A stretch of DNA of 64,000 nucleotides from Nitrospirales bacterium. Its GTDB lineage: Bacteria; Nitrospirota; Nitrospiria; Nitrospirales; UBA8639. The translations under genes were made by a program, and so were the position numbers. Below are positions 1-64,000 of the stretch, one piece after another. The notes beneath the pieces are model-generated. The model saw nothing but the letters and a program-made list of their open reading frames with translations, made no database searches and had not been told where the DNA came from. Where the stretch lies: NCBI GenBank assembly GCA_963555755.3, contig OY820905.2, positions 2,112,001 to 2,176,000 of the forward strand, read 5' to 3'. Each line of letters starts with the position of its first letter. Positions within the stretch are counted from its first letter, which is position 1.

Positions 1-280
1 CCCAGTGGTGCTCCATAACCTTCGGGTGATTTCCAAAAAGAGCATTCTTAAAACCAAAGAGGTCGACATGGCTGACCTGAGCCCGCCCATGGTCTTGGCC
101 GAGGATATTCGCGCCAAATCAGGAGCCACGGTTTTACCAAAAGGCCAACCGGTCACGGTCACTATGTTGATCCGCCTCCACAATTTTTCCCTATTTCAAC
201 CTATCCGGGAACCCCTGACAGTCTTCCTTCCGGTGACAACCCTCAATGAGGAGCTGGAGTTGGCGGTTGCCACTGCTTAA
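1..280 (+). CDS. C-terminal part of a probable HD-domain response-regulator-type protein (5' partial)
   Basis: ORF runs in from the window edge. The 'MVLAEDIRAKSGATVLPKGQPVT..LIRLHNF' tail resembles C-termini of HD-type response regulators. Confidence 0.45.
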   Translation, partial: PVVLHNLRVISKKSILKTKEVDMADLSPPMVLAEDIRAKSGATVLPKGQPVTVTMLIRLHNFSLFQPIREPLTVFLPVTTLNEELELAVATA

Positions 281-477
281 TGAGCCGAGAATCTTCTGAC
301 CCAGCCCATCCTCCCCCCAGCACAGCCCTGCAACTGAAAACGAGATAAACCCTCGAAGAGCTTCTACCGATATAGTACCCACAGCCATGTCAGTGGAGAG
401 CCTGATCTGCCACATAGCCCTGATAAGGGAAAGTCATGTCCTGCTCATTGCTGGCCAATGAGCCACATTACTTATGT

Positions 478-1489
478 TATGCCTTCCCATTTGACTAAGG
501 TTAGTCCCTAGACTAGTCTGCTGGACTATGGACACAGGGTATGCTGCTGATATCTTGGATTTTTCTGTTAGGTTCCACACCGAAGAAGCGTGCTTCGAGT
601 ACTTGCGGGCGATTCGGTGGCCAGACGGGTTTATGTGTCCAGCTTGCGGTCATCGCGGTGGTTGGTGGCTCAAAAAATATTTCCGGTTTGAGTGTTCGTC
701 GTGTCATAGACAGACATCACCGCTAAGCGGCACAGTGATGCATAGATCGCACTTGCCGCTACGGCTTTGGTTTTGGGCTGCCTATTTCGTCTCCACGCAC
801 ACACCTGGCATCAGTGCTGTGCAATTGCAGCGTCAACTCAGTATCAAGAAGGTGGATAGCGCCTGGTATTTGCTCCACAGATTGCGACGAGGAATGGTAC
901 GACAGAACCGTGAACGGCTCGCAGGAACAGTTGAAGCCGATGAAACCCATATCGGTGGACCGGTAAAAGGCAAAACGGGCCGTGGCGTCGCGAAAGCGAA
1001 AACCAAGACGTTAATAGCCGGAGCCGTAGAAATTGTCACGTACACACAAGGGGATCACTTTCGAGAGAAAGCAGGGCGTTTACGATTAGCGATTCTTCAA
1101 GACGCTGGAGAGAACGAGATCAAAGCATTCCTCAATAGCCATGTCGCTGAGGGCAGTAAGATCAAGTCCGATGGTTGGAAGGGATACTCGGCAAAAGCCT
1201 TGGCAGGATACGAACACCTGAGACGGACCCAGGGTGACCCAGCAAGTGCTGGGAAGCACGCTCCACACATCCATAGAGCGTTCGGCAATCTGCAGACCTG
1301 GCTGAACGGGATTCACCATGGAGTGGATTCAAAATACCTGCAACACTATCTTGATGAGTTTGTCTTTCGCTATAACCGCCGTGAGACTCCAATGAGTACC
1401 TTCCAGAGTTTGTTGAAAATCCTGACCAGCAGCTCAAAACCCTTGGGATTCAATAAACTGAAGCAACCTTAGTTAAATGGGAAGGCATA
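478..1489 (+). mobile_element. IS1595-family element, copy 1 (1012 bp)
   Basis: TIRs TATGCCTTCCCATTTGACTAAGG / CCTTAGTTAAATGGGAAGGCATA; 8-bp TSD ACTTATGT at 470-477 and 1490-1497. Confidence 0.95.
528..1472 (+). CDS. IS1595-family transposase
   Basis: Zn ribbon (CPACG..CSSC), VEADET, SDGWKGY, YLDEFVFRYNRR motifs. Confidence 0.95.
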   Translation: MDTGYAADILDFSVRFHTEEACFEYLRAIRWPDGFMCPACGHRGGWWLKKYFRFECSSCHRQTSPLSGTVMHRSHLPLRLWFWAAYFVSTHTPGISAVQLQRQLSIKKVDSAWYLLHRLRRGMVRQNRERLAGTVEADETHIGGPVKGKTGRGVAKAKTKTLIAGAVEIVTYTQGDHFREKAGRLRLAILQDAGENEIKAFLNSHVAEGSKIKSDGWKGYSAKALAGYEHLRRTQGDPASAGKHAPHIHRAFGNLQTWLNGIHHGVDSKYLQHYLDEFVFRYNRRETPMSTFQSLLKILTSSSKPLGFNKLKQP

Positions 1490-1493
1490 ACTT

Positions 1494-2495
1494 ATGTTTA
1501 ACGTCGCACCATCCGATTACTGCAATATAGCTCCTCACGAGAAACCTCGTCTGACGGTGGTGATTGACACCGAGGAAGAGTTCGATTGGTCTCGGGACTT
1601 TGCTCGAGAAAATACTTCTGTACAGGCCATGCAATGGGTTGGGCGCGCTCAGGCGGTCTTCGATGACTATGGAATCACCCCTGTCTACGTCATTGACTAC
1701 CCGGTGGCCTCACAACCAGATGGATACACACCATTAGCCGAAATTCATGGAGACGGGCGTTGCATCATCGGCACTCATTTGCACCCTTGGGTGAATCCTC
1801 CGTTTGAGGAAGTCGTCAATCGAAGAAATTCTTTTGCCGGAAATCTTTCCATGACCTTAGAGAAAGTTAAACTCCTGGTGCTCACCGAATGTATCGAAGA
1901 GCATTTTGGTACTCGCCCGACAATCTATAAAGCCGGACGCTATGGCGTTGGCCCCAATACCATCACGATTTTGGAAGAGCTGGGCTATGAAATCGATCTT
2001 AGCGTATGTCCGCACATGAACTACGCCACTGAAGATGGGCCGGATTACTCGGACAATTCTTCTTGGCCGTTTTGGTTTGGCAAAGACAAGCAACTTTTGG
2101 AACTACCTTTGACAGTCGGCTTCACAGGATTTCTCAGGCATGTAGGCCCGGCCCTCCATCCTGTGGTGACCAATTCCCTTTTTACCTCATTACGAATTCC
2201 CGGGATCTTGGCGAGATTGAACGTACTCAATAAAAGCTGGCTTTCACCAGAAGGCTACTCCTCCACCGAGCATCAACACGTCACCCGGACTCTCTATAAT
2301 GCAGGGTTGCGGGTGTTCTCCATGGCCTTTCATAGCCCATCGATGGAACCCGGCCATACGCCGTATGTCCGATCAACAACTGATCTTGATGATTTTCTTG
2401 GGCGCCTTCGACGTTTTTTCGATTTCTTTTTTGGAGAGATGCAGGGAGTCGCAAGCACTCCACTGCTATTGAAACAAGAACTACGTAACACCTAA
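1494..2495 (+). CDS. Polysaccharide deacetylase family protein (WalW-like)
   Basis: IDTEEEFDW, GTHLHPW, YKAGRYG, FHSPS motifs. Confidence 0.85.
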   Translation: MFNVAPSDYCNIAPHEKPRLTVVIDTEEEFDWSRDFARENTSVQAMQWVGRAQAVFDDYGITPVYVIDYPVASQPDGYTPLAEIHGDGRCIIGTHLHPWVNPPFEEVVNRRNSFAGNLSMTLEKVKLLVLTECIEEHFGTRPTIYKAGRYGVGPNTITILEELGYEIDLSVCPHMNYATEDGPDYSDNSSWPFWFGKDKQLLELPLTVGFTGFLRHVGPALHPVVTNSLFTSLRIPGILARLNVLNKSWLSPEGYSSTEHQHVTRTLYNAGLRVFSMAFHSPSMEPGHTPYVRSTTDLDDFLGRLRRFFDFFFGEMQGVASTPLLLKQELRNT

Positions 2496-2519
2496 TGACA
2501 TGATGCATGTGGAGGGGCA

Positions 2520-4352
2520 ATGATTATCTTAGGCATTTCACCCTTGGATAAAGACTCAACAGTCACCTTGATGAAGGACGGGAAAGTCCTGTTTGCAGCG
2601 GGTGAAGAACGGTTCACACGCAACAAACTACAAAGCGGTTTTCCGGCAGAAGCCTTACAAGCCGGTCTCCGCTATACCGGCATATCCATAGCCGATATTG
2701 ATCTTGTCGCCTACCCCTTTTTCGATTGGAAAAAAGAAACGCAACTGTTCACCAGAAACCTCAAAGACGAAACCGCCTTTCTGGATGAAGCCCCAGTTGA
2801 TGGGATTCAACGGCAGGTCGATGCGGCACTCGCGAACGTCCCCAACAATCGCCCAGTGGTTCCAGGGCTCACTGATCCCAATGAAAAGTTGGAAAAATCC
2901 TTAGTCCATCGCATGCTGTATACACTCGTGGGGCCCGAGGGCGTGCTGTCGAGAAATATTGCCAAACGCTCCTCTCGCGCCTGGAAGCGAGACGCCATGA
3001 CGTATCACAAGGAATGGCAAGAAGATCTGGAAGACAATCTCGAGGGGTTGGGCCTCAAAGCAAAACTCCGCCGATACGATCACCACCTCTCTCATTCAGC
3101 CGGCGCCTTTTTTGCCAGTGGATTTCAAAAGGCGCTCATCATCACGCTCGATGGCTATGGATCCGGCCTAGCCGGCTCCGTCTGCATTGGAGACGGCACC
3201 AAAATCCGCCGCATCCATGGACTTGAGTATCCCCATTCCTTGGGCACCTTTTACGAGAGCGTCACCTCTTCACTGGGATTTAAACCCTCACGTCACGAAG
3301 GAAAGATTGTCGGCCTCGCGGCATATGGCGACCCAAAAATTCTCGTGGATTTGGTCTTAAGCCGCTTCCACCAAGAACCCGGCAATTTCCGCATTATTGA
3401 AAGCAACAACATTTACTTTTCCCGCTACCTCGCCAATCTGTTCCCAAAAATCGACGTAGCTGCCGCATATCAGCATGTGCTCGAAGTCGTCGCGACGGCA
3501 TACATTCACCACTATGTCGAGCAGACGGAAATCGATACCATCGTCCTAGCCGGAGGCGTCATCGCGAATGTCAAATTGAACCAACGGATTTTCGAGATCC
3601 CAGGAGTCAATCATATCTTCGTGGACCCCAACATGGGAGACGGCGGATGCGGAACCGGAGCCGCGTTCCTTGCCTGTCGCCAAAACCTCAAGAAGCGCGA
3701 TCCCTTTCAAAACGTGTACTTTGGCCCCGACTATTCCGACGAGGACATCACGAAGGAATTACAAGTCGCCGGCTTGGAGTATCAACATCTCCAACCCATT
3801 GAGCCGACCGTGGCCAAACTTATTCACGAAGGGAAAGTCGTCGCGCGTTTTAATGGGCGGATGGAATATGGCCCACGGGCGTTGGGCAACCGATCAATTT
3901 TGTATCGCGCGTCAGAGCCGGAAGTAAACCAATGGTTGAACCAACGTCTTGGACGAACGGAATTTATGCCCTTTGCGCCCGTCACGCTGTATGAAGAACG
4001 AAACACGTGTTATTACAATATGAAGGGCGCCGAGTACACATCACAGTTCATGACGGTGACATTTAATTGCACGGACTTTATGAAACAAACATGCCCCGCT
4101 GCTGTCCACGTCGATGGAACCGCCCGCCCCCAACTGGTTCGGGAAGAAGGTAATCCCAGCTACTATCGCATCCTCAAAGAGTATTATAAGCTCAGCGGTG
4201 TGCCTTCGGTCATCAATACCAGCTTCAATATGCACGAGGAGCCTATTGTGAACACCCCACATGACGCCATTCGTGCCTTTCTCCAAGGAAATTTGGATTA
4301 CCTGGCCATTGGCGACTTCTTGGTCGAACACCCCACCCACAAGACATCATAA
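2520..4352 (+). CDS. Carbamoyltransferase (NodU/CmcH family)
   Basis: EERFTR, HHLSH, EGKIVGLAAYG, EYGPRALGNRS, HVDGTARPQ, NTSFNMHEEPIV motifs. Confidence 0.95.
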   Translation: MIILGISPLDKDSTVTLMKDGKVLFAAGEERFTRNKLQSGFPAEALQAGLRYTGISIADIDLVAYPFFDWKKETQLFTRNLKDETAFLDEAPVDGIQRQVDAALANVPNNRPVVPGLTDPNEKLEKSLVHRMLYTLVGPEGVLSRNIAKRSSRAWKRDAMTYHKEWQEDLEDNLEGLGLKAKLRRYDHHLSHSAGAFFASGFQKALIITLDGYGSGLAGSVCIGDGTKIRRIHGLEYPHSLGTFYESVTSSLGFKPSRHEGKIVGLAAYGDPKILVDLVLSRFHQEPGNFRIIESNNIYFSRYLANLFPKIDVAAAYQHVLEVVATAYIHHYVEQTEIDTIVLAGGVIANVKLNQRIFEIPGVNHIFVDPNMGDGGCGTGAAFLACRQNLKKRDPFQNVYFGPDYSDEDITKELQVAGLEYQHLQPIEPTVAKLIHEGKVVARFNGRMEYGPRALGNRSILYRASEPEVNQWLNQRLGRTEFMPFAPVTLYEERNTCYYNMKGAEYTSQFMTVTFNCTDFMKQTCPAAVHVDGTARPQLVREEGNPSYYRILKEYYKLSGVPSVINTSFNMHEEPIVNTPHDAIRAFLQGNLDYLAIGDFLVEHPTHKTS

Positions 4353-4582
4353 ACACTTGGGGCATGAGACTCTCACCAAATGTGTTCATCGTGTGCGCGG
4401 GGCCAAAAGTTGGCCCAGGCGCTGCACGGAAATTCCGAATCTGATTTCTCACCTCGCCTGAGCCATTCTCAGCCTTCATTTCAAATTCATCCAGTCCAAA
4501 TGTTATCGTGTAAGAGGTTCTTGCGTATCTTGGATACCTTTCGCGCTCACGAGACAGTCCCTGTATTGCATTTGGAGGCTCT

Positions 4583-5187
4583 ATGCCTAAGCTGCACCCT
4601 TTTATTACCGGCATACTCATTGGCTGTGTTTTTTCCTTATTCTTTTCACACCATGCTTTAGCACAAAGTATTGGCTTCGACCGTCAGATAGGTGAAAGAC
4701 AACCGCCCAAGATCATCTCATTCTTGGCATCGATTTCTATCTCACCGATGAATTGGATTCAGCCATCCAAGAATTTCGACAAGCCCAACAGCATTGGCCC
4801 GAGTATGCCAATGCGCATTGGAATCTGGGAGTCGGGCTGGCCAAGCTGGGGGATCTGGAATGGGAAGGGGAAGAAGGGGAAGTGACCGCATGGGCCCAGG
4901 CCGAACGAGTAGATCCCTCCATTGTCCCTATCCGCGACAACGTATCCGCCTTGGTCACCTACAACTATGGAATTGGCCTCCTGAAACAAGGCGATCTCTC
5001 CCAGGCCATCACGGAATGGGAGCAGGCCCTACACATCCAACCTGATCTCGCAGAAATACACTATACGCTTGGGCAAGCCTATCAAATCAAAGGGAACACC
5101 GGAAGAGGGCAATCCAAGAGTATCGACAGAGAAACCATGAAGGAAAAGGAAGATAGGATGAAGACCCAAGTTCCTGACGATGAATGA
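4583..5187 (+). pseudogene. Tetratricopeptide-repeat protein, frameshifted and truncated
   Basis: Signal-peptide-like start (4583 frame) and TPR repeats (AHWNLGVGLAKLGDL; YNYGIGLLKQGDLSQAI; IHYTLGQAY) lie in different frames. Confidence 0.7.
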
Positions 5188-5441
5188 GAAAAAGAGGAAA
5201 GGAGTAAGTCCTAAAGGAGACCAGGAAATGGGGTCAGGCCAACGTGGCCCCATTTCCTATACAGGGTGCCTACCGACAAAATTTTCCCCCAAGACTTCTC
5301 AGCGCTTGGAAAGCCAAGAGCTGCGGAATGCTTTTTTCAGCATCACTCAACGTCACAGAAATATTTTTGGCCTGATTGAGTCAATACTCATGCCTGGCTC
5401 TACTTACTGACTCATTACTCCCAGTAGTCGTAAACGGTATC

Positions 5442-5918
5442 TCAGCATTCCAATATTTTTAGATTATAGATACGCCGTACTTCACCAAGTGGAGTATTCA
5501 TGTGCTTTTCGTATCCTTGCGATTCCCATTTCTTTTTCATTCGTCGTGAGCGGATGAAAATTTTAAATATAAGCGGCGGTGAATACATGAGGCTTTTAAT
5601 GATGAGCCACGGGCCAATTTCTTTAACAAGCTTTTTCCCCTCAGGAGTATTCACGTACGCCGCATACTCCCTAAATGTCATATCCGTGCCCATAAGAGTC
5701 CAGATATCACCGGCTGCTTCATCTAATATACTCGTATTCACTCCAAAGAAGACGTGTCCGATATCGTGGTGAACGAGAAGGTGGGTCCACGGTGTTTTAG
5801 GATCTGGTCGTGAAAATAGATGAGAATTTATGGTGTAATACTCATCAACCGCCTCTCTCAGAGTAAGCGAACAGTCTTGCTCTTGGAATCTTGCAACCCT
5901 GGTTCTATTGAATTCCAT
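5442..5918 (-). CDS. Hypothetical protein with Coq4-like HDxxH...E motif
   Basis: HDIGHVFFGVNTSILDE; start taken at ATG 5918 (MEFNR). Confidence 0.55.
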   Translation of the reverse strand: MEFNRTRVARFQEQDCSLTLREAVDEYYTINSHLFSRPDPKTPWTHLLVHHDIGHVFFGVNTSILDEAAGDIWTLMGTDMTFREYAAYVNTPEGKKLVKEIGPWLIIKSLMYSPPLIFKIFIRSRRMKKKWESQGYEKHMNTPLGEVRRIYNLKILEC

Positions 5919-6059
5919 CTTAAGTAACCTGTGAAGTGAATAGGAATGTAAAAGGGCCTTTTTGGTAAATTGGAAAAGTACCGAAGAAAAAGTCGTGGGG
6001 TCAATCCGACAGATGCCTATCAACAATAGACTCGTCCCTCTTTCCTCTTCCCCAGGGCT

Positions 6060-6527
6060 CTATTCCTTCTCTTTGTTCTGTTTGACGACTGAAGTGAGAT
6101 AGTGATCGAGGTGCTTGGCAAATAATTGCCGATCCCGTTGGGACAGCGCAGACGGACCACCCGTATCGACACCGCTGGCCCGGAGTGTATCCATGAAATC
6201 CCTCATCGTCAGACGGGCTTGAATCGTATCGACTGAATGCATGTCACCCCGTGGATCAAGCGCATGTCCACCCTTTGCAATGACCTCAGCAGCAAGCGGA
6301 ATGTCCGCCGTGATTACCAGGTCGCCAGCTTCCAATCTTCGCACGATTTCGTGATCAGCCACATCGAATCCATTGGCAACTTGGAGGGCGGAAATATAGC
6401 GCGATGATGGGATATGCAGCAATCGATTCGCGACGAGCGTGACGAGCACAGCTGTCCGCTCCGCCGCTCGAAACAAAATTTCTTTAATCACCTTGGGACA
6501 GGCATCGGCATCAACCCAAATTGGCAT
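6060..6527 (-). CDS. yaiI: YaiI/YqxD family protein (DUF188)
   Basis: [24 protein letters not shown] motifs. Confidence 0.92.
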
Positions 6528-7095
6528 GGCCTACCTTCATGGTTCAGGAGTTTAAACAAGAGGTCCTTCCGGGTTTTCCATGGGTAGTCCCCAGTCTGCT
6601 GTTCCTTCCCTGCTTCGGATCCCTCTTCTTTAATAGGAAACCTGCCGGCCCGCAGAAGCGCTTTGGCGAAGGCATGGGCTAGGTAAGGTAGAGTCTTGGT
6701 ACCATCTGCTAGCCATGAGGGGAGCAGCCATCGTGTGCTGTAAAGAGCCTACCTCCCCTCCTTACAAAGGAAGGAAACTCAAGGACGGTCAGCCATACTG
6801 TTTACCCATGCTCATGTCGGAAGAACCAAAAAAGACCAGAGGTCGCCAGTATGCCCTCCCATTGGTACAGCCATGGCAATACCGCAACTTCATGTATTTT
6901 ATCAAAGAGACAGAACTATCCCCTGTGGTGGGAGAAAGCCATAGGCTAGAGGCTGAGTCCAACGCCCCTCAACAATTAACAAAAGATTCTCTTTATTACT
7001 ATATGTGGCATTGCAAGGCCTAATCCCATTTCCCCATTTTTTGACGGGGAAGGGTTAATAGGTATTGAGTCAACAAAAGATTCGACCTCCAATTC

Positions 7096-7250
7096 AAATT
7101 TCTGAAAGGTTATCTGACGCACTCTCCCACGATTCACAACATGATAAAAGGCATGAGTGTATTGAATGCGGGCAAGTCTGGACATAGAAAGAGGATAAAT
7201 TAAATCAATGAATTAAAAAATAGGATTGACCCCTTTTTTGACCACCTTTT
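7096..7250 (-). pseudogene. N-terminal remnant of a Y1/RAYT-like transposase with its left end
   Basis: MSRLARIQYTHAFYHVVNRGRVRQITF resembles the start of the 54750/61414 proteins. A GGGGTCA end sits 48 nt upstream of the ATG, as in the intact copies. Confidence 0.8.
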
Positions 7251-7672
7251 TGTGGCATGACAAGACCGGGGCACTGTCCCATCTAATCTGCCCCATGACC
7301 TGAGGGCAATCGGTGTGTAGAAAAGTTGAGCCAGTCTCTGGAAAGCCAGCCACGTCTTGCTCCGACGAAAGAAAGGGATTAAGTCAAAGCTTAAGCCCCT
7401 ACCCATGCCTAACTCTAATTTTGCCTCCCATTTTTTCAGATGGGCAGTGATTCGAATTTTACCTCTATTTTCCCTTTTTCAAAAAATTTCATGTTATCTT
7501 CTTCTAAAATTTACTCTATAGAGTAAATAATTTCATAAAATTTTATTAAAAATTAAACAATTTCAATAAGTTAAATATAAATACTATATCATAAACAATA
7601 TATCTAAATAGTTTTTTTATACTGTTAACAGTATTATTACTGTTTGATTTAATATTGTTTACAATATATACT

Positions 7673-8146
7673 ATGGACATGAAGAAAAAATCTATCACCA
7701 TAATTGATGACATTGCGCTGTCAAAATTGAGGGTCGATTCATCATCTGAAGATCAAAATCTCAAACCGGGAGATTGGATTCGTCTTGTGCGAACTTATCT
7801 CCGAATGACACAGGCGGAACTAGCCAAACGAGCAAATATTACGCAAGCCAACCTGATAGCGATTGAATCAAGGAAAGCAGACCCACGAGTGAGCACGCTT
7901 CAGCGGATATACAAGGCACTTTCCAGTAACCTGAGCGTCGAACCGCTTCCCCAAAAACCACTTGAGGAAATACTCCGCGGGCGTGCTCGCGCGGTTGCTC
8001 TCAAGAGATTGAAAAAGACGATGGGTACAATGGCACTGGAAGGCCAAGCGCCGGAGAAAGAGATATTCCAGAAGCTTCTAGAAAAAAGAACTGACGAAAT
8101 CCTCCGTGATCCCCGCGAACGATTATGGCGCAAAGACGATGACTGA
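7673..8146 (+). CDS. Mobile mystery protein A (XRE-type HTH)
   Basis: GDWIRLVRTYLRMTQAELAKRA HTH and TMALEGQ motif; overlaps the downstream Fic gene. Confidence 0.85.
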   Translation: MDMKKKSITIIDDIALSKLRVDSSSEDQNLKPGDWIRLVRTYLRMTQAELAKRANITQANLIAIESRKADPRVSTLQRIYKALSSNLSVEPLPQKPLEEILRGRARAVALKRLKKTMGTMALEGQAPEKEIFQKLLEKRTDEILRDPRERLWRKDDD

Positions 8147-8756
8147 TGCCACGCAACCCGTCGGAGCCACACCGGGAGGGGACACCTCGGGTCTTCTCCT
8201 CGTCCATTTAGCAACACCTGCTGCTCGCAACGCCGCGGAAGCAGAAGCCATCAGTCACGCCTATGATAAACATGTGTTTCGCGCGCGCAGAAAAAAGCAG
8301 GAAATCGAATGGCTCACCGACGATTTTATCCGTCGAGTACATAGAGATATGTTCGGGCCAATCTGGGAGTGGGCAGGCAAGTACCGACAGACACAACAGA
8401 ATATTGGCGTCGAACCTCATCTGATCCGTGAACAGATCAAACTACTCACCGAGGACTTTCTCTATTGGAATGACACCAAGTCCACAATGTCAGTAATTGA
8501 AGTCGCGGCACGCCTCCAGCACCGCCTCACCAACATCCACCCATTCACCAATGGGAACGGACGACATGCAAGACTCATCACTGATATTGTCTTCCACTCG
8601 CGTCAACTCCCTATTCCCCAATGGCCGCAAATTCAACTCATGGCTAAAGGGAACGAGATTCGTGAACAATACATCACGGCGATAAAAAAAGCTGATGACG
8701 GCGACATCAAGGATTTGATTCAGTTCATTGAAGAATGCCTTAGGCCAAGCAGATAA
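8139..8756 (+). CDS. Mobile mystery protein B (Fic domain)
   Basis: PVGATP start, WAGKYR, Fic motif HPFTNGNGRHAR. Confidence 0.88.
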   Translation: MTDATQPVGATPGGDTSGLLLVHLATPAARNAAEAEAISHAYDKHVFRARRKKQEIEWLTDDFIRRVHRDMFGPIWEWAGKYRQTQQNIGVEPHLIREQIKLLTEDFLYWNDTKSTMSVIEVAARLQHRLTNIHPFTNGNGRHARLITDIVFHSRQLPIPQWPQIQLMAKGNEIREQYITAIKKADDGDIKDLIQFIEECLRPSR

Positions 8757-8888
8757 ACCCTAACTTTTCGAAGTATATATGGCACGGAAAGACCTGCCCT
8801 CCTGGCCTTTCCGCTCCCCTTTTTACCTCATCATTGGAAATTCCCATGTTGGACCGCTACGGAATATGTGACATTGCAAGACCTGGCC

Positions 8889-10357
8889 CAATACTGTTCA
8901 CTTAGATATCTTCGGTGGTTTGATGGATGGTGTCCAGTCAATTTGCGCAACGGGCGGTCTCGGACGTTTGTACGGTGCGTATGGAGAGTTTCGGCGTTTC
9001 ACCATCCTCGGCTTGATTTTTCCACGACTGGATTCACACAACAGTTTCGCCGTCGCCTCAAACAGCAGCCGATACCATGTTTTTTGGCGCTCAGGGGGGA
9101 AGGGCCCCAGATTGGGGCAGGGTTCGACGCACTAACTGCACCGTGGCCGTAAAAGATACCGTGCGGTCAGGGATGTCTGCCTGGGTGGCCCCTTGATACA
9201 TCAACCAGCGCACGGCGTAGTGGGCCATCACCCATCCGTAGAACTCTTGACGCACCAACTCTGGCGTTTTACTGCGCAGGACGCGACGACGTTGCCTCAG
9301 GTGCGTCTTCAGCTCATCAAACACCAATTCCACCTCCCAGCGCTCGTGATACAGTTGAGCCAGGTCCTGGGCGGGTGCGCCTTGGTCATCCAGCAGCGTG
9401 GTGACGAGACGGTACAGCGGTTCGCTATTGGGCCCCTGCGGTAAGACATACTCAATCACCCTGATGGCGATCCCATCAATTCGCTTTCTTCTGGCGCGTT
9501 CACTGGGATACAGATGGCTCAGGTACGAGCCATCGTCCAACAGCTTGTCAACTGGAAGGATCAAGCTCTTCGGCATGCGCCAGAGTAGTTGCGCTCCGGT
9601 CTGAAGGCCGGCCTGCCAATGGGCGTACCCGACAAAGCCGCGATCGGCCATGCAGAGCATGTCGGGCGTGAGGCGACGCACCAAGGGCGCGGCCACCTCC
9701 CATTCGGCCTGCTTATAGGCCCCTAGTTCGGCATCCAAAATGGCGTGACTGGCACATTCCGTCAAAATGGCGCACTGGGCTTGGGGGTAGCCGGCCTGCC
9801 CGGTTCGGCTCCCTGGGTACCCAAAGACTTGCACATTGGCTTCCTCATCCGGGACCTCAAAGTTGGAGCCATCTATCGCGACGAGTCGGTAGCCTGCAAA
9901 AAAGGCGTGGGCATGCTCTGGACGAGCCAACGGGCGCAAGCAGCGCTGTCCAATGGCTTTCAGCGCCTTCCACGTCAGCCGTGAGCGGGCTTTGCTGATG
10001 GCGGATTTGACAACGGTCACGGGAGCAACGGGTTTGTGGTCTTTCCATGCCAGCCCTTGGGCCACAGCGGCAAACACCGCTTCGTACGCGGCCTCGCTGT
10101 ATAAGCTCAACGCCATGGTGTAGTACACCACGGCAGAAGCGGGAAAGGTGCGGACACGTTCACTGTTACAATGATGTGCGTCAAGTTCTTCGTTGATGAT
10201 GGCCACCGGAAAGGCACGAGCCAGTAATCCCGTGCTCAAATAATCCGCCAATCGAGCCCCCGCCCCCAAGCCGACTTTCTTTCTTGCCATGTTGCCTCCT
10301 CCCAGATTACGTGTGGAGGCGAAGTATAACAGATTTTCATCTAAGTGAACAGTATTG
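8889..10357 (-). mobile_element. IS4-family element, copy 1
   Basis: TIRs CAATACTGTTCACTTAGAT; 10-bp TSD AGACCTGGCC at 8879-8888 and 10358-10367. Confidence 0.95.
9091..10290 (-). CDS. IS4-family transposase
   Basis: LVAIDGS, ADRGF, LYHERWEVELVFDELKT (YREK-like) motifs. Confidence 0.93.
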   Translation of the reverse strand: MARKKVGLGAGARLADYLSTGLLARAFPVAIINEELDAHHCNSERVRTFPASAVVYYTMALSLYSEAAYEAVFAAVAQGLAWKDHKPVAPVTVVKSAISKARSRLTWKALKAIGQRCLRPLARPEHAHAFFAGYRLVAIDGSNFEVPDEEANVQVFGYPGSRTGQAGYPQAQCAILTECASHAILDAELGAYKQAEWEVAAPLVRRLTPDMLCMADRGFVGYAHWQAGLQTGAQLLWRMPKSLILPVDKLLDDGSYLSHLYPSERARRKRIDGIAIRVIEYVLPQGPNSEPLYRLVTTLLDDQGAPAQDLAQLYHERWEVELVFDELKTHLRQRRRVLRSKTPELVRQEFYGWVMAHYAVRWLMYQGATQADIPDRTVSFTATVQLVRRTLPQSGALPP

Positions 10358-10388
10358 AGACCTGGCCCCATCTCGGCCTTAATTAATA

Positions 10389-10429
10389 AGTCAATACTCA
10401 TGCCTGACCCCATATCCTGACCCCATATC
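10389..10429 (+). repeat. Solo GACCCC-type end (AGTCAATACTCATGCCTGACCCC) with tandem end duplication
   Basis: The same 23-mer recurs at 5379 (degenerate), 11525, 31731, 45325 and inverted at 11234; here CTGACCCCATATC occurs twice. Confidence 0.85.
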
Positions 10430-10614
10430 TAATAATAGAATGAATACTCCTGATAATTTCCCGACCGGATCCCAACCGGAAAGGCCCCTCAGGATTGAAA
10501 TGTCCCAAAGGGCCTTTCATCTACCGATCCAGGTGGGAGGCTTCCGGCACGGCCTGTTTCCTTTTGCGTCAACCTGGTTTTTCAGTGATCACTTGATTCA
10601 AGAGCAGTCCCTCT

Positions 10615-10908
10615 TTATTTTATCTTGTCTAACACTCCCTGAATCTCATCCTCAGTAAAGGCTCGTAGAGTTTCTGTACGAACATTCCCCTTCGCACATC
10701 CTCCCATCATCACGGCAGCGGCCGTTTCATCATCGGGGGCCTCGAATATAATGACCCCGTCATACCGGCCCATCGTCCAGTAAATATTTTTGACTGACCC
10801 TCCACCTGCTTTGATCGAACTTCTAAAGTCCCCGGCCCGTTTGGCCGTGTTTTTCACATCATGAACACCTGGCTCCGTCCACCCAAACAGTGAAATAAAG
10901 GTTGGCAT
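10615..10908 (-). CDS. GYD-domain protein
   Basis: YWTMGRYDGVIIFEAPDDETAAA, GNVRTETLRAF. Confidence 0.9.
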   Translation of the reverse strand: MPTFISLFGWTEPGVHDVKNTAKRAGDFRSSIKAGGGSVKNIYWTMGRYDGVIIFEAPDDETAAAVMMGGCAKGNVRTETLRAFTEDEIQGVLDKIK

Positions 10909-11233
10909 GATCTCCTCCTTCTTGTTTGAAAAATAAGGATCGAAAGACAATGGGTCCCAGTCATTGTCTTCCCAGGCACTATAGTAGGCTCATGCATTCC
11001 AAGGGGCAACGGGGGAAGGTACCTGATAGAAAGTGAGGCAAGGGATACATATTTCCTCAACCAAAGATTTCAACCATTTTTCTTTTCTTTGATATTTTCA
11101 GTCACCTTGCCTCGGGTCTTATGAAGCTGATCGTTTTCTTGCACAATGCGCCGCCACTTTGGCGCGATTGCCGCACAAGGCCATGGTACACCAGCGGCGA
11201 GTGTGGTTTTTACTAATATCGGATATACGGTTA

Positions 11234-11563
11234 GGGGTCTGCATGAGTATTGACTAATGGGCACCTCTAAAAACCGTCCTTTTCCGTGATGGCGGCGTCA
11301 GCCGCGTGCTCACATCCTCATCTATTCGCCCATACATTCCGGTTTTCCGCGCGCGGTTTCCTTGCCCTCACAAAAAATGCCTGGTTTGTAGAGGTGCCCT
11401 TATATGGCATCAATGGGGCCAAGCCCCAGTTTGTCGAGATTAATTCAGAGGACTTGCAACAATGAACAAAATCATCAATCCGAAAATGACCCACAAAAAT
11501 CTCAACCTCTACACTGAATACATAAGTCAATACTCATGCCTGACCCTAATTCTGACCCTAATT
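11234..11563. mobile_element. Non-autonomous mini-element bounded by inverted GGGGTC(T/A)...TGACCC ends
   Basis: GGGGTCTGCATGAGTATTGACT (11234) is inverted relative to AGTCAATACTCATGCCTGACCC (11525); CTGACCCTAATT occurs twice at the right end. Confidence 0.7.
11259..11399. mobile_element. MITE (141 bp) nested in the mini-element
   Basis: TIRs GGGCACCTCTAAAAACC / GGTTTGTAGAGGTGCCC; no ORF. Confidence 0.7.
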
Positions 11564-12002
11564 CCGATTGCTTGGTCTGGGGTTTGGGCACTGATTGACC
11601 TTAGAGGGATACCCCGTGTATTTCGCTGACAATAGATGCCAACTGGTCAGGAATGGGACCCAGGGTGCCAGGGATATCCCATCTCAATCTGGCCCCATGG
11701 TCCTAAAGGACTTGTTGGATAATTCAAACTGTCAATTTTCAAATTGGCGGCAACAGGGGAACACCTTCAAGTGCCAGGAGAAAAGGTTCCTTTTTGGAAA
11801 GTCATAAAAGGTTTTCTAATCTGTCGCTTAAAATTTCTCCTGCAAGACGATGCCCCGCCTTCGTCATATGACTATCCCACTGAAAATACAGAGAACTTTG
11901 CTCATTTCCCTTTCTAAAATAGGGCGTTAAATCAAGGAACGGAATTCCATGCCTTTCGGAAAATTCTTGTAGCAGTGTGTTTGTATAGGATAAATCAACC
12001 GA

Positions 12003-12922
12003 TATGCCTTCCCATTTGACTAAGGTTAGTCCCTAGACTAGTCTGCTGGACTATGGACACAGGGTATGCTGCTGATATCTTGGATTTTTCTGTTAGGTTC
12101 CACACCGAAGAAGCGTGCTTCGAGTACTTGCGGGCGATTCGGTGGCCAGACGGGTTTATGTGTCCAGCTTGCGGTCATCGCGGTGGTTGGTGGCTCAAAA
12201 AATATTTCCGGTTTGAGTGTTCGTCGTGTCATAGACAGACATCACCGCTAAGCGGCACAGTGATGCATAGATCGCACTTGCCGCTACGGCTTTGGTTTTG
12301 GGCTGCCTATTTCGTCTCCACGCACACACCTGGCATCAGTGCTGTGCAATTGCAGCGTCAACTCAGTATCAAGAAGGTGGATAGCGCCTGGTATTTGCTC
12401 CACAGATTGCGACGAGGAATGGTACGACAGAACCGTGAACGGCTCGCAGGAACAGTTGAAGCCGATGAAACCCATATCGGTGGACCGGTAAAAGGCAAAA
12501 CGGGCCGTGGCGTCGCGAAAGCGAAAACCAAGACGTTAATAGCCGGAGCCGTAGAAATTGTCACGTACACACAAGGGGATCACTTTCGAGAGAAAGCAGG
12601 GCGTTTACGATTAGCGATTCTTCAAGACGCTGGAGAGAACGAGATCAAAGCATTCCTCAATAGCCATGTCGCTGAGGGCAGTAAGATCAAGTCCGATGGT
12701 TGGAAGGGATACTCGGCAAAAGCCTTTCTGAGACGGACCCAGGGTGACCCAGCAAGTGTCGCTCCACACATCCATAGAGCGTTCGGCAATCTGCAGACCT
12801 GGCTGAACGGGATTCACCATGGAGTGGATTCAAAATACCTGCAACACGCTATAACCGCCGTGAGACTCCACCTTCCAGAGTTTGTTGAAAATCCTGACCA
12901 GCAGCTGCCAGGAGTTAAATGG
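12003..12922 (+). mobile_element. IS1595 copy 2 with scrambled 3' end (part of a 1142-bp tandem duplication; possible assembly artefact)
   Basis: Matches copy 3 up to ~12725, then shows scattered micro-deletions and a hybrid junction. Confidence 0.7.
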
Positions 12923-13144
12923 GAAAGGTTCCTTTTTGGAAAGTCATAAAAGGTTTTCTAATCTGTCGCTTAAAATTTCTCCTGCAAGACGATGCCCCGC
13001 CTTCGTCATATGACTATCCCACTGAAAATACAGAGAACTTTGCTCATTTCCCTTTCTAAAATAGGGCGTTAAATCAAGGAACGGAATTCCATGCCTTTCG
13101 GAAAATTCTTGTAGCAGTGTGTTTGTATAGGATAAATCAACCGA

Positions 13145-14156
13145 TATGCCTTCCCATTTGACTAAGGTTAGTCCCTAGACTAGTCTGCTGGACTATGGAC
13201 ACAGGGTATGCTGCTGATATCTTGGATTTTTCTGTTAGGTTCCACACCGAAGAAGCGTGCTTCGAGTACTTGCGGGCGATTCGGTGGCCAGACGGGTTTA
13301 TGTGTCCAGCTTGCGGTCATCGCGGTGGTTGGTGGCTCAAAAAATATTTCCGGTTTGAGTGTTCGTCGTGTCATAGACAGACATCACCGCTAAGCGGCAC
13401 AGTGATGCATAGATCGCACTTGCCGCTACGGCTTTGGTTTTGGGCTGCCTATTTCGTCTCCACGCACACACCTGGCATCAGTGCTGTGCAATTGCAGCGT
13501 CAACTCAGTATCAAGAAGGTGGATAGCGCCTGGTATTTGCTCCACAGATTGCGACGAGGAATGGTACGACAGAACCGTGAACGGCTCGCAGGAACAGTTG
13601 AAGCCGATGAAACCCATATCGGTGGACCGGTAAAAGGCAAAACGGGCCGTGGCGTCGCGAAAGCGAAAACCAAGACGTTAATAGCCGGAGCCGTAGAAAT
13701 TGTCACGTACACACAAGGGGATCACTTTCGAGAGAAAGCAGGGCGTTTACGATTAGCGATTCTTCAAGACGCTGGAGAGAACGAGATCAAAGCATTCCTC
13801 AATAGCCATGTCGCTGAGGGCAGTAAGATCAAGTCCGATGGTTGGAAGGGATACTCGGCAAAAGCCTTGGCAGGATACGAACACCTGAGACGGACCCAGG
13901 GTGACCCAGCAAGTGCTGGGAAGCACGCTCCACACATCCATAGAGCGTTCGGCAATCTGCAGACCTGGCTGAACGGGATTCACCATGGAGTGGATTCAAA
14001 ATACCTGCAACACTATCTTGATGAGTTTGTCTTTCGCTATAACCGCCGTGAGACTCCAATGAGTACCTTCCAGAGTTTGTTGAAAATCCTGACCAGCAGC
14101 TCAAAACCCTTGGGATTCAATAAACTGAAGCAACCTTAGTTAAATGGGAAGGCATA
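13145..14156 (+). mobile_element. IS1595-family element, copy 3
   Basis: Same TIRs as copy 1; TSD TCAACCGA at 13137-13144 and 14157-14164. Confidence 0.95.
13195..14139 (+). CDS. IS1595-family transposase
   Basis: Protein identical to 528-1472. Confidence 0.95.
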   Translation: MDTGYAADILDFSVRFHTEEACFEYLRAIRWPDGFMCPACGHRGGWWLKKYFRFECSSCHRQTSPLSGTVMHRSHLPLRLWFWAAYFVSTHTPGISAVQLQRQLSIKKVDSAWYLLHRLRRGMVRQNRERLAGTVEADETHIGGPVKGKTGRGVAKAKTKTLIAGAVEIVTYTQGDHFREKAGRLRLAILQDAGENEIKAFLNSHVAEGSKIKSDGWKGYSAKALAGYEHLRRTQGDPASAGKHAPHIHRAFGNLQTWLNGIHHGVDSKYLQHYLDEFVFRYNRRETPMSTFQSLLKILTSSSKPLGFNKLKQP

Positions 14157-15404
14157 TCAACCGATTCTTCGTCAACTTTGGTGACCAACAACGCTTGCTG
14201 ATACGTTTCCTCTTCAACTTGTAACCGATTCGGAATATACATGATTAAGAATCGATGGTTGGTGAGTCTATCGATTTCGACAAGGAGAGCTTTGGTGACA
14301 TCCCATGGCCCTTCCATTTTCTCATGGAAGTTTTTAAAAAAATAATTGTCAAAGCCATCATAGGCAACTGGATTTTGTCGTAAGGGCTTGAGCAAGGCAA
14401 TTCTATAATCGATTAACGAATACAATAAGAAATGGTCACTCATAATCTTTTTTACTTTTTGGGAAAACGATAATGGTTTGGGGGTTTGATCAAGGACCAA
14501 TTCTCCACCCTGTAACATAAATGTTGGGCGCTTAGGGTTCTGTCCAAAATTGTCCATGATATCGTTGGGGAAAAAGGCAAGAACGGTAAAATCCGGTGAA
14601 AATTGCATTCCCAACTTTTTCAATAGCAAATATTCCTGTGTTGTTCCATAAGAGCTTTGGCCAAGATTTAAAAATTCCGTTCCTTCCAATTTCCGCTCTG
14701 CCACTTCACAAAATATTTCTTCGTGTTCGACACCCCACCCCCATGTGAAGGAATCGCCCAGTACCACAACCCGTTTAGAACCTACGGGTTTGGTAAAAGG
14801 GTATTCGTCATCCCGAAAGCCATGAGAATTCGTTTTGATGTTGACTGTAAATTCTCTACCTTGAAAGAGCCCCTCGTGATGAGGTATTTGAGTCCATCCA
14901 AGCTCAGGATCAAACTGATGGAAAGCACTCAGGGCATTAAACGTGACAAACTTGTAACCTCCAACCCGTAAAAATATTTCACAAACCAGCAACACAACCA
15001 GTATGGAGACGACCGTGAGCAATGCGTTTTTGGCGAAAGACTTCATATGATGGCTCCTGGCAGAAATGATTTCTGAAGCCTTGGTTCGCGACCAAGAAAC
15101 ATAATATGGGTAAATGTGCCGAGGTAGGGTACCCGACTTTTCTCAATGCCATGGAAGAAAAACTCCCCCAAATACACAACTTTCATTGTCTTCAACATCC
15201 AAAGTCTACAAAAATCTTAAAAAATTTCTCCGAATTATAAACGGAACCATTGGAAATGCAAACGTGTGGCCAGGCAAAGGTAGGAAGAAGAATGGTACAC
15301 TAGGAGCGAGAGACACCCGGTACCTGGCGTATGTATTTTGGGGGAACTGTTGGGGCACTTATCAAAATTTCCAAAAGGTCGTGAGGCTTTGTTGACCGTT
15401 GCAA

Positions 15405-16258
15405 TGACCGGCTGGTTGGTCATCATGCCGCCATGGCTTTCAGCCACCGTTCCTCCGCAACTCCTGTTTGAGTCAGCTGAAGGCATGCAACCAATTGCGC
15501 AACGACTTCAGCAGGTGGATCCCCAACAATTTCTGGCAATCATGGATTTCATGGGGCTTCAACATCCGGGGCCACCCATTCGGGTGATCCTTGCACCGGA
15601 TGGGTCCGACCTCGCGCAACACGTACCGGCGTGGGTCGTCGGGTATGCCATAGGACAGGCATCCACGATTGTGCTGCTCACCGACCGGGTTGCCAACTAT
15701 CCCTATGATTCACTCGAAGGGGTCCTATTCCATGAAATTGGGCATATTTTGACTCATCGGGCAGCAGGTGGACACGATGTCCCACGATGGTTGGATGAAG
15801 GTTTGGCCATGATGGCGGCCCGCACCTGGAATATCGAAGAAAGGGCCAGGCTGGTGTGGGCCATGGTCGCTGGGCACCAGGTATCATTTGACGAGCTGAA
15901 CGAGTGGTTTGTCACCGATGGCCCCTCAGCCAGGCGTGCGTATGTCATCGCCCATGCGTTGACGCTGTATCTTCTCGACCAGACATCACCTGATTTTCCC
16001 AAGCGCCTGCTTGCCAAGGTCGCCACAGGCACTCCCTTTCGAAACGCCTTTGCCCAGACCGCATTGATGACCCTTGAACAAGCCGAAACCAAATTTTGGA
16101 TGCAACAAACGCTGTGGAATCGTTGGATCCCCGTGGCGACAAGCTCAGGGATGGTGTGGTTGATGATTGCTGCGTTGGTTTTTTATGCCGCGAGAAGGCA
16201 GCGAAAACGAGCCGCCGCCATTCAACAACGCTGGGAGGAAGAAGACCTGGGGCCCTAA
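15405..16258 (+). CDS. Peptidase MA-like zinc metalloprotease with C-terminal TM helix
   Basis: HEIGH...VPRWLDEGLA; start position uncertain. Confidence 0.8.
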
Positions 16259-16492
16259 TTCGTCAGATGGAACTATCGCCACATCATTCTGTCCAGAGGT
16301 GAAACATCCCAGCCGCCCAAAGGGATTTGAAGCTCCACATGGATATGTGTTACTAAATCTGGGAACCGCAGTTGGGTGCAAAACCGCCGTTTCCAGGCTA
16401 ACGCTCACCCTGCATGTCACCTAGACTTTTTGGTGTGCGACCCTCCCCGTTTCATACCTCATATCTAACGCCTGATTCTGAAAAGGAAGAAA

Positions 16493-17347
16493 ATGGGAAA
16501 CAAGGATATACTGCCTTCTCGAGAATTCGGGCTAATCATGGGCCTGATAATTGGAAAGTTTTGTCTGAAAATGGAGGACCTCCATTATGGGTATTGGACT
16601 GATGATCTACCGGTAGAAGTTCAAAATCTCCCGAAGGCACAGGCTCAGTACACAGAGGTTCTGATAGGGAATATTCCGGAAGGGGTTCGGACGATTCTGG
16701 ATGTGGGATGTGGAACAGGCCACACGGCACGGAAACTACTCGACAGAGGCTACCAGGTTGATTGTGTATCTCCCAACCCGCACCTCACCAAACTTGCGAA
16801 AGAAAAGCTTGGCGATCAGTCTACAATTTTTGAGTGCCGGTACCAAGAGTTGGACACGGACCGAAAATACGATTTAGTCCTCTTTAGCGAAAGCTTTCTG
16901 TTCATTCATCCAGCCGAAGCCGGGATGAAGATGTCCGAGCACATTCTCAATAAAGATGGCCACATTTTAATTACGGATGTCTTTAAAATGACTCCCGATG
17001 GCCAAAGCCCTATTGGGGGCGGACACCATATGCACATTTTTCATGACACCTTTTCCAATTCTCCCTTCAAGCTGCTGAAAGAAGACGATATCACCAAGAA
17101 CATTGCTCCAACGTTTGATGTGTTGAATGATGCCTACACACAATGTATAAAGCCGGCCTACGATTTACTCATGACACGTTTCAAGGCAAGCTATCCCTTG
17201 GCGATGAAATTTATCCTGTGGAAGTTCAGGGCAAAATTTGAAAAAATTGAAAAGAAACATTTTTCTGGAAAGCGAACCGCTGCAAACTTCGCCAAACACA
17301 AATCCTACCGCCTCTTCCTTTTTCAGAAGGTGCAAGCCACTTCTTAA
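16493..17347 (+). CDS. Class I SAM-dependent methyltransferase
   Basis: LHYGYW, ILDVGCGTG. Confidence 0.9.
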   Translation: MGNKDILPSREFGLIMGLIIGKFCLKMEDLHYGYWTDDLPVEVQNLPKAQAQYTEVLIGNIPEGVRTILDVGCGTGHTARKLLDRGYQVDCVSPNPHLTKLAKEKLGDQSTIFECRYQELDTDRKYDLVLFSESFLFIHPAEAGMKMSEHILNKDGHILITDVFKMTPDGQSPIGGGHHMHIFHDTFSNSPFKLLKEDDITKNIAPTFDVLNDAYTQCIKPAYDLLMTRFKASYPLAMKFILWKFRAKFEKIEKKHFSGKRTAANFAKHKSYRLFLFQKVQATS

Positions 17348-17602
17348 ACAACGACTCAACCTTTACCCACGACTTTCAGAGTGAACATGGATTTATCCTG
17401 ACCGTTCACCATCCTGAGGCAGAAAATATTCCATACCTTCAAATATGGTCGAAAGTTGCCCTCCAGTTGTCGACCTTGTACTCACCCCAGAACAATGTCT
17501 AACCATGACCTGCACTCTGCTTCTACTCACGAGTCGAGTGTGAATCAGAAGACTCTCACGACACACCCAATCCCTCGCCTTCATTCCGGTCTCAACTCTT
17601 GA

Positions 17603-18292
17603 CTACAATTCCATTTTCGGTAGTTTTCGGAAAATAACCACATCGTCTCCAATGATTGTAGCGTTGGTCTGCCATTGAACAGCGAGCCATTCAAAGGTGG
17701 AACGGGAGAAAAATGAGACGTGAGTGGGGTCCTTTTTGTAGTACCAATTTGCAAAACGGTCTTTGGTGGGTGCGAGTTTAGTCATGATGCCCAAATAGCC
17801 TCCAAGTATGAGGCAATCCCAGAGCCCATTCAAATCTTGGCCAGGGAGATGAAGATGCTCCAGCACTTCGGTTGCCGTAATAAAATCATAGGTCTCATGA
17901 AGGGCTGTTGGGTGAGGGGCATAAAACGAATCGTAAAGCGTCATAGCATGCCCCTGTTCTTCAAACATCAGGGATAGAGTCGGACCCGGGCCTGATCCAA
18001 AGTCGAGGCCGCGACCGCCCTGAGTCAACAAGGGATGGAGAGGATCAAACAGCCGACTCAAGAATTTTCGATAAGCCGGGTCATCAGGATTATTTTCATG
18101 AGTGTCATATCGAGCTTTTTCCTCCTCAGCTGACAGGAAATAGTCAGGCGGCACAAACGTTAACGAACATGTGGAACATTGAAAATACTCCCGGATAGAA
18201 TCTTGGAAAAAAAGAAAGACCCGTTCCGCAAAGCATAAAGGACAGGAGGTCTGGGAAGATATCTGCTTGGCTCCCATGCCGGGTTTAACCAT
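17603..18292 (-). CDS. SAM-dependent methyltransferase with N-terminal Zn ribbon
   Basis: CPLC/CSTC, GLDFGSGPGP, WYYKKDPTHVSFFS; start uncertain. Confidence 0.85.
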   Translation of the reverse strand: MVKPGMGAKQISSQTSCPLCFAERVFLFFQDSIREYFQCSTCSLTFVPPDYFLSAEEEKARYDTHENNPDDPAYRKFLSRLFDPLHPLLTQGGRGLDFGSGPGPTLSLMFEEQGHAMTLYDSFYAPHPTALHETYDFITATEVLEHLHLPGQDLNGLWDCLILGGYLGIMTKLAPTKDRFANWYYKKDPTHVSFFSRSTFEWLAVQWQTNATIIGDDVVIFRKLPKMEL

Positions 18293-18494
18293 TTTTTTCC
18301 TTGAATTTCTCAAAAGAATTGAAAGCGATAGCCCAGAAAAACGTCAACAGCGCAATACAAGTAACGCTTATACCAATTTGTCCAAATAATAGCGGTGTTG
18401 AAAAAATGCCAGAGGTGTCCAACTCTATTTGGATATAATGTTTTTGGCCTTCTAGAAAATACCAGAAGCCCACAATTAAATACTCGAACGGGTA

Positions 18495-19595
18495 TTAGCT
18501 ACGCCAGCGGAGTGTGGTGGGTTTGAGTGGGTTTTTGAACGGGCGGCCTTCTTCAGCAGCGCGAGTCCATTCTTCTTTGAGCTGGTGGTACCATTTCACC
18601 GGGACTCCAGAGTCTGGAATGTTCATAATTAAGTTCTTGGAATTGGTTTTTAACCCTTCCTGTTGCAATTTGGCAAAATGAACATCCTGACTCAAAAACG
18701 TGTGGCAAAAATACCGAATAATGGGCTTAAAAGGGGTCATCCACGGGGTCACCCAGTAGGTGGCATGATTAATCTCTGTGGACGTTTCGTCGACAGGCGT
18801 TAAGGCTGTATATCCCGTGAACAGGGTGTGTTTTCCCAAAGTAATATGCTCGATACGAATACCAGGTAGCTGGAAACGAATTTCTGTTTCTAGAGCCCAA
18901 CCAACGAGCTTGTACACAGTGGCATTTTTAGAAGGCTTGTGTCGAAGCATGGCGTAACCGTTATCAAAAGGAACAAACGTTTTGACTTTGTCGTGAATTC
19001 TTTTGGACGAACTGAACCACCAGGATGTATGAACAAAAGGCACATGAGCTGGGTCCATCAGGCCAATAATAGAAATATCAATAAAAGAGGGGAGCTGCAA
19101 AACATTTCTACCCACATTCACATAGGCGTACCCATCAATCCCTGGAACCTGGGGGACTCCCGGTAGATGATCGGTCCGATCACCAATAAATACCCAGATG
19201 TTGCGCTGAAATTCCTGGCAAGGATAAGAGCGTGTTTTAATTTTTTCTATTTCAAAGCCTTGCCCTTCTACCAGAGCAGGAATCGCTTTACAGATGCCTT
19301 TCGTATCAAATCGCCAACCGTGAAAACAACAGGTGACTTCTTGGCCATCGAACTTCCCATGATGAAGAGGCATACCTTGGTGAGGGCAAATATTATTCAG
19401 GGCAAACACATGACCATCTTTGTCTCGTCCTATGAGAATTTCTTCCCCACAGATGGTTTTTTTGAGGGTTTTACAGGTCTTAAGCTGTTCACTGTGTGCA
19501 GCATAATACCAGCTGTTTTGTAAGAATACCCGTGGTTTATGGGTAATAAGTTCCCGGGCCAAAGTACTGGACTTTTGTGCGAGTGAATCTGTCAA
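18495..19595 (-). CDS. Rieske non-heme iron oxygenase (aromatic ring-hydroxylating type)
   Basis: CPHQG...CCFHGW Rieske motif; DPAHVPFVH iron site. Confidence 0.9.
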   Translation of the reverse strand: MTDSLAQKSSTLARELITHKPRVFLQNSWYYAAHSEQLKTCKTLKKTICGEEILIGRDKDGHVFALNNICPHQGMPLHHGKFDGQEVTCCFHGWRFDTKGICKAIPALVEGQGFEIEKIKTRSYPCQEFQRNIWVFIGDRTDHLPGVPQVPGIDGYAYVNVGRNVLQLPSFIDISIIGLMDPAHVPFVHTSWWFSSSKRIHDKVKTFVPFDNGYAMLRHKPSKNATVYKLVGWALETEIRFQLPGIRIEHITLGKHTLFTGYTALTPVDETSTEINHATYWVTPWMTPFKPIIRYFCHTFLSQDVHFAKLQQEGLKTNSKNLIMNIPDSGVPVKWYHQLKEEWTRAAEEGRPFKNPLKPTTLRWRS

Positions 19596-19778
19596 AGTCG
19601 GTTACTCAGAAAATAAAGTGGCGATGAGACTGTTATCAAGGTACTGAATAGATAGATCCAGCATATGCCCCCGAGCAATCAATTTCAAGAAGGGATGATA
19701 CGATACAGTTTTGGATCAGATCGGGACGTAAATCTCTTTCCCAAAGAATCCGTCGGACCCGTGTTTCTGTGCCGTGTT

Positions 19779-21037
19779 TATAGTGGACCCCAGAATTCAG
19801 ACCACGAGTTTAGTAAGATGAGGCCGTGGTTTGAAAGGGGGGCGCGATGGGGAAAATACGGGTCAGGCATAGTGCTGAATTTAAGGCCAAGGTGGCGCTT
19901 GAAGCGGTGAAGGGGCTGAAGACGGTCAACGAGTTGGCTGGACAGTATCAGCTCCACCCGACGCAGATCAGCCAATGGAAGCGGCAGGTGCAAGGTGGCG
20001 CGAAAGAACTGTTTGCTCGGGGGCCGGGGAAGGGCCACCAAGAGAGCGAAGCCGTGCAAGCGAAATTGTACGAAGAAGTCGGGCGCTTGAAGATGGAGTT
20101 GGACTGGATAAAAAAACTGCCGGGCTCGGTTGAAGGGAAACGCCAGTGGGTTGAGCCTGGGCACCCCCATCTCAGCCTCCGACGACAGTGTGAGGTACTG
20201 GGGCTGGGCTGAGCGAATTGGTACTACCATCCGGCAGAAGAAAGCGCGGAGACGCTGGAACTGATGCAACACATTGATCGGCAATATACCCGGACACCAT
20301 TTTATGGGAGTCGTCGGATGACCGTGGCTCTGAACGGGAAAGGCTATGAGGTGAATCGCAAGCGGGTGCAGCGCCTCATGCAGCTGATGGGGTTGGCCGG
20401 CGTGACCCCGGGCCCGCACATGAGCCGCCCGCATCCGACTCACCCCATCTATCCCTATTTGCTGCGAGACCTGGTGATTGATCGACCGAACCAGGTGTGG
20501 TGCACCGATGTGACGTATCTTCCGATGCCCCGAGGCTGTCTGTTTCTGGTGGTCATTCTGGATTGGTATAGCCGGTATGTCTTAGCCTGGATGGTGTCGA
20601 ATCCCAGGATACGGCGATTTGCCTCAATGCGCTGGAGCAAGCCTTCACCCACGGGTGTCCAGAGATCTTCAACAGTGATCAAGGGTGTCAGTTCACCAGC
20701 ATAGCCTTCACGAGTCGGCTGCTGGCAGCTGGGGTGCAGATCAGCATGGATGGACGGGGCGGGTCTTTGATAACATCTTTATCGAACGGCTGTGGCGCAC
20801 CATCAAGTATGAATATCTGTATCTGACTGACCATCGTGATGGCTCAGAACTGGAGCGAGGCTTAACCACGTATTTCCGATTTTATAACACGGCGCGGCCT
20901 CATCAAGCATTGGGCTATCGTATGCCAGAACGAGTACATTTCCAATTGCCAGGCGAGAAAGACAATACGTAAAAACCATAATGTCAGAGCTTACTTATTT
21001 TATGAACTCGCTGGTCTTGACAATGGGGTCCACTTTA
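19779..21037 (+). mobile_element. IS3-family element, degenerate
   Basis: TIRs TATAGTGGACCCC / GGGGTCCACTTTA; orfA HTH, then WCTDVTY and DNIFIERLWRTIKYE in broken frames. Confidence 0.88.
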
Positions 21038-21767
21038 GTCGGATCACACTCACGGGCGAGAAACACGTCTTGGGTTTTGTGGAAACGGGAACCGAAAATG
21101 AGTCTGTGCTCACACCCTTTCTCCAGGAGTTGGGTGAGCGCGGCCTCGATAGCTCCCAAGGCCTGTTGGTGATTCTCGATGGGGGAAAAGGCCTGCGAGC
21201 GGCCGTGCGCCAAGCCTTTGGCCACTCAGCGCTGGTGCAGCGGTGCCAGTGGCACAAACGAGAGAATGTGGTAAAGCATGTACCGAAAGGCGAACAAGTC
21301 ACCTGGCGACGACGGCTTCAACGAGCGTATCAGCGCCCGACGTATGTGGAAGCCCAGACGGCGTTACACGGCCTGCAGAGGGAGCTGGAGGCCCGGAAGC
21401 AATCAGTAGCCCAAAGCTTAGGGGAAGGTCTGGAGGAAACGTTGACGTTGCATCGGCTGGGCGTCTTTGCCCTCGTCGGCTTGTCCTTCAAGACCATGAA
21501 TTGCCTGGAATCGATCAATGCCTTGGTGGAAGAGCGGTGTGCCAAGGTGGATCGCTGGACGAATTCTCACCAGCGGCAACGCTGATTGGCCACGGCATTG
21601 CTGGATATCGAACCACGGCTTCGGAGGGTCAAGGGCTATCGGCACTTGCCCAAGCTACGTGAGGCCCTGCGACGAGATTTGAAAATTGAGAAAGCCATGA
21701 CAAAGAAGGTTGCGTAACGTGAACATCGGAGCCGTGGAAAATTTCAACTAACTTTGGGCTTGACTCC
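21038..21767 (+). pseudogene. IS256-family transposase, 3' fragment with premature stop
   Basis: VILDGGKGL, QRCQWHKREN, NCLESIN; stop at 21583-21585. Confidence 0.85.
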
Positions 21768-21868
21768 CCGTAAAAGTTTGCATGGAAACTCACGAGGTTG
21801 AAGGTGAGCCGGCAAAAAATGGTGTCCATGAAGGCAAGGGTCATCATCACATTCTGGTGGATATCGAT

Positions 21869-23426
21869 TTAATGAAACACCACATGGCAAAATACCAGAG
21901 ACGCCAAAAGCAGCCCTCCGAACCAACCAACCTTTTTCGTAGAAACGTTAAGCAATTCCCCCCAGCCTTGGGGCCAACCATTCTTCACAATTGTTGGAAT
22001 GGCCACCACGAAGATGACCGCAATAATGATAAGAGTAGAGCGATTGAGGTAGTTCATGTCCGGTGCCAGCCACTTTAATAATATAGTGAGCCCAACACTT
22101 CCAATGAGAGTATGGAATACCAGCTTTTTAGATGAGCTGATTAGAAATACAGCACAAACAATAAGAAATACAAATCCATTTTTTACGTAGTAGGAAGCCT
22201 CGTTAAACCAGTGCGTGAGGGCAAAATTTGGGTCCTCAAATTTTACGTAGACAACCACATAGGCAAAGAATAAACCAGCACACAAAGCTCCGATTATCCC
22301 TTTTCTACCCATAGAAACCATTTCACTATCTGTTGCGTCGGGTTTAATATATTTCTTATATATATCTACTGACCACAGGGTCGAAACCGAATGGAAAATG
22401 GAGTCTACACTGCTCATGAGCGAAGCAAACAAACCGCAAAGAATGAATCCTTTTAACCCATGGGGTATCAGTTCAATAATCAAAGTTGGATAGGCAAGAT
22501 CCGGATCAGAAAGCGGCCGATGTGAAAGGATTCCCACCAGAGCTATCCCAGGAATGATAATAATCAAGGCCATCAAGTACTTTAAGAACCCACCAACAAT
22601 TAATCCTACTTGGGCGTGGTAGAGGTTTTTGGCTGCCAGTGCCCGCTGTAAAATAATTTGGTTGCAACCCCAATAATTGAGATTTAAGAGCATCATTCCG
22701 AAGAGAGCAGGCCAGGGAAGTTTGGGATGATCCGATGGCATATGCAAGTGCATCAAGTTTGGAGTTTTTTCGTAAAGCATCGTCCACCCACCCAGTTCCT
22801 TCATTGCTACAGCAACAAGGATCACCCCCCCCTACGACCATTAAGACAAATTGAGCGATGTCTGTTCTTACGACGGCGCCCATTCCACCTAAATAGGTAT
22901 ACGTTGCCGAGAAAACTCCCAATATTATTGTAATCATAAAAATGCGGACCATGGGGTCGTAATGAATAAAACGAATGTTTTCTTCAAAAATAGCATTGAC
23001 GGCATAAGCCCCCCAAAAGAGCGCTGAGCCAAGATAAAGAAACCCATAGAGCAAGATCATTAACATGGAATAGGTGAGAGCTACCTGCGATCCGAGTCTC
23101 TGTTCAAAAAATTGGCTAATAGTGGTTACCTTAGCCGCAAGGTAGAGCGGGATAAAAACAAATGCGGCGATTAAAATACCCAGAATCGCGTTGATTTCAA
23201 AATTTGCCTGCACCAATCCATATAAATAAGCCGACCCGGCCATTCCAATAAAATGACCAGCATGGATGTTTGTGGAAATTGTCGAAAATGCAATGACAGG
23301 CCAACGAAGGGTGTTCGATTTTAAAAAATATTCATGCGCCGTGGTATTTTTGTCGTCCCTCTTTACAATCCCTTAAGTAAAGATAACGATAAAATAGGTC
23401 GAGATTATAATAAGATCCAAAACCAT
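21869..23426 (-). pseudogene. Sodium:solute symporter (SSS) family, in-frame stop plus frameshift
   Basis: GGMGAVVRTD, WGCNQIILQRALAAKN, SLMSSVDS; TAA at codon 18 and a frameshift at the C8 run near 22825. Confidence 0.85.
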
Positions 23427-23477
23427 AAAAAAATGGACCATTAACAGGTTGCTGAAGAATGGTTTTTAGGGGTGCCC

Positions 23478-24584
23478 TTAAGATAATTTCACTTGATACC
23501 GTGTACTGCGACCAGCTCCCGAGGACATCAAGGCACCGTTTGCCACCAGCTCTTGTAGGTCTCTCGTGGCTGTCGCCTTTGAAGTCCCGGTGATCGCGAT
23601 ATATTTTTTGGTACTCATTCCACCTTGAAAGCCTTGATGTCCCTCCTCGAACATTCGGCGAATAACACGAAGCTGACGTTCGTGAAGCTGATCGTGAAAC
23701 CGGTTAAAAATTTTCGTTTTCTTCAAGGTAAAATCAATGTGTTCCTTAGCCATTATTTGCGCATCTAAGATCACGGAGACGAAATACTGAATCCAGGCGG
23801 TGATCTCGTTTGATCTTTGGGCCTTTTTCAACCCGGCGTAGTAGGATTTTTTATGAGCCTCAATGGGTTTTGACAAACTTAGAAGGATAGGTCGGCCTAA
23901 TCCCTGGAATAGCGCCTTTTCAGAAAGCGCCCTTCCTATTCTGCCATTGCCATCCTCAAAAGGATGAATAGATTCAAAATACAGATGCGCAATAGCCGAT
24001 CGCACGGGTGATTTTTTGATTTCTTTTGGTCCTCCCGGTTGCGTGTCATTGAACCACTGGAAAAATCCTTTCATTTCTTTGGAAACCCGTGGCGAAGGCG
24101 GCGCTTCAAAATGCACCTTCCATTTTCCGATTGGTCCTGACACCACCTGCATCGGTTCTTCATAGGTACGCCACACCCCAATCTTATGTTTTGCCTCTCC
24201 CTTCATAATCATGGCGTGCCATGAAAACAGTTTTTCCTTGGTGAGTGTTTGAGAAAAGGTATGGCGTACATCGACCATAAGTTCCGCAGCACCCTGGGCT
24301 TTGATATCCCTGATCGGTTCCGCAACGGGGTTCAGTCCCAAATTATTTTTAATGGATGACATGACATCCTGGCGACTGAGATATTCCCCTTCGATTTCTG
24401 AAGTCTTCATGGCCTCAGCCACCATCATGTCAATGATGGCTTCGGTTTGGGCATCCTCAGGCAAGGCCTGAAGAATCCCACTGACATGACCTTCCTTTTC
24501 CGCAAATGACAGGAGAAGATCCTCAATGTTCTTGAGATCATATTGAAAATGAGGCCAGTCTGGTAGTTGCCAGTTGAAACTCAT
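23478..24584 (-). CDS. Fic family protein (DUF4172 N-terminus, C-terminal HTH)
   Basis: NWQLPDWPHF, TSEIEGE, HPFEDGNGRIGR, SKATATRDL. Confidence 0.93.
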   Translation of the reverse strand: MSFNWQLPDWPHFQYDLKNIEDLLLSFAEKEGHVSGILQALPEDAQTEAIIDMMVAEAMKTSEIEGEYLSRQDVMSSIKNNLGLNPVAEPIRDIKAQGAAELMVDVRHTFSQTLTKEKLFSWHAMIMKGEAKHKIGVWRTYEEPMQVVSGPIGKWKVHFEAPPSPRVSKEMKGFFQWFNDTQPGGPKEIKKSPVRSAIAHLYFESIHPFEDGNGRIGRALSEKALFQGLGRPILLSLSKPIEAHKKSYYAGLKKAQRSNEITAWIQYFVSVILDAQIMAKEHIDFTLKKTKIFNRFHDQLHERQLRVIRRMFEEGHQGFQGGMSTKKYIAITGTSKATATRDLQELVANGALMSSGAGRSTRYQVKLS

Positions 24585-25156
24585 GAGCCGATTATACCAT
24601 TTAATCGGCTCATTTTTAACAATTTTTTGAGCCGGTTATGATATGCGATCACCTCAGCAACCTTGTCCCCCAGGCACACTTCAGATTTTATTTTGTGAGT
24701 AAAAAAAGGCAAAATTGAAAATGAGCCTAAGAATAGCGTTTCTGTTCAGATGACCTGTCTGCGTAGACCAATAATATTAGCGACGCAGGAAAAGCCAAAT
24801 CCAATTAGGAAAACCTGCATGGTACTTCCCTACGGGGTATAGTGTTATAAATTTCAATCTAGCTATTCCCCGTAGCTCTGCTACGTGGGTTTCATTATAG
24901 AAAGTATGATCATTCTTCCTCTGAATACCCCGTTGCTCGCGGCGGGGATCTTTTATTGGAATATTCCTATTCTCCCTCGCCCCTGTGGGGAAATCTGCCT
25001 GCGCGAAGCTGCTATCAACCTCCGTAGCCACTCCGGCGAAGGAGGCTCGGCGAAGGCTTGGGGTTGGGTGAGGGTTCTCTTCTCCGGAAGTTAAAATACC
25101 ATTATATCGTCAGGGAATTTCTGACCAAAGGGAATTGAGAAAGAGGAGAAAATGTA

Positions 25157-25453
25157 ATGCCTGAGTACTTCCTTGCCTATCATGGTGGGAGAATGCCGGA
25201 GAACCTTGAGGAACACATGGGGAAGTTTATGGAGTGGGTCGGCGGCCGTGGCAAGGCCGTAGTCATGCCCGGCATGCCCTTGGGACGGGCTAAGATCGTG
25301 AGCACCGATGGTGTAGCAGCCGATGGTGGGGCGAAACTGATAGGGTTTTCCATTCTGGAAGCCGACAGCCTGGAGGCGGCAGTTGAAATGGCGAAGACGT
25401 GCCCACACCTTGTGATTGGTCAAGTTGAAGTCGTGGAAATGAAGGAAATGTAG
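25157..25453 (+). CDS. YCII-related protein
   Basis: GFSILEADSLEAAVEMAKTCPH. Confidence 0.8.
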   Translation: MPEYFLAYHGGRMPENLEEHMGKFMEWVGGRGKAVVMPGMPLGRAKIVSTDGVAADGGAKLIGFSILEADSLEAAVEMAKTCPHLVIGQVEVVEMKEM

Positions 25454-25519
25454 TCTCCCGCGTCGGGATAGGGTGAGTCTTTCTTTGTCCTTTTGGATGT
25501 GGCATTGCAAGACCTGACC

Positions 25520-26987
25520 CAATACTGTTCACTTAGATATCTTCGGTGGTTTGATGGATGGTGTCCAGTCAATTTGCGCAACGGGCGGTCTCGGACGTTT
25601 GTACGGTGCGTATGGAGAGTTTCGGCGTTTCACCATCCTCGGCTTGATTTTTCCACGACTGGATTCACACAACAGTTTCGCCGTCGCCTCAAACAGCAGC
25701 CGATACCATGTTTTTTGGCGCTCAGGGGGGAAGGGCCCCAGATTGGGGCAGGGTTCGACGCACTAACTGCACCGTGGCCGTAAAAGATACCGTGCGGTCA
25801 GGGATGTCTGCCTGGGTGGCCCCTTGATACATCAACCAGCGCACGGCGTAGTGGGCCATCACCCATCCGTAGAACTCTTGACGCACCAACTCTGGCGTTT
25901 TACTGCGCAGGACGCGACGACGTTGCCTCAGGTGCGTCTTCAGCTCATCAAACACCAATTCCACCTCCCAGCGCTCGTGATACAGTTGAGCCAGGTCCTG
26001 GGCGGGTGCGCCTTGGTCATCCAGCAGCGTGGTGACGAGACGGTACAGCGGTTCGCTATTGGGCCCCTGCGGTAAGACATACTCAATCACCCTGATGGCG
26101 ATCCCATCAATTCGCTTTCTTCTGGCGCGTTCACTGGGATACAGATGGCTCAGGTACGAGCCATCGTCCAACAGCTTGTCAACTGGAAGGATCAAGCTCT
26201 TCGGCATGCGCCAGAGTAGTTGCGCTCCGGTCTGAAGGCCGGCCTGCCAATGGGCGTACCCGACAAAGCCGCGATCGGCCATGCAGAGCATGTCGGGCGT
26301 GAGGCGACGCACCAAGGGCGCGGCCACCTCCCATTCGGCCTGCTTATAGGCCCCTAGTTCGGCATCCAAAATGGCGTGACTGGCACATTCCGTCAAAATG
26401 GCGCACTGGGCTTGGGGGTAGCCGGCCTGCCCGGTTCGGCTCCCTGGGTACCCAAAGGCTTGCACATTGGCTTCCTCATCCGGGACCTCAAAGTTGGAGC
26501 CATCTATCGCGACGAGTCGGTAGCCTGCAAAAAAGGCGTGGGCATGCTCTGGACGAGCCAACGGGCGCAAGCAGCGCTGTCCAATGGCTTTCAGCGCCTT
26601 CCACGTCAGCCGTGAGCGGGCTTTGCTGATGGCTGATTTGACAACGGTCACGGGAGCAACGGGTTTGTGGTCTTTCCATGCCAGCCCTTGGGCCACAGCG
26701 GCAAACACCGCTTCGTACGCGGCCTCGCTGTATAAGCTCAACGCCATGGTGTAGTACACCACGGCAGAAGCGGGAAAGGTGCGGACACGTTCACTGTTAC
26801 AATGATGTGCGTCAAGTTCTTCGTTGATGATGGCCACCGGAAAGGCACGAGCCAGTAATCCCGTGCTCAAATAATCCGCCAATCGAGCCCCCGCCCCCAA
26901 GCCGACTTTCTTTCTTGCCATGTTGCCTCCTCCCAGATTACGTGTGGAGGCGAAGTATAACAGATTTCATCTAAGTGAACAGTATTG
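25520..26987 (-). mobile_element. IS4-family element, copy 2
   Basis: Same TIRs as copy 1; TSD AGACCTGACC at 25510-25519 and 26988-26997. Confidence 0.95.
25722..26921 (-). CDS. IS4-family transposase
   Basis: Near-identical to 9091-10290. Confidence 0.93.
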   Translation of the reverse strand: MARKKVGLGAGARLADYLSTGLLARAFPVAIINEELDAHHCNSERVRTFPASAVVYYTMALSLYSEAAYEAVFAAVAQGLAWKDHKPVAPVTVVKSAISKARSRLTWKALKAIGQRCLRPLARPEHAHAFFAGYRLVAIDGSNFEVPDEEANVQAFGYPGSRTGQAGYPQAQCAILTECASHAILDAELGAYKQAEWEVAAPLVRRLTPDMLCMADRGFVGYAHWQAGLQTGAQLLWRMPKSLILPVDKLLDDGSYLSHLYPSERARRKRIDGIAIRVIEYVLPQGPNSEPLYRLVTTLLDDQGAPAQDLAQLYHERWEVELVFDELKTHLRQRRRVLRSKTPELVRQEFYGWVMAHYAVRWLMYQGATQADIPDRTVSFTATVQLVRRTLPQSGALPP

Positions 26988-27104
26988 AGACCTGACCCAC
27001 AATCGACCCCCAATCGGGAAAATATTTCCAAGACAGAAGAGGAGCAACAATACCGAAAATTATAAAATTCGCGGGCAAGAAAAATATTTCTTCATTATAT
27101 AACC

Positions 27105-28022
27105 TTAATTGCAAATCCTATAAATCCTAGACATTATCCTTTGTCGGAAAGGGTATATCATTTGCAAAAGAGGCAAGAGCGGCACTTGCCACCAAGGGGT
27201 TGAATGCCCATCCTGGAAATCCTTGTCACTGATTCCTGTCGCGGGGTAGACATTGTAGTCGCGAACTTGCGTCCTAAAAATATAATCCCAAATACTGAAC
27301 AACGAACCAAAGTTCTTGTCTTGATATTGATCATCAATGGCATGATGAATACGATGCGACTGCGGGGTCACAAAAAGATATCTAAGCACGCCTAAATTAG
27401 CCCTGATATTCCCATGATAGAATCGAGAATACCACCTTTGAAAGAACAATAAAGCTACAATCGTTGGGACATCGAATTGTAAAAACAAGAATGGAATGAC
27501 CAGCACCGTATGGCGGACCAGGCATTCAACGACGTGATATCGGTAATCAGTAAAGAAATTCAACTCTCTCTGCGAATGGTGTACCTTATGAAAATGCCAT
27601 AGTATGGAAAACTTGTGATTAGCCACATGCTGAACCCAGTAAAGAAAGTCGGTCAGGAGCAAACCGACAACAAGCCGGACCCCTTCGGGCCATAAATTTA
27701 ACGCCTCGATAGTGAGAGAATTAAAATGCTGAACATAGAGGGATTTAAGCCATATAACATAAGTGGAAAGAACTAAAATGTGAAGTACAAATTCGTAGAC
27801 AAACCAGACAGCATCCTGGGCCAAGCTCTTACTGAAGATTTTTTCATTGGGCCTGGCGGGTAGCAACCATTAAAGAAGCCATGTAAATGATACAATGAAG
27901 ATAAATTCATTCGTGAATACAATATATCGAAACAGCTCGTAGACAGGTATGAAAAGGTGTTCCCGTGCGAGGCGAACAGCAGCGTCTATCCAGTTCGGCC
28001 ACTGAGGATTGCCATTGAACAT
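27105..28022 (-). pseudogene. Sterol desaturase / fatty-acid hydroxylase family gene with nonsense codon
   Basis: His boxes HVANH, HKVHH, HRIHH; in-frame TAA at 27870-27872. Confidence 0.82.
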
Positions 28023-28289
28023 CACGCAGCTCCTAAAATAATGATGATACACTCATTGGTTATGCTCCCCAAAAGAAAATCCCCCTCCTTCGCTCGCATG
28101 AATTTCTGCATTCGAATCAGTGGCCCAAAACAGCACGAAATTGAAAACCAAGTTTTACAACCGTTGGATTCTCTTGATATTTTCTAATGAACCTGTCCCT
28201 TCCATTCATTCACCCGTCGTGAAAAACTTGAGTTTTTCAGATACCAGAAAGGCTGGATGGATTTTTTGACCATACGGTCACAAGAAGGA

Positions 28290-28649
28290 TTAGGGTGAAT
28301 AAAGGGATTGCCAACCAAGAAAAGAAGCAACGGCTTCGTCTACTGATGAAAACACAGGCACTAGACTATCCAAATGCACCAGGTTGAAAATCTCCCGAAC
28401 GAATTCCTGCGGGTTTGCTAAACCAAATTGAATTTTCTCGGTAGCCAAGGATCGATAAGATTTGGTACACGCACTCAACATAATACTGTCAACGTAGCGA
28501 ACCTGGCCAAGATCAACAATAATTCGTTGAAATCCTTCATCCCTCACTTCCTGAATCGCCTTGAGAAATTCCAACCGCATGTAAAGGTCTAACGTTCCAA
28601 TGGGATGTAGAATAAGTATTCCATTTCTGGCTTCCTTTAGAATATCCAT
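28290..28649 (-). CDS. STAS-domain anti-sigma-factor antagonist
   Basis: IIVDLGQVRYVDS, VREIFNLVHLD. Confidence 0.85.
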   Translation of the reverse strand: MDILKEARNGILILHPIGTLDLYMRLEFLKAIQEVRDEGFQRIIVDLGQVRYVDSIMLSACTKSYRSLATEKIQFGLANPQEFVREIFNLVHLDSLVPVFSSVDEAVASFLGWQSLYSP

Positions 28650-28734
28650 GACATGTATCCTTCTCACGTTAACTTATCGGTCAACCCTTAAAAGGGTTGA
28701 GACATGGCCTCGTCGTTGGTTTCTTACACCGAAA

Positions 28735-28840
28735 GGGGACGCTCCCATTTTTTTTTGCACGGCTTCTTCGGTACTTTTCCGATTGACCAAAATTCGCGTT
28801 TACATTTCTTATTCCCATCATGGAAATAAAGGGTGCATCC
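28735..28840. mobile_element. ~105-bp mini-element with GGGGACG-type inverted ends
   Basis: GGGGACGCTCCCATTTTT ... AAATAAAGGGTGCATCC; inverted related copy at 31256-31358. Confidence 0.65.
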
Positions 28841-30450
28841 CAGGGTGAATGTTTTCTTTCCCACTTCCAGCATACATTCAATCAGTTGAAGTGCATTCTG
28901 GACATTTTCCCCTGATTCTGATAGAACGTGTGATATTGTTCATCACGGGAGAGACAGTGTGCATCTTCAAGCGATTCGTGTCCGTCCTGTTTGTGCCGCC
29001 GAGGAGTCTCGGTTTCAGGACGCCATGCGTGCCCATCACTACCTCGGCGCCCTGCCGAAGATCGGGAACACCCTCTGGTATGTCGCCTGCGTGGAGGGGG
29101 ACTGGGTGGCGCTGGTGAGTTTTTCCGCTGCGGCGTTGAAGTGCGCCGTTCGCGATGAGTGGGTCGGCTGGGCCTTTCGGCACCAGTTCGACCGGCTGAA
29201 CCTGGTCGCCAACAATTCCCGCTTTCTGATTCTGCCGCACTGCCACCACCCGAACGTGGCATCGCGGGTGCTCTCGCTCTGCCGGCAACGAATTCAGCAA
29301 GACTGGCGAGAGCGGTTTGGGTTCCCGCTGCTGCTGCTGGAGACCTTCGTGGATCCGACCCGGTATCAGGGCACGATCTATCAGGCGGCCAACTGGCGCT
29401 TGCTTGGATTCACGAAGGGGTATGCCCGGACTCGGACCGGCTATAGCGACATCCCGCACACGCCCAAGAAGGTCTTCGTCCTGCCCCTGCAACGCAATAC
29501 GCGCACCCTGCTGTCTCACCCCTTGTTACATCCTCAGTATCAAACAGGAGTGCCACGGATGCAAGTAACGGCTGAACACATGCGCTCGTTACCTGATTTT
29601 TTCAAGGAGATAGCCGACCCGCGTCGGGCCGAGGGCCGCCGCCATCGGCTCGAAGTGGTGTTGGCCCTTGCCGCAGCCGCCACCCTCTGTGGGCGGCACG
29701 GCTACAAAGCGATGGCGGATTGGGCTCAGGCGCTGGGGCCGAAAGCGCGCGCCCGGTTTCGCTGCCGGTTTCGAAATCGACAGTATCTCGTGCCCAGCGA
29801 AAGCATCATCCGGGACGTGCTGATTCGAGTCGATCCTGCCGACCTGGATCACGCCCTCCAAGGCTGGAATGCCCACTATGGCGCCGTCGACGAAAGCCTG
29901 GCGATCGATGGGAAGACCATGTGCAACGCCATTGATGAGGCCGGACGCCAGACCCACATCATGAGCGTGGTCGGGCAACAGAGTGCCCAGTGCTACACCC
30001 AAAAAAAGTGGGCACGCTACCGGTAGAAGGGCGTGATGAGGCGAAGCAGACCAATGAAATCAAAACGGCCATCCCGCTGCTGGACGCCATCGAGATCCGC
30101 GGCAAGACCATCAGTGCCGATGCCCTGCTCACCCAACGCGAGCTCGCCCGCTATCTCGTGGAAGAGCGTGGGGCCCACTACCACTTCACCGTCAAGGGTA
30201 ATCAAAAACATCTGCTGGAAGAAACGGCCTTCTATTTTGCCCCCTGTGAGCACCCGCCGAATTTCACCACCACCGATGGCGACCATGGCCGGCTCGAAAT
30301 CCGCAAGATCTGGGTCACCACCGAGCTCAACGCCTACCTGAACTTCCCGCATGTCGGGCAAGCCTTTATGGTAGAACGGTTCACGAGAGACAAAAAGAGT
30401 GGTAAAGACCGATCCGATATTGCCTATGGCATCACCAGCAAACCGCCTGC
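28841..30450 (+). mobile_element. ISAs1-family element with N-terminal DUF4338-like domain, 3' truncated
   Basis: CAGGG left end; NNSRFLILP/LLETFVD domain, then ADPRR, AIDGKT, DALLTQ, VKGNQ, DHGRLEIR; frame change at A7G near 30001. Confidence 0.88.
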
Positions 30451-30593
30451 AATGAGTTTTTTGACCATACCGGGTTTAAAGGGATTAGGTCTCTAGCCAC
30501 CTTGACGCGGCTACGAAACTAATTGGACAATCATGAGATCCCGAATCCTTGCCTTAGGTAAGGACCGGGCTTGACGTTCTCATAGGCCCTGGA

Positions 30594-31130
30594 ATGCAAC
30601 CCTTTTCTCAACACGCATTTGGTCAGCTTCTTTTCATCTCCCTATTCATCATGAGCCTCTGGCTTCAGCCTGCGTATGCTCGGGGCTACCTCAATAGTGG
30701 ATGGAAATTATCCGCCCTTCCCATCAGCATTCACCGGTCCCACATTGGACCCCGGCTGGTTGGGAGGGGCGGGATTCGTTCTTGGTCCAGGGGAAGCCAC
30801 CTGCACCATCAGAAATTTCATTTCGGGCGAGGGACTTCGAGGCTGGAAAATCGTTCCGTCCGAAATCGACACATATTATTTCAAGACCCATTTATCTTAC
30901 CTCTCCCCCCGGCCTACTCGCCCGACACCTTTGACCCCTCCGCTCTAATCATTGTGATTCCCCCTGGGGAACCGAGTGAAGCGCAAGCCGAAGAACCCCC
31001 CAAGCCTTTTAAGAGCGGGCCGCCGCTTATTATTGAGGAGCGATGTGGGGTATTTGTAAAAATCCCCTGGCCAGAATCTGGAAGATTGTACGAGGAAGAG
31101 CAGCCTGAGCAGTGCCCTGAATCAGACTGA
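30594..31130 (+). CDS. Hypothetical secreted protein
   Basis: 178-aa ORF with a signal-peptide-like N-terminus. Confidence 0.55.
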   Translation: MQPFSQHAFGQLLFISLFIMSLWLQPAYARGYLNSGWKLSALPISIHRSHIGPRLVGRGGIRSWSRGSHLHHQKFHFGRGTSRLENRSVRNRHILFQDPFILPLPPAYSPDTFDPSALIIVIPPGEPSEAQAEEPPKPFKSGPPLIIEERCGVFVKIPWPESGRLYEEEQPEQCPESD

Positions 31131-31255
31131 CTCGTTTGGTCCAAAACTCATCCAGCCTTCCGGTATCTGAAATATTCAAGTTCTTCCATAGGCCCTGGGT
31201 CACTTCCATAGGGTTACCAACGGGGCATTCCTTACAGCGCAGCCCGTGGTTCGTT

Positions 31256-31358
31256 GGAAAGGGGACGGGAAAGGGGACGCTACCCTTTATTTTCATGATG
31301 GGAGCAGGAAATTTATTCGCTATTTTTGGTCAATCGGAAAAGTACTGAAGAGGCCGTG
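31256..31358. repeat. Inverted partial copy of the 28735 mini-element with a duplicated end
   Basis: GGAAAGGGGACG x2, then sequence reverse-complementary to 28757-28840. Confidence 0.7.
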
Positions 31359-31530
31359 AGCTGTCAATCCCATCAATCAGGGAATGAATACCACAGCAGT
31401 CAGGTGAGTGGTTGACGGAGGTCCTGCCCTACTTGCCCCCGCCCTTATGCACTGGCTTAGTCGGACTCATTGGCTACCGGATGAAGAAGGCACAAACGTA
31501 AACGAGCAATCTGAAAAGACGACCACACAT

Positions 31531-31564
31531 AAGAGCCCCATCGTTTCGGCAGTGGGGCTTTTTT
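31531..31564 (+). terminator. Putative intrinsic terminator
   Basis: AGCCCCA...TGGGGCT stem followed by a T run. Confidence 0.45.
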
Positions 31565-31820
31565 GTTGGTCACTTGTCACAAGTAGCCTTTCACACAGGA
31601 GAAGGTGCTGCGGCATCCGATTCACAAGGTCTGCGAGGAGTGGTTGGGACTGGACGCCTCGCACGAAATGGTTTGTGGGGGAACTCGGGTGGGAAAACCT
31701 AGGTGGGCGAGAATCTTGACAATCGCCACAAGTCAATACTCATGCCTGACCCCAATGCTATGCAGACGGGTCGGGGCATGACGACACCTTCAACGAATCT
31801 ATATCATGAAACAAGCTTCA

Positions 31821-31856
31821 TGACCCCTACTCTGCCCCCTACTCCTGCCCCTACTC
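31821..31856 (+). repeat. TG(A)CCCCTACTC tandem array (x3)
   Basis: tgacccctactc tgcccctactc ctgcccctactc. Confidence 0.75.
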
Positions 31857-31991
31857 CCTCATCAAGGGATTTTGTAGAGGACAAAGCCAATATTGGCTCT
31901 GGAAGGAAAAGGAAGGTCGGGCACAACGTGAGAACAAAAAGACAGGAGGCAAGCGTATGGGGTAAAACAAATGGTAGGGACTAAATTGTTT

Positions 31992-33080
31992 CTTGAATTC
32001 ACATAATAAGTGCACCACCTTCACGGTTGGCTAGCTGGTATATTCTCTGGCCGACCAAAGGAGGCGGTGCCCAGATGACACAACGTTATACTCAGCTGAC
32101 CGAACTTGAGCGCTACCACTTGTACACGATGCGAAAGCCAAACAAACCCTTTCGAGAGATTGCGAAGGGAATGGGGCGATCCCACACCACCCTGAGTCGG
32201 GAGGAAACGCGGACCACCGGCCAGCGGGGCTATCGCGACCAACAAGCCCAGCAGAAGGCGGGCCAGCGACACACGGACAAGCCCAAAGCCGTGAAGCTGA
32301 CGGAGTCGGTGCTGGCGTATAGTCACGAGAAACTTCACGCCTGGTGGAGTCCAGAGCAAATATGTGGACGCGTGGGGCTCGAGCAGGGCGTCTCGTTACG
32401 CCCAGAAACGATCTATCGCGTGGGGCTGAAAGACCCGCAGCAAGGCGGGCAACTCTATCGGCACGTGCGCCACCACGCCACGCCGTACCGCAAGCGCTAT
32501 GGCCGCAAGGAATATCGGGGACGCATCCCGGGCCGAGTCGAGATTGCCGAGCGTCCGACCGTCGTGGACACCCGCGCACGGGTCGGCGAGTGGGACGCCG
32601 ATTTAGTGATTGGCCGCGGGCATAACGGGGCCATCGTGACGCTGGCCGAGCGACGGTCTCGGCTCTATCTGGCGCTGCCGAGCGTGCGCAAAACCGCGGA
32701 CTGGACCACACGGGCGATCCCCTCACTGTTAGCGGCCTTTAAGGACTGGACCCCCACCATCACCTATGACAATGGCCGAGAGTGCAACGGCCACGCCACC
32801 ATTGCCAAGGCCTTGGACTGCCAGGGCTTCGTTGCTCGCCCGTACCACAGGTGGGAGCGAGGCTTACACGAGAATAGCAACGGGCGGCTCCGACAGTATT
32901 TTCCCACGGAGATGCCGCTCGACACGGGGTCCACGGAAGCGGTCACTACTGCCGTGGAGGCCATGAATCATCGACCCCGGAAATGCTTGGCGTTTCAAAC
33001 GCCTTGGGACGTGTTCTCGCGACTCACTCAATCAAATATTCAATTGAAAACCTGTGGTGCACTTATGGGTTGAATTCGCC
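31992..33080 (+). mobile_element. IS30-family element (transposase 32075-33073, probably degenerate)
   Basis: TIR core GAATTCA..ATAAGTGCACCA; WSPEQI, GEWDADLVIG, ITYDNG, WERGLHENSNG. Confidence 0.88.
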
Positions 33081-33110
33081 GTTCTTTGCTGTCGAGGCAG
33101 TGACTCTTTT

Positions 33111-34859
33111 TCAACTGTTAGCACATGCGACGTGAATGCCGGACTCATCTTCGTTTTCAAAGGTAAAGAAGAAGGTTGCTCCGTCCCCTACGGCCGACTC
33201 AGCCCAAATGCGCCCATTATGCAATCGAATAATACGCTGGACCGTGGCTAATCCAATACCGAGACACGGAAATTCGCTCAACCCATGTAATCGTTGAAAG
33301 GCCATAAACAATTTATCGGCATACGCCATATCGAACCCAGTGCCATTATCATGCACAAAATACACGGGGTTACTGGTGTGCTGTGACATCCCTAATTCGA
33401 TTCGGGCGGATTCGACCTGGCTGGTAAACTTCCACGCATTCCCGAGGAGGTTTTCTAGGGCGACCCGGACTAAGGAGGTATCCCCGATTGCTCGCAACCC
33501 TTCGGCAACGGTCCACTCCACCTGTCGTTCGGGTTCGGCACTTTGAAGGTCGGTCAATACCGACTGGGCAAGGGTCGTGAGGTCGACGGCTTCCACCTCG
33601 AGTTCAGTTCGGGAAAGCCGAGCGAGATTGAGCAGGGCATCAATCTGTTTGGCCATGCGTTGGCTTGCCTCTCGCGCCCGCTGGAGGTAACGTTGGGAAG
33701 TGGGATCAAGTGTGTGCCTGGAGTCTTCCCACACCGCCTGACAGAATCCGTCAATCCCGCGCAAGGGGGCTCGAAGGTCATGGGCCACGGAGTAGCTAAA
33801 GGCTTCCAATTCTTTGTTTGAGACTTCGAGCTCAGCTTTTCCGCGCATGAGATCGGTGTTCAGGTTGCGAATGTCCTCCTCCGCCCGTTTCCGTTCGGCA
33901 ATCTCCGACATGAGGAGCGAATTGGCCTCTTCCAACTTGGCTGTTCGTTCGTGAACCCGAAGCTCTAACACATCATGGGCTTTGCGCAGTTCTTCCTCAG
34001 CCTGCTTTCGTTTCGTGATATCTTGAGCCACGCAGACGATTCCCTGAAAGTGACCTTGGTCATCCATCAGGACTGCACCAGAAAATGCCACCGGAATGGT
34101 CCGGTGATCTTTTGTCATATACGTTGACTCGAGCGCACACATCGAGCCGTCTTTTAATAACTCCTCTATGAACGTTCCTTGAATTAATTCTTCACCAAAG
34201 ATGAGACGAGTATGCTGTCCAATCAACTCCTGCTCTTCGAATCCTAACAGAGCCAGCGTGGCCTGATTAATGACCCGAATGGTCATGTCCGCGTCGATGA
34301 CCACGAGGGTATCGTTCATCGACTTGATGATATTGTCCACGTAGGCCTTTGACATGGCGACCTGATGATGAGCGTCCTCCAGTTCCTGATGGTTGTGTTC
34401 AAGCTCGGTTTGCGCGTGCTTCAACTCGTGCAAGACCTTGTCCACGGTAGCTTTTTCGCGATACAGGTCAAGAAAGACCTTCACTTTACTTTGGAGGATG
34501 TCGGGATTAACAGGTTTAAACAGGTAATCCACGGCTCCCAATTGATACCCCTTTGAGATATATTCTCCTTCTTTGTTCATCGCGGTCACAAAGATGATGG
34601 GCACATGACTGGACTGTGCATACTCTTGGATCAGTGAGACCGTTTCAAACCCATCCATCTCGGGCATCTGCACATCCATCAAAATAAGGGCAAAACGATG
34701 ACGCAGCACCTGAGACAGCGCTTGATTGCCGGACAAGCCTGTCAGGACCTCAGCGTCCAGTGGCTTTAACAACGTGGCCATGGCAAAGAGATTCTCTTGC
34801 CGATCATCAACCACGAGGATCTTTGGACGTGCTGTTACCTGATGGGATACTTCGTTCAT
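33111..34859 (-). CDS. Hybrid sensor histidine kinase (REC-PAS-HisKA-HATPase)
   Basis: ILVVDD/LMDVQMPEMDG, PAS/PAC, FSYSVAHDLRAPL, NLLGNAWKF, DNGTGFD. Confidence 0.93.
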   Translation of the reverse strand: MNEVSHQVTARPKILVVDDRQENLFAMATLLKPLDAEVLTGLSGNQALSQVLRHRFALILMDVQMPEMDGFETVSLIQEYAQSSHVPIIFVTAMNKEGEYISKGYQLGAVDYLFKPVNPDILQSKVKVFLDLYREKATVDKVLHELKHAQTELEHNHQELEDAHHQVAMSKAYVDNIIKSMNDTLVVIDADMTIRVINQATLALLGFEEQELIGQHTRLIFGEELIQGTFIEELLKDGSMCALESTYMTKDHRTIPVAFSGAVLMDDQGHFQGIVCVAQDITKRKQAEEELRKAHDVLELRVHERTAKLEEANSLLMSEIAERKRAEEDIRNLNTDLMRGKAELEVSNKELEAFSYSVAHDLRAPLRGIDGFCQAVWEDSRHTLDPTSQRYLQRAREASQRMAKQIDALLNLARLSRTELEVEAVDLTTLAQSVLTDLQSAEPERQVEWTVAEGLRAIGDTSLVRVALENLLGNAWKFTSQVESARIELGMSQHTSNPVYFVHDNGTGFDMAYADKLFMAFQRLHGLSEFPCLGIGLATVQRIIRLHNGRIWAESAVGDGATFFFTFENEDESGIHVACANS

Positions 34860-35110
34860 GCTCACGACCTCACCCGACGCCGCAGGACGTTGAAACCTTC
34901 CCTGAGCCTCCCGAAGGAAAGCATGCCCTGGGCGATGGCCAATCCGCCGAGGGACGTGCATAATTGACTCGGGGAGTCACTTGATAGACTGAAAGACCGA
35001 CCAGGTTCGACCAACAAATGATAGTCCGGTGGAGCGAGGTACAGTTTCCAGCCTGGATCGCTTCCATGGCAATGACCCGCCGCTTGATTTGACACAATAG
35101 AATCGAACAC
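34856..35110 (-). pseudogene. cheB: CheB-type methylesterase fragment
   Basis: YLAPPDYHLLVEPGRSFSLS..VNYARPS in broken frames, abutting the kinase start. Confidence 0.65.
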
Positions 35111-35164
35111 TGCACGACAACGTCTGTCTCTTCCCATCCGTCCCCCCCTCTCTACTGGCTAGTG

Positions 35165-35372
35165 CCCTAAACTTTTTTGCGAGCAGCTGTCGCAAGTGAT
35201 GTCTGTCCAAAGCCATGTCGGTGAGGAGCCGGAACAGCTTCAGATTCCATTCGTCGAGCTGTTTGAGTTGCAGAACCTCCCTGCTAGAGAACCTGCGGTC
35301 TATTCCCCGCCATCTGAGTTGTGCCCAGGAGTTTGGCTCCCAACGTAAAAGGGTGAGGTTCCAGGAGCTCAA
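35165..35372 (-). pseudogene. IS3-family orfA remnant
   Basis: LKQLDEWNLKLFRLLTDMALDRHHLRQLLAKKF resembles the orfA coiled-coil end. Confidence 0.55.
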
Positions 35373-36506
35373 GGCTCACTTCGGCCATCGTGTGGTTAGG
35401 AGGGTTGGTTGAGGATACTCCGTAAAGAGTTCGCCACGTTCTCATCATAACCATCTTCCTGCGAACCTATGTCATTCCATTCGGGGAATAGTGAAAAAGT
35501 GTGCCCTGAGCCCTGCAACCTGGCTCAAGATAAATTCCTTCGAAGGGGGTACCAGCGGTGTTCCCTTGGGACGTCATGCGTGAAGCGTAATCGGTGAAGC
35601 GTAGGGGAAAAAGAGCATACGGTGTTTCTCCCACGGATCACGCACCCGGCCTTCCTTCGGCAAGACTCAGGACACGTTTTGAATATCCCCCTTCGTTCTT
35701 TATGGTGTATCCAGTTGGTCCGATGTGGACGATGTTGCGAGAATTTTGAGTTCTTTAACAGTTCCTTTCGGTCGTGTGTCTGAAAACACCTATCGGCTAT
35801 ATTGGCGGATTCTTGCTAGCACAAGATGCCTTTGGGCAAACAGGTATGAATAGAAAGATTATAGGGTGAACTTTTTGCGGTGAGGAGAATTCTTGGGCAA
35901 GATCACACAATACAAATGAAAACGGATGAAGGATTCATCCTCGCTTCAGATTGAAACCGGCCTCACTGTTTTTCGAGCAGCCACAGGTGCACCACATCAA
36001 AATGGCACGAGTATACGGGATCGCCTACGTCAAGCGACCCTCCCGTTGCATCACCTCGTTGAGAATTTTCTACGTTCCGTTGAGAGCCACAGCTCCTCAA
36101 TCAGGCTCTATGGGTATAGGGCTCAGTACGCGTGTTTTAGAATAGACCCCTTCACCTGCTGACTGGCCCGATCCTAGAAAAATGAACCGGTCAGACCCTC
36201 CGCGTAGGATACACTCCCGCATATCAGGCAGCGGAGTCTGCAGATTGACCCCACACCAGGTTCTTTGGTACTTTGCGGTCCAGTCAAACAGGCCATTTAA
36301 AATTCCTATTCCCAACGCCTGGTGAGGGAGCGGAAGGCAAATGGCAAGTGAGTAGGGTGCTGATTCGAGAAGGGTGAGACGTAGGGTATGACGGGGGCAC
36401 GAAGGGGAAGGAGTGGTCTGAGTGAATGATTGCTGAACCTCAATGAACTTCATGCCGTCAATGAAGACCGCATTGGGGCAGCCTATTTCTAGTTCGGCAC
36501 TGAGAT

Positions 36507-36947
36507 ATGACCACCCTAGAGAACACTAAACGTCTCCTTCTTCGGGCAAGCTATATCTTGCTAGGACCAACTCTTTCGTTGCTAGCCATATTATTGTTAG
36601 TGGCGCAATTCTTAGAGATGACTGGCAGAAGAGAGATTCTGCCTCTGACGTCCTTCGTTGTGCTGGTATCCTTCAGTGCCCTGGCATTCAACTGGTGCAG
36701 AACATCTTCAACATTTTCTTCTGAAGCGGCACTCGAGAGAGTATTTCGGTCTGCGGTCGAGCTATTTATCGCAAGCTTGCTCGCCCTGGTGTCGGTCGCA
36801 TTGGGGTTCATGAAGGAAGGCACCATCTGGATTCCCGCAGCCCTTGCTCTGCCTATTTTCATTCTTCACTGGATTTTCCTTGCGCTTGCGCTTCTCCTTT
36901 TTCTCCTGTCTATTTTCACTCTGATATCTCTCGCTCGACCGAAGTAG
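36507..36947 (+). CDS. Hypothetical membrane protein (~4 TM)
   Basis: 146-aa hydrophobic ORF. Confidence 0.6.
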   Translation: MTTLENTKRLLLRASYILLGPTLSLLAILLLVAQFLEMTGRREILPLTSFVVLVSFSALAFNWCRTSSTFSSEAALERVFRSAVELFIASLLALVSVALGFMKEGTIWIPAALALPIFILHWIFLALALLLFLLSIFTLISLARPK

Positions 36948-37028
36948 ACCATCCCCCACCGCCACTTCCCACGCCCCCTCCTCCGAGATACTTGCCATCC
37001 AACTGGGGAATGTTCAAAAAAGCATGCC

Positions 37029-38870
<1,842 letters not shown>

Positions 38871-39501
38871 GTTGTCGTTTAATAGTGCCGGTGGGGTGCT
38901 GAAGTCCTTGGACCACATGACTCATCACGATGTCAGTCTGCTGTATCACGAACTCCTGCATGCGTATCTTGATTACTTGTTCAATGGGCCTGGACCGGAA
39001 GGCCTGAGCACAAACGCGAATCGAGTGCGCACGTTTGCCAATGCACAGCTTCGTTGCCACTATCGTTTTGTGCGGATCAATCCCGTGCGGCAACGACGCG
39101 ATGCCACCGAGATGCGGTTCCTATCTCAAGAAGATGCCTGGGAAGTGATCAACGAAACCTGGGCCGTGTTTATCGGCTGGCAAATCTGGACGAAATTAGA
39201 ACAGCATCGGGAAAGCCCGCGCATAGCCCCCTGGACCGAACCCTTGCTGGAAGATTGGGCGATCCGCCTGGCTGCGGCCAACACCGGTGGGGAGTTGCTG
39301 GGATATTACGAGCCAGACGATCCTGATGAACGACGAATTGCCCGCAAACGCTTTATAGCCCCCTCCCATGGGTTAACTCCCGAAAGAGCCAAACTTCTAA
39401 TCGAAGTCATATTGGAAGAGCCGAAAGACGTGATCGACGAAGGCAGCTTCGTCATCAAAGAAACCCAAGATACCTCCCAAGAAAAACTCCCGTGTAATTA
39501 G
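38871..39501 (+). pseudogene. 5'-truncated hypothetical gene with HExxH motif
   Basis: LYHELLHAYLDY; fused to the IS1380 breakpoint. Confidence 0.5.
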
Positions 39502-39811
39502 ATAGGTATTGAACTTGCTATTCCTCGTAGGTCCCCCCTTTGGAAAAGGGGGTTAGGGGGATTTTCAAATCTTTTTCCATCTGAATACCCCGTCAGCTTG
39601 CTCCGGGTATCTTTATTAAAGCAGGGGATAAAAAGATTAAAAAAATTCCCCTCCTTTGTAAGGAGGGGCTAGGGGAGGTAGAGTCTCCCTCTGTTAGGGT
39701 TGGGGAGAAATCTTCCTCCAGCTGATCACCCAAACCTCGACAACAGCAATCCAAAGATGCTAGCGTCGAGCCAGGCAGTGGTCATTTGAATTGGCTCGAA
39801 ATAATTGAAAC

Positions 39812-39887
39812 GCGCCTGTAGCTCAGTGGATAGAGCACTGGCCTCCGGAGCCAGGTGCCGCAGGTTCAAATCCTGCCAGGCGCGCCA
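39812..39887 (+). tRNA. tRNA-Arg(CCG)
   Basis: GCGCCTG/CAGGCGC acceptor stem, anticodon loop CTCCGGA, GGTTCAAATCC, encoded CCA. Confidence 0.97.
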
Positions 39888-40051
39888 TTTTTATGATAAG
39901 GGTTTGTGCTAGGTCCCCCTCCTTTGTAAAGAGGGGCAAGGGGAGGTAGAAACCCCCTGATTCAAAGAAGTAATGGATTTTGTTTTTCGTAAAAATTTTA
40001 TCGAAACACGAGATACGCTTCACGAGATACCATTAGTTTTCTCCCCTCGGT

Positions 40052-40127
40052 GGGTCGTTAGCTCAGCTGGTAGAGCAGCTGACTCTTAATCAGCGGGCCC
40101 GGGGTTCGATCCCCCGACGACCCACCA
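40052..40127 (+). tRNA. tRNA-Lys(CTT)
   Basis: GGGTCGT/ACGACCC acceptor stem, anticodon loop CTCTTAA, GGTTCGATCC, encoded CCA. Confidence 0.97.
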
Positions 40128-40499
40128 TCTTTTTCTACATAGTATTGTACTTCCCCCGATGTGGTGGACACATCAGAAAAGCGCCATGATCCGACAAGGG
40201 GCAAAACAGCCGGTCCAAAGGCCCAACAGAATCACCGCCACCGATGATCACATGTCTTGCATGCTCAATTCTTGAGACACGGCATACACCCACCCAGCAC
40301 AACTTCGCCTCGCATCGCTTGTTCCTCCAACTCGGATGAGGGTAAGCCATACATGATTGGCACGGTCTGTTTACTCCCACATTTGGGGCAATGAGATGGT
40401 TCTGGGTCCTCGGTCATGCCAAAAGTCTAATGGTCAAAAGGGTAACCTGTTGGCCCCTTCAGGGCACTCCGGGTAAACGACACGCATGAAGATGTCTCC

Positions 40500-41168
40500 C
40501 TATGTTCGCCATCCGTTTGGTTTCGGAACGCCGAACAGGTATCGCCGCCCTTCGCCTCGGTGCACGGCTGGCACGAAGCGCCACTCCACGTCCTGTCGAC
40601 TCGCCGCGAAGTCCTCGAACCAGGTTCGATTATCGATGTCCTCAAACCGGTCCTGAAACCCGATCAGAAAGTAACGGAAGCGGGCGAGGGCAGGCCGCCA
40701 CTCCTCCCGCAGCCCGAGGGGAGTTTCGCTGAGCGACCACGTGGCCAGGAAGACCGCATCGCCCTGCGAACCGGCCGAAGGTGATGCTTCCTCCCGGCGT
40801 TCGGAACGCGTGATCCCGAAGAGTGCGTCGGCGAGCTCGCCTTCGCCGACCTCCGCCCTCACCGACCGTAGATAGAACCGTTGCAGGGCGGAGAACTCTG
40901 GCAAGTCGTGGATATGGTAACGGCCGCGAAACCCGAGTCGCGTGACGAGTCGAGCCATGCTCCCGTATCCGCCACCGAACTCCACGATCTCGGTGCAGGC
41001 GACGATAGACCGTCCCGTGGCACTCTCAAACCGATGGAAGTGGTACGCGTGGTGGATGAGGGTGCCGCTCGTAGTGGGGTAAATATGGCTCGGCATCGGC
41101 AGACCTGCCCGATTCTCTCGGAGCGCATCTCTCCAGCGCGTCTCCCACCCGCTCGAATGGCGAAGCGC
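40500..41168 (-). pseudogene. Putative sugar O-methyltransferase, 5' end removed by IS630
   Basis: IVEFGGGYG, DLPEFSALQRFYL, ATWSLSE; GC-rich; abuts the IS630 end. Confidence 0.7.
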
Positions 41169-41785
41169 TATAGTAATTTCAATATTTAACTATAGTTCTT
41201 AATGATGCTGTCAATTGTTTCAAGTTCATGAAATTCTCTTCTTTTTTTGATGGCCGCAACGTCGTGGTCGATGGGATTGAAGTCTGGCGAATAGGGCGGC
41301 AGCAACAAGAGTGTTGCGCCGGCTTGTTCAATGAACTCTTGGGTTTTGTTGGACTTATGAAACGCGGCATTGTCCATCACCACCACATGATTCTCATTCA
41401 GCACCGGGCAGAGTGATTCTTCCAGCCATTGAGTGAAAATCTGTGTCGTACACGTACCCTCCCACAACTGAGTGGCCTGCAGGGCCCCATCTATTGGGGC
41501 CGCTAAGAAGCAGGTGCGTGGACGGGAATTCCCTGGGCGTAACCCATAAACCTGCTGCCCCCGCGATGCCCGGCCATACCGCCGGACTACTTCCGGCTCA
41601 ACGCCACTTTCATCACCATAGACAAAAGCCTTTTTCCGCCGTCGATCGCGCTCTCGAAGCCGCAAATAGGCTTTCCGTTTCATCGGATCGCGCTCCTTGT
41701 AGCCCCCAGTCTTTTTTTACGGGTGATGCCCCATTTTTTGCACGCATAGAAAATCGTGGACGGATGCGGTGCCGTCAACTCACCT
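41169..41785 (-). mobile_element. IS630-family remnant
   Basis: YGDESG, VMDNAAFHK, LPPYSPDFNPID; TA-flanked end at 41169. Confidence 0.85.
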
Positions 41786-42039
41786 AAGTTAGCGCATATG
41801 GGTATTGTCAACTTAGGGGAATTTGATCAATAAATAGGCAGTTCTTCCTATCATAACTCATTGATTGTTCAGGATTGAGATTATGGGCTCAAGGTAGAAA
41901 TGAAGCCAAGTTTAGCTTAAGTTGCGGATTCATATAATAAGTGCAATTCCTTCGGGAACATGGATGATTTCGTTCCAGCAATGTACCCCATCGTGGCACC
42001 CTGAGAAATTGCACTTATTATATGAATCCGCGCTCGCCC

Positions 42040-42182
42040 CCCCTACTCATGCCCGCTACGATCTGGACGACCGCAGCACTCGGAACCGGAACGGGCTTCG
42101 GGATGTATGTTCTCAGCACACTCGCGACCTTCATCGTCTTTCTCATCCTGGTGGCGCAGCACATGCCCTGGCTAAGTTTTAG
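42040..42182 (+). pseudogene. MgtC/SapB-family C-terminal fragment
   Basis: ATIWTTAALGTGTGFG motif. Confidence 0.5.
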
Positions 42183-42249
42183 CGAGGACCGCCCCCATCA
42201 TGGTGACCCAATCCATGTCATCTCCTTCCTTGCTTCTGCATGTGTGGAC

Positions 42250-43416
42250 TCACTGAGGGGCGGATTGCTCGTCTTGCGCCACATGGCCTCTCATGGACTT
42301 TTCAACGATGTTGGTTTGAATTTCCCACGCAATGACGCGGGCCAGTTGGTCTGTCGAGAGCGCGCCCATGGGCAGGCCCTTTGTGTCGGGATAAAACGAA
42401 TCCTCCGGGGCGGCGATGCGATGATAATTCACCAAGATCTTTGCGGGTTGAATCGGCGTTCCGCGTTCTCCCACGAAGACGGCGTTGTCTTTCATCGCCA
42501 CACGGGTTCGCGTTGCCCAATCGCGGTCATCGATGTTGACAAAGGCCACGTTCCAGACTTTTCCATTGAGCAGACTTCTGACCGCTCGCTGGGTGTGTTC
42601 CTGGAAAAATGGCTCACGAACAATGAGTTGCAGAGCCTCGCGAACACGGATGTCATACAATCGGGTGGTTTCATCTTGGTGCGTCGGCCGCGTGAGTGTG
42701 GTTGAGCCTACTTCATAGTAGCCTTGTCCCTTGAGGCGCTGCTGATCATCCTCGGTGGTGAGGTAGGTTGCGAACAGACGTTGGAGGCTCTGGAGGCGTT
42801 CGTTTCCCGACATGGCACGAATGTCTTTGTTGGTGTTAATCGGGGCTTTCTGAAGATCTCGACGGATGCGCACCCGGTTGAACCTAGGTGCCATGGATGC
42901 TTTACTGACCACCCATTGAAACTCCCTAGCCAGCGACGGAATCAGTTTTTTAGGATGGGTGAGATGGCCCTTCTCCTCTAACATCGATGCACTGATGAGC
43001 AGTTTGACCTTGCCTTTGTGTTTTGTTCTGACCACAAGGAAAGTAAATTCTTTTCCCTCTCGGTTCACCACTCGGTGTTCAATCAAGACCTTTTGGAGTA
43101 GATCCTTGGTCAGCGCTTCATCGAAGCGTTTGTATTGAGTCCGGTGCTGTATCATTTGGCTCAATGCGTCGACGACAGTATGGATGGCCTTAAGAGCGTG
43201 CGTGTGATCAAAGTTCGCGCCTCTCGCTCCAAATTCTCCCTTCCCCCAAAATACCTGAAATGGCGCACCAGGAATCGGGTGCCCTGTTATCATGCTTCTT
43301 TCTGGAAATGTATCTCCTTCATGTGTCCTGGGGCTTCCGCTGGCCGGGGAACCAAGCATGGCCAGCCAGCCTATGGCTAACAATGCGACCCAACACCGTC
43401 CTACCCAATGCCGCAC
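42250..43416 (-). CDS. Hypothetical secreted protein
   Basis: 388-aa ORF with signal peptide; no family recognised. Confidence 0.7.
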   Translation of the reverse strand: MRHWVGRCWVALLAIGWLAMLGSPASGSPRTHEGDTFPERSMITGHPIPGAPFQVFWGKGEFGARGANFDHTHALKAIHTVVDALSQMIQHRTQYKRFDEALTKDLLQKVLIEHRVVNREGKEFTFLVVRTKHKGKVKLLISASMLEEKGHLTHPKKLIPSLAREFQWVVSKASMAPRFNRVRIRRDLQKAPINTNKDIRAMSGNERLQSLQRLFATYLTTEDDQQRLKGQGYYEVGSTTLTRPTHQDETTRLYDIRVREALQLIVREPFFQEHTQRAVRSLLNGKVWNVAFVNIDDRDWATRTRVAMKDNAVFVGERGTPIQPAKILVNYHRIAAPEDSFYPDTKGLPMGALSTDQLARVIAWEIQTNIVEKSMRGHVAQDEQSAPQ

Positions 43417-43840
43417 ACTGGTACATTGCCCCTTGGGACTAGGGTTGCGATTTTGGAATAAAAAGAGTTGGAATCTTTGAGTTTACATCTCATTTAAAGG
43501 GGGAATAGGAATTTCCAAAGGCCTGTTTGACTGGACAGCACGGTACCAAATAATTCGGTGAAGGGTCAATCCGCAGACTCCGCCGTCTGATATGCCGGAG
43601 TTTATCCTGCGAGGAGGGTCTGACCGGCCCATTTTTCTAGGATCGGGCCAGCATGTCGCTCCATTGCGGTGTGTGAGTGGGGGAACTGGGCAAAGGAAGC
43701 CTGTCGGCTCGAGCACTGAACCGGAATCCAGGGTGGGATGAGGCTGTCTGGGTCTGTTGAATATTTCAGGTTCAAGGCCCATAGATGCTTCAGGTAAGCC
43801 TGCTCGCACCAGTGGGAGGGAACGTTCAAAAAAGCATGCC

Positions 43841-45058
<1,218 letters not shown>

Positions 45059-45179
45059 GTCTTTCCGAAGGGTCTATCCAGCAAGGCCGCAGCCCTTTTG
45101 ACGCGCGGAGCGTACTCTCAGTACGTGAGCACGGCAAAATGGCGAGAACGCCGCTGGCGGCTTTTTTCAACATTCCCTG

Positions 45180-45310
45180 TCTGGAAGCATTCGTCGATGC
45201 GAGCCGGTGACCGCGGTGGAGCACGCGTGGGCACATCCAGGTGGGCGAGAATCATGACGATCACGGCGGGATCTTCAATGGCCGGGATGAGGGTTAAGGG
45301 GCCTACACAG
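45180..45310 (-). pseudogene. IS91/ISCR-like transposase C-terminal fragment
   Basis: AIEDPAVIVMILAHL..RAPPRSPAR. Confidence 0.65.
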
Positions 45311-45454
45311 GGTCGAACTAAATAAGTCAATACTCATGCCTGACCCCATACTTGACCCCTACTCATTTTTCTAGGATCGGGCCAGCACGTCGCTCCATTG
45401 TGGCGTGTGAGGGTGGGAACTGGGCAAAGGGAGCGTGTCGGCTGCAAGTCACAG

Positions 45455-45919
45455 TTAAGGCGTTGTGGTGGTATCTTCACAGTGAGAATTTGAGAGACTA
45501 GTGTAATCTATTTGCCCATCGATGTTTTCTGCTATACCGTTGTAGCACACATGTGTGTGTTTCCAGCCTTTACTATTCCAACCCGCGACAGTTTTTGAAG
45601 TACCACATATAATGACTGCTCTGGCACTAGTTCCTGCCGGAAAAACATACTCCGCTGTTTCACCGGGCTTTTTATTACCTCTTCTTTTACAGATAAACAC
45701 CCTATTACCACCAGTGTTACCGCAAGGTTCACTGCCCGCACATCCCACTGCCATGAATAACACATCAAATGAAACACCATCAGGGAATCCCACGCCATCT
45801 ATCGTGTTGGTCTCAATAGTGACCTTATACTTGTTGCCACTCCCAGCGATTGAATTAGCTGGTAAAACAGAGATTGCCATCAGTGAAATTCCTAAAATCA
45901 ACATGGATTTTTTAATCAT
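45455..45919 (-). CDS. Cys-rich secreted hypothetical protein
   Basis: Signal peptide MIKKSMLILG..SIA, six Cys, AGGAGG RBS. Confidence 0.65.
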   Translation of the reverse strand: MIKKSMLILGISLMAISVLPANSIAGSGNKYKVTIETNTIDGVGFPDGVSFDVLFMAVGCAGSEPCGNTGGNRVFICKRRGNKKPGETAEYVFPAGTSARAVIICGTSKTVAGWNSKGWKHTHVCYNGIAENIDGQIDYTSLSNSHCEDTTTTP

Positions 45920-45945
45920 TGTCTGTCCTCCTGTATTGATTGCCC

Positions 45946-47032
45946 CTTGCTTATCCTGTTTGCCCACCAACGTACGACCTATAGTAGGGTGGCCGTAGAT
46001 ACATGAGCGCAATGATCCCAATCCCCGTTGTAAAGGCCTCGATACGTGGGGCCGGGCACCTTCATGCCGATACCCAATAGGGAAGCGAAAGCCGTCATCG
46101 GGTAAAAGGGACGGTTGAACCGGAATACGAATTCATTCAGATAGGCCGACAGGTGTTGCGTGCTGACGCTATGGTGAGTTCCCATCAGCCAAGTCTTCAG
46201 ATTCGAGAAGGCGATGTGGATCATAGGGAGGTGGATATCGGTTTTCTCGCGATCGCCATTGCGCACCATGGGCTCGTGCGCGTACCCCAATTGTGTCAGA
46301 TTGTCGTAGCCGCCCCATTCGTCGGTGCGCACCATGGCGCCCGTGACTACGCTCTCCTGCACGAACCCCGTGAGCGTTTTGGCCCCGCGGTTTGGCACGA
46401 GACACAAGCGCAACCTTCCTGCGTAAACGGCTCGGTGGGGCTTTTTGCCATCAACGCCGAGCGGCCGAGGGCGAACTTCGATGGCACCAGCAACCATCGA
46501 TTGATGGTGGACGCCACGTCCTTTGCTCTTGGTGCGCCCCCCCACCAGCGTTTCATCCACCTCGACTGGCCAATCTGCGCCAATCCGGTCGGGGTTGGGG
46601 CGAACCATGCCAGCGCGGAGCTTGTGGAGCATCTGGAATGCGGTCTCGTAGCGAGTCAGCCCAAGCTGGCGCTGAAGCTGCACCGCAGACACGCCGGGCG
46701 TTTGCGTCGTCACCAGATACGCGCCCAAAAACCACGCCTGCAAGGGCGTCCTTGTCGCATGCATGACGGTGCCAGCGGTCAGCGCCACATCACTGTGGCA
46801 ATGTCGGCATCGAATCATCCGTGGTCTCGTGACGATGCGCTGCGCCTTGCTGCTCACGCCGCACGTTGGGCACGCAAATCCGTCCGGCCACCGGATGGCC
46901 TCAAGATAGGCCGCACACGCCATTTCGCTGGGAAACATCTGTTGAAACTCAAGCAACGACTGGGGGTGGCGAATTTCCATGACGATCATACCCTACCTAT
47001 TAGCGTGAGGGTGTGTCAACCGGATAAGCAAG
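45946..47032 (-). mobile_element. IS1595-family element, second type (transposase 45979-46989)
   Basis: TIR CTTGCTTATCC; near-TSD GATTGCCC/GTTTGCCC; Zn ribbon, VEVDET, YLNEFVFRFNR. Confidence 0.9.
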
Positions 47033-47097
47033 GTTTGCCCTATCTTCAACAGCGCACTTCGACCTTTTTATTGTGCCAAACCCGATGGGGTAAGTTT

Positions 47098-47410
47098 TCA
47101 GGCTTGGTGATTTCTCAATTCCGGGCCTGGTTGGTTTGGCTTTCTCGATCCCCCGGTTTTGACCATTTTCCCTTTACCCCGAATTGCTGGTGTCACCCGT
47201 GACCGATACTTACTGTTCGGCGTACATACGCCAAGAAAACGGGTAAGATTTACTCTGGGTTTGGGCACCAGAGTCCCCAGCCTGGACCAGCTACAGGCCG
47301 CATCCATCCATTACCGAATCGCCATTCGTCCGTCCGCCGGGCCCGGGTGAGAAGGAACAAGCCGTGCGCCCCGATGACCTGGATGCAGTGCCTCAAGCGG
47401 GTGGTTTGCT
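47098..47410. pseudogene. IS91/ISCR-like transposase fragments in opposite orientations
   Basis: Minus strand LVPKPRVNLTRF..PNSKYRSRVTP; plus strand APMTWMQCLKRV. Confidence 0.65.
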
Positions 47411-47535
47411 CGGGTGTAAATATTTTTGGTCTTGCCATTTTTGAGTTCTCTTTTGCTTCAGTTTAAGCGGAAAACTTGGATTGAGAGATGCGGAGTGTAG
47501 GTATAATTAAACCTATTGTCAAGTCCAAGATCTTT

Positions 47536-47870
47536 CCCAAAATCCGCGATGGATTTTGTCAACAGGACTCCTTTGGCGAAAACCACCTGTTTCATCCACT
47601 AGAGAAGTCGCATGGTCAATGTTCTTGCTGGATCCGAGGCCGCCTCCAAGGGATTCCTTGCCGCACTGGGTGTAACCTGCTCCTTCTGGGCAAACTGCTC
47701 CTTTCATGCTTCCTCTCGCGTCTGATTCCTGCCCTGGCTTATGCCTGGGCAGCTTCCGCACAGCGCGTCCGAATCTCCGCACACACGCCCCAAAACCATT
47801 GCTGCACTTTGAGGATCACCGCGCCGGCATGCCGGACCACGTTGCCCGCCAGCTGATACCGCCGCCAACG
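47536..47870 (-). mobile_element. IS1380-family 3' fragment
   Basis: TIR CCCAAAATCCGCGATGG; homologous to 57813-58145; cut at the GGGGTCA array. Confidence 0.8.
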
Positions 47871-47912
47871 GGTTAGGGGTCAGGTTAGGGTCAGGTTAGG
47901 GGTCAGGTTAGG
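47871..47912 (+). repeat. GGTTAGGG(G)TCA tandem array, outer part of a Y1-element left end
   Basis: 3.5 units; rejoins to GGTCAAGTCACTTGCTTCA at 54641 when the intron is removed. Confidence 0.85.
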
Positions 47913-48016
47913 GTAGAGTAGAGCACTGGTGCATACATGGAGCTGCTCTCGAACGCTTCGACGCACGCGTCTACCACGGACCATAGCAGTCAGCACTTCC
48001 CAGCGCCCCCTCATCA

Positions 48017-50010
48017 GTAGGGTCGAGGACTGGCGCGCCAACGGTAGGGTTCGGTGGCTCCTCCACCCCTTTCGGAATGGGCCTCAGTCCGACTCCCCTG
48101 GTCACGGTTCCAGTCCCCGCCACCTCAAACCCGGCGTGCTGATTTCCAGCACCGGGCTTTCCTGGATGCTTCACCTCAAGGGTTATGTGACCTATCAGCC
48201 TGGAAGGACTTTCATGCCGACCCGTTGTACCGCACTCGGTAATCTCCATATAAGCCAAGTACCGTGTAGAGCCAAACCTTACTCCACCTCTTCCAGCCAA
48301 AACCTCGACGGTGGCGCACTCGCATCATGTGCCGCCGGACCTTCCGCTCCACCCAATCCTTCACGTAGGATAAACACCGACTCGCATGCCCAATCCGGAA
48401 GTCGTTCACCCAGCCCCGTACGATCGGATTGATCATGGCGATCATCCGTCCCACCGGCTGGGATTGCCCGCGTCGGAACACTTCCTTGAGCTTCCGCAGC
48501 AACGCGGTGCGCCGCTTCACCTTCGGTATGTACTGCGGGCGCCACACTCCACGCCGCGACCGCACACGCCGAAAGTCAAAGCCCAGAAAGCCGAAGCTGC
48601 CTCCCTGACTCAGGTCCACGATTCGGCTCTTCTCCTCATTCACCTGAAGGTCTAATTGGGCCAACGCCTCTCGCAGCTTCCGCTCCGCAACCTGCGCCAG
48701 TTGTGCGTGGCGGCGATAGCCATCCACTAACACGACGAGGTCATCCGCAAACCGGACATACTCGAGATACGTATACTGGCCCTGCCGGGTTGTCTCCTTC
48801 AGCTGCTCCAGCCTCTCATCCACTTCCGTGAGATAGAGGTTGGCCAGCAGCGGGGAAATCACACCCCCTTGAGGCACCCCACGCGGGCCGGACGCCTTGA
48901 CGATGAGTTTCACCAGCCGCAGGATCGCGGGATCCTGGATGCGTCGGGCCACCTTCGCCAGCAGCCGGTCATGCCGCACCGTGTCGAAGAAGGCCGCCAG
49001 ATCCACATCAATCACTCGCGTCTTGTTCTGCACCATCGCCTGAGCCACCCGGCCAATCGCCTGATGGGCTGTCCGTTTCGGTCGATACCCATACGACCCG
49101 TCCCGAAAATCCGCCTCAAAGATCGGTTCCAGCAGGAGCTTGAGCGCTCCCTGTACCACGCGGTCCCGAATCGCGGGTATCCCTAAGACGCGGACTCGTC
49201 CACCGCCTTTCGAAATCTCCACGTGCCGGTTCCGCATCGGTCGGTAGGTCTGCGTGACCAGTTCGTCCCGTAGTCGTGCAAGAAAGGGCTCCACCCCCGT
49301 GGCCTCGATGCCAGCAAACGTCACCCCATCAATGCCGGGGGCTCCGTTGTTTTTCTTGGCCATCGAATAGGCCGCGCGTAGCGTCGCCTCTTTGCACACG
49401 TGGACGTACAAGCCCCACACCCGCCATCGCTTCTCAGCCTTCGCCTTGACGTAGAGCCGCTGTCGCAGGTCTTGCAGTGTAATGGACGCCGTTGTCATCT
49501 CGTCCCTGCCTCCCATGTTGATCACAGCCTACAGCCAGTAGGGCTCCTTTGCTCCACAGGCATGACCCTGCTTCCTCGCTCCTACGAGCCCCTCCGCCAC
49601 CCTCTCGTCTTCGGCTCACTTCCCAGAGAGCTGGTTATAGAGCCGATCTTCCTCCAGGGATTTCTCCCTGGGACGAGGAGGGCTTCTCCAGTTGCGTCGT
49701 CTGTCCTTGCTCCCGTGCTGTCGCTCTCACCCCGCCGGAGTGGCCAGGCGTCTCAGCCTTGGTTCGCCTGTCCATGCCGTCTTCGTCCTACGGACAGGGA
49801 CTCGACCTCCGAGGTTTCATACTTTCGAGGCTACCTCTGCGTTCACTTGCGTTACGGCCCGGGAACTCGCTCACCATCCTCTACGATGGCTTTGTCGATG
49901 GGCTTCAGCGTCTCGGTTTCTCTCCACGCTGCCATCCAAGCTACAGGGCTCAGGCTCTTACCCTGGTGGGCTTGCTTCCCACTGAACAGTCTCGCCTTAC
50001 CTGGACACAC
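48017..50010 (-). mobile_element. Group II intron, tandem copy A (1994 bp)
   Basis: 5' GTGTG, DV AAGCCCGGTGCTGGAAATCAGCACGCCGGGTTT, 3' CGACCCTAC. Confidence 0.93.
48212..49525 (-). CDS. ltrA: Group II intron reverse transcriptase/maturase, no endonuclease domain
   Basis: GAPGIDG, LGIPAIRDRVVQ, SYGYRP, GVPQGGVISPLLANLYL, RFADD, FLGF, domain X. Confidence 0.95.
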   Translation of the reverse strand: MINMGGRDEMTTASITLQDLRQRLYVKAKAEKRWRVWGLYVHVCKEATLRAAYSMAKKNNGAPGIDGVTFAGIEATGVEPFLARLRDELVTQTYRPMRNRHVEISKGGGRVRVLGIPAIRDRVVQGALKLLLEPIFEADFRDGSYGYRPKRTAHQAIGRVAQAMVQNKTRVIDVDLAAFFDTVRHDRLLAKVARRIQDPAILRLVKLIVKASGPRGVPQGGVISPLLANLYLTEVDERLEQLKETTRQGQYTYLEYVRFADDLVVLVDGYRRHAQLAQVAERKLREALAQLDLQVNEEKSRIVDLSQGGSFGFLGFDFRRVRSRRGVWRPQYIPKVKRRTALLRKLKEVFRRGQSQPVGRMIAMINPIVRGWVNDFRIGHASRCLSYVKDWVERKVRRHMMRVRHRRGFGWKRWSKVWLYTVLGLYGDYRVRYNGSA

Positions 50011-52004
50011 GTAGGGTCGAGGACTGGCGCGCCAACGGTAGGGTTCGGTGGCTCCTCCACCCCTTTCGGAATGGGCCTCAGTCCGACTCCCCTGGTCACG
50101 GTTCCAGTCCCCGCCACCTCAAACCCGGCGTGCTGATTTCCAGCACCGGGCTTTCCTGGATGCTTCACCTCAAGGGTTATGTGACCTATCAGCCTGGAAG
50201 GACTTTCATGCCGACCCGTTGTACCGCACTCGGTAATCTCCATATAAGCCAAGTACCGTGTAGAGCCAAACCTTACTCCACCTCTTCCAGCCAAAACCTC
50301 GACGGTGGCGCACTCGCATCATGTGCCGCCGGACCTTCCGCTCCACCCAATCCTTCACGTAGGATAAACACCGACTCGCATGCCCAATCCGGAAGTAGTT
50401 CACCCAGCCCCGTACGATCGGATTGATCATGGCGATCATCCGTCCCACCGGCTGGGATTGCCCGCGTCGGAACACTTCCTTGAGCTTCCGCAGCAACGCG
50501 GTGCGCCGCTTCACCTTCGGTATGTACTGCGGGCGCCACACTCCACGCCGCGACCGCACACGCCGAAAGTCAAAGCCCAGAAAGCCGAAGCTGCCTCCCT
50601 GACTCAGGTCCACGATTCGGCTCTTCTCCTCATTCACCTGAAGGTCTAATTGGGCCAACGCCTCTCGCAGCTTCCGCTCCGCGACCTGCGCCAGTTGTGC
50701 GTGGCGGCGATAGCCATCCACTAACACGACGAGGTCATCCGCAAACCGGACATACTCGAGATACGTATACTGGCCCTGCCGGGTTGTCTCCTTCAGCTGC
50801 TCCAGCCTCTCATCCACTTCCGTGAGATAGAGGTTGGCCAGCAGCGGGGAAATCACACCCCCTTGAGGCACCCCACGCGGGCCGGACGCCTTGACGATGA
50901 GTTTCACCAGCCGCAGGATCGCGGGATCCTGGATGCGTCGGGCCACCTTCGCCAGCAGCCGGTCATGCCGCACCGTGTCGAAGAAGGCCGCCAGATCCAC
51001 ATCAATCACTCGCGTCTTGTTCTGCACCATCGCCTGAGCCACCCGGCCAATCGCCTGGTGGGCTGTCCGTTTCGGTCGATACCCATACGACCCATCACGA
51101 AAATCCGCCTCAAAGATCGGTTCCAGCAGGAGCTTGAGCGCTCCCTGTACCACGCGGTCCCGAATCGCGGGTATCCCTAAGACGCGGACTCGTCCACCGC
51201 CTTTCGAAATCTCCACGTGCCGGTTCCGCATCGGTCGGTAGGTCTGCGTGACCAGTTCGTCCCGTAGTCGTGCAAGAAAGGGCTCCACCCCCGTGGCCTC
51301 GATGCCAGCAAACGTCACCCCATCAATGCCGGGGGCTCCGTTGTTTTTCTTGGCCATCGAATAGGCCGCGCGTAGCGTCGCCTCTTTGCACACGTGGACG
51401 TACAGGCCCCACACCCGCCATCGCTTCTCAGCCTTCGCCTTGACGTAGAGCCGCTGTCGCAGGTCTTGCAGTGTAATGGACGCCGTTGTCATCTCGTCCC
51501 TGCCTCCCATGTTGATCACAGCCTACAGCCAGTAGGGCTCCTTTGCTCCACAGGCATGACCCTGCTTCCTCGCTCCTACGAGCCCCTCCGCCACCCTCTC
51601 GTCTTCGGCTCACTTCCCAGAGAGCTGGTTATAGAGCCGATCTTCCTCCAGGGATTTCTCCCTGGGACGAGGAGGGCTTCTCCAGTTGCGTCGTCTGTCC
51701 TTGCTCCCGTGCTGTCGCTCTCACCCCGCCGGAGTGGCCAGGCGTCTCAGCCTTGGTTCGCCTGTCCATGCCGTCTTCGTCCTACGGACAGGGACTCGAC
51801 CTCCGAGGTTTCATACTTTCGAGGCTACCTCTGCGTTCACTTGCGTTACGGCCCGGGAACTCGCTCACCATCCTCTACGATGGCTTTGTCGATGGGCTTC
51901 AGCGTCTCGGTTTCTCTCCACGCTGCCATCCAAGCTACAGGGCTCAGGCTCTTACCCTGGTGGGCTTGCTTCCCACTGAACAGTCTCGCCTTACCTGGAC
52001 ACAC
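50011..52004 (-). mobile_element. Group II intron, tandem copy B
   Basis: Directly abuts copies A and C (..CCCTAC|GTGTG..). Confidence 0.93.
50206..51519 (-). CDS. ltrA: Group II intron reverse transcriptase/maturase
   Basis: As copy A, but WVNYF instead of WVNDF. Confidence 0.95.
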   Translation of the reverse strand: MINMGGRDEMTTASITLQDLRQRLYVKAKAEKRWRVWGLYVHVCKEATLRAAYSMAKKNNGAPGIDGVTFAGIEATGVEPFLARLRDELVTQTYRPMRNRHVEISKGGGRVRVLGIPAIRDRVVQGALKLLLEPIFEADFRDGSYGYRPKRTAHQAIGRVAQAMVQNKTRVIDVDLAAFFDTVRHDRLLAKVARRIQDPAILRLVKLIVKASGPRGVPQGGVISPLLANLYLTEVDERLEQLKETTRQGQYTYLEYVRFADDLVVLVDGYRRHAQLAQVAERKLREALAQLDLQVNEEKSRIVDLSQGGSFGFLGFDFRRVRSRRGVWRPQYIPKVKRRTALLRKLKEVFRRGQSQPVGRMIAMINPIVRGWVNYFRIGHASRCLSYVKDWVERKVRRHMMRVRHRRGFGWKRWSKVWLYTVLGLYGDYRVRYNGSA

Positions 52005-53998
52005 GTAGGGTCGAGGACTGGCGCGCCAACGGTAGGGGTCGGTGGCTCCTCCACCCCTTTCAGAGTGGGCCTCAATCCGACTCCCCTGGTCACGGTTCCA
52101 GTCCCCGCCACCTCAAACCCGGCGTGCTGATTTCCAGCACCGGGCTTTCCTGGATGCTTCACCTCAAGGGTTATGTGACCTATCAGCCTGGAAGGACTTT
52201 CATGCCGACCCGTTGTACCGCACTCGGTAATCTCCATATAAGCCAAGTACCGTGTAGAGCCAAACCTTACTCCACCTCTTCCAGCCAAAACCTCGACGGT
52301 GGCGCACTCGCATCATGTGCCGCCGGACCTTCCGCTCCACCCAATCCTTCACGTAGGATAAACACCGACTCGCATGCCCAATCCGGAAGTAGTTCACCCA
52401 GCCCCGTACGATCGGATTGATCATGGCGATCATCCGTCCCACCGGCTGGGATTGCCCGCGTCGGAACACTTCCTTGAGCTTCCGCAGCAACGCGGTGCGC
52501 CGCTTCACCTTCGGTATGTACTGCGGGCGCCACACTCCACGCCGCGACCGCACACGCCGAAAGTCAAAGCCCAGAAAGCCGAAGCTGCCTCCCTGACTCA
52601 GGTCCACGATCCGGCTCTTCTCCTCATTCACCTGAAGGTCTAATTGGGCCAACGCCTCTCGCAGCTTCCGCTCCGCAACCTGCGCCAGTCGTGCGTGGCG
52701 GCGATAGCCATCCACTAACACGACGAGGTCATCCGCAAACCGGACATACTCGAGATACGTATACTGGCCCTGCCGGGTTGTCTCCTTCAGCTGCTCCAGC
52801 CTCTCATCCACTTCCGTGAGATAGAGGTTGGCCAGCAGCGGGGAAATCACACCCCCTTGAGGCACCCCACGCGGGCCGGACGCCTTGACGATGAGTTTCA
52901 CCAGCCGCAGGATCGCGGGATCCTGGATGCGTCGGGCCACCTTCGCCAGCAGCCGGTCATGCCGCACCGTGTCGAAGAAGGCCGCCAGATCCACATCAAT
53001 CACTCGCGTCTTGTTCTGCACCATCGCCTGAGCCACCCGGCCAATCGCCTGATGGGCTGTCCGTTTCGGTCGATACCCATACGACCCGTCCCGAAAATCC
53101 GCCTCAAAGATCGGTTCCAGCAGGAGCTTGAGCGCTCCCTGTACCACGCGGTCCCGAATCGCGGGTATCCCTAAGACGCGGACTCGTCCACCGCCTTTCG
53201 AAATCTCCACGTGCCGGTTCCGCATCGGTCGGTAGGTCTGCGTGACCAGTTCGTCCCGTAGTCGTGCAAGAAAGGGCTCCACCCCCGTGGCCTCGATGCC
53301 AGCAAACGTCACCCCATCAATGCCGGGGGCTCCGTTGTTCTTCTTCGCCATCGCATAGGCCGCGCGTAGCGTCGCCTCTTTGCACACGTGGACGTACAGG
53401 CCCCACACCCGCCATCGCTTCTCAGCCTTCGCCTTGACGTAGAGCCGCTGTCGCAGGTCTTGCAGTGTAATGGACGCCGTTGTCATCTCGTCCCTGCCTC
53501 CCATGTTGATCACAGCCTACAGCCAGTAGGGCTCCTTTGCTCCACAGGCATTACCCTGCTTCCTCGCTCCTACGAGCCCCTCCGCCACCCTCTCGTCTTC
53601 GACTCACTTCCCAGAGAGCTGGTTATAGAGCCGATCTTCCTCCAGGGATTTCTCCCTGGGACGAGGAGGGCTTCTCCAGTTGCGTCGTCTGTCCTTGCTC
53701 CCGTGCTGTCGCTCTCACCCCGCCGGAGTGGCCAGGCGTCTCAGCCTTGGTTCGCCTGTCCATGCCGTCTTCGTCCTACGGACAGGGACTCGACCTCCGA
53801 GGTTTCATACTTTCGAGGCTACCTCTGCGTTCACTTGCGTTACGGCCCGGGAACTCGCTCACCATCCTCTACGATGGCTTTGTCGATGGGCTTCAGCGTC
53901 TCGGTTTCTCTCCACGCTGCCATCCAAGCTACAGGGCTCCGGCTCTTACCCTGGTGGGCTTGCTTCCCACTGAACAGTCTCGCCTTACCTGGACACAC
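52005..53998 (-). mobile_element. Group II intron, tandem copy C
   Basis: Its 5' end abuts the host intron DV hairpin. Confidence 0.93.
52200..53513 (-). CDS. ltrA: Group II intron reverse transcriptase/maturase
   Basis: As copy B, with AAYAM and HARLA variants. Confidence 0.95.
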   Translation of the reverse strand: MINMGGRDEMTTASITLQDLRQRLYVKAKAEKRWRVWGLYVHVCKEATLRAAYAMAKKNNGAPGIDGVTFAGIEATGVEPFLARLRDELVTQTYRPMRNRHVEISKGGGRVRVLGIPAIRDRVVQGALKLLLEPIFEADFRDGSYGYRPKRTAHQAIGRVAQAMVQNKTRVIDVDLAAFFDTVRHDRLLAKVARRIQDPAILRLVKLIVKASGPRGVPQGGVISPLLANLYLTEVDERLEQLKETTRQGQYTYLEYVRFADDLVVLVDGYRRHARLAQVAERKLREALAQLDLQVNEEKSRIVDLSQGGSFGFLGFDFRRVRSRRGVWRPQYIPKVKRRTALLRKLKEVFRRGQSQPVGRMIAMINPIVRGWVNYFRIGHASRCLSYVKDWVERKVRRHMMRVRHRRGFGWKRWSKVWLYTVLGLYGDYRVRYNGSA

Positions 53999-54701
53999 AT
54001 CCGTGCGTATGGTTTTCCCATACACGGCTTTCCGATGTTCTTCTTCCAGCGGCATGCGTCTGTCATCAGGCAATAGCCACATTCAGACTTGGCCTTCTGA
54101 GATAGTTTCCTCTGTAGTGTCCTGATCGTGCTCGGGGTGGTTAGCGCAATGGCAATCCCCTGATCCTCCACTCGTCGGAAACGTGAACAAAGTAGGGTCC
54201 CTTCCCTCGGGCCGGGTTGTGTTGTCCCAGGCTCTCCAACGGTACTATGAACCCCTCCGACTCCCACGACGGCCCGCAGCGATTTCGGTATCCCTTATAC
54301 GCCTCAGTTGCTGGTTCTGCGCCAGCACCGTCGCGGGTCTCCCGTCCTGCACGGTGTCTCTTCCGCCACATGCCATCCCTGCTACCCCGGAAGATCCTGA
54401 GGGTGGGTGTTCGTTCTACTCCCTCAAACGGCGGCCTTCCCCTTCTGACCACAGGGTCGGCATCTCCAATTCGTTTACGAGGCTACATCTAGGTTCGCTT
54501 GCGCTACGGCCTGCGGCTTTGCCCATGGGAAACTTCAACCCCTGATTACTCAGACGCTGCTTCCTGGTGCTAGAAAGGTGTACGAACAACTCCTTTCGCG
54601 GGACTTCAACCCGCTAGACACACCGCCGATGACGGCATGCGGTCAAGTCACTTGCTTCATGATAAAGAAAAGGAAAAGGGGTCAGAAAAGGGGTCAGAAA
54701 A

Positions 54702-55734
54702 GGGGTCAAGTCACTTGCTTCATGATAAAAAAGTAGTTAGACTCTGGTCATGCCTCGACCTCCTCGGATGGAATACGAGCATGCGGTGTATCATGTCATG
54801 AATCGTGGCCGGGCTCGGCACCCGGTGTTTCATGATGCCCGGTACTATCGAGCCTTTCTCGACACGTTGGCCGAGCTGCATACCCGCTTCCAGGGTGTGA
54901 TTCATGCCTATTGCTTGATGGGCAATCACTATCATGTCTTGCTGGAAACTCCCAGGGCCAATCTCAGTCGCATGATGCGCCATCTTAACGGGGTGTATAC
55001 GCAACGGCATAATCGTCTCAAACGTACTGATGGCTCTTTGTTTCGAGGCCGCTATAAAGCCATTTTGGTGGAGCACGATGCCTATTTGCTCCACGTGTCC
55101 CGGTATATCCATCGAAACCCTCTTGACGGCATACGGCCGCTGGTCACGAATTTGTCTGATTATCCCTGGTCGAGCTATCCGACATATATCGGTCAAGCGA
55201 AGCCGGCACCGTGGTTGTGCCGGGAACCGACGTATCGCCTGCTTGGGCATGTGCACCGGTATCGCGGGTATGCTCGCTACGTGCTAGAGGGCAACGATAA
55301 AGAAATCGAGTATTTTTCCCAACGGGGTAATAGGGCGGCCATTATGGGAGGGCAGGAGTTCAAATCTTGGGTCTATGACGAATTACTGCCGGATCTTGAA
55401 GCGGAGGAGAAAGGGCAGGTGATCCAGCCGAGTCTTGCAATCGACACTATGATCACTGGGGTGGCCAAGGCCTATCGCACGACACCAGACCGGCTGACCA
55501 TGGTAGTGAAAGGGCCGCAAAAAGGGAATGAGGCTCGGAAACTGGCGATGTATCTGTGTCAGGAATTAGCGGATGTGAAACTTCAGGACATTGCGCCCTG
55601 CTTCCATCTGCGTCATAGCGGTTCGGTGAGTTTTATCACCCACCAGGTCAGAAAGAAGAAACGAGACGAGAAGGGATTTGCCGCTAGAATGAACGAGGTG
55701 ATTGAAAGTATTCTGAAGCAATCGACTTGACCCC
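54702..55734 (+). mobile_element. TIR-bounded HUH/Y1 (RAYT-like) element, copy 1
   Basis: Left GGGGTCAAGTCACTTGCTTCA and right TGAAGCAATCGACTTGACCCC are inverted at 19/21 positions; GAAAAGGGGTCA x3 on the left. Confidence 0.88.
54750..55730 (+). CDS. Y1/HUH (RAYT-like) transposase with C-terminal DnaA-like HTH
   Basis: YHVMNRG, YCLMGNHYH (HUH), LFRGRYKA, YIHRNP, YPWSSY; C-terminal ARKLAMYLCQE..LQDIAPCF..SVS. Confidence 0.92.
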   Translation: MPRPPRMEYEHAVYHVMNRGRARHPVFHDARYYRAFLDTLAELHTRFQGVIHAYCLMGNHYHVLLETPRANLSRMMRHLNGVYTQRHNRLKRTDGSLFRGRYKAILVEHDAYLLHVSRYIHRNPLDGIRPLVTNLSDYPWSSYPTYIGQAKPAPWLCREPTYRLLGHVHRYRGYARYVLEGNDKEIEYFSQRGNRAAIMGGQEFKSWVYDELLPDLEAEEKGQVIQPSLAIDTMITGVAKAYRTTPDRLTMVVKGPQKGNEARKLAMYLCQELADVKLQDIAPCFHLRHSGSVSFITHQVRKKKRDEKGFAARMNEVIESILKQST

Positions 55735-56190
55735 TATTCGACCCCTATTCTTGACCCCTATTCATAGGGCGGCCATTATGGGAGGGCAGGAGTTCAAATC
55801 TTGGGTCTATGACGAATTACTGCCGGATCTTGAAGCGGAGGAGAAAGGGCAGGTGATCCAGCCGAGTCTTGCAATCGACACTATGATCACTGGGGTGGCC
55901 AAGGCCTATCGCACGACACCAGACCGGCTGACCATGGTAGTGAAAGGGCCGCAAAAAGGGAATGGGGCTCGGAAACTGGCGATGTATCTGTGTCAGGAAT
56001 TAGCGGATGTGAAACTTCAGGACATTGCGCCCTGCTTCCATCTGCGTCATAGCGGTTCGGTGAGTTTTATCACCCACCAGGTCAGAAAGAAGAAACGAGA
56101 CGAGAAGGGATTTGCCGCTAGAATGAACGAGGTGATTGAAAGTATTCTGAAGCAATCGACTTGACCCCTATTTGACTTGACCCCTATTTT
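55735..56190 (+). repeat. 3'-coterminal duplications of the Y1 element end (including a ~400-bp copy of the gene 3' part)
   Basis: GACCCCTATTC units, then 55765-56168 repeats 55330-55734, then GACTTGACCCCTATT. Confidence 0.9.
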
Positions 56191-57812
56191 ATTATGTCAT
56201 AAACAATTTGTAACGTTAATTATAGTACAAAACCTATATTGAGAAATCATTTAGCGATCAAAAAATTGATCAAAATTAATTAAAATTAGCCCTAACAAAG
56301 TGAATTTTCTTATTTTTCCGATCTCCACATTTTGTTCGATTCTTAAATAGTTTATAGTTATACCAGTTTTGTTGAGTGGTCATAGTAGAAGTCAGCTAAT
56401 GTTATTTTTATTAACTTTGACATCTTTAGGATTTCTTGGATTTTTGTCTTATGATGTTTTTGCTGAACCTACATTCACACTTGAGTGGGATGGAACTTCA
56501 CAACATGATAATACCGTAAATGTTGGTGACACTATTGCTTGGGAATGGATTGGTCTTCAACATAATTTAGTATGGGATGACGAAACAGGAGTTCCTCTAC
56601 CTGATCCATCGTTTGGATTTCCAGATATCGTTGATGAACCAAATACCTACGCATTTACATTTACTGAACCTGGAGAATACTATTATCACTGTACAATTCA
56701 TTCAGAGCAATCTGGTGTTGTAACTGTTCTACCGTCGCCTATCACACTTGAGTGGGATGGAACTTCACAACATGATAATACCGTAAATGTTGGTGACACT
56801 ATTGCTTGGGAATGGATTGGTCTTCAACATAATTTAGTATGGGATGACGAAACAGGAGTTCCTCTACCTGATCCATCGTTTGGATTTCCAGATATCGTTG
56901 ATGAACCAAATACCTACGCATTTACATTTACTGAACCTGGAGAATACAACTATCACTGTACAGTCCATGAAGAACAATTTGGAGTTGTAATTGTTGAATC
57001 ATCTGAAGAACCTGTACTTGCTTGGGCTGGATCTTCACAACATGATAATACCGTAAATGTTGGTGATACACTTACTTGGGAATGGGGTGGAAATAGTCAT
57101 AATTTAGTATGGGATCCAGAATCAGGAGTTCCTCTACCTGATCCATCATTTGGATTTCCAGATATTGTTAATGCTCCAAATACATACGCATTTACATTTA
57201 CTGAACCTGGACAATACTTCTATCACTGTGAAGTTCACTCACAACAATTTGGAGTTGTAACTGTTCTACCGCCAGCAAGTTGGCCAAACTGGGGAGGGGA
57301 CTTGTCTAACACAAAGAATGCCTCAACCGAATCTCAACTGTCTCCTGATAATATTGACGCTCTCATAGAAGATTGGATATACACCACTGATGGCTCTGTA
57401 GTTTCATTTGTTACTGTTCAAGGAAATGATGCATACTTTGTTAGTAGAGTAACTCCTGATGGTCAATCTTTTCCTGCAGCAGATGCAATGCTTAATTCTA
57501 TTAATCGTATAACTGGAGAACTCAATTGGGCATTCCCAATTTCAAGTTATGTTGAATCCTCATCTAATCCATCTCTTGTAAATGATGATGCTAGAGTCTC
57601 ACCTGCAATACAAGATGATATTTTAGTTGTGGGTACACAATATGCAGCAAATGGTGCAACTGTCTTTGCAGTTGACAGAAACACTGGCGATGAACTTTGG
57701 GAAACTGCAGTAGATGATCACATATATTCTATAATCACAAGCTCTCCTACAATTTATCAGGATAGAGTCTATGTTGGTGTTTCTTCTCTTGAAGAATTAT
57801 GGGCAGGAATTA

Positions 57813-59399
57813 CCCAAGATCCGCGATGGGTTTGGTCAACAGAGGTCCTTTGGCAAAACCCACGTGTTCGCGCCATTGCTTAGTCAATGGTCTGGCTGGA
57901 TTTGAGCCACCTCCCAGAGTTGCCTGTCCTGACATGGGATCGACCAGCCTTTTGGGCAGACCACTCCCTTCCTGCTTCCTTCTTCTCTTGTGCTGTCCCC
58001 TGCCCCGGCTTAATAAGGCTGGGCAGCTTCTGCACAGCGCGTCCGAATCTCCTCACACAAGCCCCACAGCTGTTGTTGCACTTTGAGGATCACGGCACCA
58101 GCATGCCGGACCACTTTGCCCGCCACCTGATACAGCCGCCAACGCACCGTGCGCACTTGGCACTGGCTCCAGGCATAGGGCAACGCCAACAACTTGAACA
58201 ACACAAACAGGTTGTAGGCTAACACGCCAATGCGAAAGAAGACGGCATTGGCCGCGAAGGTCCCACACGGAAGCCGTTCCATGCCAAAGCCACTCTTCAG
58301 TTCTTTGATGCGATTCTCGCTGGTCTCGCCCCGCTGGTTGTACCATCGTACAATCTCCTCAGGGGTTCCATCTCGGTTCGTCGCAATCAGCGTGTAGCGC
58401 AGGCTGGGGGCCTCGGGGGCAAACAGATCCTGTTGCACGGGCCGTCGCAATACGATGAGGCGAAAGGCTTGCTTGGTCTTCGCCATACAATGTACCGTTT
58501 CAGCGAGATGGCCATCTCGGTAGGGTTGCCACTGGCTCTCAGGGATGGCGGCAATGACGGCCTGCACGGCCGTATCCTGCACGCCCCCAATCGCAAACGT
58601 CACGTTGTGCTCCTCGCACCAATTGAACAACTCCGCTTGGTACGCCGCACTATCCGCCCGCACATGAGCAATCCGTTTGCCTTTGGGCATCTGCGCCGCA
58701 CACGCCTGGGTGAATTCAAGATTGCGGGACGCCGGAGCCTCATTCCCTTCACGAAACTCCTCCCCAAGCACCAGCCCATTTTCCGCCAGGTGCCCCAGCA
58801 TCGGCAGATAGCCTCGCTCCCCCTTGTACGTCCATTTGGCTGCCTGCTTCTCCGCGACAATCTGCGTGGCATCAAGATCGAGGGTATAGTCCGTGCGCGG
58901 TTCCCGCTTCAACGCCCGCCGGATCTGCTGCTGATTGACGACGGCTAAACTTGCTAAACCATCCTTCTCCCCCATGCGTCGCAGCCAATCGCCCGTGGCA
59001 TCGGCACTGGGAACCACGGGGAGTCGCAGCACGGCCCGCAAGCCCGCATCCTCGCGAATCTGGCGCAGATCCTCCAGCGTCCGGCCCCCGCCATGCAACA
59101 TCAGCAGCAGGGGCTCGACAAATTGGGCGGGGTGATAGCCGATGCGGCTCCCGGGCGCGGGCAAGGCCGCATTGAGTTGCCGGGGCACATTCATGGCTTG
59201 GAGAAACTCCCCGAACAGCGCCAGCCCGCCATGAGCGGTGAGCTGTTCGTCGGTGGGCTCAAGCTTGAACGGAAGAACGGTTTGTGGCATCATTCGTTTC
59301 ACCTCGTTGGTGAGGAGTGGCTAAGGGGGTAGGCACCCGTATCTTAGCAAATCAACGAGGTTTTTTTATGCCCAAAATAAATCCATCGCGGATCTTGGG
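57813..59399 (-). mobile_element. IS1380-family element, complete
   Basis: TIRs CCCAAGATCCGCGATGG; 5-bp TSD AATTA at 57808-57812 and 59400-59404. Confidence 0.95.
58010..59302 (-). CDS. IS1380-family transposase
   Basis: LTAHGGL, LDLDAT, VRADSA, YNQRGETSENRIKELK, LAYNL. Confidence 0.93.
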   Translation of the reverse strand: MKRMMPQTVLPFKLEPTDEQLTAHGGLALFGEFLQAMNVPRQLNAALPAPGSRIGYHPAQFVEPLLLMLHGGGRTLEDLRQIREDAGLRAVLRLPVVPSADATGDWLRRMGEKDGLASLAVVNQQQIRRALKREPRTDYTLDLDATQIVAEKQAAKWTYKGERGYLPMLGHLAENGLVLGEEFREGNEAPASRNLEFTQACAAQMPKGKRIAHVRADSAAYQAELFNWCEEHNVTFAIGGVQDTAVQAVIAAIPESQWQPYRDGHLAETVHCMAKTKQAFRLIVLRRPVQQDLFAPEAPSLRYTLIATNRDGTPEEIVRWYNQRGETSENRIKELKSGFGMERLPCGTFAANAVFFRIGVLAYNLFVLFKLLALPYAWSQCQVRTVRWRLYQVAGKVVRHAGAVILKVQQQLWGLCEEIRTRCAEAAQPY

Positions 59400-61365
59400 A
59401 ATTATTCCTGACTATGATTGTTGTACCTTTATTGGTAGTTTAGTGTCCCTTGATTTGAATACTGGTGATATATTGTGGAAATCTTATACTGCACCACTTT
59501 TACCTGAAGGTACACTTCCTAGTGATTGGTATTCAGGTAATGCTGTTTGGGGAAGCTCACCATCAATTGATCCATCACGAAATTCTGTATACATAGCAAC
59601 AGGTAACAACTATCAAACCCCAAATGACTTGGAAGAATGTATTGCAAATGCAGAAACATTACCTACTCCTGAAGAAGTTGAAGCTGCAAAACTGATTTGT
59701 CAAGAAGACATTGATGTTCCAGGAAATCTATTTGATGCTATAGTCTCTTATGATCTTGATACAGGAGATGTAAACTGGGCTAACAAACTATGGAGTTCAG
59801 ACTCTTGGAATGTTGCTTGCTTCTTGGGAGGTGAAAACTGTCCAGATCCATTTGCACCTGACTATGACTTTGGCCAAGCTCCTATGCTCTTTACAGTGTT
59901 TGTAGATGATGACCCAGTAGATCTAGTAGGTTCCGGTCAAAAGAGTGGAATCTTCTGGGCGCTTGATCGTGATATTGGAGAAATTGTTTGGACTGTTAAT
60001 CCTGGACCTGGAAGTACACTTGGAGGTATGCAATGGGGATCAGCAGTTGATGATCAAAGAGTTTATGGTCAAATAACAGGTACTGATGAAGCAGGACCAT
60101 ATACCATTTTTGATTTTGAAGGTACTCCAACTGTAATTACTGGTGGTTCATGGTGGGCAGTAGATGCTGCAACTGGAGAATTACTTTGGCAAACTGCAGC
60201 ACCTGATGGCAGTTTAACATGGGGACAAGTCAGCGTAGCTAATGGATTATTATTTGCTGGAACTTTGGGTAATGCTCAAGATGGTATGATGGTTATTATG
60301 GATGCTGCAACAGGTGATATCCTTTGGACAAAAGACATTGGCGGTTCTGTTTCTGCAGCTCCTACAATTGTTAATGGCCAACTAATCTGGCCAACTGGAT
60401 ATGGAGGCTTTGGCGGTTCTTACAATAATGAAATATTTGCATTTAGTTTAGAATCAATTGGAATTGATTTTGATAATGATGGATTTACTGAAGAAGAAGA
60501 TTGTGATGATAATAATCCTGAGATAAATCCAGATGCATTTGATATTCCAAATAACGGCATTGATGAAAATTGTGATGGAGTAGATGCACAAGGTGGTGGT
60601 GTGGACCTTAGTGGAGTATTAGATGCAATTGAAGATGCAAAGACTATGATACTTGATGCACTAGGATTACTTGATATAAAATTAGATCAAGTTTCTGAAA
60701 AGATTGACAACATTGATACAGGTTCTGATAGTGTAGAACGAGTTTCAGTAACTGTGAAGATGCCAGGTGTTGTAATGAAACCAGGTGAAGTGTTTGTACT
60801 ATTAGATACAACTGGTTCTGGAACTTTAGAAACAGTTCATGTTGCAGTTAATTTACCATGTTCAAAAAATAACGAGCCAAGATTCTCAGTACTGGCAGGA
60901 GTTGCAGGTGGTTCACTAGAACCAGTAATTAGCAGTTCTGATGACTTTACTGGATTTAAGGGACCAAAGAAGACCTGCACATTCCATGATACAATACTTG
61001 CAAGTGAAGTTCCAGGTGGAGAAATTACTGATGTTATTTTAATCAATGATGGAAACAAAAAATCTACTTTACCAAGATATTCAGTAGTAACCATAACTGG
61101 TACATATTCTCCTTGATTTTATTTTTATTAATTTTACGCCTAGATAAAATTAGAGTGTCAATGTGATCTGACAAATCGCCCTCCCAGTGTCATGATTTAA
61201 GGCAAAAATTGTAAGGGTCTTGAACTAACTTGACAAGTCACCTCGAGGGCCTACATTTTTTGGTTAAAGACTCTCACATTACATTTCATTCTAAAATTAG
61301 TGTAAACTTCAGTAAAGCACCCTAGATAAATACGAGATAATTTTATTAAAAAAGGGGTCAAAAAA

Positions 61366-62398
61366 GGGGTCAAGTCACTTGCTTCATGATAAAAAAGTAG
61401 TTAGACTCTGGTCATGCCTCGACCTCCTCGGATGGAATACGAGCATGCGGTGTATCATGTCATGAATCGTGGCCGGGCTCGGCACCCGGTGTTTCATGAT
61501 GCCCGGTACTATCGAGCCTTTCTCGACACGTTGGCCGAGCTGCATACCCGCTTCCAGGGTGTGATTCATGCCTATTGCTTGATGGGCAATCACTATCATG
61601 TCTTGCTGGAAACTCCCAGGGCCAATCTCAGTCGCATGATGCGCCATCTTAACGGGGTGTATACGCAACGGCATAATCGTCTCAAACGTACTGATGGCTC
61701 TTTGTTTCGAGGCCGCTATAAAGCCATTTTGGTGGAGCACGATGCCTATTTGCTCCACGTGTCCCGGTATATCCATCGAAACCCTCTTGACGGCATACGG
61801 CCGCTGGTCACGAATTTGTCTGATTATCCCTGGTCGAGCTATCCGACATATATCGGTCAAGCGAAGCCGGCACCGTGGTTGTGCCGGGAACCGACGTATC
61901 GCCTGCTTGGGCATGTGCACCGGTATCGTGGGTATGCTCGCTACGTGCTAGAGGGCAACGATAAAGAAATCGAGTATTTTTACCAACGGGGCAATAGGGC
62001 GGCCATTATGGGAGGGCAGGAGTTCAAATCTTGGGTCTATGACGAATTACTGCCGGATCTTGAAGCGGAGGAGAAAGGGCAGGTGATCCAGCCGAGTCTT
62101 GCAATCGACACTATTATCACTGGGGTGGCCAAGGCCTATCGCACGACACCAGACCGGCTGACCATGGTAGTGAAAGGGCCGCAAAAAGGGAATGAGGCTC
62201 GGAAACTGGCGATGTATCTGTGTCAGGAATTAGCGGATGTGAAACTTCAGGACATTGCGCCCTGCTTCCATCTGCGTCATAGCGGTTCGGTGAGTTTTAT
62301 CACCCACCAGGTCAGAAAGAAGAAACGAGACGAGAAGGGATTTGCCGCTAGAATGAACGAGGTGATTGAAAGTATTCTGAAGCAATCGACTTGACCCC
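61366..62398 (+). mobile_element. TIR-bounded HUH/Y1 element, copy 2
   Basis: Same TIRs as copy 1; AAAAAGGGGTCA x2 on the left. Confidence 0.88.
61414..62394 (+). CDS. Y1/HUH (RAYT-like) transposase with C-terminal HTH
   Basis: Differs from 54750-55730 at two residues. Confidence 0.92.
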   Translation: MPRPPRMEYEHAVYHVMNRGRARHPVFHDARYYRAFLDTLAELHTRFQGVIHAYCLMGNHYHVLLETPRANLSRMMRHLNGVYTQRHNRLKRTDGSLFRGRYKAILVEHDAYLLHVSRYIHRNPLDGIRPLVTNLSDYPWSSYPTYIGQAKPAPWLCREPTYRLLGHVHRYRGYARYVLEGNDKEIEYFYQRGNRAAIMGGQEFKSWVYDELLPDLEAEEKGQVIQPSLAIDTIITGVAKAYRTTPDRLTMVVKGPQKGNEARKLAMYLCQELADVKLQDIAPCFHLRHSGSVSFITHQVRKKKRDEKGFAARMNEVIESILKQST

Positions 62399-62668
62399 TA
62401 TTGCTGAAGCAATCGACTTGACCCCTATTTCCTATTTTTGACCCCTATTTCTATTTCCTATTTTGACCCCTATTTCTAGAATGAACGAGGTGATTGAAAG
62501 TATTCTGAAGCAATCGACTTGACCCCTATTTCCTATTTTGACCCCTATTTGAAGCAATCGACTTGACCCCTATTTCTATTTCCTATTTTGACCCCTATTT
62601 CTAGAATGAACGAGGTGATTGAAAGTATTCTGGAGCAATCGACTTGACCCCTATTTGACCCCTATTTT
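62391..62668 (+). repeat. Array of 10 TTGACCCCTATT ends made of nested co-terminal copies
   Basis: Units of ~11-55 bp, all finishing GACCCCTATT. Confidence 0.92.
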
Positions 62669-62965
62669 GCCCCCCATACATTGCCTTTGCATAGCGCCAA
62701 GATAATTCACCACCGCCAGTTTCTTCACCGTCAACGTACACTCGCCTAAGTCTTCTTCGACTAAGCCTTCCACGAGATACGGCTTTCCGCCGGTTAGCAC
62801 ATGGCCGTATTTTCGAAAGGTCGCGGGAAAGAACGTGGCATCGTAGAGGCCAGTGAGGTCTTCGAAGGTGGTAAATTCCATGGGCTGGCCGTTGTTCATT
62901 TCAGCAAACTTTTCCGTTATCAACCAGACGACCATTCTGACTTGCTTGCCGGCGTAGCGGTGTAT
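62669..62965 (-). pseudogene. DNA polymerase III alpha (DnaE-type) C-terminal OB-fold fragment
   Basis: GKQVRMVVWLIT..GQPMEFTTFEDLTGLYDATFFP..YLVEGLVE. Confidence 0.7.
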
Positions 62966-63078
62966 CTCCGAGGGTGGACTTGACCGGTGCCTTCCAATGA
63001 ATGCCCCCCCTTTCCATGCAGCCAACGCCAATGGATAATTCTTTTTACGGCAAAAACAAAAACTGGATGGGGGGGGGG

Positions 63079-63513
63079 TTACCGGCGTATGGGAAGACGC
63101 CAATCAGCAAGAAGACGCACATGGCCAAGACGTCCAGCGCGTTTGAAATAATCTCGATCGGCAGTGACATATACTCCATCAGACTGGAGTGCCACCACAT
63201 GGTAACAACTATCATAAAACGTCACCCCTTTGATCTCTCGCATAAGCTGAAGCACCGCTTGACAGTCGTCAACTGTCAGATGAACTTCTGGAAGCTCATA
63301 GTCCAGAAGCGCACTCATCAGTTCAGCAGCAAGTTCAGGTTGTTTCAAACCTAGAACATTCCCAACTTCATAACGCCACAACGTCGGCACCTGAAGGTCA
63401 ATCGCCTCGGAAAGGAACGCCCGTTGAAGCTCAAGAGCCTTCGGAAGATCCTTCCCCTCATCTCGTTCTAGAACCCATTTCAGGATTACAGAGGCATCCG
63501 GCACTACAATCAT
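63079..63513 (-). CDS. vapC: VapC-family PIN-domain toxin
   Basis: VPDASVILKW, YEVGN, TFYDSCY, VTAD. Confidence 0.9.
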   Translation of the reverse strand: MIVVPDASVILKWVLERDEGKDLPKALELQRAFLSEAIDLQVPTLWRYEVGNVLGLKQPELAAELMSALLDYELPEVHLTVDDCQAVLQLMREIKGVTFYDSCYHVVALQSDGVYVTADRDYFKRAGRLGHVRLLADWRLPIRR

Positions 63514-63520
63514 AAGGAAG

Positions 63521-63745
63521 TCACCTTCGTCGATCTCGGCGGACCAAGGCCACAATCTCTTCACTCTTCAACTTGGCGCTTCTAGTGCGCAACTGTTGGA
63601 TTTGTTTCCTCGCGGTTTCACGTTTCCGCCGAAGCAACTCCTTACGTAAGGCCTCATTGATCACCTGACTGCGCTTTCGCGCTGGCACAAGCTTCAGCAG
63701 GTCTTCCCGCACGTCTTCATCAATGGACACATTCATCTTAGGCAT
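63521..63745 (-). CDS. Ribbon-helix-helix antitoxin (VapB-like)
   Basis: KMNVSIDEDV..RSQVINEALR; directly upstream of the PIN gene. Confidence 0.8.
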   Translation of the reverse strand: MPKMNVSIDEDVREDLLKLVPARKRSQVINEALRKELLRRKRETARKQIQQLRTRSAKLKSEEIVALVRRDRRR

Positions 63746-63826
63746 AATCAAGGCTCCTTTCTTTAGATCCTATAATTATAGCATTAAATATGCACCTAAA
63801 AAAGACGCCTAAAAAATTAGAGAAAG

Positions 63827-63924
63827 GGCGTCAGGGCCCATTTTTCCTTACCCAATAGTTCATGGATTCTAGTCAGTATGGCTAGTTATCAATTCTCAAG
63901 AGAGAAGAAAAGGTTCCTGACACC
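63827..63924. mobile_element. ~100-bp mini-element with GG(C/T)GTCAGG inverted ends
   Basis: GGCGTCAGGGCCCATTTTT ... AAAAGGTTCCTGACACC. Confidence 0.5.
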
Positions 63925-64000
63925 TTTTGCCCAAGATGGGTGCGCGGTGATGCACGTTTGTTGATTTGGACCGATAAGGGCCAACTGGTGGACGGTCAGC

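Follow-up and report, generated by a model that had tools for sequence, protein, structure and literature searches.

Two unrelated mobile elements in a Nitrospirales genome, an IS4-family insertion sequence and a group II intron, insert at the same base of short GACCCC-type ends that belong to a third kind of element. We consider it probable that each of them independently recognizes the sequence of an abundant, intergenic repeat that serves as a safe haven. An earlier note on the window (i.e., the whole stretch of 64,000 nucleotides that was analysed) had proposed that unrelated elements converge on these ends; this holds for the IS4 element and the intron, as well as for a second IS4 lineage found elsewhere, but not for the ISAs1 element that it had also named.

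TIRYT-type Y1 transposases have terminal inverted repeats (TIRs) with the motif GGGGWSAS, and these are the GACCCC ends: short and abundant repeats with a conserved core, RRYYTG(A/T)CCCC, nearly all of them intergenic. Long ORFs are avoided by 121 of 128 empty ends, which supports the safe-haven reading already put forward in the earlier note, and a second GACCC or GTCCC lies no more than 20 nt away in 45 of these 128. The following features of the window belong to TIRYT or to its surroundings:

7003..7027, + strand, TIRYT-type end, GCA-AGACC family, AGGCCTAATC; unoccupied and degenerate
7655..8756, + strand, gene pair flanked by solo ends and given for context: mobile mystery proteins A (HTH, match below cut-off) and B (Fic)
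10389..10421, + strand, empty end of another family, AGTCAATACTCATGCCTGACCCC, with tandem stutter
28735..28840, no strand assigned, mini-element bounded by TIRYT ends of the GGGGACGC type, of which that on the right is degenerate
31263..31358, - strand, inverted partner copy with an intact GGGGACGCTACCC end and stutter
54641..54727, + strand, left TIR array of the TIRYT gene at 54750; outermost copy split by the intron, inner copy (54702-54727) intact
54750..55730, + strand, TIRYT gene, 326 aa, Y1_Tnp and DnaA-like HTH (profile match, flanking TIRs)
61414..62394, + strand, second TIRYT copy; right-end array stuttered, TTGACCCC, to ~62670

We counted the TIRYT protein as having the domains of subclass 2.1.2, with PF01797 (Y1_Tnp) above the cut-off and a Bac_DnaA_C-like HTH (PF08299, E 4e-7 to 5e-6) slightly below it. 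GGGGTCA ends stand as inverted repeats, as in TIRYT, at the Y1 genes at 54750 and 61414 and at other loci in the genome. Elsewhere, a GGGGTCAGGTCTT end flanks the Y1 genes of loci L005, L012, and L015, and GGGGACGCTACCC directly adjoins Y1 genes in three (L202, L209, and L219) of 20 loci examined. With regard to canonical REPs and REPtrons, no GTAG-footed palindrome was seen in the ends when these were read by eye, and the match to NF047646 was below the cut-off.

The IS4 element is present twice in the window, each time inside an end of the GCA-AGACC family:

8866..8888, + strand, TIR inner arm and left copy of the 10-bp duplication (8879-8888)
8889..10357, - strand, IS4-family element, subgroup IS4, 1469 bp, with a 399-aa DDE transposase (9091-10290)
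10358..10369, + strand, right duplication copy plus CC, the regenerated outer part of the end
25497..25519, + strand, TIR inner arm and left duplication copy (25510-25519)
25520..26987, - strand, second copy of the same IS4
26988..26997, + strand, right duplication copy

Its single DDE ORF matches PF13006, PF01609, and NF033592 and carries the Y(2)R(3)E(6)K signature (YHERWEVELVFDELK, at residue 314); its ends, CAATACTGTTCACTTA, fit -AATR--------WTW, and its length and duplication fall within the ranges of subgroup IS4 (1400-1650 bp and 10-13 bp). As the earlier note had described, both copies lie in one motif, ATGTGRCATTGCA-AGACCTGRCC (first base at 8866 and at 25497), and are flanked by duplications of 10 bp (AGACCTGGCC and AGACCTGACC) whose outer edge is CC^C, the second site continuing with CA rather than CC; the unoccupied degenerate site at 7003, with three mismatches to AGACCTGACC, is real. 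That note would have been contradicted if most other copies lay at unrelated sequences; genome-wide, 20 of 21 copies sit in RRYYTGACC-type ends, whereas none of the 93 copies counted for five other IS families does. All 21 are flanked by a 10-bp duplication, which is exactly AGACCTGACC in 15, differs from it by one mismatch in four, is AGTCTTGACC in one and is unrelated in one, and the copies lie in both orientations (10 and 11). TGACC^C stands at the duplication edge of 16 of the 21, versus 0/34, 0/10, 0/11, 0/6, and 0/32 for the five other families; placement of the IS4 in ends is far beyond chance. Ten-mers within one mismatch of the target are occupied at 19 of 291 sites, and CC follows 15 of the 19 occupied sites versus 29 of 117 empty intergenic near-matches. 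Among the 17 GCA-AGACC ends listed, 12 are filled, by IS4 copies of 98-100% identity, and one (window 7003) is degenerate; AGTCAATACTCATGCCTGACCCC-family ends were occupied by neither IS4 nor intron in any of 20 cases in the genome. Because occupied sites have been filtered by selection, these counts overstate the biochemical preference. Five relatives yielded no clean orthologous empty site for the two window copies: in G005 a deletion starts inside the end, G002 has other genes there, and the second site has no orthologue.

The group II intron splits the left TIR array of the TIRYT gene at 54750:

47913..54640, - strand, ORF-deleted group II intron inserted at YTGACC^CC; own sequence 53999-54640 plus 47913-48017, ~747 nt
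48018..53998, - strand, unrelated group II intron that encodes an RT, present as three tandem copies within the domain V region of the outer intron
54445..54450, - strand, outer-intron EBS1 (GGTCAG), the complement of the final six bases of the exon

The earlier note was right that this ORF-less intron uses the same position, since it begins at GACTTGACC^, followed by CC; as sequence alone leaves the boundary ambiguous by one C, it was set by the AY 3' end and EBS1. The intron matches Rfam RF02005 and RF00029, and full-length copies carry RVT_1 and GIIM with no HNH match at E 0.1, placing them among endonuclease-less group II introns. All 17 of the 5' junctions are at RRYYTGACC^C, 16 of 18 3' junctions begin with CC, and RRY is present at 33% of 654 intergenic YTGACCC sites; placement in ends is again far beyond chance. 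In 30 of 38 external exons EBS1 is paired at all six positions, and it covaries with the end variants GGGGTCAG/GGGGACAG: an EBS1 U stands opposite exon A/G in 30 cases and an EBS1 A opposite exon T in 5, with no cross-overs, although the five cases with EBS1 GGACAG may have one common origin. An alignment-column scan of 51 introns found no register above 0.57 Watson-Crick for an EBS2-IBS2 pairing at about -7 to -13; within that scan no EBS2 register explains RRY at -7 to -9, and protein or structure could account for this part of the specificity. Introns lie in the leading-strand orientation in 15 of 17 cases versus 69 of 176 empty ends (P ~4e-5), as compared to 9 of 21 IS4 copies. No same-strand joint that skips the intron was found in the public contigs compared with the full-length intron, and the single-strand fold of the intron 5' part gave z -1.3. 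TIR ends were also seen to cut off intron 5' fragments, at C1:687543 and C1:245501.

The base shared by IS4 and intron is probably not a TIRYT cut. From 43 rows of end junctions, 11 without an exact 10-nt match and three offset-0 artefacts of IS ends were dropped; 22 of the 29 informative cases that were counted place the junctions of the ends themselves further out, at +4 to +8 relative to the shared base (15 at +6/+7), and none of the 29 is at 0 or +1. This clustering bears indirectly on a putative cleavage and mobilization of the ends by TIRYT, and it provides a first estimate of a joining site, ~5 nt beyond GACCCC, that makes an unstudied enzyme testable.

TIRYT is a Y1 HUH enzyme of subclass 2.1, and under the safe-haven reading its end core is what unrelated elements have independently evolved to read as DNA sequence. 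Positions -10 to -1 are duplicated by the IS4 clade, whose transposase would read ~12 bp of duplex DNA; the endonuclease-less intron lineage pairs its EBS1 with YTG(A/T)CC and would reverse-splice at the next bond, mostly into single-stranded lagging-strand template. Both would use the same base because both fit a short conserved core that allows only about three registers. From DDE chemistry, IS4 would break the strand opposite to that broken by the intron at the shared step. Insertion falls ~7 bp inside the end, between the inner arm and the terminal bases, a geometry that makes it plausible, as the earlier note had suggested, that insertions block end function. Specialization on the ends probably arose because the repeats are abundant and harmless; the cost to the host would be low, and the target would be renewed as TIRYT spreads and stutters its ends.

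Comparisons with other genomes place this target preference in one part of the IS4 family. Among relatives with at least 53% identity, 30 of 36 readable loci are within one mismatch of YTGWCC; among those below 53%, a sister group, 0 of 32 are, and 30 of 32 have a YTAR core. The branch between the TIR-targeting clade and the sister group has an SH-aLRT of 100%, in a quick version of the tree and with related loci that are not independent. A Y1 gene is present in the locus sequence of 6 of 45 clade loci versus 0 of 35 sister-group loci, and in L005, L012, and L015 the IS4 lies inside the left TIR, immediately before the Y1 start codon. The second IS4 lineage, found elsewhere, targets these ends with an outer cut one base further (+1), and in L010 (Betaproteobacteria) an IS4 duplication and an intron abut at the same bond. 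The 3' flank of L118 resembled an IS4 end but was rejected, as no IS4 transposase was among the matches listed behind it.

One alternative, close to the earlier note's idea of an exposed or protein-marked site, is that TIRYT guides the invaders, either by being bound to the ends as a mark (C-terminal HTH on GGGGTCA) or by nicking and thereby opening them. Three lineages do converge on one 11-bp window, no RNA partner was found for the intron specificity beyond EBS1/EBS3, and the ends rearrange locally, as the second motifs within 20 nt illustrate. Nevertheless, we regard this as unlikely: EBS1 sets the intron position and IS4 probably acts on the opposite strand, the second IS4 lineage cuts at +1, the ends' own junctions avoid 0 and +1, the intron strand bias fits ordinary fork single strands, and the GCA-AGACC end that IS4 fills so often is the TIR of none of the 19 Y1 loci in the genome (one loose 9-mer match). 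An even less probable alternative is that invaders were selected, by the host or on their own account, for disabling TIRYT elements. An inserted element does come between the inner arm and the last 7 nt of the end, and in 6 of the 22 clade loci with both junctions read the IS4 stands between two outer ends with the interior gone, but assembly across IS copies could have produced such flanks as chimeras, one TIR copy of the window TIRYT, the inner one behind the intron, is still intact, and the intron fragments at C1:687543 and C1:245501 were cut off by TIR ends themselves.

That there is no special targeting, but insertion at a loose consensus with survival only in neutral repeats, is highly improbable. 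The ends are intergenic, an unrelated site holds one of the IS4 copies and 6 of 36 clade loci differ by more than one mismatch, but the within-genome controls largely refute this explanation: five other IS families under the same selection gave 0/93, CC marks occupied far more than empty near-matches (15/19 versus 29/117), and EBS1 tracks both end variants. A broader proposal, under which TIRYT ends would be a cross-phylum platform with a specialist guild (at least two IS4 lineages and one intron lineage), guided in part by the TIRYT protein, with insertion 7 bp inside the terminus switching the element off in a three-level arms race, is speculative and in our view rather unlikely as a whole.

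The safe-haven reading has partial precedents, which we compare on the basis of passages of the papers cited. TIRtrons/TIRYT (TnpA-Y1 subclass 2.1) combine a Y1 transposase and a DnaA-like HTH with flanking GGGGWSAS inverted repeats, and their ends are, as here, dispersed in solo, dimeric, and clustered form (Di Nocera 2013, PMC3733652; Quentin 2018, 10.1101/279083); those passages describe no element inserting into the ends, whereas in our case the ends serve as targets, a GGGGACGC variant occurs among them and their junction lies ~5 nt beyond the four C's. REP-targeting ISs, i.e., ISRm22 (IS4), ISPpu9/ISPpu10, ISPa11, and ISPsy8, are likewise inserted, in every copy, at a single position of a Y1-associated repeat, and the different ISs ISPpu9 and ISPpu10 even share one insertion point (Tobes and Pareja 2006, PMC1525189); they hit palindromic REP hairpins, whereas a DNA transposon and a retroelement here use a non-palindromic TIR core. 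IS4321/IS5075 in Tn21-family terminal repeats and IS1111-attC elements are also specialized on another element's ends or recombination sites, but are RNA-guided IS110/IS1111 recombinases (PMC11187229), whereas the invaders here are a group II intron and an IS4 with a DDE transposase. Group IIC and IIC-attC introns are, like the lineage described here, endonuclease-less, with short exon pairing and a repeated intergenic motif, but they read a hairpin and pair few bases (PMC4424553), whereas the window lineage, which matches Rfam D1-D4-6, pairs six with a linear core; for group IIE/IIF introns, EBS2 is dispensable for splicing (PMC3753933). Subgroup IS4 members such as ISBvi1 have size, AATR..WTW ends, YREK motif, and 10-bp duplication in common with the window IS4 (De Palmenaer 2008, PMC2266710), whose nearest named relative found is 46% identical; relatives as distant as this lie at YTAR-centred sites rather than in TIR ends.

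Targeting of one element's ends by another is already known, but in the openly accessible papers that we searched, neither IS4 elements nor group II introns were reported from TIRYT ends, and no TIR-targeting IS4 clade and no functional study of the TIRYT enzyme family came up. Here a single short linear motif is the point of convergence for a DNA transposon and a retroelement, in Nitrospirota as well as in Proteobacteria, and an RNA guide (EBS1) tracks two variants of it. The target switch within IS4, from YTAR to AGACCTGACC, is clean and lets specificity residues be mapped, and a DDE transposase that selects a defined site of ~12 bp could serve as a tool.

The ISAs1 element, by contrast, sits at an end by coincidence:

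28841..30451, + strand, ISAs1-family element that has lost its right end, present once; its two ORFs overlap and the N-terminus is DruA-like

The earlier note had its position right, as it starts at 28841 after GGGTGCATCC and the orthologous empty site in G005 is GGGTGCCTCC^CC; no duplication is visible because the right end and ~33 bp of flank have been deleted. That ISAs1 targets TIR ends was rejected on the basis of the paired sites of the genome's other ISAs1 elements, none of which (0/32) is in an end, and of a G006 copy of the window element at a non-TIR site; its presence at an end is no more than expected by chance, and it obeys the ISAs1 family spacing to a TTGAC (-35-like) box. The mini-element next to it (28735..28840) encloses a separate dispersed repeat of ~60 bp.

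Two of the three elements that the earlier note had described as converging on one base of GACCCC-type ends, the IS4 element and the group II intron, do target the terminal inverted repeat (TIR) ends of TIRYT-type elements, a preference that is real and akin to known element-on-element targeting. The coordinates proposed for the window elements were confirmed in the sequence:

8889-10357, IS4 copy 1, in ATGTGRCATTGCA-AGACCTGRCC, with a 10-bp duplication
25520-26987, IS4 copy 2, in ATGTGRCATTGCA-AGACCTGRCC, with a 10-bp duplication
7003, empty degenerate copy of the IS4 target
28841, start of ISAs1
47913-54640, minus strand, ORF-deleted group II intron, starting after GACTTGACC, with CC next, at the same GACC^C step as IS4
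48018-53998, an unrelated reverse transcriptase (RT) intron in three tandem copies, nested in the domain V region of the outer intron

The studied genome (4.6 Mb, with abundant mobile DNA and 45 repeat families; the window spans C1:2112001-2176000) contains several end families that each share RRYYTGACCCC or a near variant; 11-mers of this type were counted 176 times versus about 40 expected under Markov models. Two window genes with a Y1_Tnp core, a DnaA-like HTH and GGGGTCA repeats on their flanks match the TIRYTs/TIRtrons, for which the available portions of PMC3733652 and 10.1101/279083 give the motif GGGGWSAS. The end family preferred by IS4 flanks Y1 genes in other organisms (external loci L005, L012 and L015), and the GGGGACGC end variant, found at 28735 and 31273, directly adjoins Y1 genes at 3 distinct loci among 20 examined. 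Empty family ends lie outside long ORFs, which make up 70% of the genome, in 121 of 128 cases. Tandem stutters (11-13 nt) of the terminal motif occur in window TIRYT ends (54641-54727, 55724-55760, 62388-62670 and 47886-47912), and the same four regions also hold longer copies of nearby DNA. A mobile mystery protein A/B pair (HTH + Fic, 7655-8756) is flanked by solo ends of one orientation at 7003/7226 and 8866, a further Fic gene (23478-24584) lies ahead of the second IS4 site, and the TIRYT at 61414 is followed by a PIN gene; a cargo link for these genes is possible. A dispersed repeat of about 60 bp terminating in ATTCCTATTCCC (28758-28816, 31290-31358, 5932-5988 and 36243-36313), which we take to resemble an IS91/ISCR origin end, forms part of the 28735 mini-element and is also present in relatives.

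With regard to IS4, all 21 full copies in the genome have a 10-bp duplication; 15 of the targets match AGACCTGACC exactly, 4 differ from it at one position, one reads AGTCTTGACC and one is unrelated. TGACC^C marks the duplication edge in 16/21 copies, versus 0/34 for IS1595, 0/10 for another IS4, 0/11 and 0/6 (IS1380), and 0/32 for ISAs1. Recognition extends beyond the duplication: CC follows 15/19 occupied versus 29/117 empty intergenic near-matches. In this genome IS4 sits in 18 AGACC ends, and no AGATT, GAGTC or ATGCC end holds a copy. The window IS4 falls within subgroup IS4 as delimited in the available part of PMC2266710, and its closest relatives are mostly Nitrospirales and Nitrospirota records, which makes that group the probable home of the host. 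Among the best 80 of 359 loci, 68 of which had readable ends, those at least 53% identical lay within one mismatch of YTGWCC in 30/36 cases, versus 0/32 below 53%, where 30 had a YTAR core; Y1 genes were present in the locus DNA of 6/45 and 0/35, respectively. A quick midpoint-rooted tree of 55 distinct proteins split the two groups at 100% SH-aLRT.

The genome has two related intron lineages (RTs about 60% identical), all of whose 5' junctions (12 + 5) lie at RRYYTGACC, while 16/18 3' junctions start with CC. The domain I hairpin loop reads GGTCAG, and all six bases pair in 30 of the 38 distinct exons taken from external loci (metagenomes and the phylum). A GGACAG loop goes exactly with CTGTCC exons, the other TIRYT variant (5 cases, which may share one origin, so that the Fisher value for this covariation is an overstatement); loops TGTCAG or TGCCAG have exons that match accordingly. 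Introns occupy AGATT (6/73), GAGTC (3/30), AGACC (2), GACTT (2) and AGGCC (1) contexts. RRY precedes YTGACC at 17/17 intron junctions versus 33% of intergenic YTGACCC; the intron search found no EBS2 (exon-binding site) pairing that accounts for this preference. Y1 matches were present in 7/93 intron loci, and at L103, L118, L138 and L176 the intron lies at an end repeat adjoining Y1. Endonuclease-less introns favour the lagging-strand template; full-length copies here encode RT and maturase, with no HNH match, and the invaded strand is the lagging-strand template for 15/17 genomic introns, versus 69/176 for empty ends. Because the stretch from the GC-skew minimum (2.705 Mb) to dnaA (2.916 Mb) holds no intron, the choice of origin is immaterial to this bias; the gap of about 210 kb itself suggests rearrangement near the origin. 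Available text of PMC4424553 describes how endonuclease-less introns move by priming at replication forks. One flank of the window intron comes from a different end family than the other, which would suggest recombination between intron copies. Short intron 5' fragments truncated by a further TIR end (studied genome, G000:C1, 687387-687543 and 245501-245615) indicate that TIR ends also invade the intron, and most genomic sites of the inner RT-encoding intron are domain V of other introns.

The earlier note had read the ends as a shared safe haven or as a structurally exposed or protein-marked site. IS4 and the intron do use the identical TGACC^C step, even at one betaproteobacterial site (L010), yet four results speak against an exposed cut shared by both. 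By its DDE chemistry, IS4 should break the G strand at this step and the C strand ten bases further in; the intron, by contrast, enters the C strand. A second IS4 lineage (26% identity to the window element, GAATGGCACT ends; L122:1477-2889, L102, L173, L220-L230), found in TIRYT ends at 6/9 readable loci and three junctions beside introns, makes an 11-bp duplication with its outer edge one base further. At ends that interrupt multi-copy sequence, 22 of 29 informative junctions fall +4 to +8 from the shared base, mostly +6/+7, offsets that are lower bounds owing to microhomology; end junctions cluster about 5 nt past GACCCC. Finally, none of 19 Y1 loci in the genome has the IS4-preferred end as its own TIR, yet recent IS4 copies fill 12/17 listed members of that family. 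Since a duplication of 10 bp, like a 6+1 pairing, can fit the conserved 11-12 bp core in only about three registers, a chance coincidence of IS4 and intron position would not be improbable.

ISAs1, claimed as a third invader, does stand at the CC^CC position within a TIRYT-type end, yet its site is explained by a spacing rule and it was rejected as an end-targeting element: none of 32 paired sites of the genome's other ISAs1 elements has a TGACC^C edge. The window copy is single in the genome; a relative (G005) has the empty site, GGGTGCCTCC^CCTTTTTG then TTGAC, comparison with which shows loss of the right end and about 33 bp of flank. The window site shares its 8-nt gap with the unrelated site of the copy in another genome (G006), where the distance to a TTGAC box is 8 nt plus a duplication length. 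TTGAC lies 15-20 nt out at 11/32 paired sites (background 1.25%, P ~1e-13), versus 1/61 for four control families and 0/21 for the window-type IS4. At those 11 sites, in ISAs1 families on G000:C1 (e.g., 330452, 3948788 and 4519690), the element lies 8-9 nt plus a 10-bp duplication from this -35-like box; extra TTGCC/TTGCA-like variants were seen by eye.

IS4 and the intron each split an end between its inner arm and its terminal 7 nt; an end copy interrupted in this way would likely lose function, as the note had suggested; tandem stutters, e.g., in the window TIRYT, leave spare end copies. Among 22 clade IS4 loci, 6 have an outer end on either side of IS4 and 3 have an inner arm on either side, as expected if IS4 copies occupying both ends had recombined, although these loci could be assembly chimeras. 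Occupied neighbouring ends were observed at G000:C1:1420471-1429300 (ISAs1, three IS4 and an intron) and 174569-178040 (IS4 and an intron).

Known parallels, as far as the available text of each source goes, include REP-targeting ISs, among them two ISs at one base (PMC1525189), IS4321/IS5075 in Tn21 ends and IS1111-attC elements (cited in PMC11187229), and IIC-attC introns (PMC4424553). The available portions of PMC7306698, PMC12584367 and PMC9208149 hold nothing on these TIRYT ends, and our literature search returned no paper that reports IS4 or introns inserted there.

A second type of IS4, DruA-like in its N-terminal region, has 11 copies on G000:C1 (e.g., 575944 and 3296386) and targets GC-rich palindromes and C runs, including a related GGACCCC..GGGGCCGCGCAC repeat four times. 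In the window, a low-GC gene at 56369-61116 with matches to cupredoxin repeats and a PQQ-like propeller is split by an IS1380 copy (~57813-59399).

What the first reader, a model, noticed from the sequence alone, without database searches (positions are those of the whole stretch)
48017..53998. Three head-to-tail group II introns inserted in domain V of another intron
Seen: three 1994-bp introns are joined 3' end to 5' end with no exon bases (CCCTAC|GTGTG). The flanks rejoin to an intact DV-DVI of a different intron (..CATACGCACGGAT|TGATGAGGGG..CTACTCTAC). The copies differ by several SNPs (D/Y, S/A, Q/R, DVI changes), which argues against a collapsed-repeat artefact. Known: En-minus class IIC introns insert after upstream hairpins. 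Inference: this intron reads the DV hairpin as its 5' exon, so the target survives insertion and is reused, giving a polarised array (copy C newest) and disabling the host ribozyme until the inner copies splice out. Rolling reverse transcription of an intron circle is an alternative.
Basis: partly seen in the sequence, partly recalled or inferred. Interest (0 to 1): 0.78.

Follow-up and report, generated by a model that had tools for sequence, protein, structure and literature searches.

The report
Three tandem introns inside another intron
Three copies of a mobile self-splicing intron sit head to tail at the base of the catalytic hairpin of another intron, because this intron lineage finds that conserved hairpin strand by RNA base pairing and can land again at a site that is already occupied.

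Summary
Three 1994-nt group II introns (minus strand, window 48017-53998) are joined 3' end to 5' end with no exon bases. They lie before the last nucleotide of domain V (DV) of a 746-nt ORF-less host intron (54640-47913).

The class IIC "hairpin-reading" interpretation does not hold. The inner intron is IIB-like and lacks an endonuclease domain. A 6-7 nt EBS1 and a 5-nt EBS2 pair with the 3' strand of the host DV, and EBS1 covaries with the 5' exon across 49 relatives.

In this genome, 11 of 13 full-length copies occupy the same DV site of host-family introns. All 16 copies and fragments point the way the replication fork moves.

Of 55 relatives from many phyla, 26 sit at this same DV position. 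The exact head-to-tail junction occurs in 81 metagenome stretches, at DV and at non-DV targets alike.

The three copies differ at 6-16 sites, and copy C carries the variants of a distant genomic copy. The best reading is therefore repeated retrohoming into a retained 5' exon, as shown experimentally for an E. coli intron in 2025.

Only the junction, not the copy number of three, could be checked in raw data. This scan has reported DV/VI-junction homing introns before on other DNA.

The parts
52005..53998 (-). Inner intron copy C. It is first in the transcript and adjoins the host DV 5' exon. 15 differences from the family consensus.
50011..52004 (-). Inner intron copy B, consensus type with 1 difference.
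48017..50010 (-). Inner intron copy A. It is last in the transcript and adjoins the host 3' part. 5 differences, including a 3-SNP patch shared with copy C and 1 private SNP.
52200..53513 (-). Intron-encoded protein of copy C: 437 aa, RT + maturase, no endonuclease domain.
50206..51519 (-). Intron-encoded protein of copy B (P0001).
48212..49525 (-). Intron-encoded protein of copy A.
51783..51789 (-). EBS1 loop of copy B (intron positions 216-222, GUCCGUA). The same element lies at 53777-53783 in copy C and 49789-49795 in copy A.
   Evidence: covariation with the 5' exon in 49 relatives
51812..51816 (-). EBS2 candidate of copy B (intron positions 189-193, GUAUG).
   Evidence: full 5-mer pairing in 23 of 49 relatives against 16% in mismatched controls
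50121..50153 (-). The inner intron's own domain V (copy B). About 105 nt of long structured DVI follow, up to the 3' splice site at 50011.
53999..54640 (-). Host ORF-less intron, 5' part: domains I-IV and DV up to its last-but-one nucleotide. The 5' end reads GCAUG.
   Evidence: (RF02005, 63.4 bits)
53999..54030 (-). Host domain V hairpin (32 nt); its last nucleotide is at 48016. ACGGAU at 53999-54004 is IBS1 and CAUAC at 54007-54011 is IBS2 for the inner intron.
47913..48016 (-). Host intron 3' part: last nucleotide of DV, long DVI and the 3' splice site (CUAC).
54445..54450 (-). Host intron EBS1 (GGUCAG). Its IBS1 (UUGACC) is the 5' exon at 54641-54646.
47871..47914 (.). 12-nt tandem repeat carrying the host intron's target motif (TGACC|CC), directly 3' of the host intron. 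A second array lies at 54673-54708.

Best explanation
The inner element (here P) is an active, endonuclease-minus, IIB-like mobile group II intron. Its exon-binding loops EBS1 and EBS2 are complementary to the 3' strand of the catalytic domain V of another intron family in the same genome (here H). P therefore retrohomes by RNA-DNA base pairing to one fixed point: before the last nucleotide of the host DV.

Insertion leaves the whole recognised 5' exon (IBS2-IBS1) intact and changes only the +1 base from T to the intron's own G. A further P ribonucleoprotein can therefore reverse-splice at the same phosphodiester, upstream of the resident copy. Three such events, from at least two donor sub-lineages, built the head-to-tail array, so copy C next to DV would be the youngest.

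cDNA synthesis is primed at the replication fork, on the lagging-strand template, as for other En-minus introns.

In RNA, only the first copy has a matching 5' exon. The copies must therefore come out one after another from the 5' side, or in one step from the first 5' splice site to the last 3' splice site, before the host DV-DVI is restored.

Shown:
- the anatomy and exact boundaries;
- EBS/IBS covariation;
- site preference;
- strand bias;
- heterogeneity of the copies;
- recurrence of the junction in nature.

Inferred:
- sequential insertion and its order;
- fork priming;
- the splicing order;
- the effect on the host ribozyme.
For: 1. Exact boundaries. Occupied and empty paralogous sites differ by exactly the 1994-nt unit. 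The empty host copy passes Rfam DV-DVI.

2. Site preference. 11 of 13 full-length copies in the genome, including the 3 in the array, lie at the same DV position of host-family introns. One lies after a DV 3' half, and one lies in an FTHFS gene with a perfect 7-nt IBS1.

3. Base-pairing recognition. The EBS1 7-mer pairs at a mean of 6.57 of 7 positions with its own 5' exon in 49 relatives (44 of 49 at 6 or more), against 3.61 with other flanks. The EBS2 best 5-mer pairs fully in 23 of 49, against 16% in controls.

4. Independent, recent invasions. Host copies that differ at 37-50 of 656 positions carry P copies differing at 1-5 of 1994 (c2540 and the c2223-type copies differ more). Identical hosts carry P copies differing at 15-16 sites. 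Mantel r = -0.07, p = 0.52.

5. The array copies are not clones. Copy C shares 14 of its 15 variants with the distant copy at C1:2223405, while copy B is consensus type.

6. Strand bias. The GC-skew origin is near 2.70 Mb and the terminus near 0.55 Mb. All 16 of 16 P copies and fragments are co-directional with fork movement. The one unoccupied perfect target (C1:228423) is on the opposite strand. The IEP has RVT_1 + GIIM only.

7. Precedent. Tandem retrohoming of a second copy upstream of the first was shown in E. coli for the EcKTE56.groEL intron, in 4.2% and 22.4% of integrants (PMC12584367, passages).

8. Recurrence. The junction CGACCCTAC|GTGYGTCCAG was found in 81 metagenome stretches. 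These include contigs with two full copies and unique flanks (L104, L110) and one contig with three junctions (L083).

9. Junction unitigs are present in 2 runs from 2 studies.
Against: - The best candidate for EBS3 is intron position 284, an A. It forms a Watson-Crick pair with +1 in 31 of 37 relatives, but it cannot pair with the G that an occupied site presents. The 2025 experiment explained tandem insertion by a U-G wobble. Re-insertion here must tolerate a mismatch, as the two off-site copies with +1 A and +1 C also do.
- Copy A is a mosaic, with a 3-SNP patch of copy-C type. Gene conversion therefore acts on the copies and blurs the donor argument.
- The order of insertion is not shown. 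Private SNP counts (A 1, B 0, C 0) are too few.
- RT template switching between intron RNAs in one event would also give heterogeneous copies.
- The copy number of three was not verified by reads. The junction unitigs have 30 + 30 nt, below the tool's 31-nt rule, and were listed for 2 of 4 runs only.
- The FTHFS gene carrying the ectopic copy has an in-frame stop 33 codons downstream. It therefore gives no proof that P splices in vivo.
Confidence: 0.72

Rival explanations
1. One-event concatemer. During a single retrohoming event the intron RT switches from the 5' end of one intron RNA to the 3' end of another, or copies an intron RNA circle round and round. The multimeric cDNA is then fixed at the site or recombines with a resident copy.
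For: A class IIF intron was reported to form true circles joining its first and last nucleotides (PMC3753933, passages). 13 of 80 metagenome loci with the junction are about unit length with identical ends, which fits either collapsed arrays or circles. RNAs from different genomic copies coexist, so template switching could give unlike copies. That group II RTs switch templates end to end is recalled, not from a call.
Against: A rolling circle predicts identical units, but the three copies differ at 6-16 sites, and the variants are shared with dispersed copies. All four junctions are exact, including the 5' exon junction, which needs complete reverse splicing. Arrays with unique flanks on both sides exist (L104, L110).
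Confidence: 0.12
2. Recombinational expansion. One re-insertion made a dimer, and unequal sister-chromatid exchange or replication slippage between the two 2-kb repeats made the third copy.
For: Copy A carries a patch of copy-C variants (alignment columns 910, 913, 949) in a consensus background. This shows recombination or conversion between copies.
Against: A single unequal crossover gives a chimera with one switch point, but copy A needs two. Copy B has none of copy C's variants. This route cannot make the first duplication, because no direct repeat flanks a single copy.
Confidence: 0.1
3. One reading: a class IIC intron that recognises the DV hairpin as a terminator-like stem-loop plus a 3-4 nt IBS1.
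For: The IEP lacks an endonuclease domain. The commonest target is a stable hairpin.
Against: The 6-7 nt EBS1 and an EBS2 covary with the targets. The FTHFS site has no hairpin. 29 of 55 relatives sit at non-DV sites. The ribozyme part is about 680 nt with a long DVI.
Confidence: 0.03
4. Assembly artefact: the array is an over-expanded or mis-joined repeat.
For: The intron is a 13-copy repeat at 98-100% identity. The copy number could not be checked with reads.
Against: The three units have distinct SNP haplotypes. Junction k-mers exist in raw-data unitigs of 2 runs at roughly a quarter of intron depth. The genome is in 2 contigs at 99.4% completeness. The same junction recurs in 81 unrelated metagenome stretches.
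Confidence: 0.03

Closest known systems
Tandem integration of the IIB1 intron EcKTE56.groEL in E. coli (PMC12584367, 2025; passages read)
   Same: A second copy reverse-splices at the retained 5' exon, upstream of the first. This gives an exact 3'-end|5'-end junction.
   Different: That case is experimental, has two copies, lies at the groEL stop codon, and was explained by an EBS3(U)-G wobble. This case is natural, has three copies, lies inside another intron's DV, and the candidate EBS3 is an A that cannot pair with G. I did not see whether its IEP has an En domain. This one has none.
Thermosynechococcus elongatus twintrons, F3 introns in F1 introns (PMC2882425; passages)
   Same: A mobile intron homes to a conserved site in another, already dispersed intron family. 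The inner copies are near identical while the outer copies have diverged.
   Different: [quoted passage not shown] The inner introns are ORF-less and single. Here the target is the catalytic DV, the inner intron encodes its own RT, and it forms an array.
Introns homing into other introns' sequences: Methanosarcina acetivorans nested introns (summarised in PMC4424553) and the B.th.I3 / M.a.I5 / UA.I3 / P.l.I2 lineage that targets the RT active-site motif (PMC2504315, passages)
   Same: An En-minus lineage, spread across distant hosts, whose IBS1/IBS2 lie in a motif conserved among group II introns. This gives a perpetual homing site.
   Different: Those lineages target the coding sequence of the RT (the YADD motif) and build nested arrays, not head-to-tail ones. 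Here the target is the ribozyme's DV 3' strand.
Class IIC and IIC-attC introns (PMC4424553 and PMC3753933 passages)
   Same: En-minus, and often found directly after a stem-loop.
   Different: IIC introns lack EBS2 and part of EBS1 and read the stem-loop. This intron reads sequence, with a 6-7 bp EBS1 plus an EBS2.
RmInt1 of Sinorhizobium meliloti, class D / IIB3 (PMC5894124; passages)
   Same: En-minus IEP, homing into another mobile element, and a preference for the lagging-strand template.
   Different: Its target is an insertion sequence. Class membership of the present intron was not tested; Sinorhizobium plasmid hits are all below 60% identity.
Class F (IIF) introns (PMC3753933 and PMC3552965; passages)
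   Same: IIB-like with EBS1 and EBS2, small ribozyme, En-minus IEP, long structured domain VI.
   Different: No reference phylogeny was run, so membership stays open.

Membership tests
Mobile group II intron | RT/maturase IEP in domain IV | tested here: met
   TIGR04416 at 356.8 bits against a cut-off of 300; RVT_1 + GIIM. Intact in all three copies.
Mobile group II intron | Ribozyme domains and exact boundaries | tested here: met
   RF02003 at 111.6-112.1 bits in each of the three copies; RF00029 at 43.4 bits for copy C. The DV hairpin folds. Boundaries are fixed by an empty paralogous site.
Class IIC | No EBS2 and a short (3-4 nt) IBS1 | tested here: not met
   The EBS1 7-mer pairs at a mean of 6.57 of 7 positions in 49 relatives. 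The EBS2 5-mer pairs fully in 23 of 49, against 16% in controls.
Class IIC | Target defined by an upstream stem-loop rather than by sequence | tested here: not met
   The FTHFS site folds at only -2.0 kcal/mol. 29 of 55 relatives have non-DV flanks.
Twintron | An inner intron interrupts an outer intron, and the outer intron is restored by precise removal | tested here: met
   The flanks are contiguous in an empty paralogue, which passes RF00029 at 42.8 bits against a gathering score of 40.
Twintron | Sequential splicing in RNA | not testable with these tools
   No RNA run held the stretch (0 rows on record as RNA).
Tandem retrohoming (EcKTE56.groEL type) | Exact 3'-end|5'-end junction with the 5' exon retained upstream | tested here: met
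Tandem retrohoming (EcKTE56.groEL type) | EBS3 able to pair with the resident intron's first G | tested here: inconclusive
   The best covarying column is intron position 284, an A (31 of 37 Watson-Crick pairs with +1). It would mispair with G. The assignment of EBS3 is itself tentative.
En-minus, replication-fork-primed retrohoming (RmInt1 type) | No D/En domain, and insertion oriented with fork movement | tested here: met
   Pfam finds RVT_1 + GIIM only. 16 of 16 copies and fragments are co-directional with the GC-skew replichores. Caveat: orientation is largely inherited from the host introns, 14 of 17 of which are co-directional.
ORF class F or E (IIB-like) | Placement in an IEP phylogeny with reference introns | not tested
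   No reference sequences were available. Only the long DVI and the IIB-like EBS1/EBS2 point this way.

The most novel reading that the evidence does not exclude
P belongs to a deep, multi-phylum lineage of endonuclease-minus IIB-like introns whose usual, perhaps ancestral, way of life is to parasitise other group II introns. Its EBS1/EBS2 loops imitate the 5' strand of domain V, so the lineage homes to the most conserved element of any group II ribozyme. It tracks host DV variants by compensatory change, piles up in head-to-tail arrays, and separates the host's catalytic hairpin from its branch-point domain. That could throttle the host intron's own splicing and spread.
Probability: 0.45. Interest if true: 0.75.

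Novelty: new variant of a known kind. Interest (0 to 1): 0.6.

Why it matters
Domain V is the one sequence that every group II intron must keep. An intron lineage that uses it as a homing site has a target that cannot easily mutate away and that multiplies whenever the host intron multiplies.

Here 26 of 55 relatives, from 20 assemblies carrying about nine phylum-level labels, sit at this exact position. This looks like a recurring ecological relation between mobile elements, not a curiosity of one genome.

The array is a natural counterpart of the tandem integration first shown in the laboratory in 2025. It suggests that such integration does not need an EBS3-G wobble.

It also offers a testable system for three questions:
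- the order in which nested and tandem ribozymes splice;
- whether an intron can regulate another intron;
- strand-specific, replication-linked retrohoming, since the one perfect but empty target is on the opposite strand.

Tried and rejected
- Composite mobility (host plus inner intron moving as a unit). Rejected because host and inner divergence are uncorrelated: Mantel r = -0.07, p = 0.52 over 9 loci, using only copy C from the array.
- Automatic DV detection by regex plus fold. It gave 20 of 51 but included one false call (L035) and missed L006, L007, L008, L010 and L049. I therefore curated by eye: 24 of 51, plus 2 of 4 loci with short flanks. 25 of the 80 genome loci were dropped because the 5' end did not align from position 1-2.
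- Careful IEP tree. It did not finish in 288 s, so only the quick tree was used. The DV label covers 25 of 49 rows, needs at least 8 changes, and the root was at the midpoint only.
- Class assignment. The plasmid tblastn and passages from papers on classes D, E and F did not settle it.
- Literature on DV homing or natural tandem arrays. Searches found none. Simon et al. 2008 and Dai & Zimmerly 2002 are not held; Toro et al. 2002 was not requested. Any of these may bear on this.
- Close relatives in 30 related genomes. Only fragments at contig ends were found.
- Using the FTHFS insertion as proof of splicing. Dropped because the gene has an in-frame stop 33 codons downstream.
- Reads. Contigs could not test the copy number. 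No bridging piece was listed for X17 and X19.
- Two paper reading 'find' calls failed on a term that was too short. The Trichodesmium twintron paper was therefore seen only as a listing and the start of its abstract.


Full report
**What is there**

On the minus strand, window 48017-53998 holds three direct copies of a 1994-nt unit at exactly 1994-nt spacing. Each copy:
- starts GTGTGTCCAG and ends CGACCCTAC, and runs straight into the next copy;
- matches Rfam group-II-D1D4-4 at about 112 bits;
- carries an intact 437-aa ORF with RVT_1 and GIIM and no endonuclease domain;
- matches the NCBIfam group II RT/maturase model at 356.8 bits.

I call this intron P, and the copies A (48017-50010), B (50011-52004) and C (52005-53998). 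In the transcript, C is first.

The 19-nt junction string occurs twice in the 4.62-Mb genome, both times here.

**The host**

The flanks belong to a second intron, H, also on the minus strand. Its 5' part matches RF02005. The sequence just upstream of P is a DV hairpin, and the sequence just downstream is a long DVI ending in CUAC.

Comparison of 17 H copies and fragments shows three things:
- H starts at 54640 with GCAUG (GUUCG in a 75%-identical subfamily). It does not start at the GTGTG about 20 nt further in.
- H ends at 47913.
- Its EBS1 (GGUCAG, 54445-54450) matches the conserved 5' exon YUGACC.

Without P, this H copy is 746 nt and has no ORF. Other H copies carry a 450-aa RT/maturase that is 40% identical to P's.

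An empty H copy at C1:228423|228422 has the two flanks contiguous. It passes Rfam Intron_gpII at 42.8 bits against a gathering score of 40. In that alignment the P site falls before the last nucleotide of DV, so P splits off only the closing base pair of the hairpin.

**How P finds the site**

The genome holds 13 full-length P copies and three large fragments.
- Eleven full-length copies, counting the three in the array, lie at the same DV position of H-family introns.
- One lies after the 3' half of a DV whose 5' half was replaced by another element.
- One lies in a formate-tetrahydrofolate ligase gene.

I fetched 80 loci encoding relatives of the IEP from genome records. Most are 59-71% identical to it; one is 93% identical and twelve are 37-54%.

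In the 55 loci whose 5' end aligned, a loop at P positions 216-222 is complementary to the last seven bases of each locus's own 5' exon:
- mean 6.57 of 7 paired in the 49 that could be scored, with 44 of 49 at six or more;
- 3.61 of 7 against the flanks of other loci.

A second loop (positions 189-193) pairs with positions -13 to -9. The best 5-mer pairs fully in 23 of 49, against 16% in controls.

This is IIB-type recognition by EBS1 and EBS2. It is not the IIC mode, which lacks EBS2 and part of EBS1 (PMC3753933).
- P's EBS1 (GUCCGU) pairs with ACGGAU of the host DV.
- P's EBS2 (GUAUG) pairs with CAUAC of the host DV.
- The ligase site has a perfect GUACGGAC but no IBS2 match and no hairpin (-2.0 kcal/mol).
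- P's own DV 3' strand does not match its EBS1, so P does not target itself.

**A lineage habit**

By eye, 26 of the 55 relatives sit at this same position of a DV hairpin: 24 of 51 with at least 40 nt of flank, plus two of four with shorter flanks. An automatic test gave 20 of 51 with known errors.

These 26 loci come from 20 assemblies. Their labels include Nitrospirota, Pseudomonadota, Acidobacteriota, Spirochaetota, Rhodothermota, Chlorobiota, Lentisphaerota and Thermodesulfobacteriota.

EBS1 follows the host DV variants (ACGGUU, CCGGUU, CCGGGU, ACGGAA, CCAGUU).

On a quick, midpoint-rooted IEP tree the DV label covers 25 of 49 rows on both sides of the root and needs at least eight changes. 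The careful tree did not finish.

Other sub-clades home to other sites, some of which look to me like transposase genes, judged by eye only.

**How the array arose**

Insertion keeps IBS2-IBS1 and changes only the +1 base.

The three copies are not clones:
- B is the family consensus apart from one site.
- C differs at 15 sites, and 14 of those are shared with the copy at C1:2223405.
- A has one private SNP, a site shared with two divergent copies, and a three-SNP patch of C type.

Rolling-circle copying of one RNA is therefore unlikely. At least two donor lineages, or conversion from distant copies, are needed.

Across nine loci, host and inner divergence are uncorrelated (Mantel r = -0.07, p = 0.52). 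Hosts 6-8% apart carry P copies that mostly differ at 1-5 sites, and identical hosts carry P copies 15-16 sites apart. P therefore invaded already dispersed hosts one by one, the same argument as for the T. elongatus twintrons (PMC2882425).

A 2025 study showed in E. coli that a second copy of the EcKTE56.groEL intron integrates upstream of the first, giving just such a junction (PMC12584367).

The junction CGACCCTAC|GTGYGTCCAG occurs in 81 metagenome stretches. Of the 80 loci fetched:
- 13 are roughly unit-length contigs with identical ends;
- L083 has three junctions at 2150-nt spacing;
- L104 and L110 show two full copies with unique flanks;
- of 18 arrays whose first 5' flank is visible, 7 are at DV and 11 at other targets.

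Array building is therefore a property of the clade and not of the DV hairpin.

**Replication link**

Cumulative GC skew puts the origin near 2.70 Mb and the terminus near 0.55 Mb. All 16 P copies and fragments point with fork movement.

Of the four empty H copies with an intact DV, two lie on the other strand. One of these two is the only empty copy with the preferred ACGGAU.

This fits the lagging-strand-template preference described for the En-minus intron RmInt1 (PMC5894124). The caveat is that P inherits most of its orientation from H.

**What remains open**

- The best EBS3 candidate (position 284, A; 31 of 37 Watson-Crick pairs with +1) cannot pair with the G of an occupied site. Re-insertion must therefore tolerate a mismatch, or the assignment is wrong.
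- The order of insertion, with C youngest, is only an analogy with the 2025 experiment.
- Template switching between intron RNAs in one event cannot be excluded.
- Raw data confirm junction k-mers in two runs of two studies, as 60-nt unitigs with 30 + 30 nt, at about a quarter of intron depth. They do not confirm the copy number.
- The class was not determined. The long structured DVI and the IIB-like EBS loops resemble what is written about class F (PMC3753933; PMC3552965).
- The ligase gene has an in-frame stop 33 codons past the insertion, so it does not prove splicing.
- Whether the host ribozyme is really disabled is inference. Its DV hairpin is nearly intact, but DVI and the 3' splice site lie 6 kb away.

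**Novelty**

Already known:
- intron-in-intron homing (T. elongatus DIV; M. acetivorans; the lineage that targets the RT YADD motif, PMC2504315);
- tandem retrohoming (PMC12584367);
- strand-biased En-minus mobility.

I found no description of homing to DV or of natural head-to-tail arrays in six searches. Several older key papers are not in the library.

Earlier notes of this scan report DV/VI-junction homing lineages on other DNA (e1-6850255, e1-6656361). Within the scan, therefore, this is a further and particularly clear case.

Noticed in passing
window 54620-54646 and 47905-47920; G000:C1 host copies listed: The host intron family has a non-canonical 5' end (GCAUG, or GUUCG in a 75%-identical subfamily) about 20 nt upstream of an internal GUGUG/GUAUG. 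Its EBS1 (GGUCAG) matches the conserved 5' exon YUGACC, and the target reads YTGACC|CC.
   Followed up: partly
window 47871-47914, 54673-54708, 55726-55763, 56158-56189: Short 11-16-nt tandem repeats, each carrying TGACCCC, which is the host intron's target motif. They flank the host intron and recur nearby, like arrays of landing sites. Their origin is unexplained.
   Followed up: partly
window 55330-56176: A 434-nt unit repeated 2.0 times at 99% identity. It spans the 3' end of the Y1_Tnp/DnaA_C ORF (54750-55730) and the DNA just downstream of it.
   Followed up: no
window 56471-57271: A 267-nt unit repeated 3 times (87%) inside a 504-aa ORF (56369-57883) with plastocyanin/azurin-type copper-binding domains, so the protein has repeated cupredoxin modules.
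   Followed up: no
window 44069-45058, 45979-46989, 54750-55730: The twintron lies in a neighbourhood rich in mobile elements: an IS110-family transposase, an IS1595-family transposase, and an IS200-like Y1 transposase fused to a DnaA-C-type helix-turn-helix.
   Followed up: partly
L163 (G000:C1:1558900-1563700), intron at 1369-3362: One P copy sits in the sense strand of a formate-tetrahydrofolate ligase gene (Pfam FTHFS, 733.7 bits for the 5' exon). The frame continues across the exon junction, but an in-frame stop follows 33 codons later and the homologous sequence resumes after it. This may be a pseudogene or a sequencing error.
   Followed up: partly
G000:C1:1250583-1254814, 5145-11272 and 775404-775600: Another element with a fixed end has inserted into the apical part of the host DV in several copies. 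An insertion splits P at position 512/513; the two P halves lie at 1250583-1251094 and 9684-11163, about 1.2 Mb apart. These are further layers of nesting or rearrangement.
   Followed up: no
G000:C1:228317-230275 (L162): This is the only empty host copy with the preferred ACGGAU target. It encodes the 450-aa host IEP and lies against the direction of replication, unlike every occupied copy.
   Followed up: yes
host DV, window 53999-54004, compared with other copies: The occupied DV sites come as ACGGAU (6 loci) and ACGGUU (4 loci). The A variant pairs better with P's EBS1, but it puts a G-A mismatch opposite the G of the host's AGC triad, where the Rfam consensus has a U.
   Followed up: no
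L010, L059, L060, L033: In some relatives the host is itself a P-like intron: an ORF-less sibling carries the insertion at its DV. In L033 one P-like intron sits at about position 475 of another.
   Followed up: no
window 52032-52149: Only copy C reaches the Rfam Intron_gpII gathering score (43.4 bits). Copies A and B do not, because of four DVI-region SNPs.
   Followed up: no
window 39812-39884 and 40052-40124: Two tRNA genes on the plus strand.
   Followed up: no

Follow-up and report, generated by a model that had tools for sequence, protein, structure and literature searches.

The window, i.e. the 64,000-nucleotide stretch of a Nitrospirales genome analysed here (contig OY820905.2, positions 2,112,001 to 2,176,000), carries two copies, A1 and A2, of an element that we assign with high confidence to the TIRtrons, in which a RAYT-like Y1 gene (TIRYT) lies between inverted ends (TIRs), and that has very probably been mobile recently. 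The scars around its ends suggest where the DNA is cut and that each end is joined separately. These scars include stutter copies adjoining the ends, whose outer boundary is fixed (+4/+5, counted outwards from the TIR) and whose inner start is variable (2-405 nt). In window coordinates, the locus comprises:

about 47872-47912: further stutter units with a TAAC tail, beyond the intron stack, cutting off an IS1380-like remnant
47913-54640, minus strand: group II intron stack (746 + 3 x 1,994 bp) in a TIR, at TGACC^CC
54641-54697, minus strand: left stutter array of A1, restarts 7, 7, 2 and ~28 nt inside the end; the intron splits its outermost unit at TGACC^CC
54698-55738, plus strand: TIRtron copy A1 with its 4-nt tails (AAAA, TATT); read contigs X1, X2 and X5 start at 54698 and X8 ends at 55738
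54702-54722, plus strand: left TIR of A1, GGGGTCAAGTCACTTGCTTCA
54750-55730, plus strand: TIRYT gene of A1, 326 aa, with H60-Y61-H62, catalytic Y119 (YxxxNP), S141-S142 and a DnaA-domain-IV-like HTH at ~230-322
55714-55734, minus strand: right TIR of A1, stop codon inside
55739-56190, plus strand: stutter array on the right of A1, within which 405 bp (55764-56168) repeat the 3' end and TIR of A1 itself, the copy to which they are closest
56369-57812, plus strand: 5' part of the cargo gene, three cupredoxin repeats and the start of a PQQ-type beta-propeller, 37% GC
57813-59399, minus strand: IS1380 that interrupts the cargo gene with a 5-bp duplication, AATTA; the genome has further occurrences of its ends
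59400-61116, plus strand: 3' part of the cargo gene, the rest of the propeller, a MopE-type motif and an unnamed C-terminal domain, 38% GC
61349-61361, minus strand: left stutter unit of A2
61362-62402, plus strand: TIRtron copy A2 with tails; ORF 61414-62394 intact
62403-62668, plus strand: long right stutter array of A2, restarts 2, 7, 8, 21, 22 and ~51 nt inside the end

The initial annotation had described two near-identical 1,033-bp units, and indeed the A1 unit (54702-55734) and the A2 unit (61366-62398) are each of this length and differ at 4 sites. A third full copy (G000:C1:490027-491059) is 99.6% identical; the three A copies, at 99.4-99.6% identity in unrelated flanks, together with families of MITEs, bear out the proposal that the element is actively mobile as a two-ended unit. 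A1 and A2 differ at as many sites as A1 and the distant third copy, and therefore one common event is not required for the pair. The 21-bp inverted ends are present but imperfect, matching at 19 of 21 positions, and the TGA stop codon lies within the right TIR as described. The AAAA and TATT shared by both copies extend exactly 4 nt outside each end, after which the copies diverge; they are the element's own tails. Segmental duplication is thus excluded, as the long shared flanks that the initial annotation held would speak for it are absent and the third copy has other flanks. An assembly artefact is unlikely, since the same boundary and an end-to-cargo contig recur in three contig sets, though these sets lack a contig across the whole locus and do not resolve the long arrays. 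The reported absence of REP hairpins was confirmed, as four end stretches folded as single-stranded DNA were no stabler than shuffles (z -1.33 to 0.03), and that of a TSD was confirmed for short TSDs. A sigma-70 scan of the left end gave no promoter, and 1 of 72,556 plasmid records matched at E < 1e-30.

The product of A1 is, as first read, a Y1 HUH nuclease with a C-terminal DnaA-like HTH: it matches Pfam Y1_Tnp (E 2e-12) and Bac_DnaA_C (E 5e-6, under that profile's curated cut-off), and DnaA domain IV structures are matched by the family profile (E 2e-12). H60, H62 and Y119 are invariant in all 33 aligned sequences, and the best fold match is PDB 4ER8, the E. coli TnpA-REP. A Y1 gene with an HTH and TIRs is not a new class, as it has already been named TIRYT/TIRtron by Di Nocera, De Gregorio and Rocco in 2013 (PMC3733652) and falls under subclass 2.1 (PMC6006769), to which 20 of 26 TIRYTs belong. 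The present element has a RAYT-like Y1 protein with HUH motif and catalytic tyrosine, TIRs in place of REP hairpins and dispersed TIR families. It resembles the published TIRtrons, as far as these are described in the parts of PMC3733652 consulted, in the set distance between gene and TIRs, the overlap of the TIR with the 3' end of the gene, and the dispersal of TIRs as singles, dimers and clusters. A motif, GGGGWSAS, is reported there for some but not all TIRs; the similar motif here, GGGGTCAA, agrees with it at 7 of 8 positions but differs in its eighth base, A; among homologue ends GGGGTCAA occurs in 65/109 and GGGGTCAG in 26/109. Both ends are present at 35 of 62 scorable homologue loci, so that the inverted ends are conserved as the initial annotation expected.

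Set against the published motif table, the protein probably belongs to TnpA-Y1 subclass 2.1.2 (Quentin et al. 2018, PMC6006769 / 10.1101/279083), with which it shares NHYH (NH[YF]H in the table), YxxxNP, the SS motif, the C-terminal Bac_DnaA_C-like HTH and the lack of REPs, but from which it differs in FR for FQ and YIHRNP for Y[IV]HLNP. That paper gives averages of 1.9 copies per genome and 49% identity and, in the part consulted, leaves open whether the HTH reads the TIR, whereas three copies in this genome are more than 99% identical, and co-variation links the recognition helix to the TIR: identity in helix 287-300 follows that of the inner TIR with a partial rho of 0.30 (39 proteins below 60% identity; 0 of 2,000 permutations; kinship partly removed). 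This co-variation supports the view that the recognition helix reads the inner TIR, in line with the suggestion that the HTH acts at the element ends. Subclass 2.3 does not fit, as the motif is YIHRNP and not YVDLNP and the core is of normal length without core insertions; neither does REPtron/RAYT sensu stricto, as there are no GTAG-tagged REP hairpins, the gene is not single-copy and NF047646 scores 62.7 bits, below its cut-off of 80. IS200/IS605 elements (IS608, ISDra2) share the Y1 fold and, as hinted for solo ends, a lagging-template bias, but the present ends are symmetric, without subterminal hairpins or a tetra- or pentanucleotide target, and the motif is YxxxNP instead of YxxxQ. The enzymes of IS91 are larger Y2 proteins. 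In the parts of PMC13181058 consulted, the IS91 family resembles the present element in HUH chemistry, in lacking a short TSD, in events that have one boundary fixed and the other variable, and in co-mobilising neighbouring DNA. Its ori and ter ends, however, differ from each other and its target is a tetranucleotide, whereas the ends here are alike and show a one-base target preference only.

The geometry and boundaries of the ends were observed directly. Among 44 end comparisons (22 near-identical pairs), tail positions +1 to +4 are identical in 44, 44, 43 and 43, compared with 18 at +5 and 8 at +6, and read contigs branch at the tail boundary. Nicking had been proposed near GGGG/CCCC; a boundary does lie nearby, but 4-5 nt outside these runs and not at them. 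Base +5 is a pyrimidine in 90/99 ends and in 56/60 outermost junctions, with +6 mixed. Thirteen junctions compared by eye with unoccupied paralogues lie at +4/+5 without a target motif, and the same comparison gave one junction at +6 and several uninformative ones. Tails change over longer times: they differ among solo B-family ends whose inner sequences are similar, TAAC replaces the TTTT of family A in the array beyond the intron, and homologue tails are 4-10 nt long. Stutter follows 86 of 1,349 TGACCCY sites, compared with 0-2 for each of 8 control motifs, and accompanies 20/107 homologue ends against 2/2,008 random sites when variable tails are allowed (8/109 when the tail is fixed at 4 nt). 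Restart points are commonest 7-8 nt inside the end (54/109 units) and extend to 405 nt. Of 28 apparent extra bases at the junctions, 25 match the +5 base next on the outside; such bases were therefore copied, which excludes an untemplated nucleotide. The GGGG strand is the lagging-strand template in 18 of 20 solo B-family ends (p 0.0013) and in 42/60 arrays overall (p 0.03), 5 of 65 arrays having been left out as ordinary tandem repeats or chance before the strand and +5-base counts; family C lacks the bias (29/63), and paired ends are untestable for it. Two loose-end sequences from an RNA run, both absent from the genome and one belonging by its inner sequence to another TIR family, were not used as evidence.

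We propose, as a reading with about even chances, that the element is handled one end at a time. The DnaA-like HTH would bind each TIR in its variable inner part. At a measured distance outside it, the GGGG strand would be nicked by the HUH domain (purine^N4-GGGGTCA, in some cases a base farther away), and the enzyme would remain on the element-side 5' end through a phosphotyrosine. Any arriving free 3'-OH, preferably purine-terminated, could then resolve this linkage; for monomeric TnpA-REP, PMC3479197 proposes resolution by any 3'-OH. The flank's own 3'-OH, extended by polymerase 6 to 400 nt into the element, would yield a stutter unit with its fixed outer boundary and variable inner end, while a 3' end from elsewhere, e.g. 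a nascent strand at a fork, would move the end. As the ends would be resolved separately, insertions would lack short TSDs and would instead give rise to deletions or long duplications, to solo ends, to arrays of MITEs and to composites in which two elements enclose other DNA, as in A1-cargo-A2. We infer which strand is cut, how the reaction proceeds chemically, where the 3'-OH comes from and that the cargo was captured by this single-end route. The E. coli TnpA-REP (Messing et al. 2012, PMC3479197) shares the HUH/Y1 fold and the proposed resolution, but here there is no hairpin or GTAG guide, a DnaA-like domain is added and the gene itself moves. Elsewhere in the genome, an exact 2,025-bp duplication abuts both sides of a MITE composite (C1:4100383-4106369), and the element at C1:761600 stands in place of 2,684 bp of its paralogue.

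The 5.6 kb between A1 and A2 were first described as ~5 kb of foreign-looking DNA, which holds for ~3.6 kb at 37-38% GC (genome 51%), while the rest is the 1,587-bp IS1380 (59% GC) and the 405-bp re-copy. The AT-rich DNA is confined between the two copies, and its capture by the TIRtron is plausible, but no cargo-free allele was seen in the read contigs searched. A serious alternative, towards which we lean less than halfway, is that the enzyme is mobile but did not capture the cargo, either because two independent insertions into an AT-rich island were followed by loss of its outer parts, or because a circle with one copy and the cargo recombined homologously into a resident copy. The non-identity of A1 and A2 and the IS and introns crowding the region favour this alternative, as does the lack of a genome-wide link, low-GC islands not being enriched near ends (5/37 against a random mean of 2.0, maximum 7). 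Against it, the low-GC stretch is bounded by the two inner arrays, beyond which GC is 50-58%, and direct-repeat brackets recur: two four-MITE arrays bracket AbiE, PepSY and RelE-like genes, and another genome holds two 97% copies ~4.5 kb apart (L070/L073). More doubtful is the wider idea of TIRtrons as 3'-end-capture transposons, in which each TIR would act as a protein-linked 5' end ligating any free 3'-OH, the two ends of a duplicated element would seize and install foreign DNA (here the copper/PQQ-propeller gene of 37% GC, whose donor would be AT-rich and distant) and MITEs would build cassette-like arrays.

A cut on the opposite strand would account equally well for the pyrimidine at +5. 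The TGACCCC strand would then be cut at N4^Y, leaving the 3'-OH on the element, for strand transfer to relaxed N^Y targets, each end behaving like the IS608 right end and stutter being transfer onto the sister copy of that end. This polarity, which we regard as unlikely, draws on the 90/99 pyrimidines, which echo the C^T preference of TnpA-REP (PMC3479197), and on the main restart points being pyrimidines (T or C at -7/-8, C at -2); but 6-nt units and copying through +5 are simpler as polymerase extension, some restarts begin with purines and the solo-end bias places the other strand on the lagging template. We consider still less probable a concerted, two-ended transposition through an excised linear or circular intermediate without TSD, with stutter, long duplications and deletions as later by-products (abortive nicking, slippage, adjacent deletions). 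Whole units have moved with both tails (the three A copies, four 140-bp and about eight 138-bp MITEs, two 488-bp derivatives), and another genome holds two 98.4% copies (L040/L043), but solo ends are numerous, the 107 dispersed ends of 4 families including 25 paired elements. The circular junctions and empty sites that the initial annotation proposed to seek did not appear: both flanks were adjacent in a paralogue in 0/25 paired elements (both being traceable in two cases only), relatives gave partial matches at 66-81% identity only, and the contigs of 4 of 22 listed runs, a weak test, held no circle or cargo-free joint.

In the survey of Quentin et al. (PMC6006769), ~15% of genomes contain subclass 2.1, and among the matches listed by a full-text search for TIRYT/TIRtron two works deal with these elements, both computational. 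In the parts consulted, PMC3733652 does not mention near-identical copies, tails or stutter, nor does it treat targets, cargo or mechanism, although its figures or supplement may show tails or multi-copy cases; in the parts consulted, neither it nor PMC6006769 shows mobility or mechanism. With intact elements in several copies, MITEs and predictions of where the cut falls, on which strand and with what base preference, the present genome makes it directly testable how hairpin-less Y1 enzymes move DNA. Single-end 3'-OH capture, if true, would be a route of gene capture and local rearrangement distinct from DDE composites or IS91, and possibly a tool for end-labelling or joining DNA.

Two observations concern the surroundings. 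The Atlas matches of the cargo protein are viral clusters at 0.88-0.90, which we take as a lead only; 1 of 40 relatives has a 32% match, and matching metagenome loci are mostly short motif matches. The group II intron homes into TGACC^CC of the TIR, its edge lying at 54640, and the locus lies in a hotspot of IS and intron insertion.

The element described here is an unusually informative new example of the named TIRtron class. TIRtrons or TIRYTs are defined as RAYT-like genes between TIRs, some with GGGGWSAS (PMC3733652), and Quentin et al. equate subclass 2.1 with them (PMC6006769); since the class has already been described, the novelty that the initial annotation attached to a TIR-flanked Y1 enzyme with an HTH falls. 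A DnaA-like HTH is described for subclass 2.1.2, and whether it reads the TIR was left open (Quentin et al., PMC6006769); among RAYTs, the duplication rate is highest for group 1, at 6.2% (PMC5581495). Searches of an open-access library, and the passages of the papers cited here, yielded nothing on TIRtron mobility, tails (the four bases outside each end), stutter (end copies reiterated outside the TIR) or mechanism. The present genome makes the TIRtron mechanism testable.

54702-55734: TIRtron copy A1, 1,033 bp
61366-62398: TIRtron copy A2, 1,033 bp

The two copies, annotated at the outset as near-identical, indeed differ at only 4 sites across 1,033 bp, and the 21-bp inverted ends are present, with 19/21 positions matching. 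Their 326-aa protein matches Y1_Tnp and, weakly, Bac_DnaA_C. Across 33 aligned sequences (32 of 78 homologue loci plus the window protein), H60-Y61-H62 and Y119 do not vary, and the predicted structure (pLDDT 86.9) finds its best matches in TnpA-REP (4ER8) and DnaA domain IV. The annotated Y1 HUH nuclease with a DnaA-like C-terminus is thereby borne out. No A1 or A2 end folds more stably than its shuffles, in agreement with the reported lack of REP hairpins. A third full copy (main contig, C1:490027) has flanks unrelated to those of A1 and A2. Beyond these three, the genome contains at least four more full-length homologues (29-49% identity) as well as fragments; its ends number 107, in 4 families, and 25 of them are paired, forming full elements or MITEs (the MITEs span 112-489 bp). 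In other genomes, the motif occurs at 60/74 scorable left and 49/66 scorable right ends (named genomes), and the conserved inverted ends sought in homologues were found on both sides in 35/62 loci, with a median length of 1,027 bp; one genome carries two copies at 98.4%, and a different one two 97% copies in direct orientation, ~4.5 kb apart.

Identity in helix 287-300 follows identity at TIR positions 9-21, with a partial rho of 0.51 in 27 proteins and of 0.30 in 39 proteins below 60% identity, whole-protein identity being the only kinship control; the latter value exceeds the best window in all 2,000 permutations. Catalytic segments mostly show no co-variation, and residues 1-14 reach 0.20. 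The left TIR lies 45-48 nt 5' of the start in 39/60 homologues (window 54715-54750), and TAnnnT occurs 4-9 nt 5' of it in 48/60, a count made without a control; this may be a leaderless promoter with which the HTH site overlaps.

Beyond the ends, A1 and A2 have exactly 4 bases in common per side. In 44 comparisons drawn from 22 near-identical pairs, the base is conserved 44, 44, 43 and 43 times at positions +1 to +4 outside GACCCC, dropping to 18/44 at +5 and 8/44 at +6, and read contigs from three runs start at 54698 while one stops at 55738. The AAAA and TATT, correctly noted as common to both copies but placed outside the ends, are therefore part of the element. Compared by eye with unoccupied paralogues, 13 junctions fall at +4 or +5 (microhomology up to 2 nt) and one at +6, the rest being uninformative; the +5 base is C or T at 90/99 ends. 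Over longer times the tails change.

Outside the ends, reiterations restart inside the element and end at the tail. Such stutter follows 86/1,349 TGACCCY sites, as against 0-2 for each of eight control motifs, and is found at 26/48 paired ends of the source genome and at 20/107 homologue ends, compared with 2/2,008 random sites. Restarts peak 7-8 nt inside the end (54/109 units) and reach 405 nt; the nearest relative of the 405-bp piece is A1, and it is therefore a local copy. Apparent extra bases at junctions are the copied +5 base in 25/28 cases. On the GGGG strand, the 5' start of each unit is constant and its 3' end varies.

Cleavage by HUH enzymes generates a 3'-OH and a 5'-phosphotyrosine, the latter open to resolution by any 3'-OH in a proposal made for monomeric TnpA-REP (PMC3479197). 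We propose that the phosphotyrosine would sit on the element's GGGG strand and that the two ends would be handled singly, one at a time; resolution by an extended flank end would give stutter, and by a distant end, movement. The fixed element boundary and the nearly arbitrary partners agree with this model, all the chemistry of which we infer. The proposed route resembles one-ended events of IS91 (PMC13181058), and in the TIRtron the two ends are alike. A cut on the other strand, with opposite polarity, may still apply, as may a concerted two-ended reaction.

5379, 10389, 11525, 31731 and 45325: five family B solo ends, all on one strand

The GGGG strand is the lagging-strand template at 18/20 family B solo ends; no such bias was found in family C. 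None of 25 elements in the genome has both flanks adjacent in a paralogue, and both-sided tracing was possible in two cases only: one element replaces 2,684 bp of its paralogue, an old event given the 88-96% paralogue identity, and a three-MITE composite has an exact 2,025-bp duplication abutting both sides.

47913-54640: group II intron stack, inserted at TGACC^CC of a TIRtron end

The left coordinate initially annotated (54641) is the insertion point of this stack. The intron is a parasite of TIRtron ends: TGACC precedes 12/12 intron 5' ends in the genome, 9 of these lying in TIRs that can be recognised as A- or C-type; CC follows 7/7 3' ends. It starts GCAUG, ends CUCUAC and occurs at 11 other sites on the main contig; five traceable units are ~2,740 bp each, and in the window's unit an outer intron carries, within its domain V/VI, three RT-encoding introns of 1,994 bp in tandem. 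Stutter units past the intron (47872-47912) have the tail TAAC versus family A's TTTT; either the tail was replaced or copies of the intron recombined.

Main contig 88390-96836 and 4096400-4106369: two arrays, each of four direct MITEs

Between A1 and A2 lies one cupredoxin/PQQ-propeller gene, split in two by an IS1380 with a 5-bp duplication. Its GC content is 37-38% (only 0.5% of 2-kb genome windows fall below 42%), and the low GC is limited to the stretch between the stutter arrays of A1 and A2. The MITE arrays elsewhere enclose AbiE toxin-antitoxin, PepSY and RelE-like genes and carry 617-bp and 2,025-bp duplications. Low-GC islands lie near ends in 5/37 cases (random mean 2.0, maximum 7), and neither a cargo donor nor a cargo-free allele was found; together with the non-identity of A1 and A2, this argues against a general capture role. 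Atlas matches of the cargo (56190-61350) are viral clusters; its C-terminal domain and upstream AT-rich box may resemble thaumarchaeal genes. The segment 61150-61256 has short stretches in common with contigs from other AT-rich DNA.

Two of the three unlabelled runs show the cargo at nearly the read depth of its flanks. To the right of A2 (62630-64000), flank depth in run X2 is about one third of that of the cargo (70 vs 201-253), perhaps a loss adjoining A2 in part of the population; X1 and X5 show no such drop. Within 62651-63751, an OB-fold (DnaE-like) fragment is cut at A2's array and recurs 1.2 kb downstream, with a PIN toxin-antitoxin pair enclosed.

Follow-up and report, generated by a model that had tools for sequence, protein, structure and literature searches.

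The locus described here raises the question of whether an archaeal gene has recently entered the genome of a Nitrospirales bacterium. Within the window, meaning the whole 64,000-nucleotide stretch analysed, a single split gene lies in AT-rich DNA between mobile elements (Table 1). At roughly 70% probability, the best explanation is that a foreign, likely Nitrosopumilaceae gene carrying its own signals was recently placed between host TIRtron ends and was then split by an IS1380 element.

Table 1. Features of the locus, with positions in the window.
Feature	Position	Strand	Remarks
TIRtron copy 1	54627-55762	+	Y1 (HUH) tyrosine transposase 54750-55730; 53% GC
TIRtron 3' part, partial duplicate with right end	55764-56190	+	99.5% identical to copy 1 over 413 bp
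AT-rich upstream spacer	56191-56368	+	24% GC; TATA-like CTTAAAT; without Shine-Dalgarno motif
Predicted signal peptide	56369-56464	+	Start TTG 56369 or 56372, or ATG 56399; read from translation
Three cupredoxin (type 1 copper) repeats	56465-57274	+	Pfam Copper-bind, 3 stretches
PQQ beta-propeller, 5' part	57278-57812	+	Ends at IS insertion
IS1380-family insertion sequence	57813-59399	-	1587 bp, 59% GC; transposase 58010-59302
PQQ propeller, 3' part (PVA-dehydrogenase-like family)	59404-60450	+	Family searches
MopE-type putative metal-binding motif	60499-60585	+	Pfam PF11617, 1.4e-8
Helical linker and C-terminal beta-sandwich domain	60610-61116	+	Typical of Nitrosopumilaceae-context secreted proteins
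AT-rich downstream spacer	61117-61347	+	32% GC; T-tract straight after stop
TIRtron copy 2	61348-62667	+	Transposase 61414-62394; long stuttered right end

The AT-rich segment and its signals

The foreign segment covers 56191-61347, or 3.6 kb of cargo without the IS, and has 37% GC compared with 51% for the genome (50.9% for contig C1). The abrupt switch to AT-rich DNA and A/T-ending codons described in an earlier sequence-only reading is borne out by the gene itself, both parts of which have 38.4% GC with a GC3 of 0.176. Among ORFs of at least 200 aa on the 4.6-Mb contig, only the two halves of this gene have a GC3 of 0.27 or below. Removal of the IS1380 rejoins 1051 codons in a continuous frame, as that reading had predicted, with the sole stop at 61114-61116. 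The absence of any additional stop or frameshift argues that the transfer was recent. The PQQ part was found in 0 of 400 other genomes of the phylum and the cargo DNA in none of six congeners, hence the cargo was not inherited vertically.

A Markov scan, trained on a set that included homologous genes, ranked the cargo windows among the four highest of 184 low-GC windows. The same scan flagged a second island at 2658.8-2661.9 kb of C1, which is phage- or bacterium-like on reading. Viral-contig scans using two alignments and two non-coding motifs gave no match. The downstream spacer matched no plasmid and no Rfam family and its fold is not unusual (z -1.27); two stretches, 61150-61184 and 61209-61256, recur in other AT-rich contigs assembled from the same runs.

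None of the three candidate starts is preceded by GGAG, GAGG, AGGA or GGTG, in agreement with the proposed TTG start lacking a clear Shine-Dalgarno sequence. The TATA-like elements reported upstream are present, with CTTAAATA at 56342-56349 and TTTATA at 56351-56356, and CTTAAAT sits 27-30 nt 5' of the TTG starts. However, such a box is weak by itself, as 6% of shuffles yield one in the same slot. CTTAAAT occurs at -30/-31 in 3/10 Nitrosopumilaceae-context loci. The bare T-tract that had been noticed behind the stop contains 11 T in 13 nt. Among the contig's 1728 long ORFs, the cargo's 3' half included, 2 have this feature, and it is therefore more telling than the TATA-like box. A T-tract like the cargo's also ends 8/9 genes with the C-terminal domain from Nitrosopumilaceae-context loci. 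Both the hairpin-less T-tract and the TATA placement agree with archaeal loci.

The encoded protein

The product had been read as a surface protein, but a secreted enzyme of the quinoprotein-dehydrogenase type is the better description. Each cupredoxin repeat has HN and C-x2-H-x2-Q, with 10 differences in 252 bases between repeats 1 and 2. The best PDB match of the repeats is amicyanin (2idt), in whose alignment the repeats have Gln at the axial position. All three contain the His, Cys, His ligand pattern (H65/C108/H111), with the axial Met of the type 1 copper site replaced by Gln in every case. Gln-axial copper sites are known from stellacyanins. The IS inserted five codons 3' of the conserved SSLEE motif of the propeller, which when rejoined retains 49/50 invariant and 112/126 nearly invariant columns of a 67-sequence alignment. 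Pfam and NCBIfam scans detected no cytochrome c or haem c domain in the protein. The C-terminal domain is modelled with a pLDDT of 84.5, but the fold search yields no function since its matches are generic jelly-rolls (best Z 7.9, none reaching 8). Two standalone relatives of this domain are without any Pfam family.

In the donor, the enzyme may have acted as a secreted PQQ/Ca alcohol- or polyol-type dehydrogenase, with electrons passing to its own three blue-copper domains, which would take the role that haem c has in bacterial quinohaemoproteins. Oligomerisation or surface display could have been the task of the coil and C-terminal sandwich.

Relatives and probable donor

Close relatives of the C-terminal domain (38-58% identity) lie on contigs of 34-38% GC, and 15/15 metagenome loci with the domain (38-53% identity) have 33.6-38.1% GC. 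Ten proteins from these loci were looked up and nine are on record; two clusters carry a taxon, both archaeal, namely Nitrosopumilus sp. (neighbour at locus L090) and Nitrosopumilaceae archaeon (neighbour at L095). On L096, a LeuRS fragment reaches 253 bits with leuS_arch versus 58 with leuS_bact. The module is found in other arrangements, in P0206 with four cupredoxins bearing the same C-x2-H-x2-Q loop and a GSDH-type PQQ domain, and in P0217 fused to MopE motifs. No full-length homolog with the same architecture as the cargo was found. Atlas returned only sub-0.9 matches for the domain, and a GTDB contig scan with the C half gave MopE-motif matches only, such motifs being widespread in AT-rich Bacteroidota. 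Distant C-terminal-family members (23-30% identity) occur in six host-family genomes, and the AU test did not reject their grouping with the cargo (p=0.43; very long branch).

The closest propeller relatives, P0004-P0007, share 62-63% identity over 527 aa and form a 100% SH-aLRT clade with the cargo. Every named row in a quick PQQ tree, which took in 54/120 sequences, is bacterial, and these propellers are only ~44% identical to the cargo's. Many propeller relatives carry the JGI label 'polyvinyl alcohol dehydrogenase (cytochrome)'. For P0004, the two leading Atlas clusters are bacterial and the next consists mainly of Nitrososphaerota. A signal-peptide profile was not discriminating, with P0004-P0007 at ranks 14-16 of 120. 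By codon use, the Nitrosopumilaceae-context set ranked first of 56 reference sets and the host last, but the margin over the best AT-rich bacterial locus was small (-1.307 vs -1.321 bits). Searches of the host genome for pqqC and archaeal amoA gave no match; the same searches were silent in control genomes.

The Nitrosopumilus-like resemblance proposed from sequence holds for the C-terminal domain, with its two named archaeal anchors and contigs of 34-38% GC; the named relatives of the propeller are all bacterial. No named low-GC bacterium appeared among the close matches. A Nitrosopumilaceae origin is supported by the context of the C-terminal relatives, the terminator and promoter anatomy and, weakly, codon use. 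We are about 80% sure that the donor was such an ammonia-oxidising archaeon, and no surer because the closest relatives of the propeller carry no taxon name.

IS1380 insertion and residence in the genome

The element splitting the gene has 17-bp terminal inverted repeats and a transposase scoring 338 bits with NF033539 (cut-off 180), and AATTA is duplicated at 57808-57812 and 59400-59404, verifying the perfect target duplication seen earlier. The transposase score, short terminal repeats, 5-bp duplication and several copies together place it in the IS1380 family, and relatives occur in 5/114 host-family genomes. The relatives first pointed out, at 38216 (90% over 654 bp) and 47536 (76% over 344 bp), are present but incomplete. 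Stronger evidence of residence comes from six further full-length copies elsewhere on C1, which are 99.6-99.9% identical and have flanks of 45-57% GC. Five of these six have their own 5-bp duplication, and one differs from the cargo copy by a single base. As the gene is split by a host IS1380, it is broken and probably silent, and the cargo is probably a dead passenger.

Short-read contigs do not span the 1-kb repeats but do cross both cargo junctions. The left junction is bridged in run X7 by contig 56144-56504 at a depth of 79 compared with 80 for the cargo. The right junction is bridged by contig 61221-61391 in X7, X8 and X10 (3/4 runs, two samples) at depths of 89, 171 and 135, against cargo depths of 80, 201 and 138. 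Hence, the coverage check suggested at the outset gave matching depths at both ends. No IS-less joint was among those listed in the four runs, and contigs at the IS junctions extend only 27-28 bases into the element where the bridging rule is 31 bases. Given the six near-identical IS copies and the contigs bridging the junctions at cargo depth, the cargo DNA is resident, as had been argued, and not a simple assembly join.

Flanking TIRtrons and the proposed route of entry

The cargo lies between two Y1 elements as originally described, and both are host-family TIRtrons, with relatives in 36/114 host-family genomes. However, its immediate left neighbour is the extra partial copy. The cargo abuts the TIRtron ends exactly. 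The transposases of copies 1 and 2 differ by 4 bases, and that of copy 1 matches Pfam Y1_Tnp (2e-12, 47.7 bits vs cut-off 23), with HYH at 60-62 and YIHRNP at 119; the NCBIfam REP_Tyr_transpos score of 62.7 bits is below the cut-off of 80. A C-terminal DnaA-like helix-turn-helix matches Bac_DnaA_C (E 5e-6) at 26.8 bits, short of the 31.5 that Pfam sets as cut-off, and DnaA models also match. Copy 1 has 21-bp terminal inverted repeats (19/21 matching) and stuttered end duplications, with 7/8 letters of the consensus GGGGWSAS in the main repeat and 8/8 in the stutter copies. The whole TIRtron-cargo unit is single copy in the genome. Its outer ends are stuttered, the left one adjoins a group II intron, and no target duplication was found around the unit. 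Elsewhere in the genome, TIR-type ends are weakly enriched beside low-GC DNA (4/74 vs 1.35%).

The proposed route begins with archaeal DNA entering the cell, in which a comEC gene is present, and being joined in at a mobile-element hot spot. Either the Y1 transposase would have ligated the DNA to its ends or later rearrangements would have trimmed it to them, before the host IS1380 split the gene. A further reading, speculative and rather unlikely, is that TIRtrons are capture devices in which Y1 joins incoming single-stranded foreign DNA between the ends, here a whole transcription unit of an archaeal partner, and also that the gene encoded a copper-coupled quinoprotein dehydrogenase of ammonia-oxidising archaea with Gln-ligated blue-copper repeats replacing haem c.

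Competing explanations

The source could instead have been bacterial, either an AT-rich bacterium or a mobile element of bacteria, with the Nitrosopumilaceae-type C-terminal module already in place; the DNA would then be resident but not of direct archaeal origin. The uniformly bacterial named propellers, the leading Atlas clusters of P0004, the narrow codon margin and the MopE motifs of Bacteroidota all lean this way. However, those propellers are distant, no C-terminal-domain relative above 38% identity was seen in a bacterial context, and the terminator and TATA placement match archaeal loci, which makes this origin improbable.

The remaining alternatives concern where the unit sits. It may be real but not fixed at this site, existing as a circle or in a close strain and placed here via repeats, since both flanks are repetitive (TIRtron; many-copy group II introns). 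TIRtron depth is ~5-6x that of the cargo while three full copies were assembled, and in S8 right-flank depth is between a third and a half of that of the cargo (70 vs 201; 57 vs 110). Conversely, cargo and right-flank depths agree in S7 and S9 (80/100, 45/44), and the peculiar stuttered left end of copy 1 is at cargo depth in three runs (103/214/119). This arrangement is quite improbable, and it leaves the inter-domain transfer standing. An assembly chimera, whether a mis-join or an archaeal genome in the sample hit by bacterial IS and TIRtrons, gains something from the abundant AT-rich organisms of the same runs that share the two short non-coding stretches. It is largely refuted by the junctions of both cargo ends with TIRtron ends, which have the depth of the cargo and no other flank or IS-less form among those listed, by the single-base difference from a host chromosomal IS copy, and by the host-family relatives of both elements, with their 53% and 59% GC.

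Comparison with known systems

In its PQQ propeller, the cargo protein resembles type II quinohaemoprotein alcohol dehydrogenase and PVA dehydrogenase (cytochrome), and among solved structures 1kb0 and 1kv9 are the best matches to P0004, an intact relative (E 2e-13). It differs from PVA dehydrogenase (cytochrome) in having three Gln-axial cupredoxins instead of a cytochrome c domain and in being split by an IS.

In a composite transposon, passenger genes are enclosed by two copies of a single IS. The locus is similar in that two near-identical elements in direct orientation bracket a single-gene cargo, but it involves HUH/Y1 rather than DDE chemistry and the unit occurs at one site only (0/6 congeners). 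Like the TIRtrons/TIRYT of TnpA-REP subclass 2.1 (RAYT group 1), as described in the available parts of PMC3733652, 10.1101/279083 and PMC5581495, the elements here have a Y1 transposase with a DnaA-like C-terminal domain, terminal inverted repeats beginning GGGGTCA and recent duplicates in one genome. They differ from those described in that two direct-repeat copies with stuttered ends bracket foreign DNA exactly. Passenger DNA of TIRtrons was not reported in the openly available portions of the main texts found. The locus is a concrete place to ask whether TIRtrons move or capture DNA.

Ammonia-oxidising archaea and Nitrospirales occur next to each other, sponges being one example (PMC11812461, available portion), and the exchange reported so far between them is, in the portions of the literature available, ancient and tree-inferred. 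The transfer proposed here would be a recent one between the two partners of nitrification, from ammonia oxidiser to nitrite oxidiser. It would provide a snapshot with composition and signals intact, readable junctions and a host IS that dates the transfer. As the gene is broken, it is evidence of DNA flow and not of adaptation. Openly accessible main texts yielded no account of a thaumarchaeal gene recently acquired by a Nitrospirales genome. The exchange of cynS and focA/nirC between ammonia-oxidising archaea and Nitrospira (PMC10753782) and the archaeal-type ATPase in Nitrospinota (PMC10839748) are similarly inter-domain transfers involving nitrifiers, presented in the available parts of those papers as transfers, ancient or probable, of functional genes. 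In contrast, the cargo is unameliorated and already inactivated, lies between mobile elements and still has flanking signals of donor type.

A foreign gene resident in the host genome

The nitrite-oxidising host G000 has a genome of 4.62 Mb in two contigs (50.9% GC, 99.4% complete) with a bacterial 16S gene and a nitrite oxidoreductase alpha subunit that matches PDB 7b04 over its full length; from this protein, the host would be Nitrospira-like (Nitrospirales). Insertion sequences and group II introns are densely packed in the window (C1:2112001-2176000). The sequence-only reading had described an abrupt switch to AT-rich DNA and a gene split by an IS1380 with a target duplication, and both hold: this cargo, 3.56 kb with the IS excluded, has 37.4% GC vs. 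50.9%, and the IS1380 (1587 bp, 59% GC) is bounded by a 5-bp duplication. The TATA-like motifs, missing Shine-Dalgarno and T-tract also lie where that reading placed them. With the IS1380 excised, the gene has 1051 codons, only the final stop, and a GC3 of 0.176. Apart from its two halves, no ORF of ≥200 aa on the 4.6-Mb contig C1 has GC3 ≤0.27.

Features of the locus and of contig C1 (window positions unless prefixed C1)
Feature	Position	Strand
Group II introns, three near-identical tandem copies	47900-54630	
Intron maturase	48212	minus
Intron maturase	50206	minus
Intron maturase	52200	minus
Left-junction bridging contig	56144-56504	
Cargo DNA	56191 to about 61347	
IS1380	57813-59399	
Shared non-coding segment, 35 bp	61150-61184	
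Shared non-coding segment, up to 48 bp	61209-61256	
Right-junction bridging contig	61221-61391	
Right-flank duplicate	62651-64000	
Mosaic region	C1:2652000-2662000	
Second TIR-type repeat family, examples	C1:1568794, 2217818, 4096379, 4106177	

Residence in the host was also claimed, and is borne out by the IS copies, the IS and Y1 relatives in the host family, and bridging contigs. C1 carries six other IS1380 copies, 99.6–99.9% identical and in 45–57%-GC DNA, the nearest differing by one base. Among 114 host-family genomes, 5 have IS1380 relatives and 36 have relatives of the Y1 element. Six short-read runs contain 93–96% of the stretch (three samples from two studies, one sample possibly the source of the assembly). 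The right junction is bridged at cargo depth in X7, X8 and X10 but not in the shallow run X12, and the left in X7, with no such bridge among the pieces listed for the other three runs. At both IS edges contigs reach 27–28 bases into the IS in all four runs, with no IS-less joint among the pieces listed. Cargo and right-flank depths are similar in X7 and X11 and dissimilar in X8 (201/70) and X9 (110/57), and TIRtron depth points to more copies than assembled. Strain-level rearrangement at the locus is likely. Linkage of the cargo across the 1-kb repeats comes from the assembly.

The group II introns adjoin the left end of TIRtron 1, and at least ten further long copies lie elsewhere on C1. The right flank (with locus L143) consists of a PIN-domain gene and a diverged duplicate of the dnaE2 3' end, and it adjoins a lexA-imuB-dnaE2-like mutagenesis cassette (gene names read from ORFs). 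The mosaic region joins unrelated pieces (names likewise from ORFs): a SEL1-type repeat gene with a frameshift (about 70% GC), a tyrosine integrase, and 3 kb at 32–42% GC in which short ORFs of unknown identity accompany an outer-membrane beta-barrel-like gene.

Domains of the cargo protein

Pfam assigns three copper-binding repeats, a PQQ propeller and a MopE motif. Each repeat contains HN and C-x2-H-x2-Q; at the Q position, the top PDB match, an amicyanin entry, likewise has Gln. The propeller, of a family often named PVA dehydrogenase by JGI, keeps 49/50 of the invariant columns. The IS1380 lies five codons past its SSLEE, whose Glu is presumably a Ca ligand; in type II alcohol dehydrogenase 1kb0, the region of this Glu aligns to a conserved segment. 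No cytochrome domain was found in the protein. The last 170 residues are predicted to form a helix and beta-sandwich, for which a fold search returned generic jelly-roll matches only. In the donor, the protein would have been secreted and have worked as a PQQ dehydrogenase, with its own blue-copper domains as acceptors. In the host, the gene is probably inert because it is split inside the catalytic domain and carries archaeal-type expression signals.

Origin of the gene

The foreign gene is real, resident and recent. The archaeal origin proposed from sequence is favoured by its C-terminal domain, T-tract, promoter motif and codon use, whereas the named propeller relatives are all bacterial. 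For the C-terminal domain there are 21 short relatives (45–58% identity) and 10 longer ones, cargo not counted, and its 15 metagenome loci all have 33.6–38.1% GC. Nine of ten proteins looked up from these loci are on record, with a taxon on two clusters: Nitrosopumilus sp. and Nitrosopumilaceae archaeon. On the Nitrosopumilaceae-context contig of L095/L096, the LeuRS fragment of L096 is archaeal-type, alongside ORFs we take to be VgrG-like and Hcp-like. In P0206 (L092; 1180 aa), the cargo's C-terminal module is joined to a GSDH-type PQQ domain and to four cupredoxins that share the cargo's Gln loop; this would be the family's second copper-coupled quinoprotein architecture. P0217 has MopE motifs and the same module. 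A T-tract like the cargo's follows 8/9 C-terminal-domain genes (35-nt window) vs. 2/1728 long ORFs of C1, cargo included (25-nt window). CTTAAAT stands at -30/-31 in 3/10 of these genes, two being near-identical loci, and in codon use the Nitrosopumilaceae-context set ranks first among 56, by a narrow margin. Conversely, taxon-bearing rows of a quick propeller tree (54/120 sequences) are bacterial in every case, at about 44% identity. The four closest propeller relatives (62–63%), which group with the cargo in a clade of full support, carry no taxon, and a signal-peptide test gave no placement for them. Atlas clusters for one, P0004, at 0.95–0.96 comprise two bacterial and one mostly Nitrososphaerota. 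An archaeal donor is likely, and the explanation as a whole has a probability of roughly 0.7.

The genus g11 belongs to the host family. A distant C-terminal family member occurs in 6/300 class genomes, all g11 (6/19), with scores inflated by one g11 protein in the search alignment. An AU test did not reject grouping the cargo with these proteins, whose branch is very long. The cargo domain lies inside a clade of metagenome proteins (96% support), and identity (61% vs. 23–30% for g11 proteins) and GC (38% vs. 45–48%) argue against descent from g11. The g11 members (L105–L110) are standalone, with host-like GC, and may have been acquired from ammonia-oxidising archaea in an earlier transfer. 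On sequence comparison, the cargo is not vertically inherited: a search of 400 further genomes from the phylum gave no hit to its PQQ part (E 1e-10), and its DNA was not found in six congeners (three ≥90% complete).

AT-rich contigs in all four runs examined share the two non-coding segments tabulated, with one and 2–3 mismatches respectively; those sharing the longer have 7–25x cargo depth. They may stem from an organism related to the donor.

Route of entry and comparison with known elements

Each flanking element has a Y1 transposase, which carries a DnaA-like tail, and terminal inverted repeats of 21 bp. The first base of the cargo directly follows a TIRtron right end, and the cargo runs up to the left end of the next TIRtron. 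As the end duplications are stuttered, repeated cutting and rejoining at TIRtron ends is inferred. G000 has comEC, therefore uptake of free DNA is possible; transposase capture, a circle joined in by cointegration, or a larger island trimmed down would each be compatible with the locus. C1 holds about ten more Y1-family homologs, and a second family of TIR-type repeats at many sites, with stuttered ends and often short inverted pairs. The flanking elements match TIRtrons as described in PMC3733652 and 10.1101/279083. Archaea-to-bacteria transfer is already known as a kind; what is notable here is its freshness, the partners and the TIRtron boundaries.

Follow-up and report, generated by a model that had tools for sequence, protein, structure and literature searches.

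Nested arrays of partial tip copies extend the ends of a TIRtron transposable element in a Nitrospirales genome, each unit being a suffix of the element's end that stops a few bases outside the terminal inverted repeat. Judging from the sequences compared here, these arrays are likely to be scars of single-strand nicking by the element's enzyme just outside the tip, and are likely to mark the place and the strand that are cut by this family of enzymes. The window, the whole 64,000 nt stretch of DNA that was analysed, holds two of the genome's three near-identical copies of the element, flanked by arrays on both sides:

54641..54696, + strand: left-end array of copy 1, comprising two 12 nt units, one 6 nt unit (54667) and a 26 nt remnant cut by a group II intron
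54698..55738, + strand: TIRtron copy 1, with four differences from copy 2 and a transposase ORF at 54750-55730
55740..56189, + strand: right-end array of copy 1, with units of 11, 13, 410 (55764-56173) and 16 nt
61349..61360, + strand: left-end array of copy 2, a single 12 nt unit with a register ambiguous by one base
61362..62402, + strand: TIRtron copy 2, 1,041 bp, with 25 bp imperfect terminal inverted repeats matching at 22/25 positions
61414..62394, + strand: transposase gene of copy 2, an open frame of 326 aa with a Y1_Tnp domain and a DnaA-domain-IV-like C-terminus
62404..62667, + strand: right-end array of copy 2, made up of 15 nested right-end suffixes, 6-56 nt long

The 1,041 bp element fits the TIRtrons (TIRYT class), a known class that the original prediction had not named. 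Its transposase (copy 2) matches the Pfam Y1_Tnp family above the cut-off (E = 2e-12), with a C-terminus that scores just below the cut-off for Bac_DnaA_C (E = 4e-7; 30.4 bits, cut-off 31.5); the NCBIfam REP_Tyr_transpos profile gives 62.7 bits, below its cut-off of 80. Both H60 and H62 of the H60-Y61-H62 motif, together with Y119, are invariant in 17/17 aligned sequences, and Y119 is taken, by its position, to be the catalytic tyrosine. The structural model used was folded from aligned sequences (pLDDT 86), a single-sequence fold having been discarded (pLDDT 38); its best fold match is TnpA_REP (4ER8), followed by matches to the IS608 and ISDra2 transposases, and its C-terminus resembles the DnaA-DBD 3PVP (DnaA domain IV; TM 0.89 over the target). 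No DnaA boxes were found within the TIRtron.

The three copies in the genome lie 4-6 bases apart in sequence and share the same 25 bp inverted repeats with a GGGGTCA core, and the element looks recently mobile because these near-identical copies have different flanks. More diverged transposases are also present, as are many gene-less miniature elements with similar ends. Read depth over the TIRtron was 467 in one run, as compared with 80-100 over single-copy parts, a value that is not taken as a copy number.

TIRtrons were described by Di Nocera et al. 2013 (PMC3733652) and are matched to TnpA_REP subclass 2.1.2 of Quentin et al. 2018 (PMC6006769). In the parts of these papers drawn upon, the class shares with the present element a RAYT-like Y1 transposase with a Bac_DnaA_C-like C-terminus, a gene flanked by terminal inverted repeats that have a GGGGTCA core and are unrelated to REPs, and a genome in which single and paired repeats are dispersed; by its C-terminal domain as well, the element fits the description of subclass 2.1.2. 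The sequence GGGGTCAA fits GGGGWSAS at 7/8 positions, the eighth base being A rather than C/G, and this motif is reported in PMC3733652 for some or most TIRtron members, not all. Inspection of the ends revealed none of the GTAG-tagged hairpin REPs or BIMEs that would flank the gene in a REPtron (RAYT groups 2 and 3).

The array behind copy 2 is the most elaborate in the window, with units in the order 27, 7, 13, 6, 7, 12, 56, 7, 12, 25, 6, 7, 12, 56 and 11 nt. All fifteen consist of a right-end suffix plus one base and end 4-5 nt past TGACCCC, with one mismatch overall; one of the 56 nt units is marked by a private mismatch. The original prediction had counted ten terminal motifs after copy 2, and TTGACCCCTATT does occur ten times at 62391-62655, but the first occurrence is the element's own terminus. 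Unit lengths had been put at about 11 to 55 bp, whereas the shortest is 6 nt and the longest 56 nt, six units of 6-7 nt having been missed. Some units were correctly described as copies of composites, an 81 nt block recurring with one mismatch (62451-62531 and 62576-62656). A search of possible histories found that ten end-anchored tandem duplications, some of which recopy earlier units, suffice to build the fifteen-unit array from a bare end with no deletion, when the mismatch and the innermost junction base are counted as later changes. That innermost base is G, the other fifteen being T, which calls for either a subsequent change or an error at the junction. The odd base was also considered as a relic of a previous insertion site; this suits copy 1 and fails for copy 2, because there the 56 nt units must derive from the innermost end yet carry T.

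Similar arrays adjoin the other copies. The long right-hand unit of copy 1, originally placed at 55765-56168 with a length of about 400 bp, exists, but its true span is 55764-56173 (410 nt). The left ends mirror the right as had been claimed, with GAAAAGGGGTCA at 54673, 54685 and 54697 and the 6 nt unit at 54667, and the duplicate inverted repeat noticed at 54641 is confirmed as a unit (54641-54666) interrupted by the group II intron. Copy 3 has one right-end unit. The likening of such growth to telomeres serves as an image only: telomerase adds a fixed unit from an RNA template at the end of linear DNA, whereas these units vary from 6 to 410 nt, are intrachromosomal and belong to an element with no reverse transcriptase (RT), and no telomere-like function was seen.

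Arrays are found at 57/450 YTGACCCC sites in the genome, against 3/1500 control sites consisting of a C-run without TGA. Among related loci, 30 of which were chosen by their repeat pattern, the corresponding figures are 82/515 motif sites and 24/1500 controls, and when loci were chosen by protein alone, 52 of the 174 with the motif had an array (33 at a stricter score). The isolate genomes of Paraglaciecola and Alkalimonas have long nested units at both ends; arrays are borne by gene-less miniature copies and by both element ends. From these comparisons, nested end arrays are a real and general feature of TIRtrons.

The outer breakpoint had been proposed to be fixed 4-5 nt past CCCC. This is so for 34/35 outermost units in this genome, but for only 30/59 in relatives, where 46/59 units fit 4-7 nt and the range extends from 4 to 13 nt. 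The inner breakpoint had been thought free; instead, there is a hotspot at TGA, which accounts for 41/62 events here and 47/84 in relatives, and which persists when the outer breakpoint lies 6-13 nt out (20/40 events). With these corrections, 'one fixed, one free' is an adequate first approximation for this genome. The single non-templated base at the junctions equals the base following the unit in 21/24 cases here and 19/21 in relatives, so many units include one base of the flank. Where a flank has a homologue elsewhere, the target sequence begins just after the fourth base at 15/22 ends, a few of these being long internal units. No clear dinucleotide rule emerged at either breakpoint. The parser demanded an own-end tail in each unit, and thus its finding of 0/50 units with the partner's tail is a weak count. 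Tandem units of kilobase size at the ends were rejected, the matches of 436-907 bp being only partial, and the tandem units that withstood scrutiny were just those of about 95 and 116 nt; two of the partial matches stop at what, from their motif, we take to be ends of other insertion sequences.

Homology at the junctions is enriched but dispensable. It is absent from 8/35 junctions here (19 expected) and 22/59 in relatives (33 expected), and at least 4 nt long at 5/35 and 3/59 respectively; 1-3 nt of microhomology is over-represented, with means, capped at 5, of 1.94 against 0.77 expected here and 1.14 against 0.72 in relatives.

The ends also serve as targets for a group II intron, and the DNA beside the arrays contains further features:

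47913..54640, - strand: group II intron in the outermost left unit of copy 1 (insertion point TGACC^CC), within which three RT-encoding group II introns of 1,994 bp are nested
56190..61348, + strand: DNA between copies 1 and 2, with 37-38% GC against 51% for the genome, containing a gene for cupredoxin and PQQ beta-propeller domains that IS1380 interrupts
58010..59302, - strand: IS1380 family transposase inside the inter-copy segment, outside the mechanism discussed below

Insertions of this intron (Rfam D1-D4-6) into TIRtron-type ends have upstream junctions that end TGACC in 12/12 cases and downstream junctions that begin CC in 16/17, and the four readable junctions in relatives all agree, five further loci being unreadable. 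The unit at 54641 is cut because the intron inserts at TGACC^CC. A GGTCAG sequence in the 5' part of the intron is a candidate exon-binding site by its predicted pairing, and the intron's first bases are GCATG, unlike the usual group II start of GTGYG. The two halves of the target of the intron in the window derive from different end families, which suggests rearrangement between intron copies. The three 1,994 bp introns are stacked within it at 48010-54004. Between copies 1 and 2, placed like the cargo of a composite transposon, the low-GC gene encodes three cupredoxin repeats and a PQQ beta-propeller, its best relatives sharing 67-68% identity across 61% of the C-terminal part; an archaeal origin, guessed from codon style, was dropped when a homologue search gave no archaeal source. 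An OB-fold gene fragment (62651-63103) abuts the copy 2 array, and a PIN-domain gene on the minus strand (63079-63718) has a short upstream frame as a putative partner, in a toxin-antitoxin-like arrangement. A short inverted repeat, AAAAGGTTCCTGACACCTTTT, at 63909-63929 resembles the ends of another RAYT-type family.

The arrays are stacks of partial tip copies that probably arise through nicking, inward extension by a polymerase and religation to a tip bearing a 5'-phosphotyrosine. The C-terminal domain of the transposase would bind the inverted repeat, and Tyr119 would nick the strand 5'-(N)AAAAGGGGTCA or 5'-(N)AATAGGGGTCA, 4-5 nt outside GGGG. Cleavage by HUH enzymes yields a 5'-phosphotyrosine and a 3'-OH; in this case the former would be on the tip and the latter on the flank, pointing into the element. 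A host polymerase would extend the flank's 3'-OH inward over 6 to 410 nt, displacing the strand ahead of it; most often, synthesis would halt, or the new strand would be cut, directly behind GGGGTCA. The new 3'-OH would then attack the phosphotyrosine, helped by pairing of 1-3 nt that is not required, and replication would fix the extra copy. Because each unit would recreate the nick site, later rounds could recopy earlier units and give rise to nested composites. Such a nick gives a fixed outer end, needs no homology and works alike at both inverted ends, and the match between the junction base and the one following the unit is what would be seen were one flank base part of the copy. The nicked strand, which would be that carrying GGGGTCA, is deduced from polarity, and the bias of unpaired ends towards the lagging-strand template (54/64; see below) points to the same strand. 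No Ku gene was found, which makes classical end-joining unlikely. The same scheme has been put forward for TnpA_REP: in Fig. 7B of PMC3333891, a BIME unit is added through a nick, extension and attack on the 5'-phosphotyrosine, with a second cut freeing the 3'-OH, and a passage of PMC3479197 notes that any 3'-OH could resolve the 5'-phosphotyrosine link.

The proposal made at the outset, of nicking with strand transfer or re-priming rather than slippage, stands in so far as the breakpoints are end-anchored, the enzyme is of the HUH nickase type and plain slippage fails, but it sits less easily with the enriched microhomology and the inner hotspot. The hotspot may represent a further cleavage or, equally well, stalling against bound protein; its retention even with outer breakpoints at 6-13 nt could indicate that a second, or the primary, cut falls at TGA, with synthesis proceeding outward.

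Synthesis in the opposite direction from the same nick, with the nicked or protein-blocked strand serving as the end of the template, would run off 4-5 nt past CCCC, slip back on 1-3 nt and recopy the end, the fork restarting on the intact sister, and is rather unlikely. It accounts equally well for a fixed outer and a variable inner breakpoint; the enrichment of microhomology, which counts against nicking with inward extension and religation, fits slip-back priming, as does the joining of T-runs by many of the 11-12 nt units. However, with a null share of about 55%, the homology-free junctions (8/35 and 22/59) would imply that some 40-70% of events need no pairing, and homology does not exceed 1 nt for the units of 410 nt and 138 nt.

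It is improbable that the arrays were formed without synthesis, by two transposase cuts, an outer one beyond the tip and an inner one within it, chiefly after GGGGTCA, with subsequent unequal exchange of strands by sister copies or re-insertion of a short linear fragment. The concentration of inner breakpoints (41/62 and 47/84 events) is what two cuts would produce, and many unpaired ends match other ends over only 17-40 nt, but inner breakpoints off the hotspot have no dinucleotide preference, at only 6 and 7 junctions, the missing target half was not found beside unpaired ends, and 6 nt units are too short for circles. In its favour, TnpA_REP cuts distant dinucleotides and recombines them in the in vitro experiments reported in PMC3333891 and PMC3479197.

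Very improbable is slippage or recombination in the pyrimidine-rich tract independently of the transposase: the T-run overlaps at 11-12 nt units would suit it, and a few junctions with 8-16 nt of homology fit later expansion of existing units, but arrays occur at just 3/1500 control C-run sites, and neither the common outer breakpoint, nor the mirrored ends, nor long units with at most 1 nt of homology would be expected. Hardly credible is that an RT encoded by a group II intron copies transcripts that stop at the tip, the copies being linked through template switching; RT-encoding introns adjoin copy 1, one intron targets these ends and one-base joins are a trait of group II intron RTs, but arrays at both ends and on gene-less miniatures would presuppose that transcripts of either sense stop at an identical offset, and arrays are present in 52/174 related loci, counted irrespective of the introns in their genomes.

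Contigs from public runs span 62603-62760 without differences and at single-copy-like depth in 3/4 runs, the contig from the fourth run spanning 62630-62760 with one difference, and such contigs also span the outer units of copy 1 (56144-56504); the runs may be the source of the assembly. Runs with a low word share were left aside, apart from a single use of run X1. The recurrence of arrays across the genome and in 52/174 related loci means that an assembly artefact, named in advance as a result that would count against the original prediction, has next to no likelihood: the inner short units of the copy 2 array fall outside every listed contig, but outer units and flank lie in single contigs, the pattern recurs in independently assembled genomes and metagenomes, and one 56 nt unit has its private mismatch.

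Unpaired ends in the genome are oriented with respect to replication. In 54/64 cases the GGGGTCA strand lies on the lagging-strand template (37 against 8 when counted as clusters; background 57%, p = 4e-4), or 53:11 when the origin is set at dnaA (2.916 Mb), and the bias holds on both replichores, whichever way the neighbouring genes run; part of this set may be ends of larger elements. Fork direction has no effect on the presence of arrays (34/92 against 17/50, p = 0.85), and among paired ends arrays are no commoner at those the fork enters (15/29 against 13/30), so the strand bias does not extend to the arrays.

A search of this genome found an empty site for 0/29 paired ends, and the boundaries of transposition consequently rest on one-sided comparisons. 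The left flank and the right flank could not be traced to a single target, and no missing target half was found beside elements with a flank homologue. Target duplications were detected for 1/91 pairs in the genome (2,025 bp) and for 0/198 pairs in related loci, where no more than 1.5 kb of flank was available. The single case is an exact 2,025 bp direct repeat flanking three miniature TIRtrons, flush with both ends (4098342-4108415 of the genome contig). The same ends also delimit gene-less miniatures, 80-150 bp long, that form direct-orientation clusters around unrelated DNA, with arrays that differ per copy (for instance at 88386-96864, 2217840-2226496 and 4096396-4106390 of the genome contig).

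A broader and more doubtful, if possible, interpretation is that TIRtrons move by capture of 3'-OH ends, each tip acting as an independent 5'-phosphotyrosine adaptor that is ligated to nearby nascent 3' ends, mostly at replication forks. Self-capture would give nested arrays, and capture elsewhere would give strand-biased unpaired ends, mismatched flanks, the 2,025 bp duplication and the bracketed low-GC genes of foreign origin.

Comparison with known systems places the element among Y1 transposons with some departures. The treatments of BIME amplification by TnpA_REP in REPtrons (Ton-Hoang et al. 2012, PMC3333891; Messing et al. 2012, PMC3479197), as far as they were drawn upon, describe an enzyme of the same fold and propose the same chemistry, with one more tandem unit per round; by contrast, BIME units are of like size at each locus and GTAG hairpins are cut at CT, whereas TIRtron units range from 6 to 410 nt, need not hold the whole recognition site and share an outer breakpoint whose position follows from its distance to a repeat that is not palindromic. 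The IS200/IS605 elements IS608 and ISDra2 share the Y1 HUH chemistry and, in the accounts used, target the lagging-strand template, the strand towards which unpaired TIRtron ends are biased; TIRtron ends differ in being inverted repeats of each other, and precise peel-and-paste may be at odds with the 0/29 empty sites in this genome and flanks of differing origin. Replitrons (Craig 2023, PMC10288648) are likewise described as HUH transposons with fuzzy ends and variable target duplications, comparable to the 2,025 bp duplication here, but in that description they are eukaryotic, with a CRESS-type Rep and short direct terminal repeats. For TIRtrons themselves, the text of PMC3733652 and PMC6006769 describes single, dimeric and grouped repeats, with no nested suffix arrays, breakpoints, strand bias or mechanism in the parts drawn upon, and PMC3733652 names cleavage of the repeats by the TIRYT enzyme as future work. 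The literature searched yielded no account of nested end arrays, their breakpoints, the strand bias or an intron targeting the ends, which the figures or supplements of these two papers may show; the element class itself is known.

An open transposase in three near-identical copies constitutes a ready assay substrate, and a 25 bp target combined with homology-free ligation of 3' ends could serve as a tool for joining or recording DNA. If TIRtrons do move by capture of 3'-OH ends, this would be a separate mode of HUH transposition, differing from both rolling circle and peel-and-paste, and the enzyme's past cuts could be read off the arrays. For the family, the arrays would be natural products of the nicking, extension and religation proposed for BIME amplification, and they predict, without experiment, the nicked strand, its offset (4-5 nt here and up to 13 nt in relatives), an inner hotspot and a weak need for homology.
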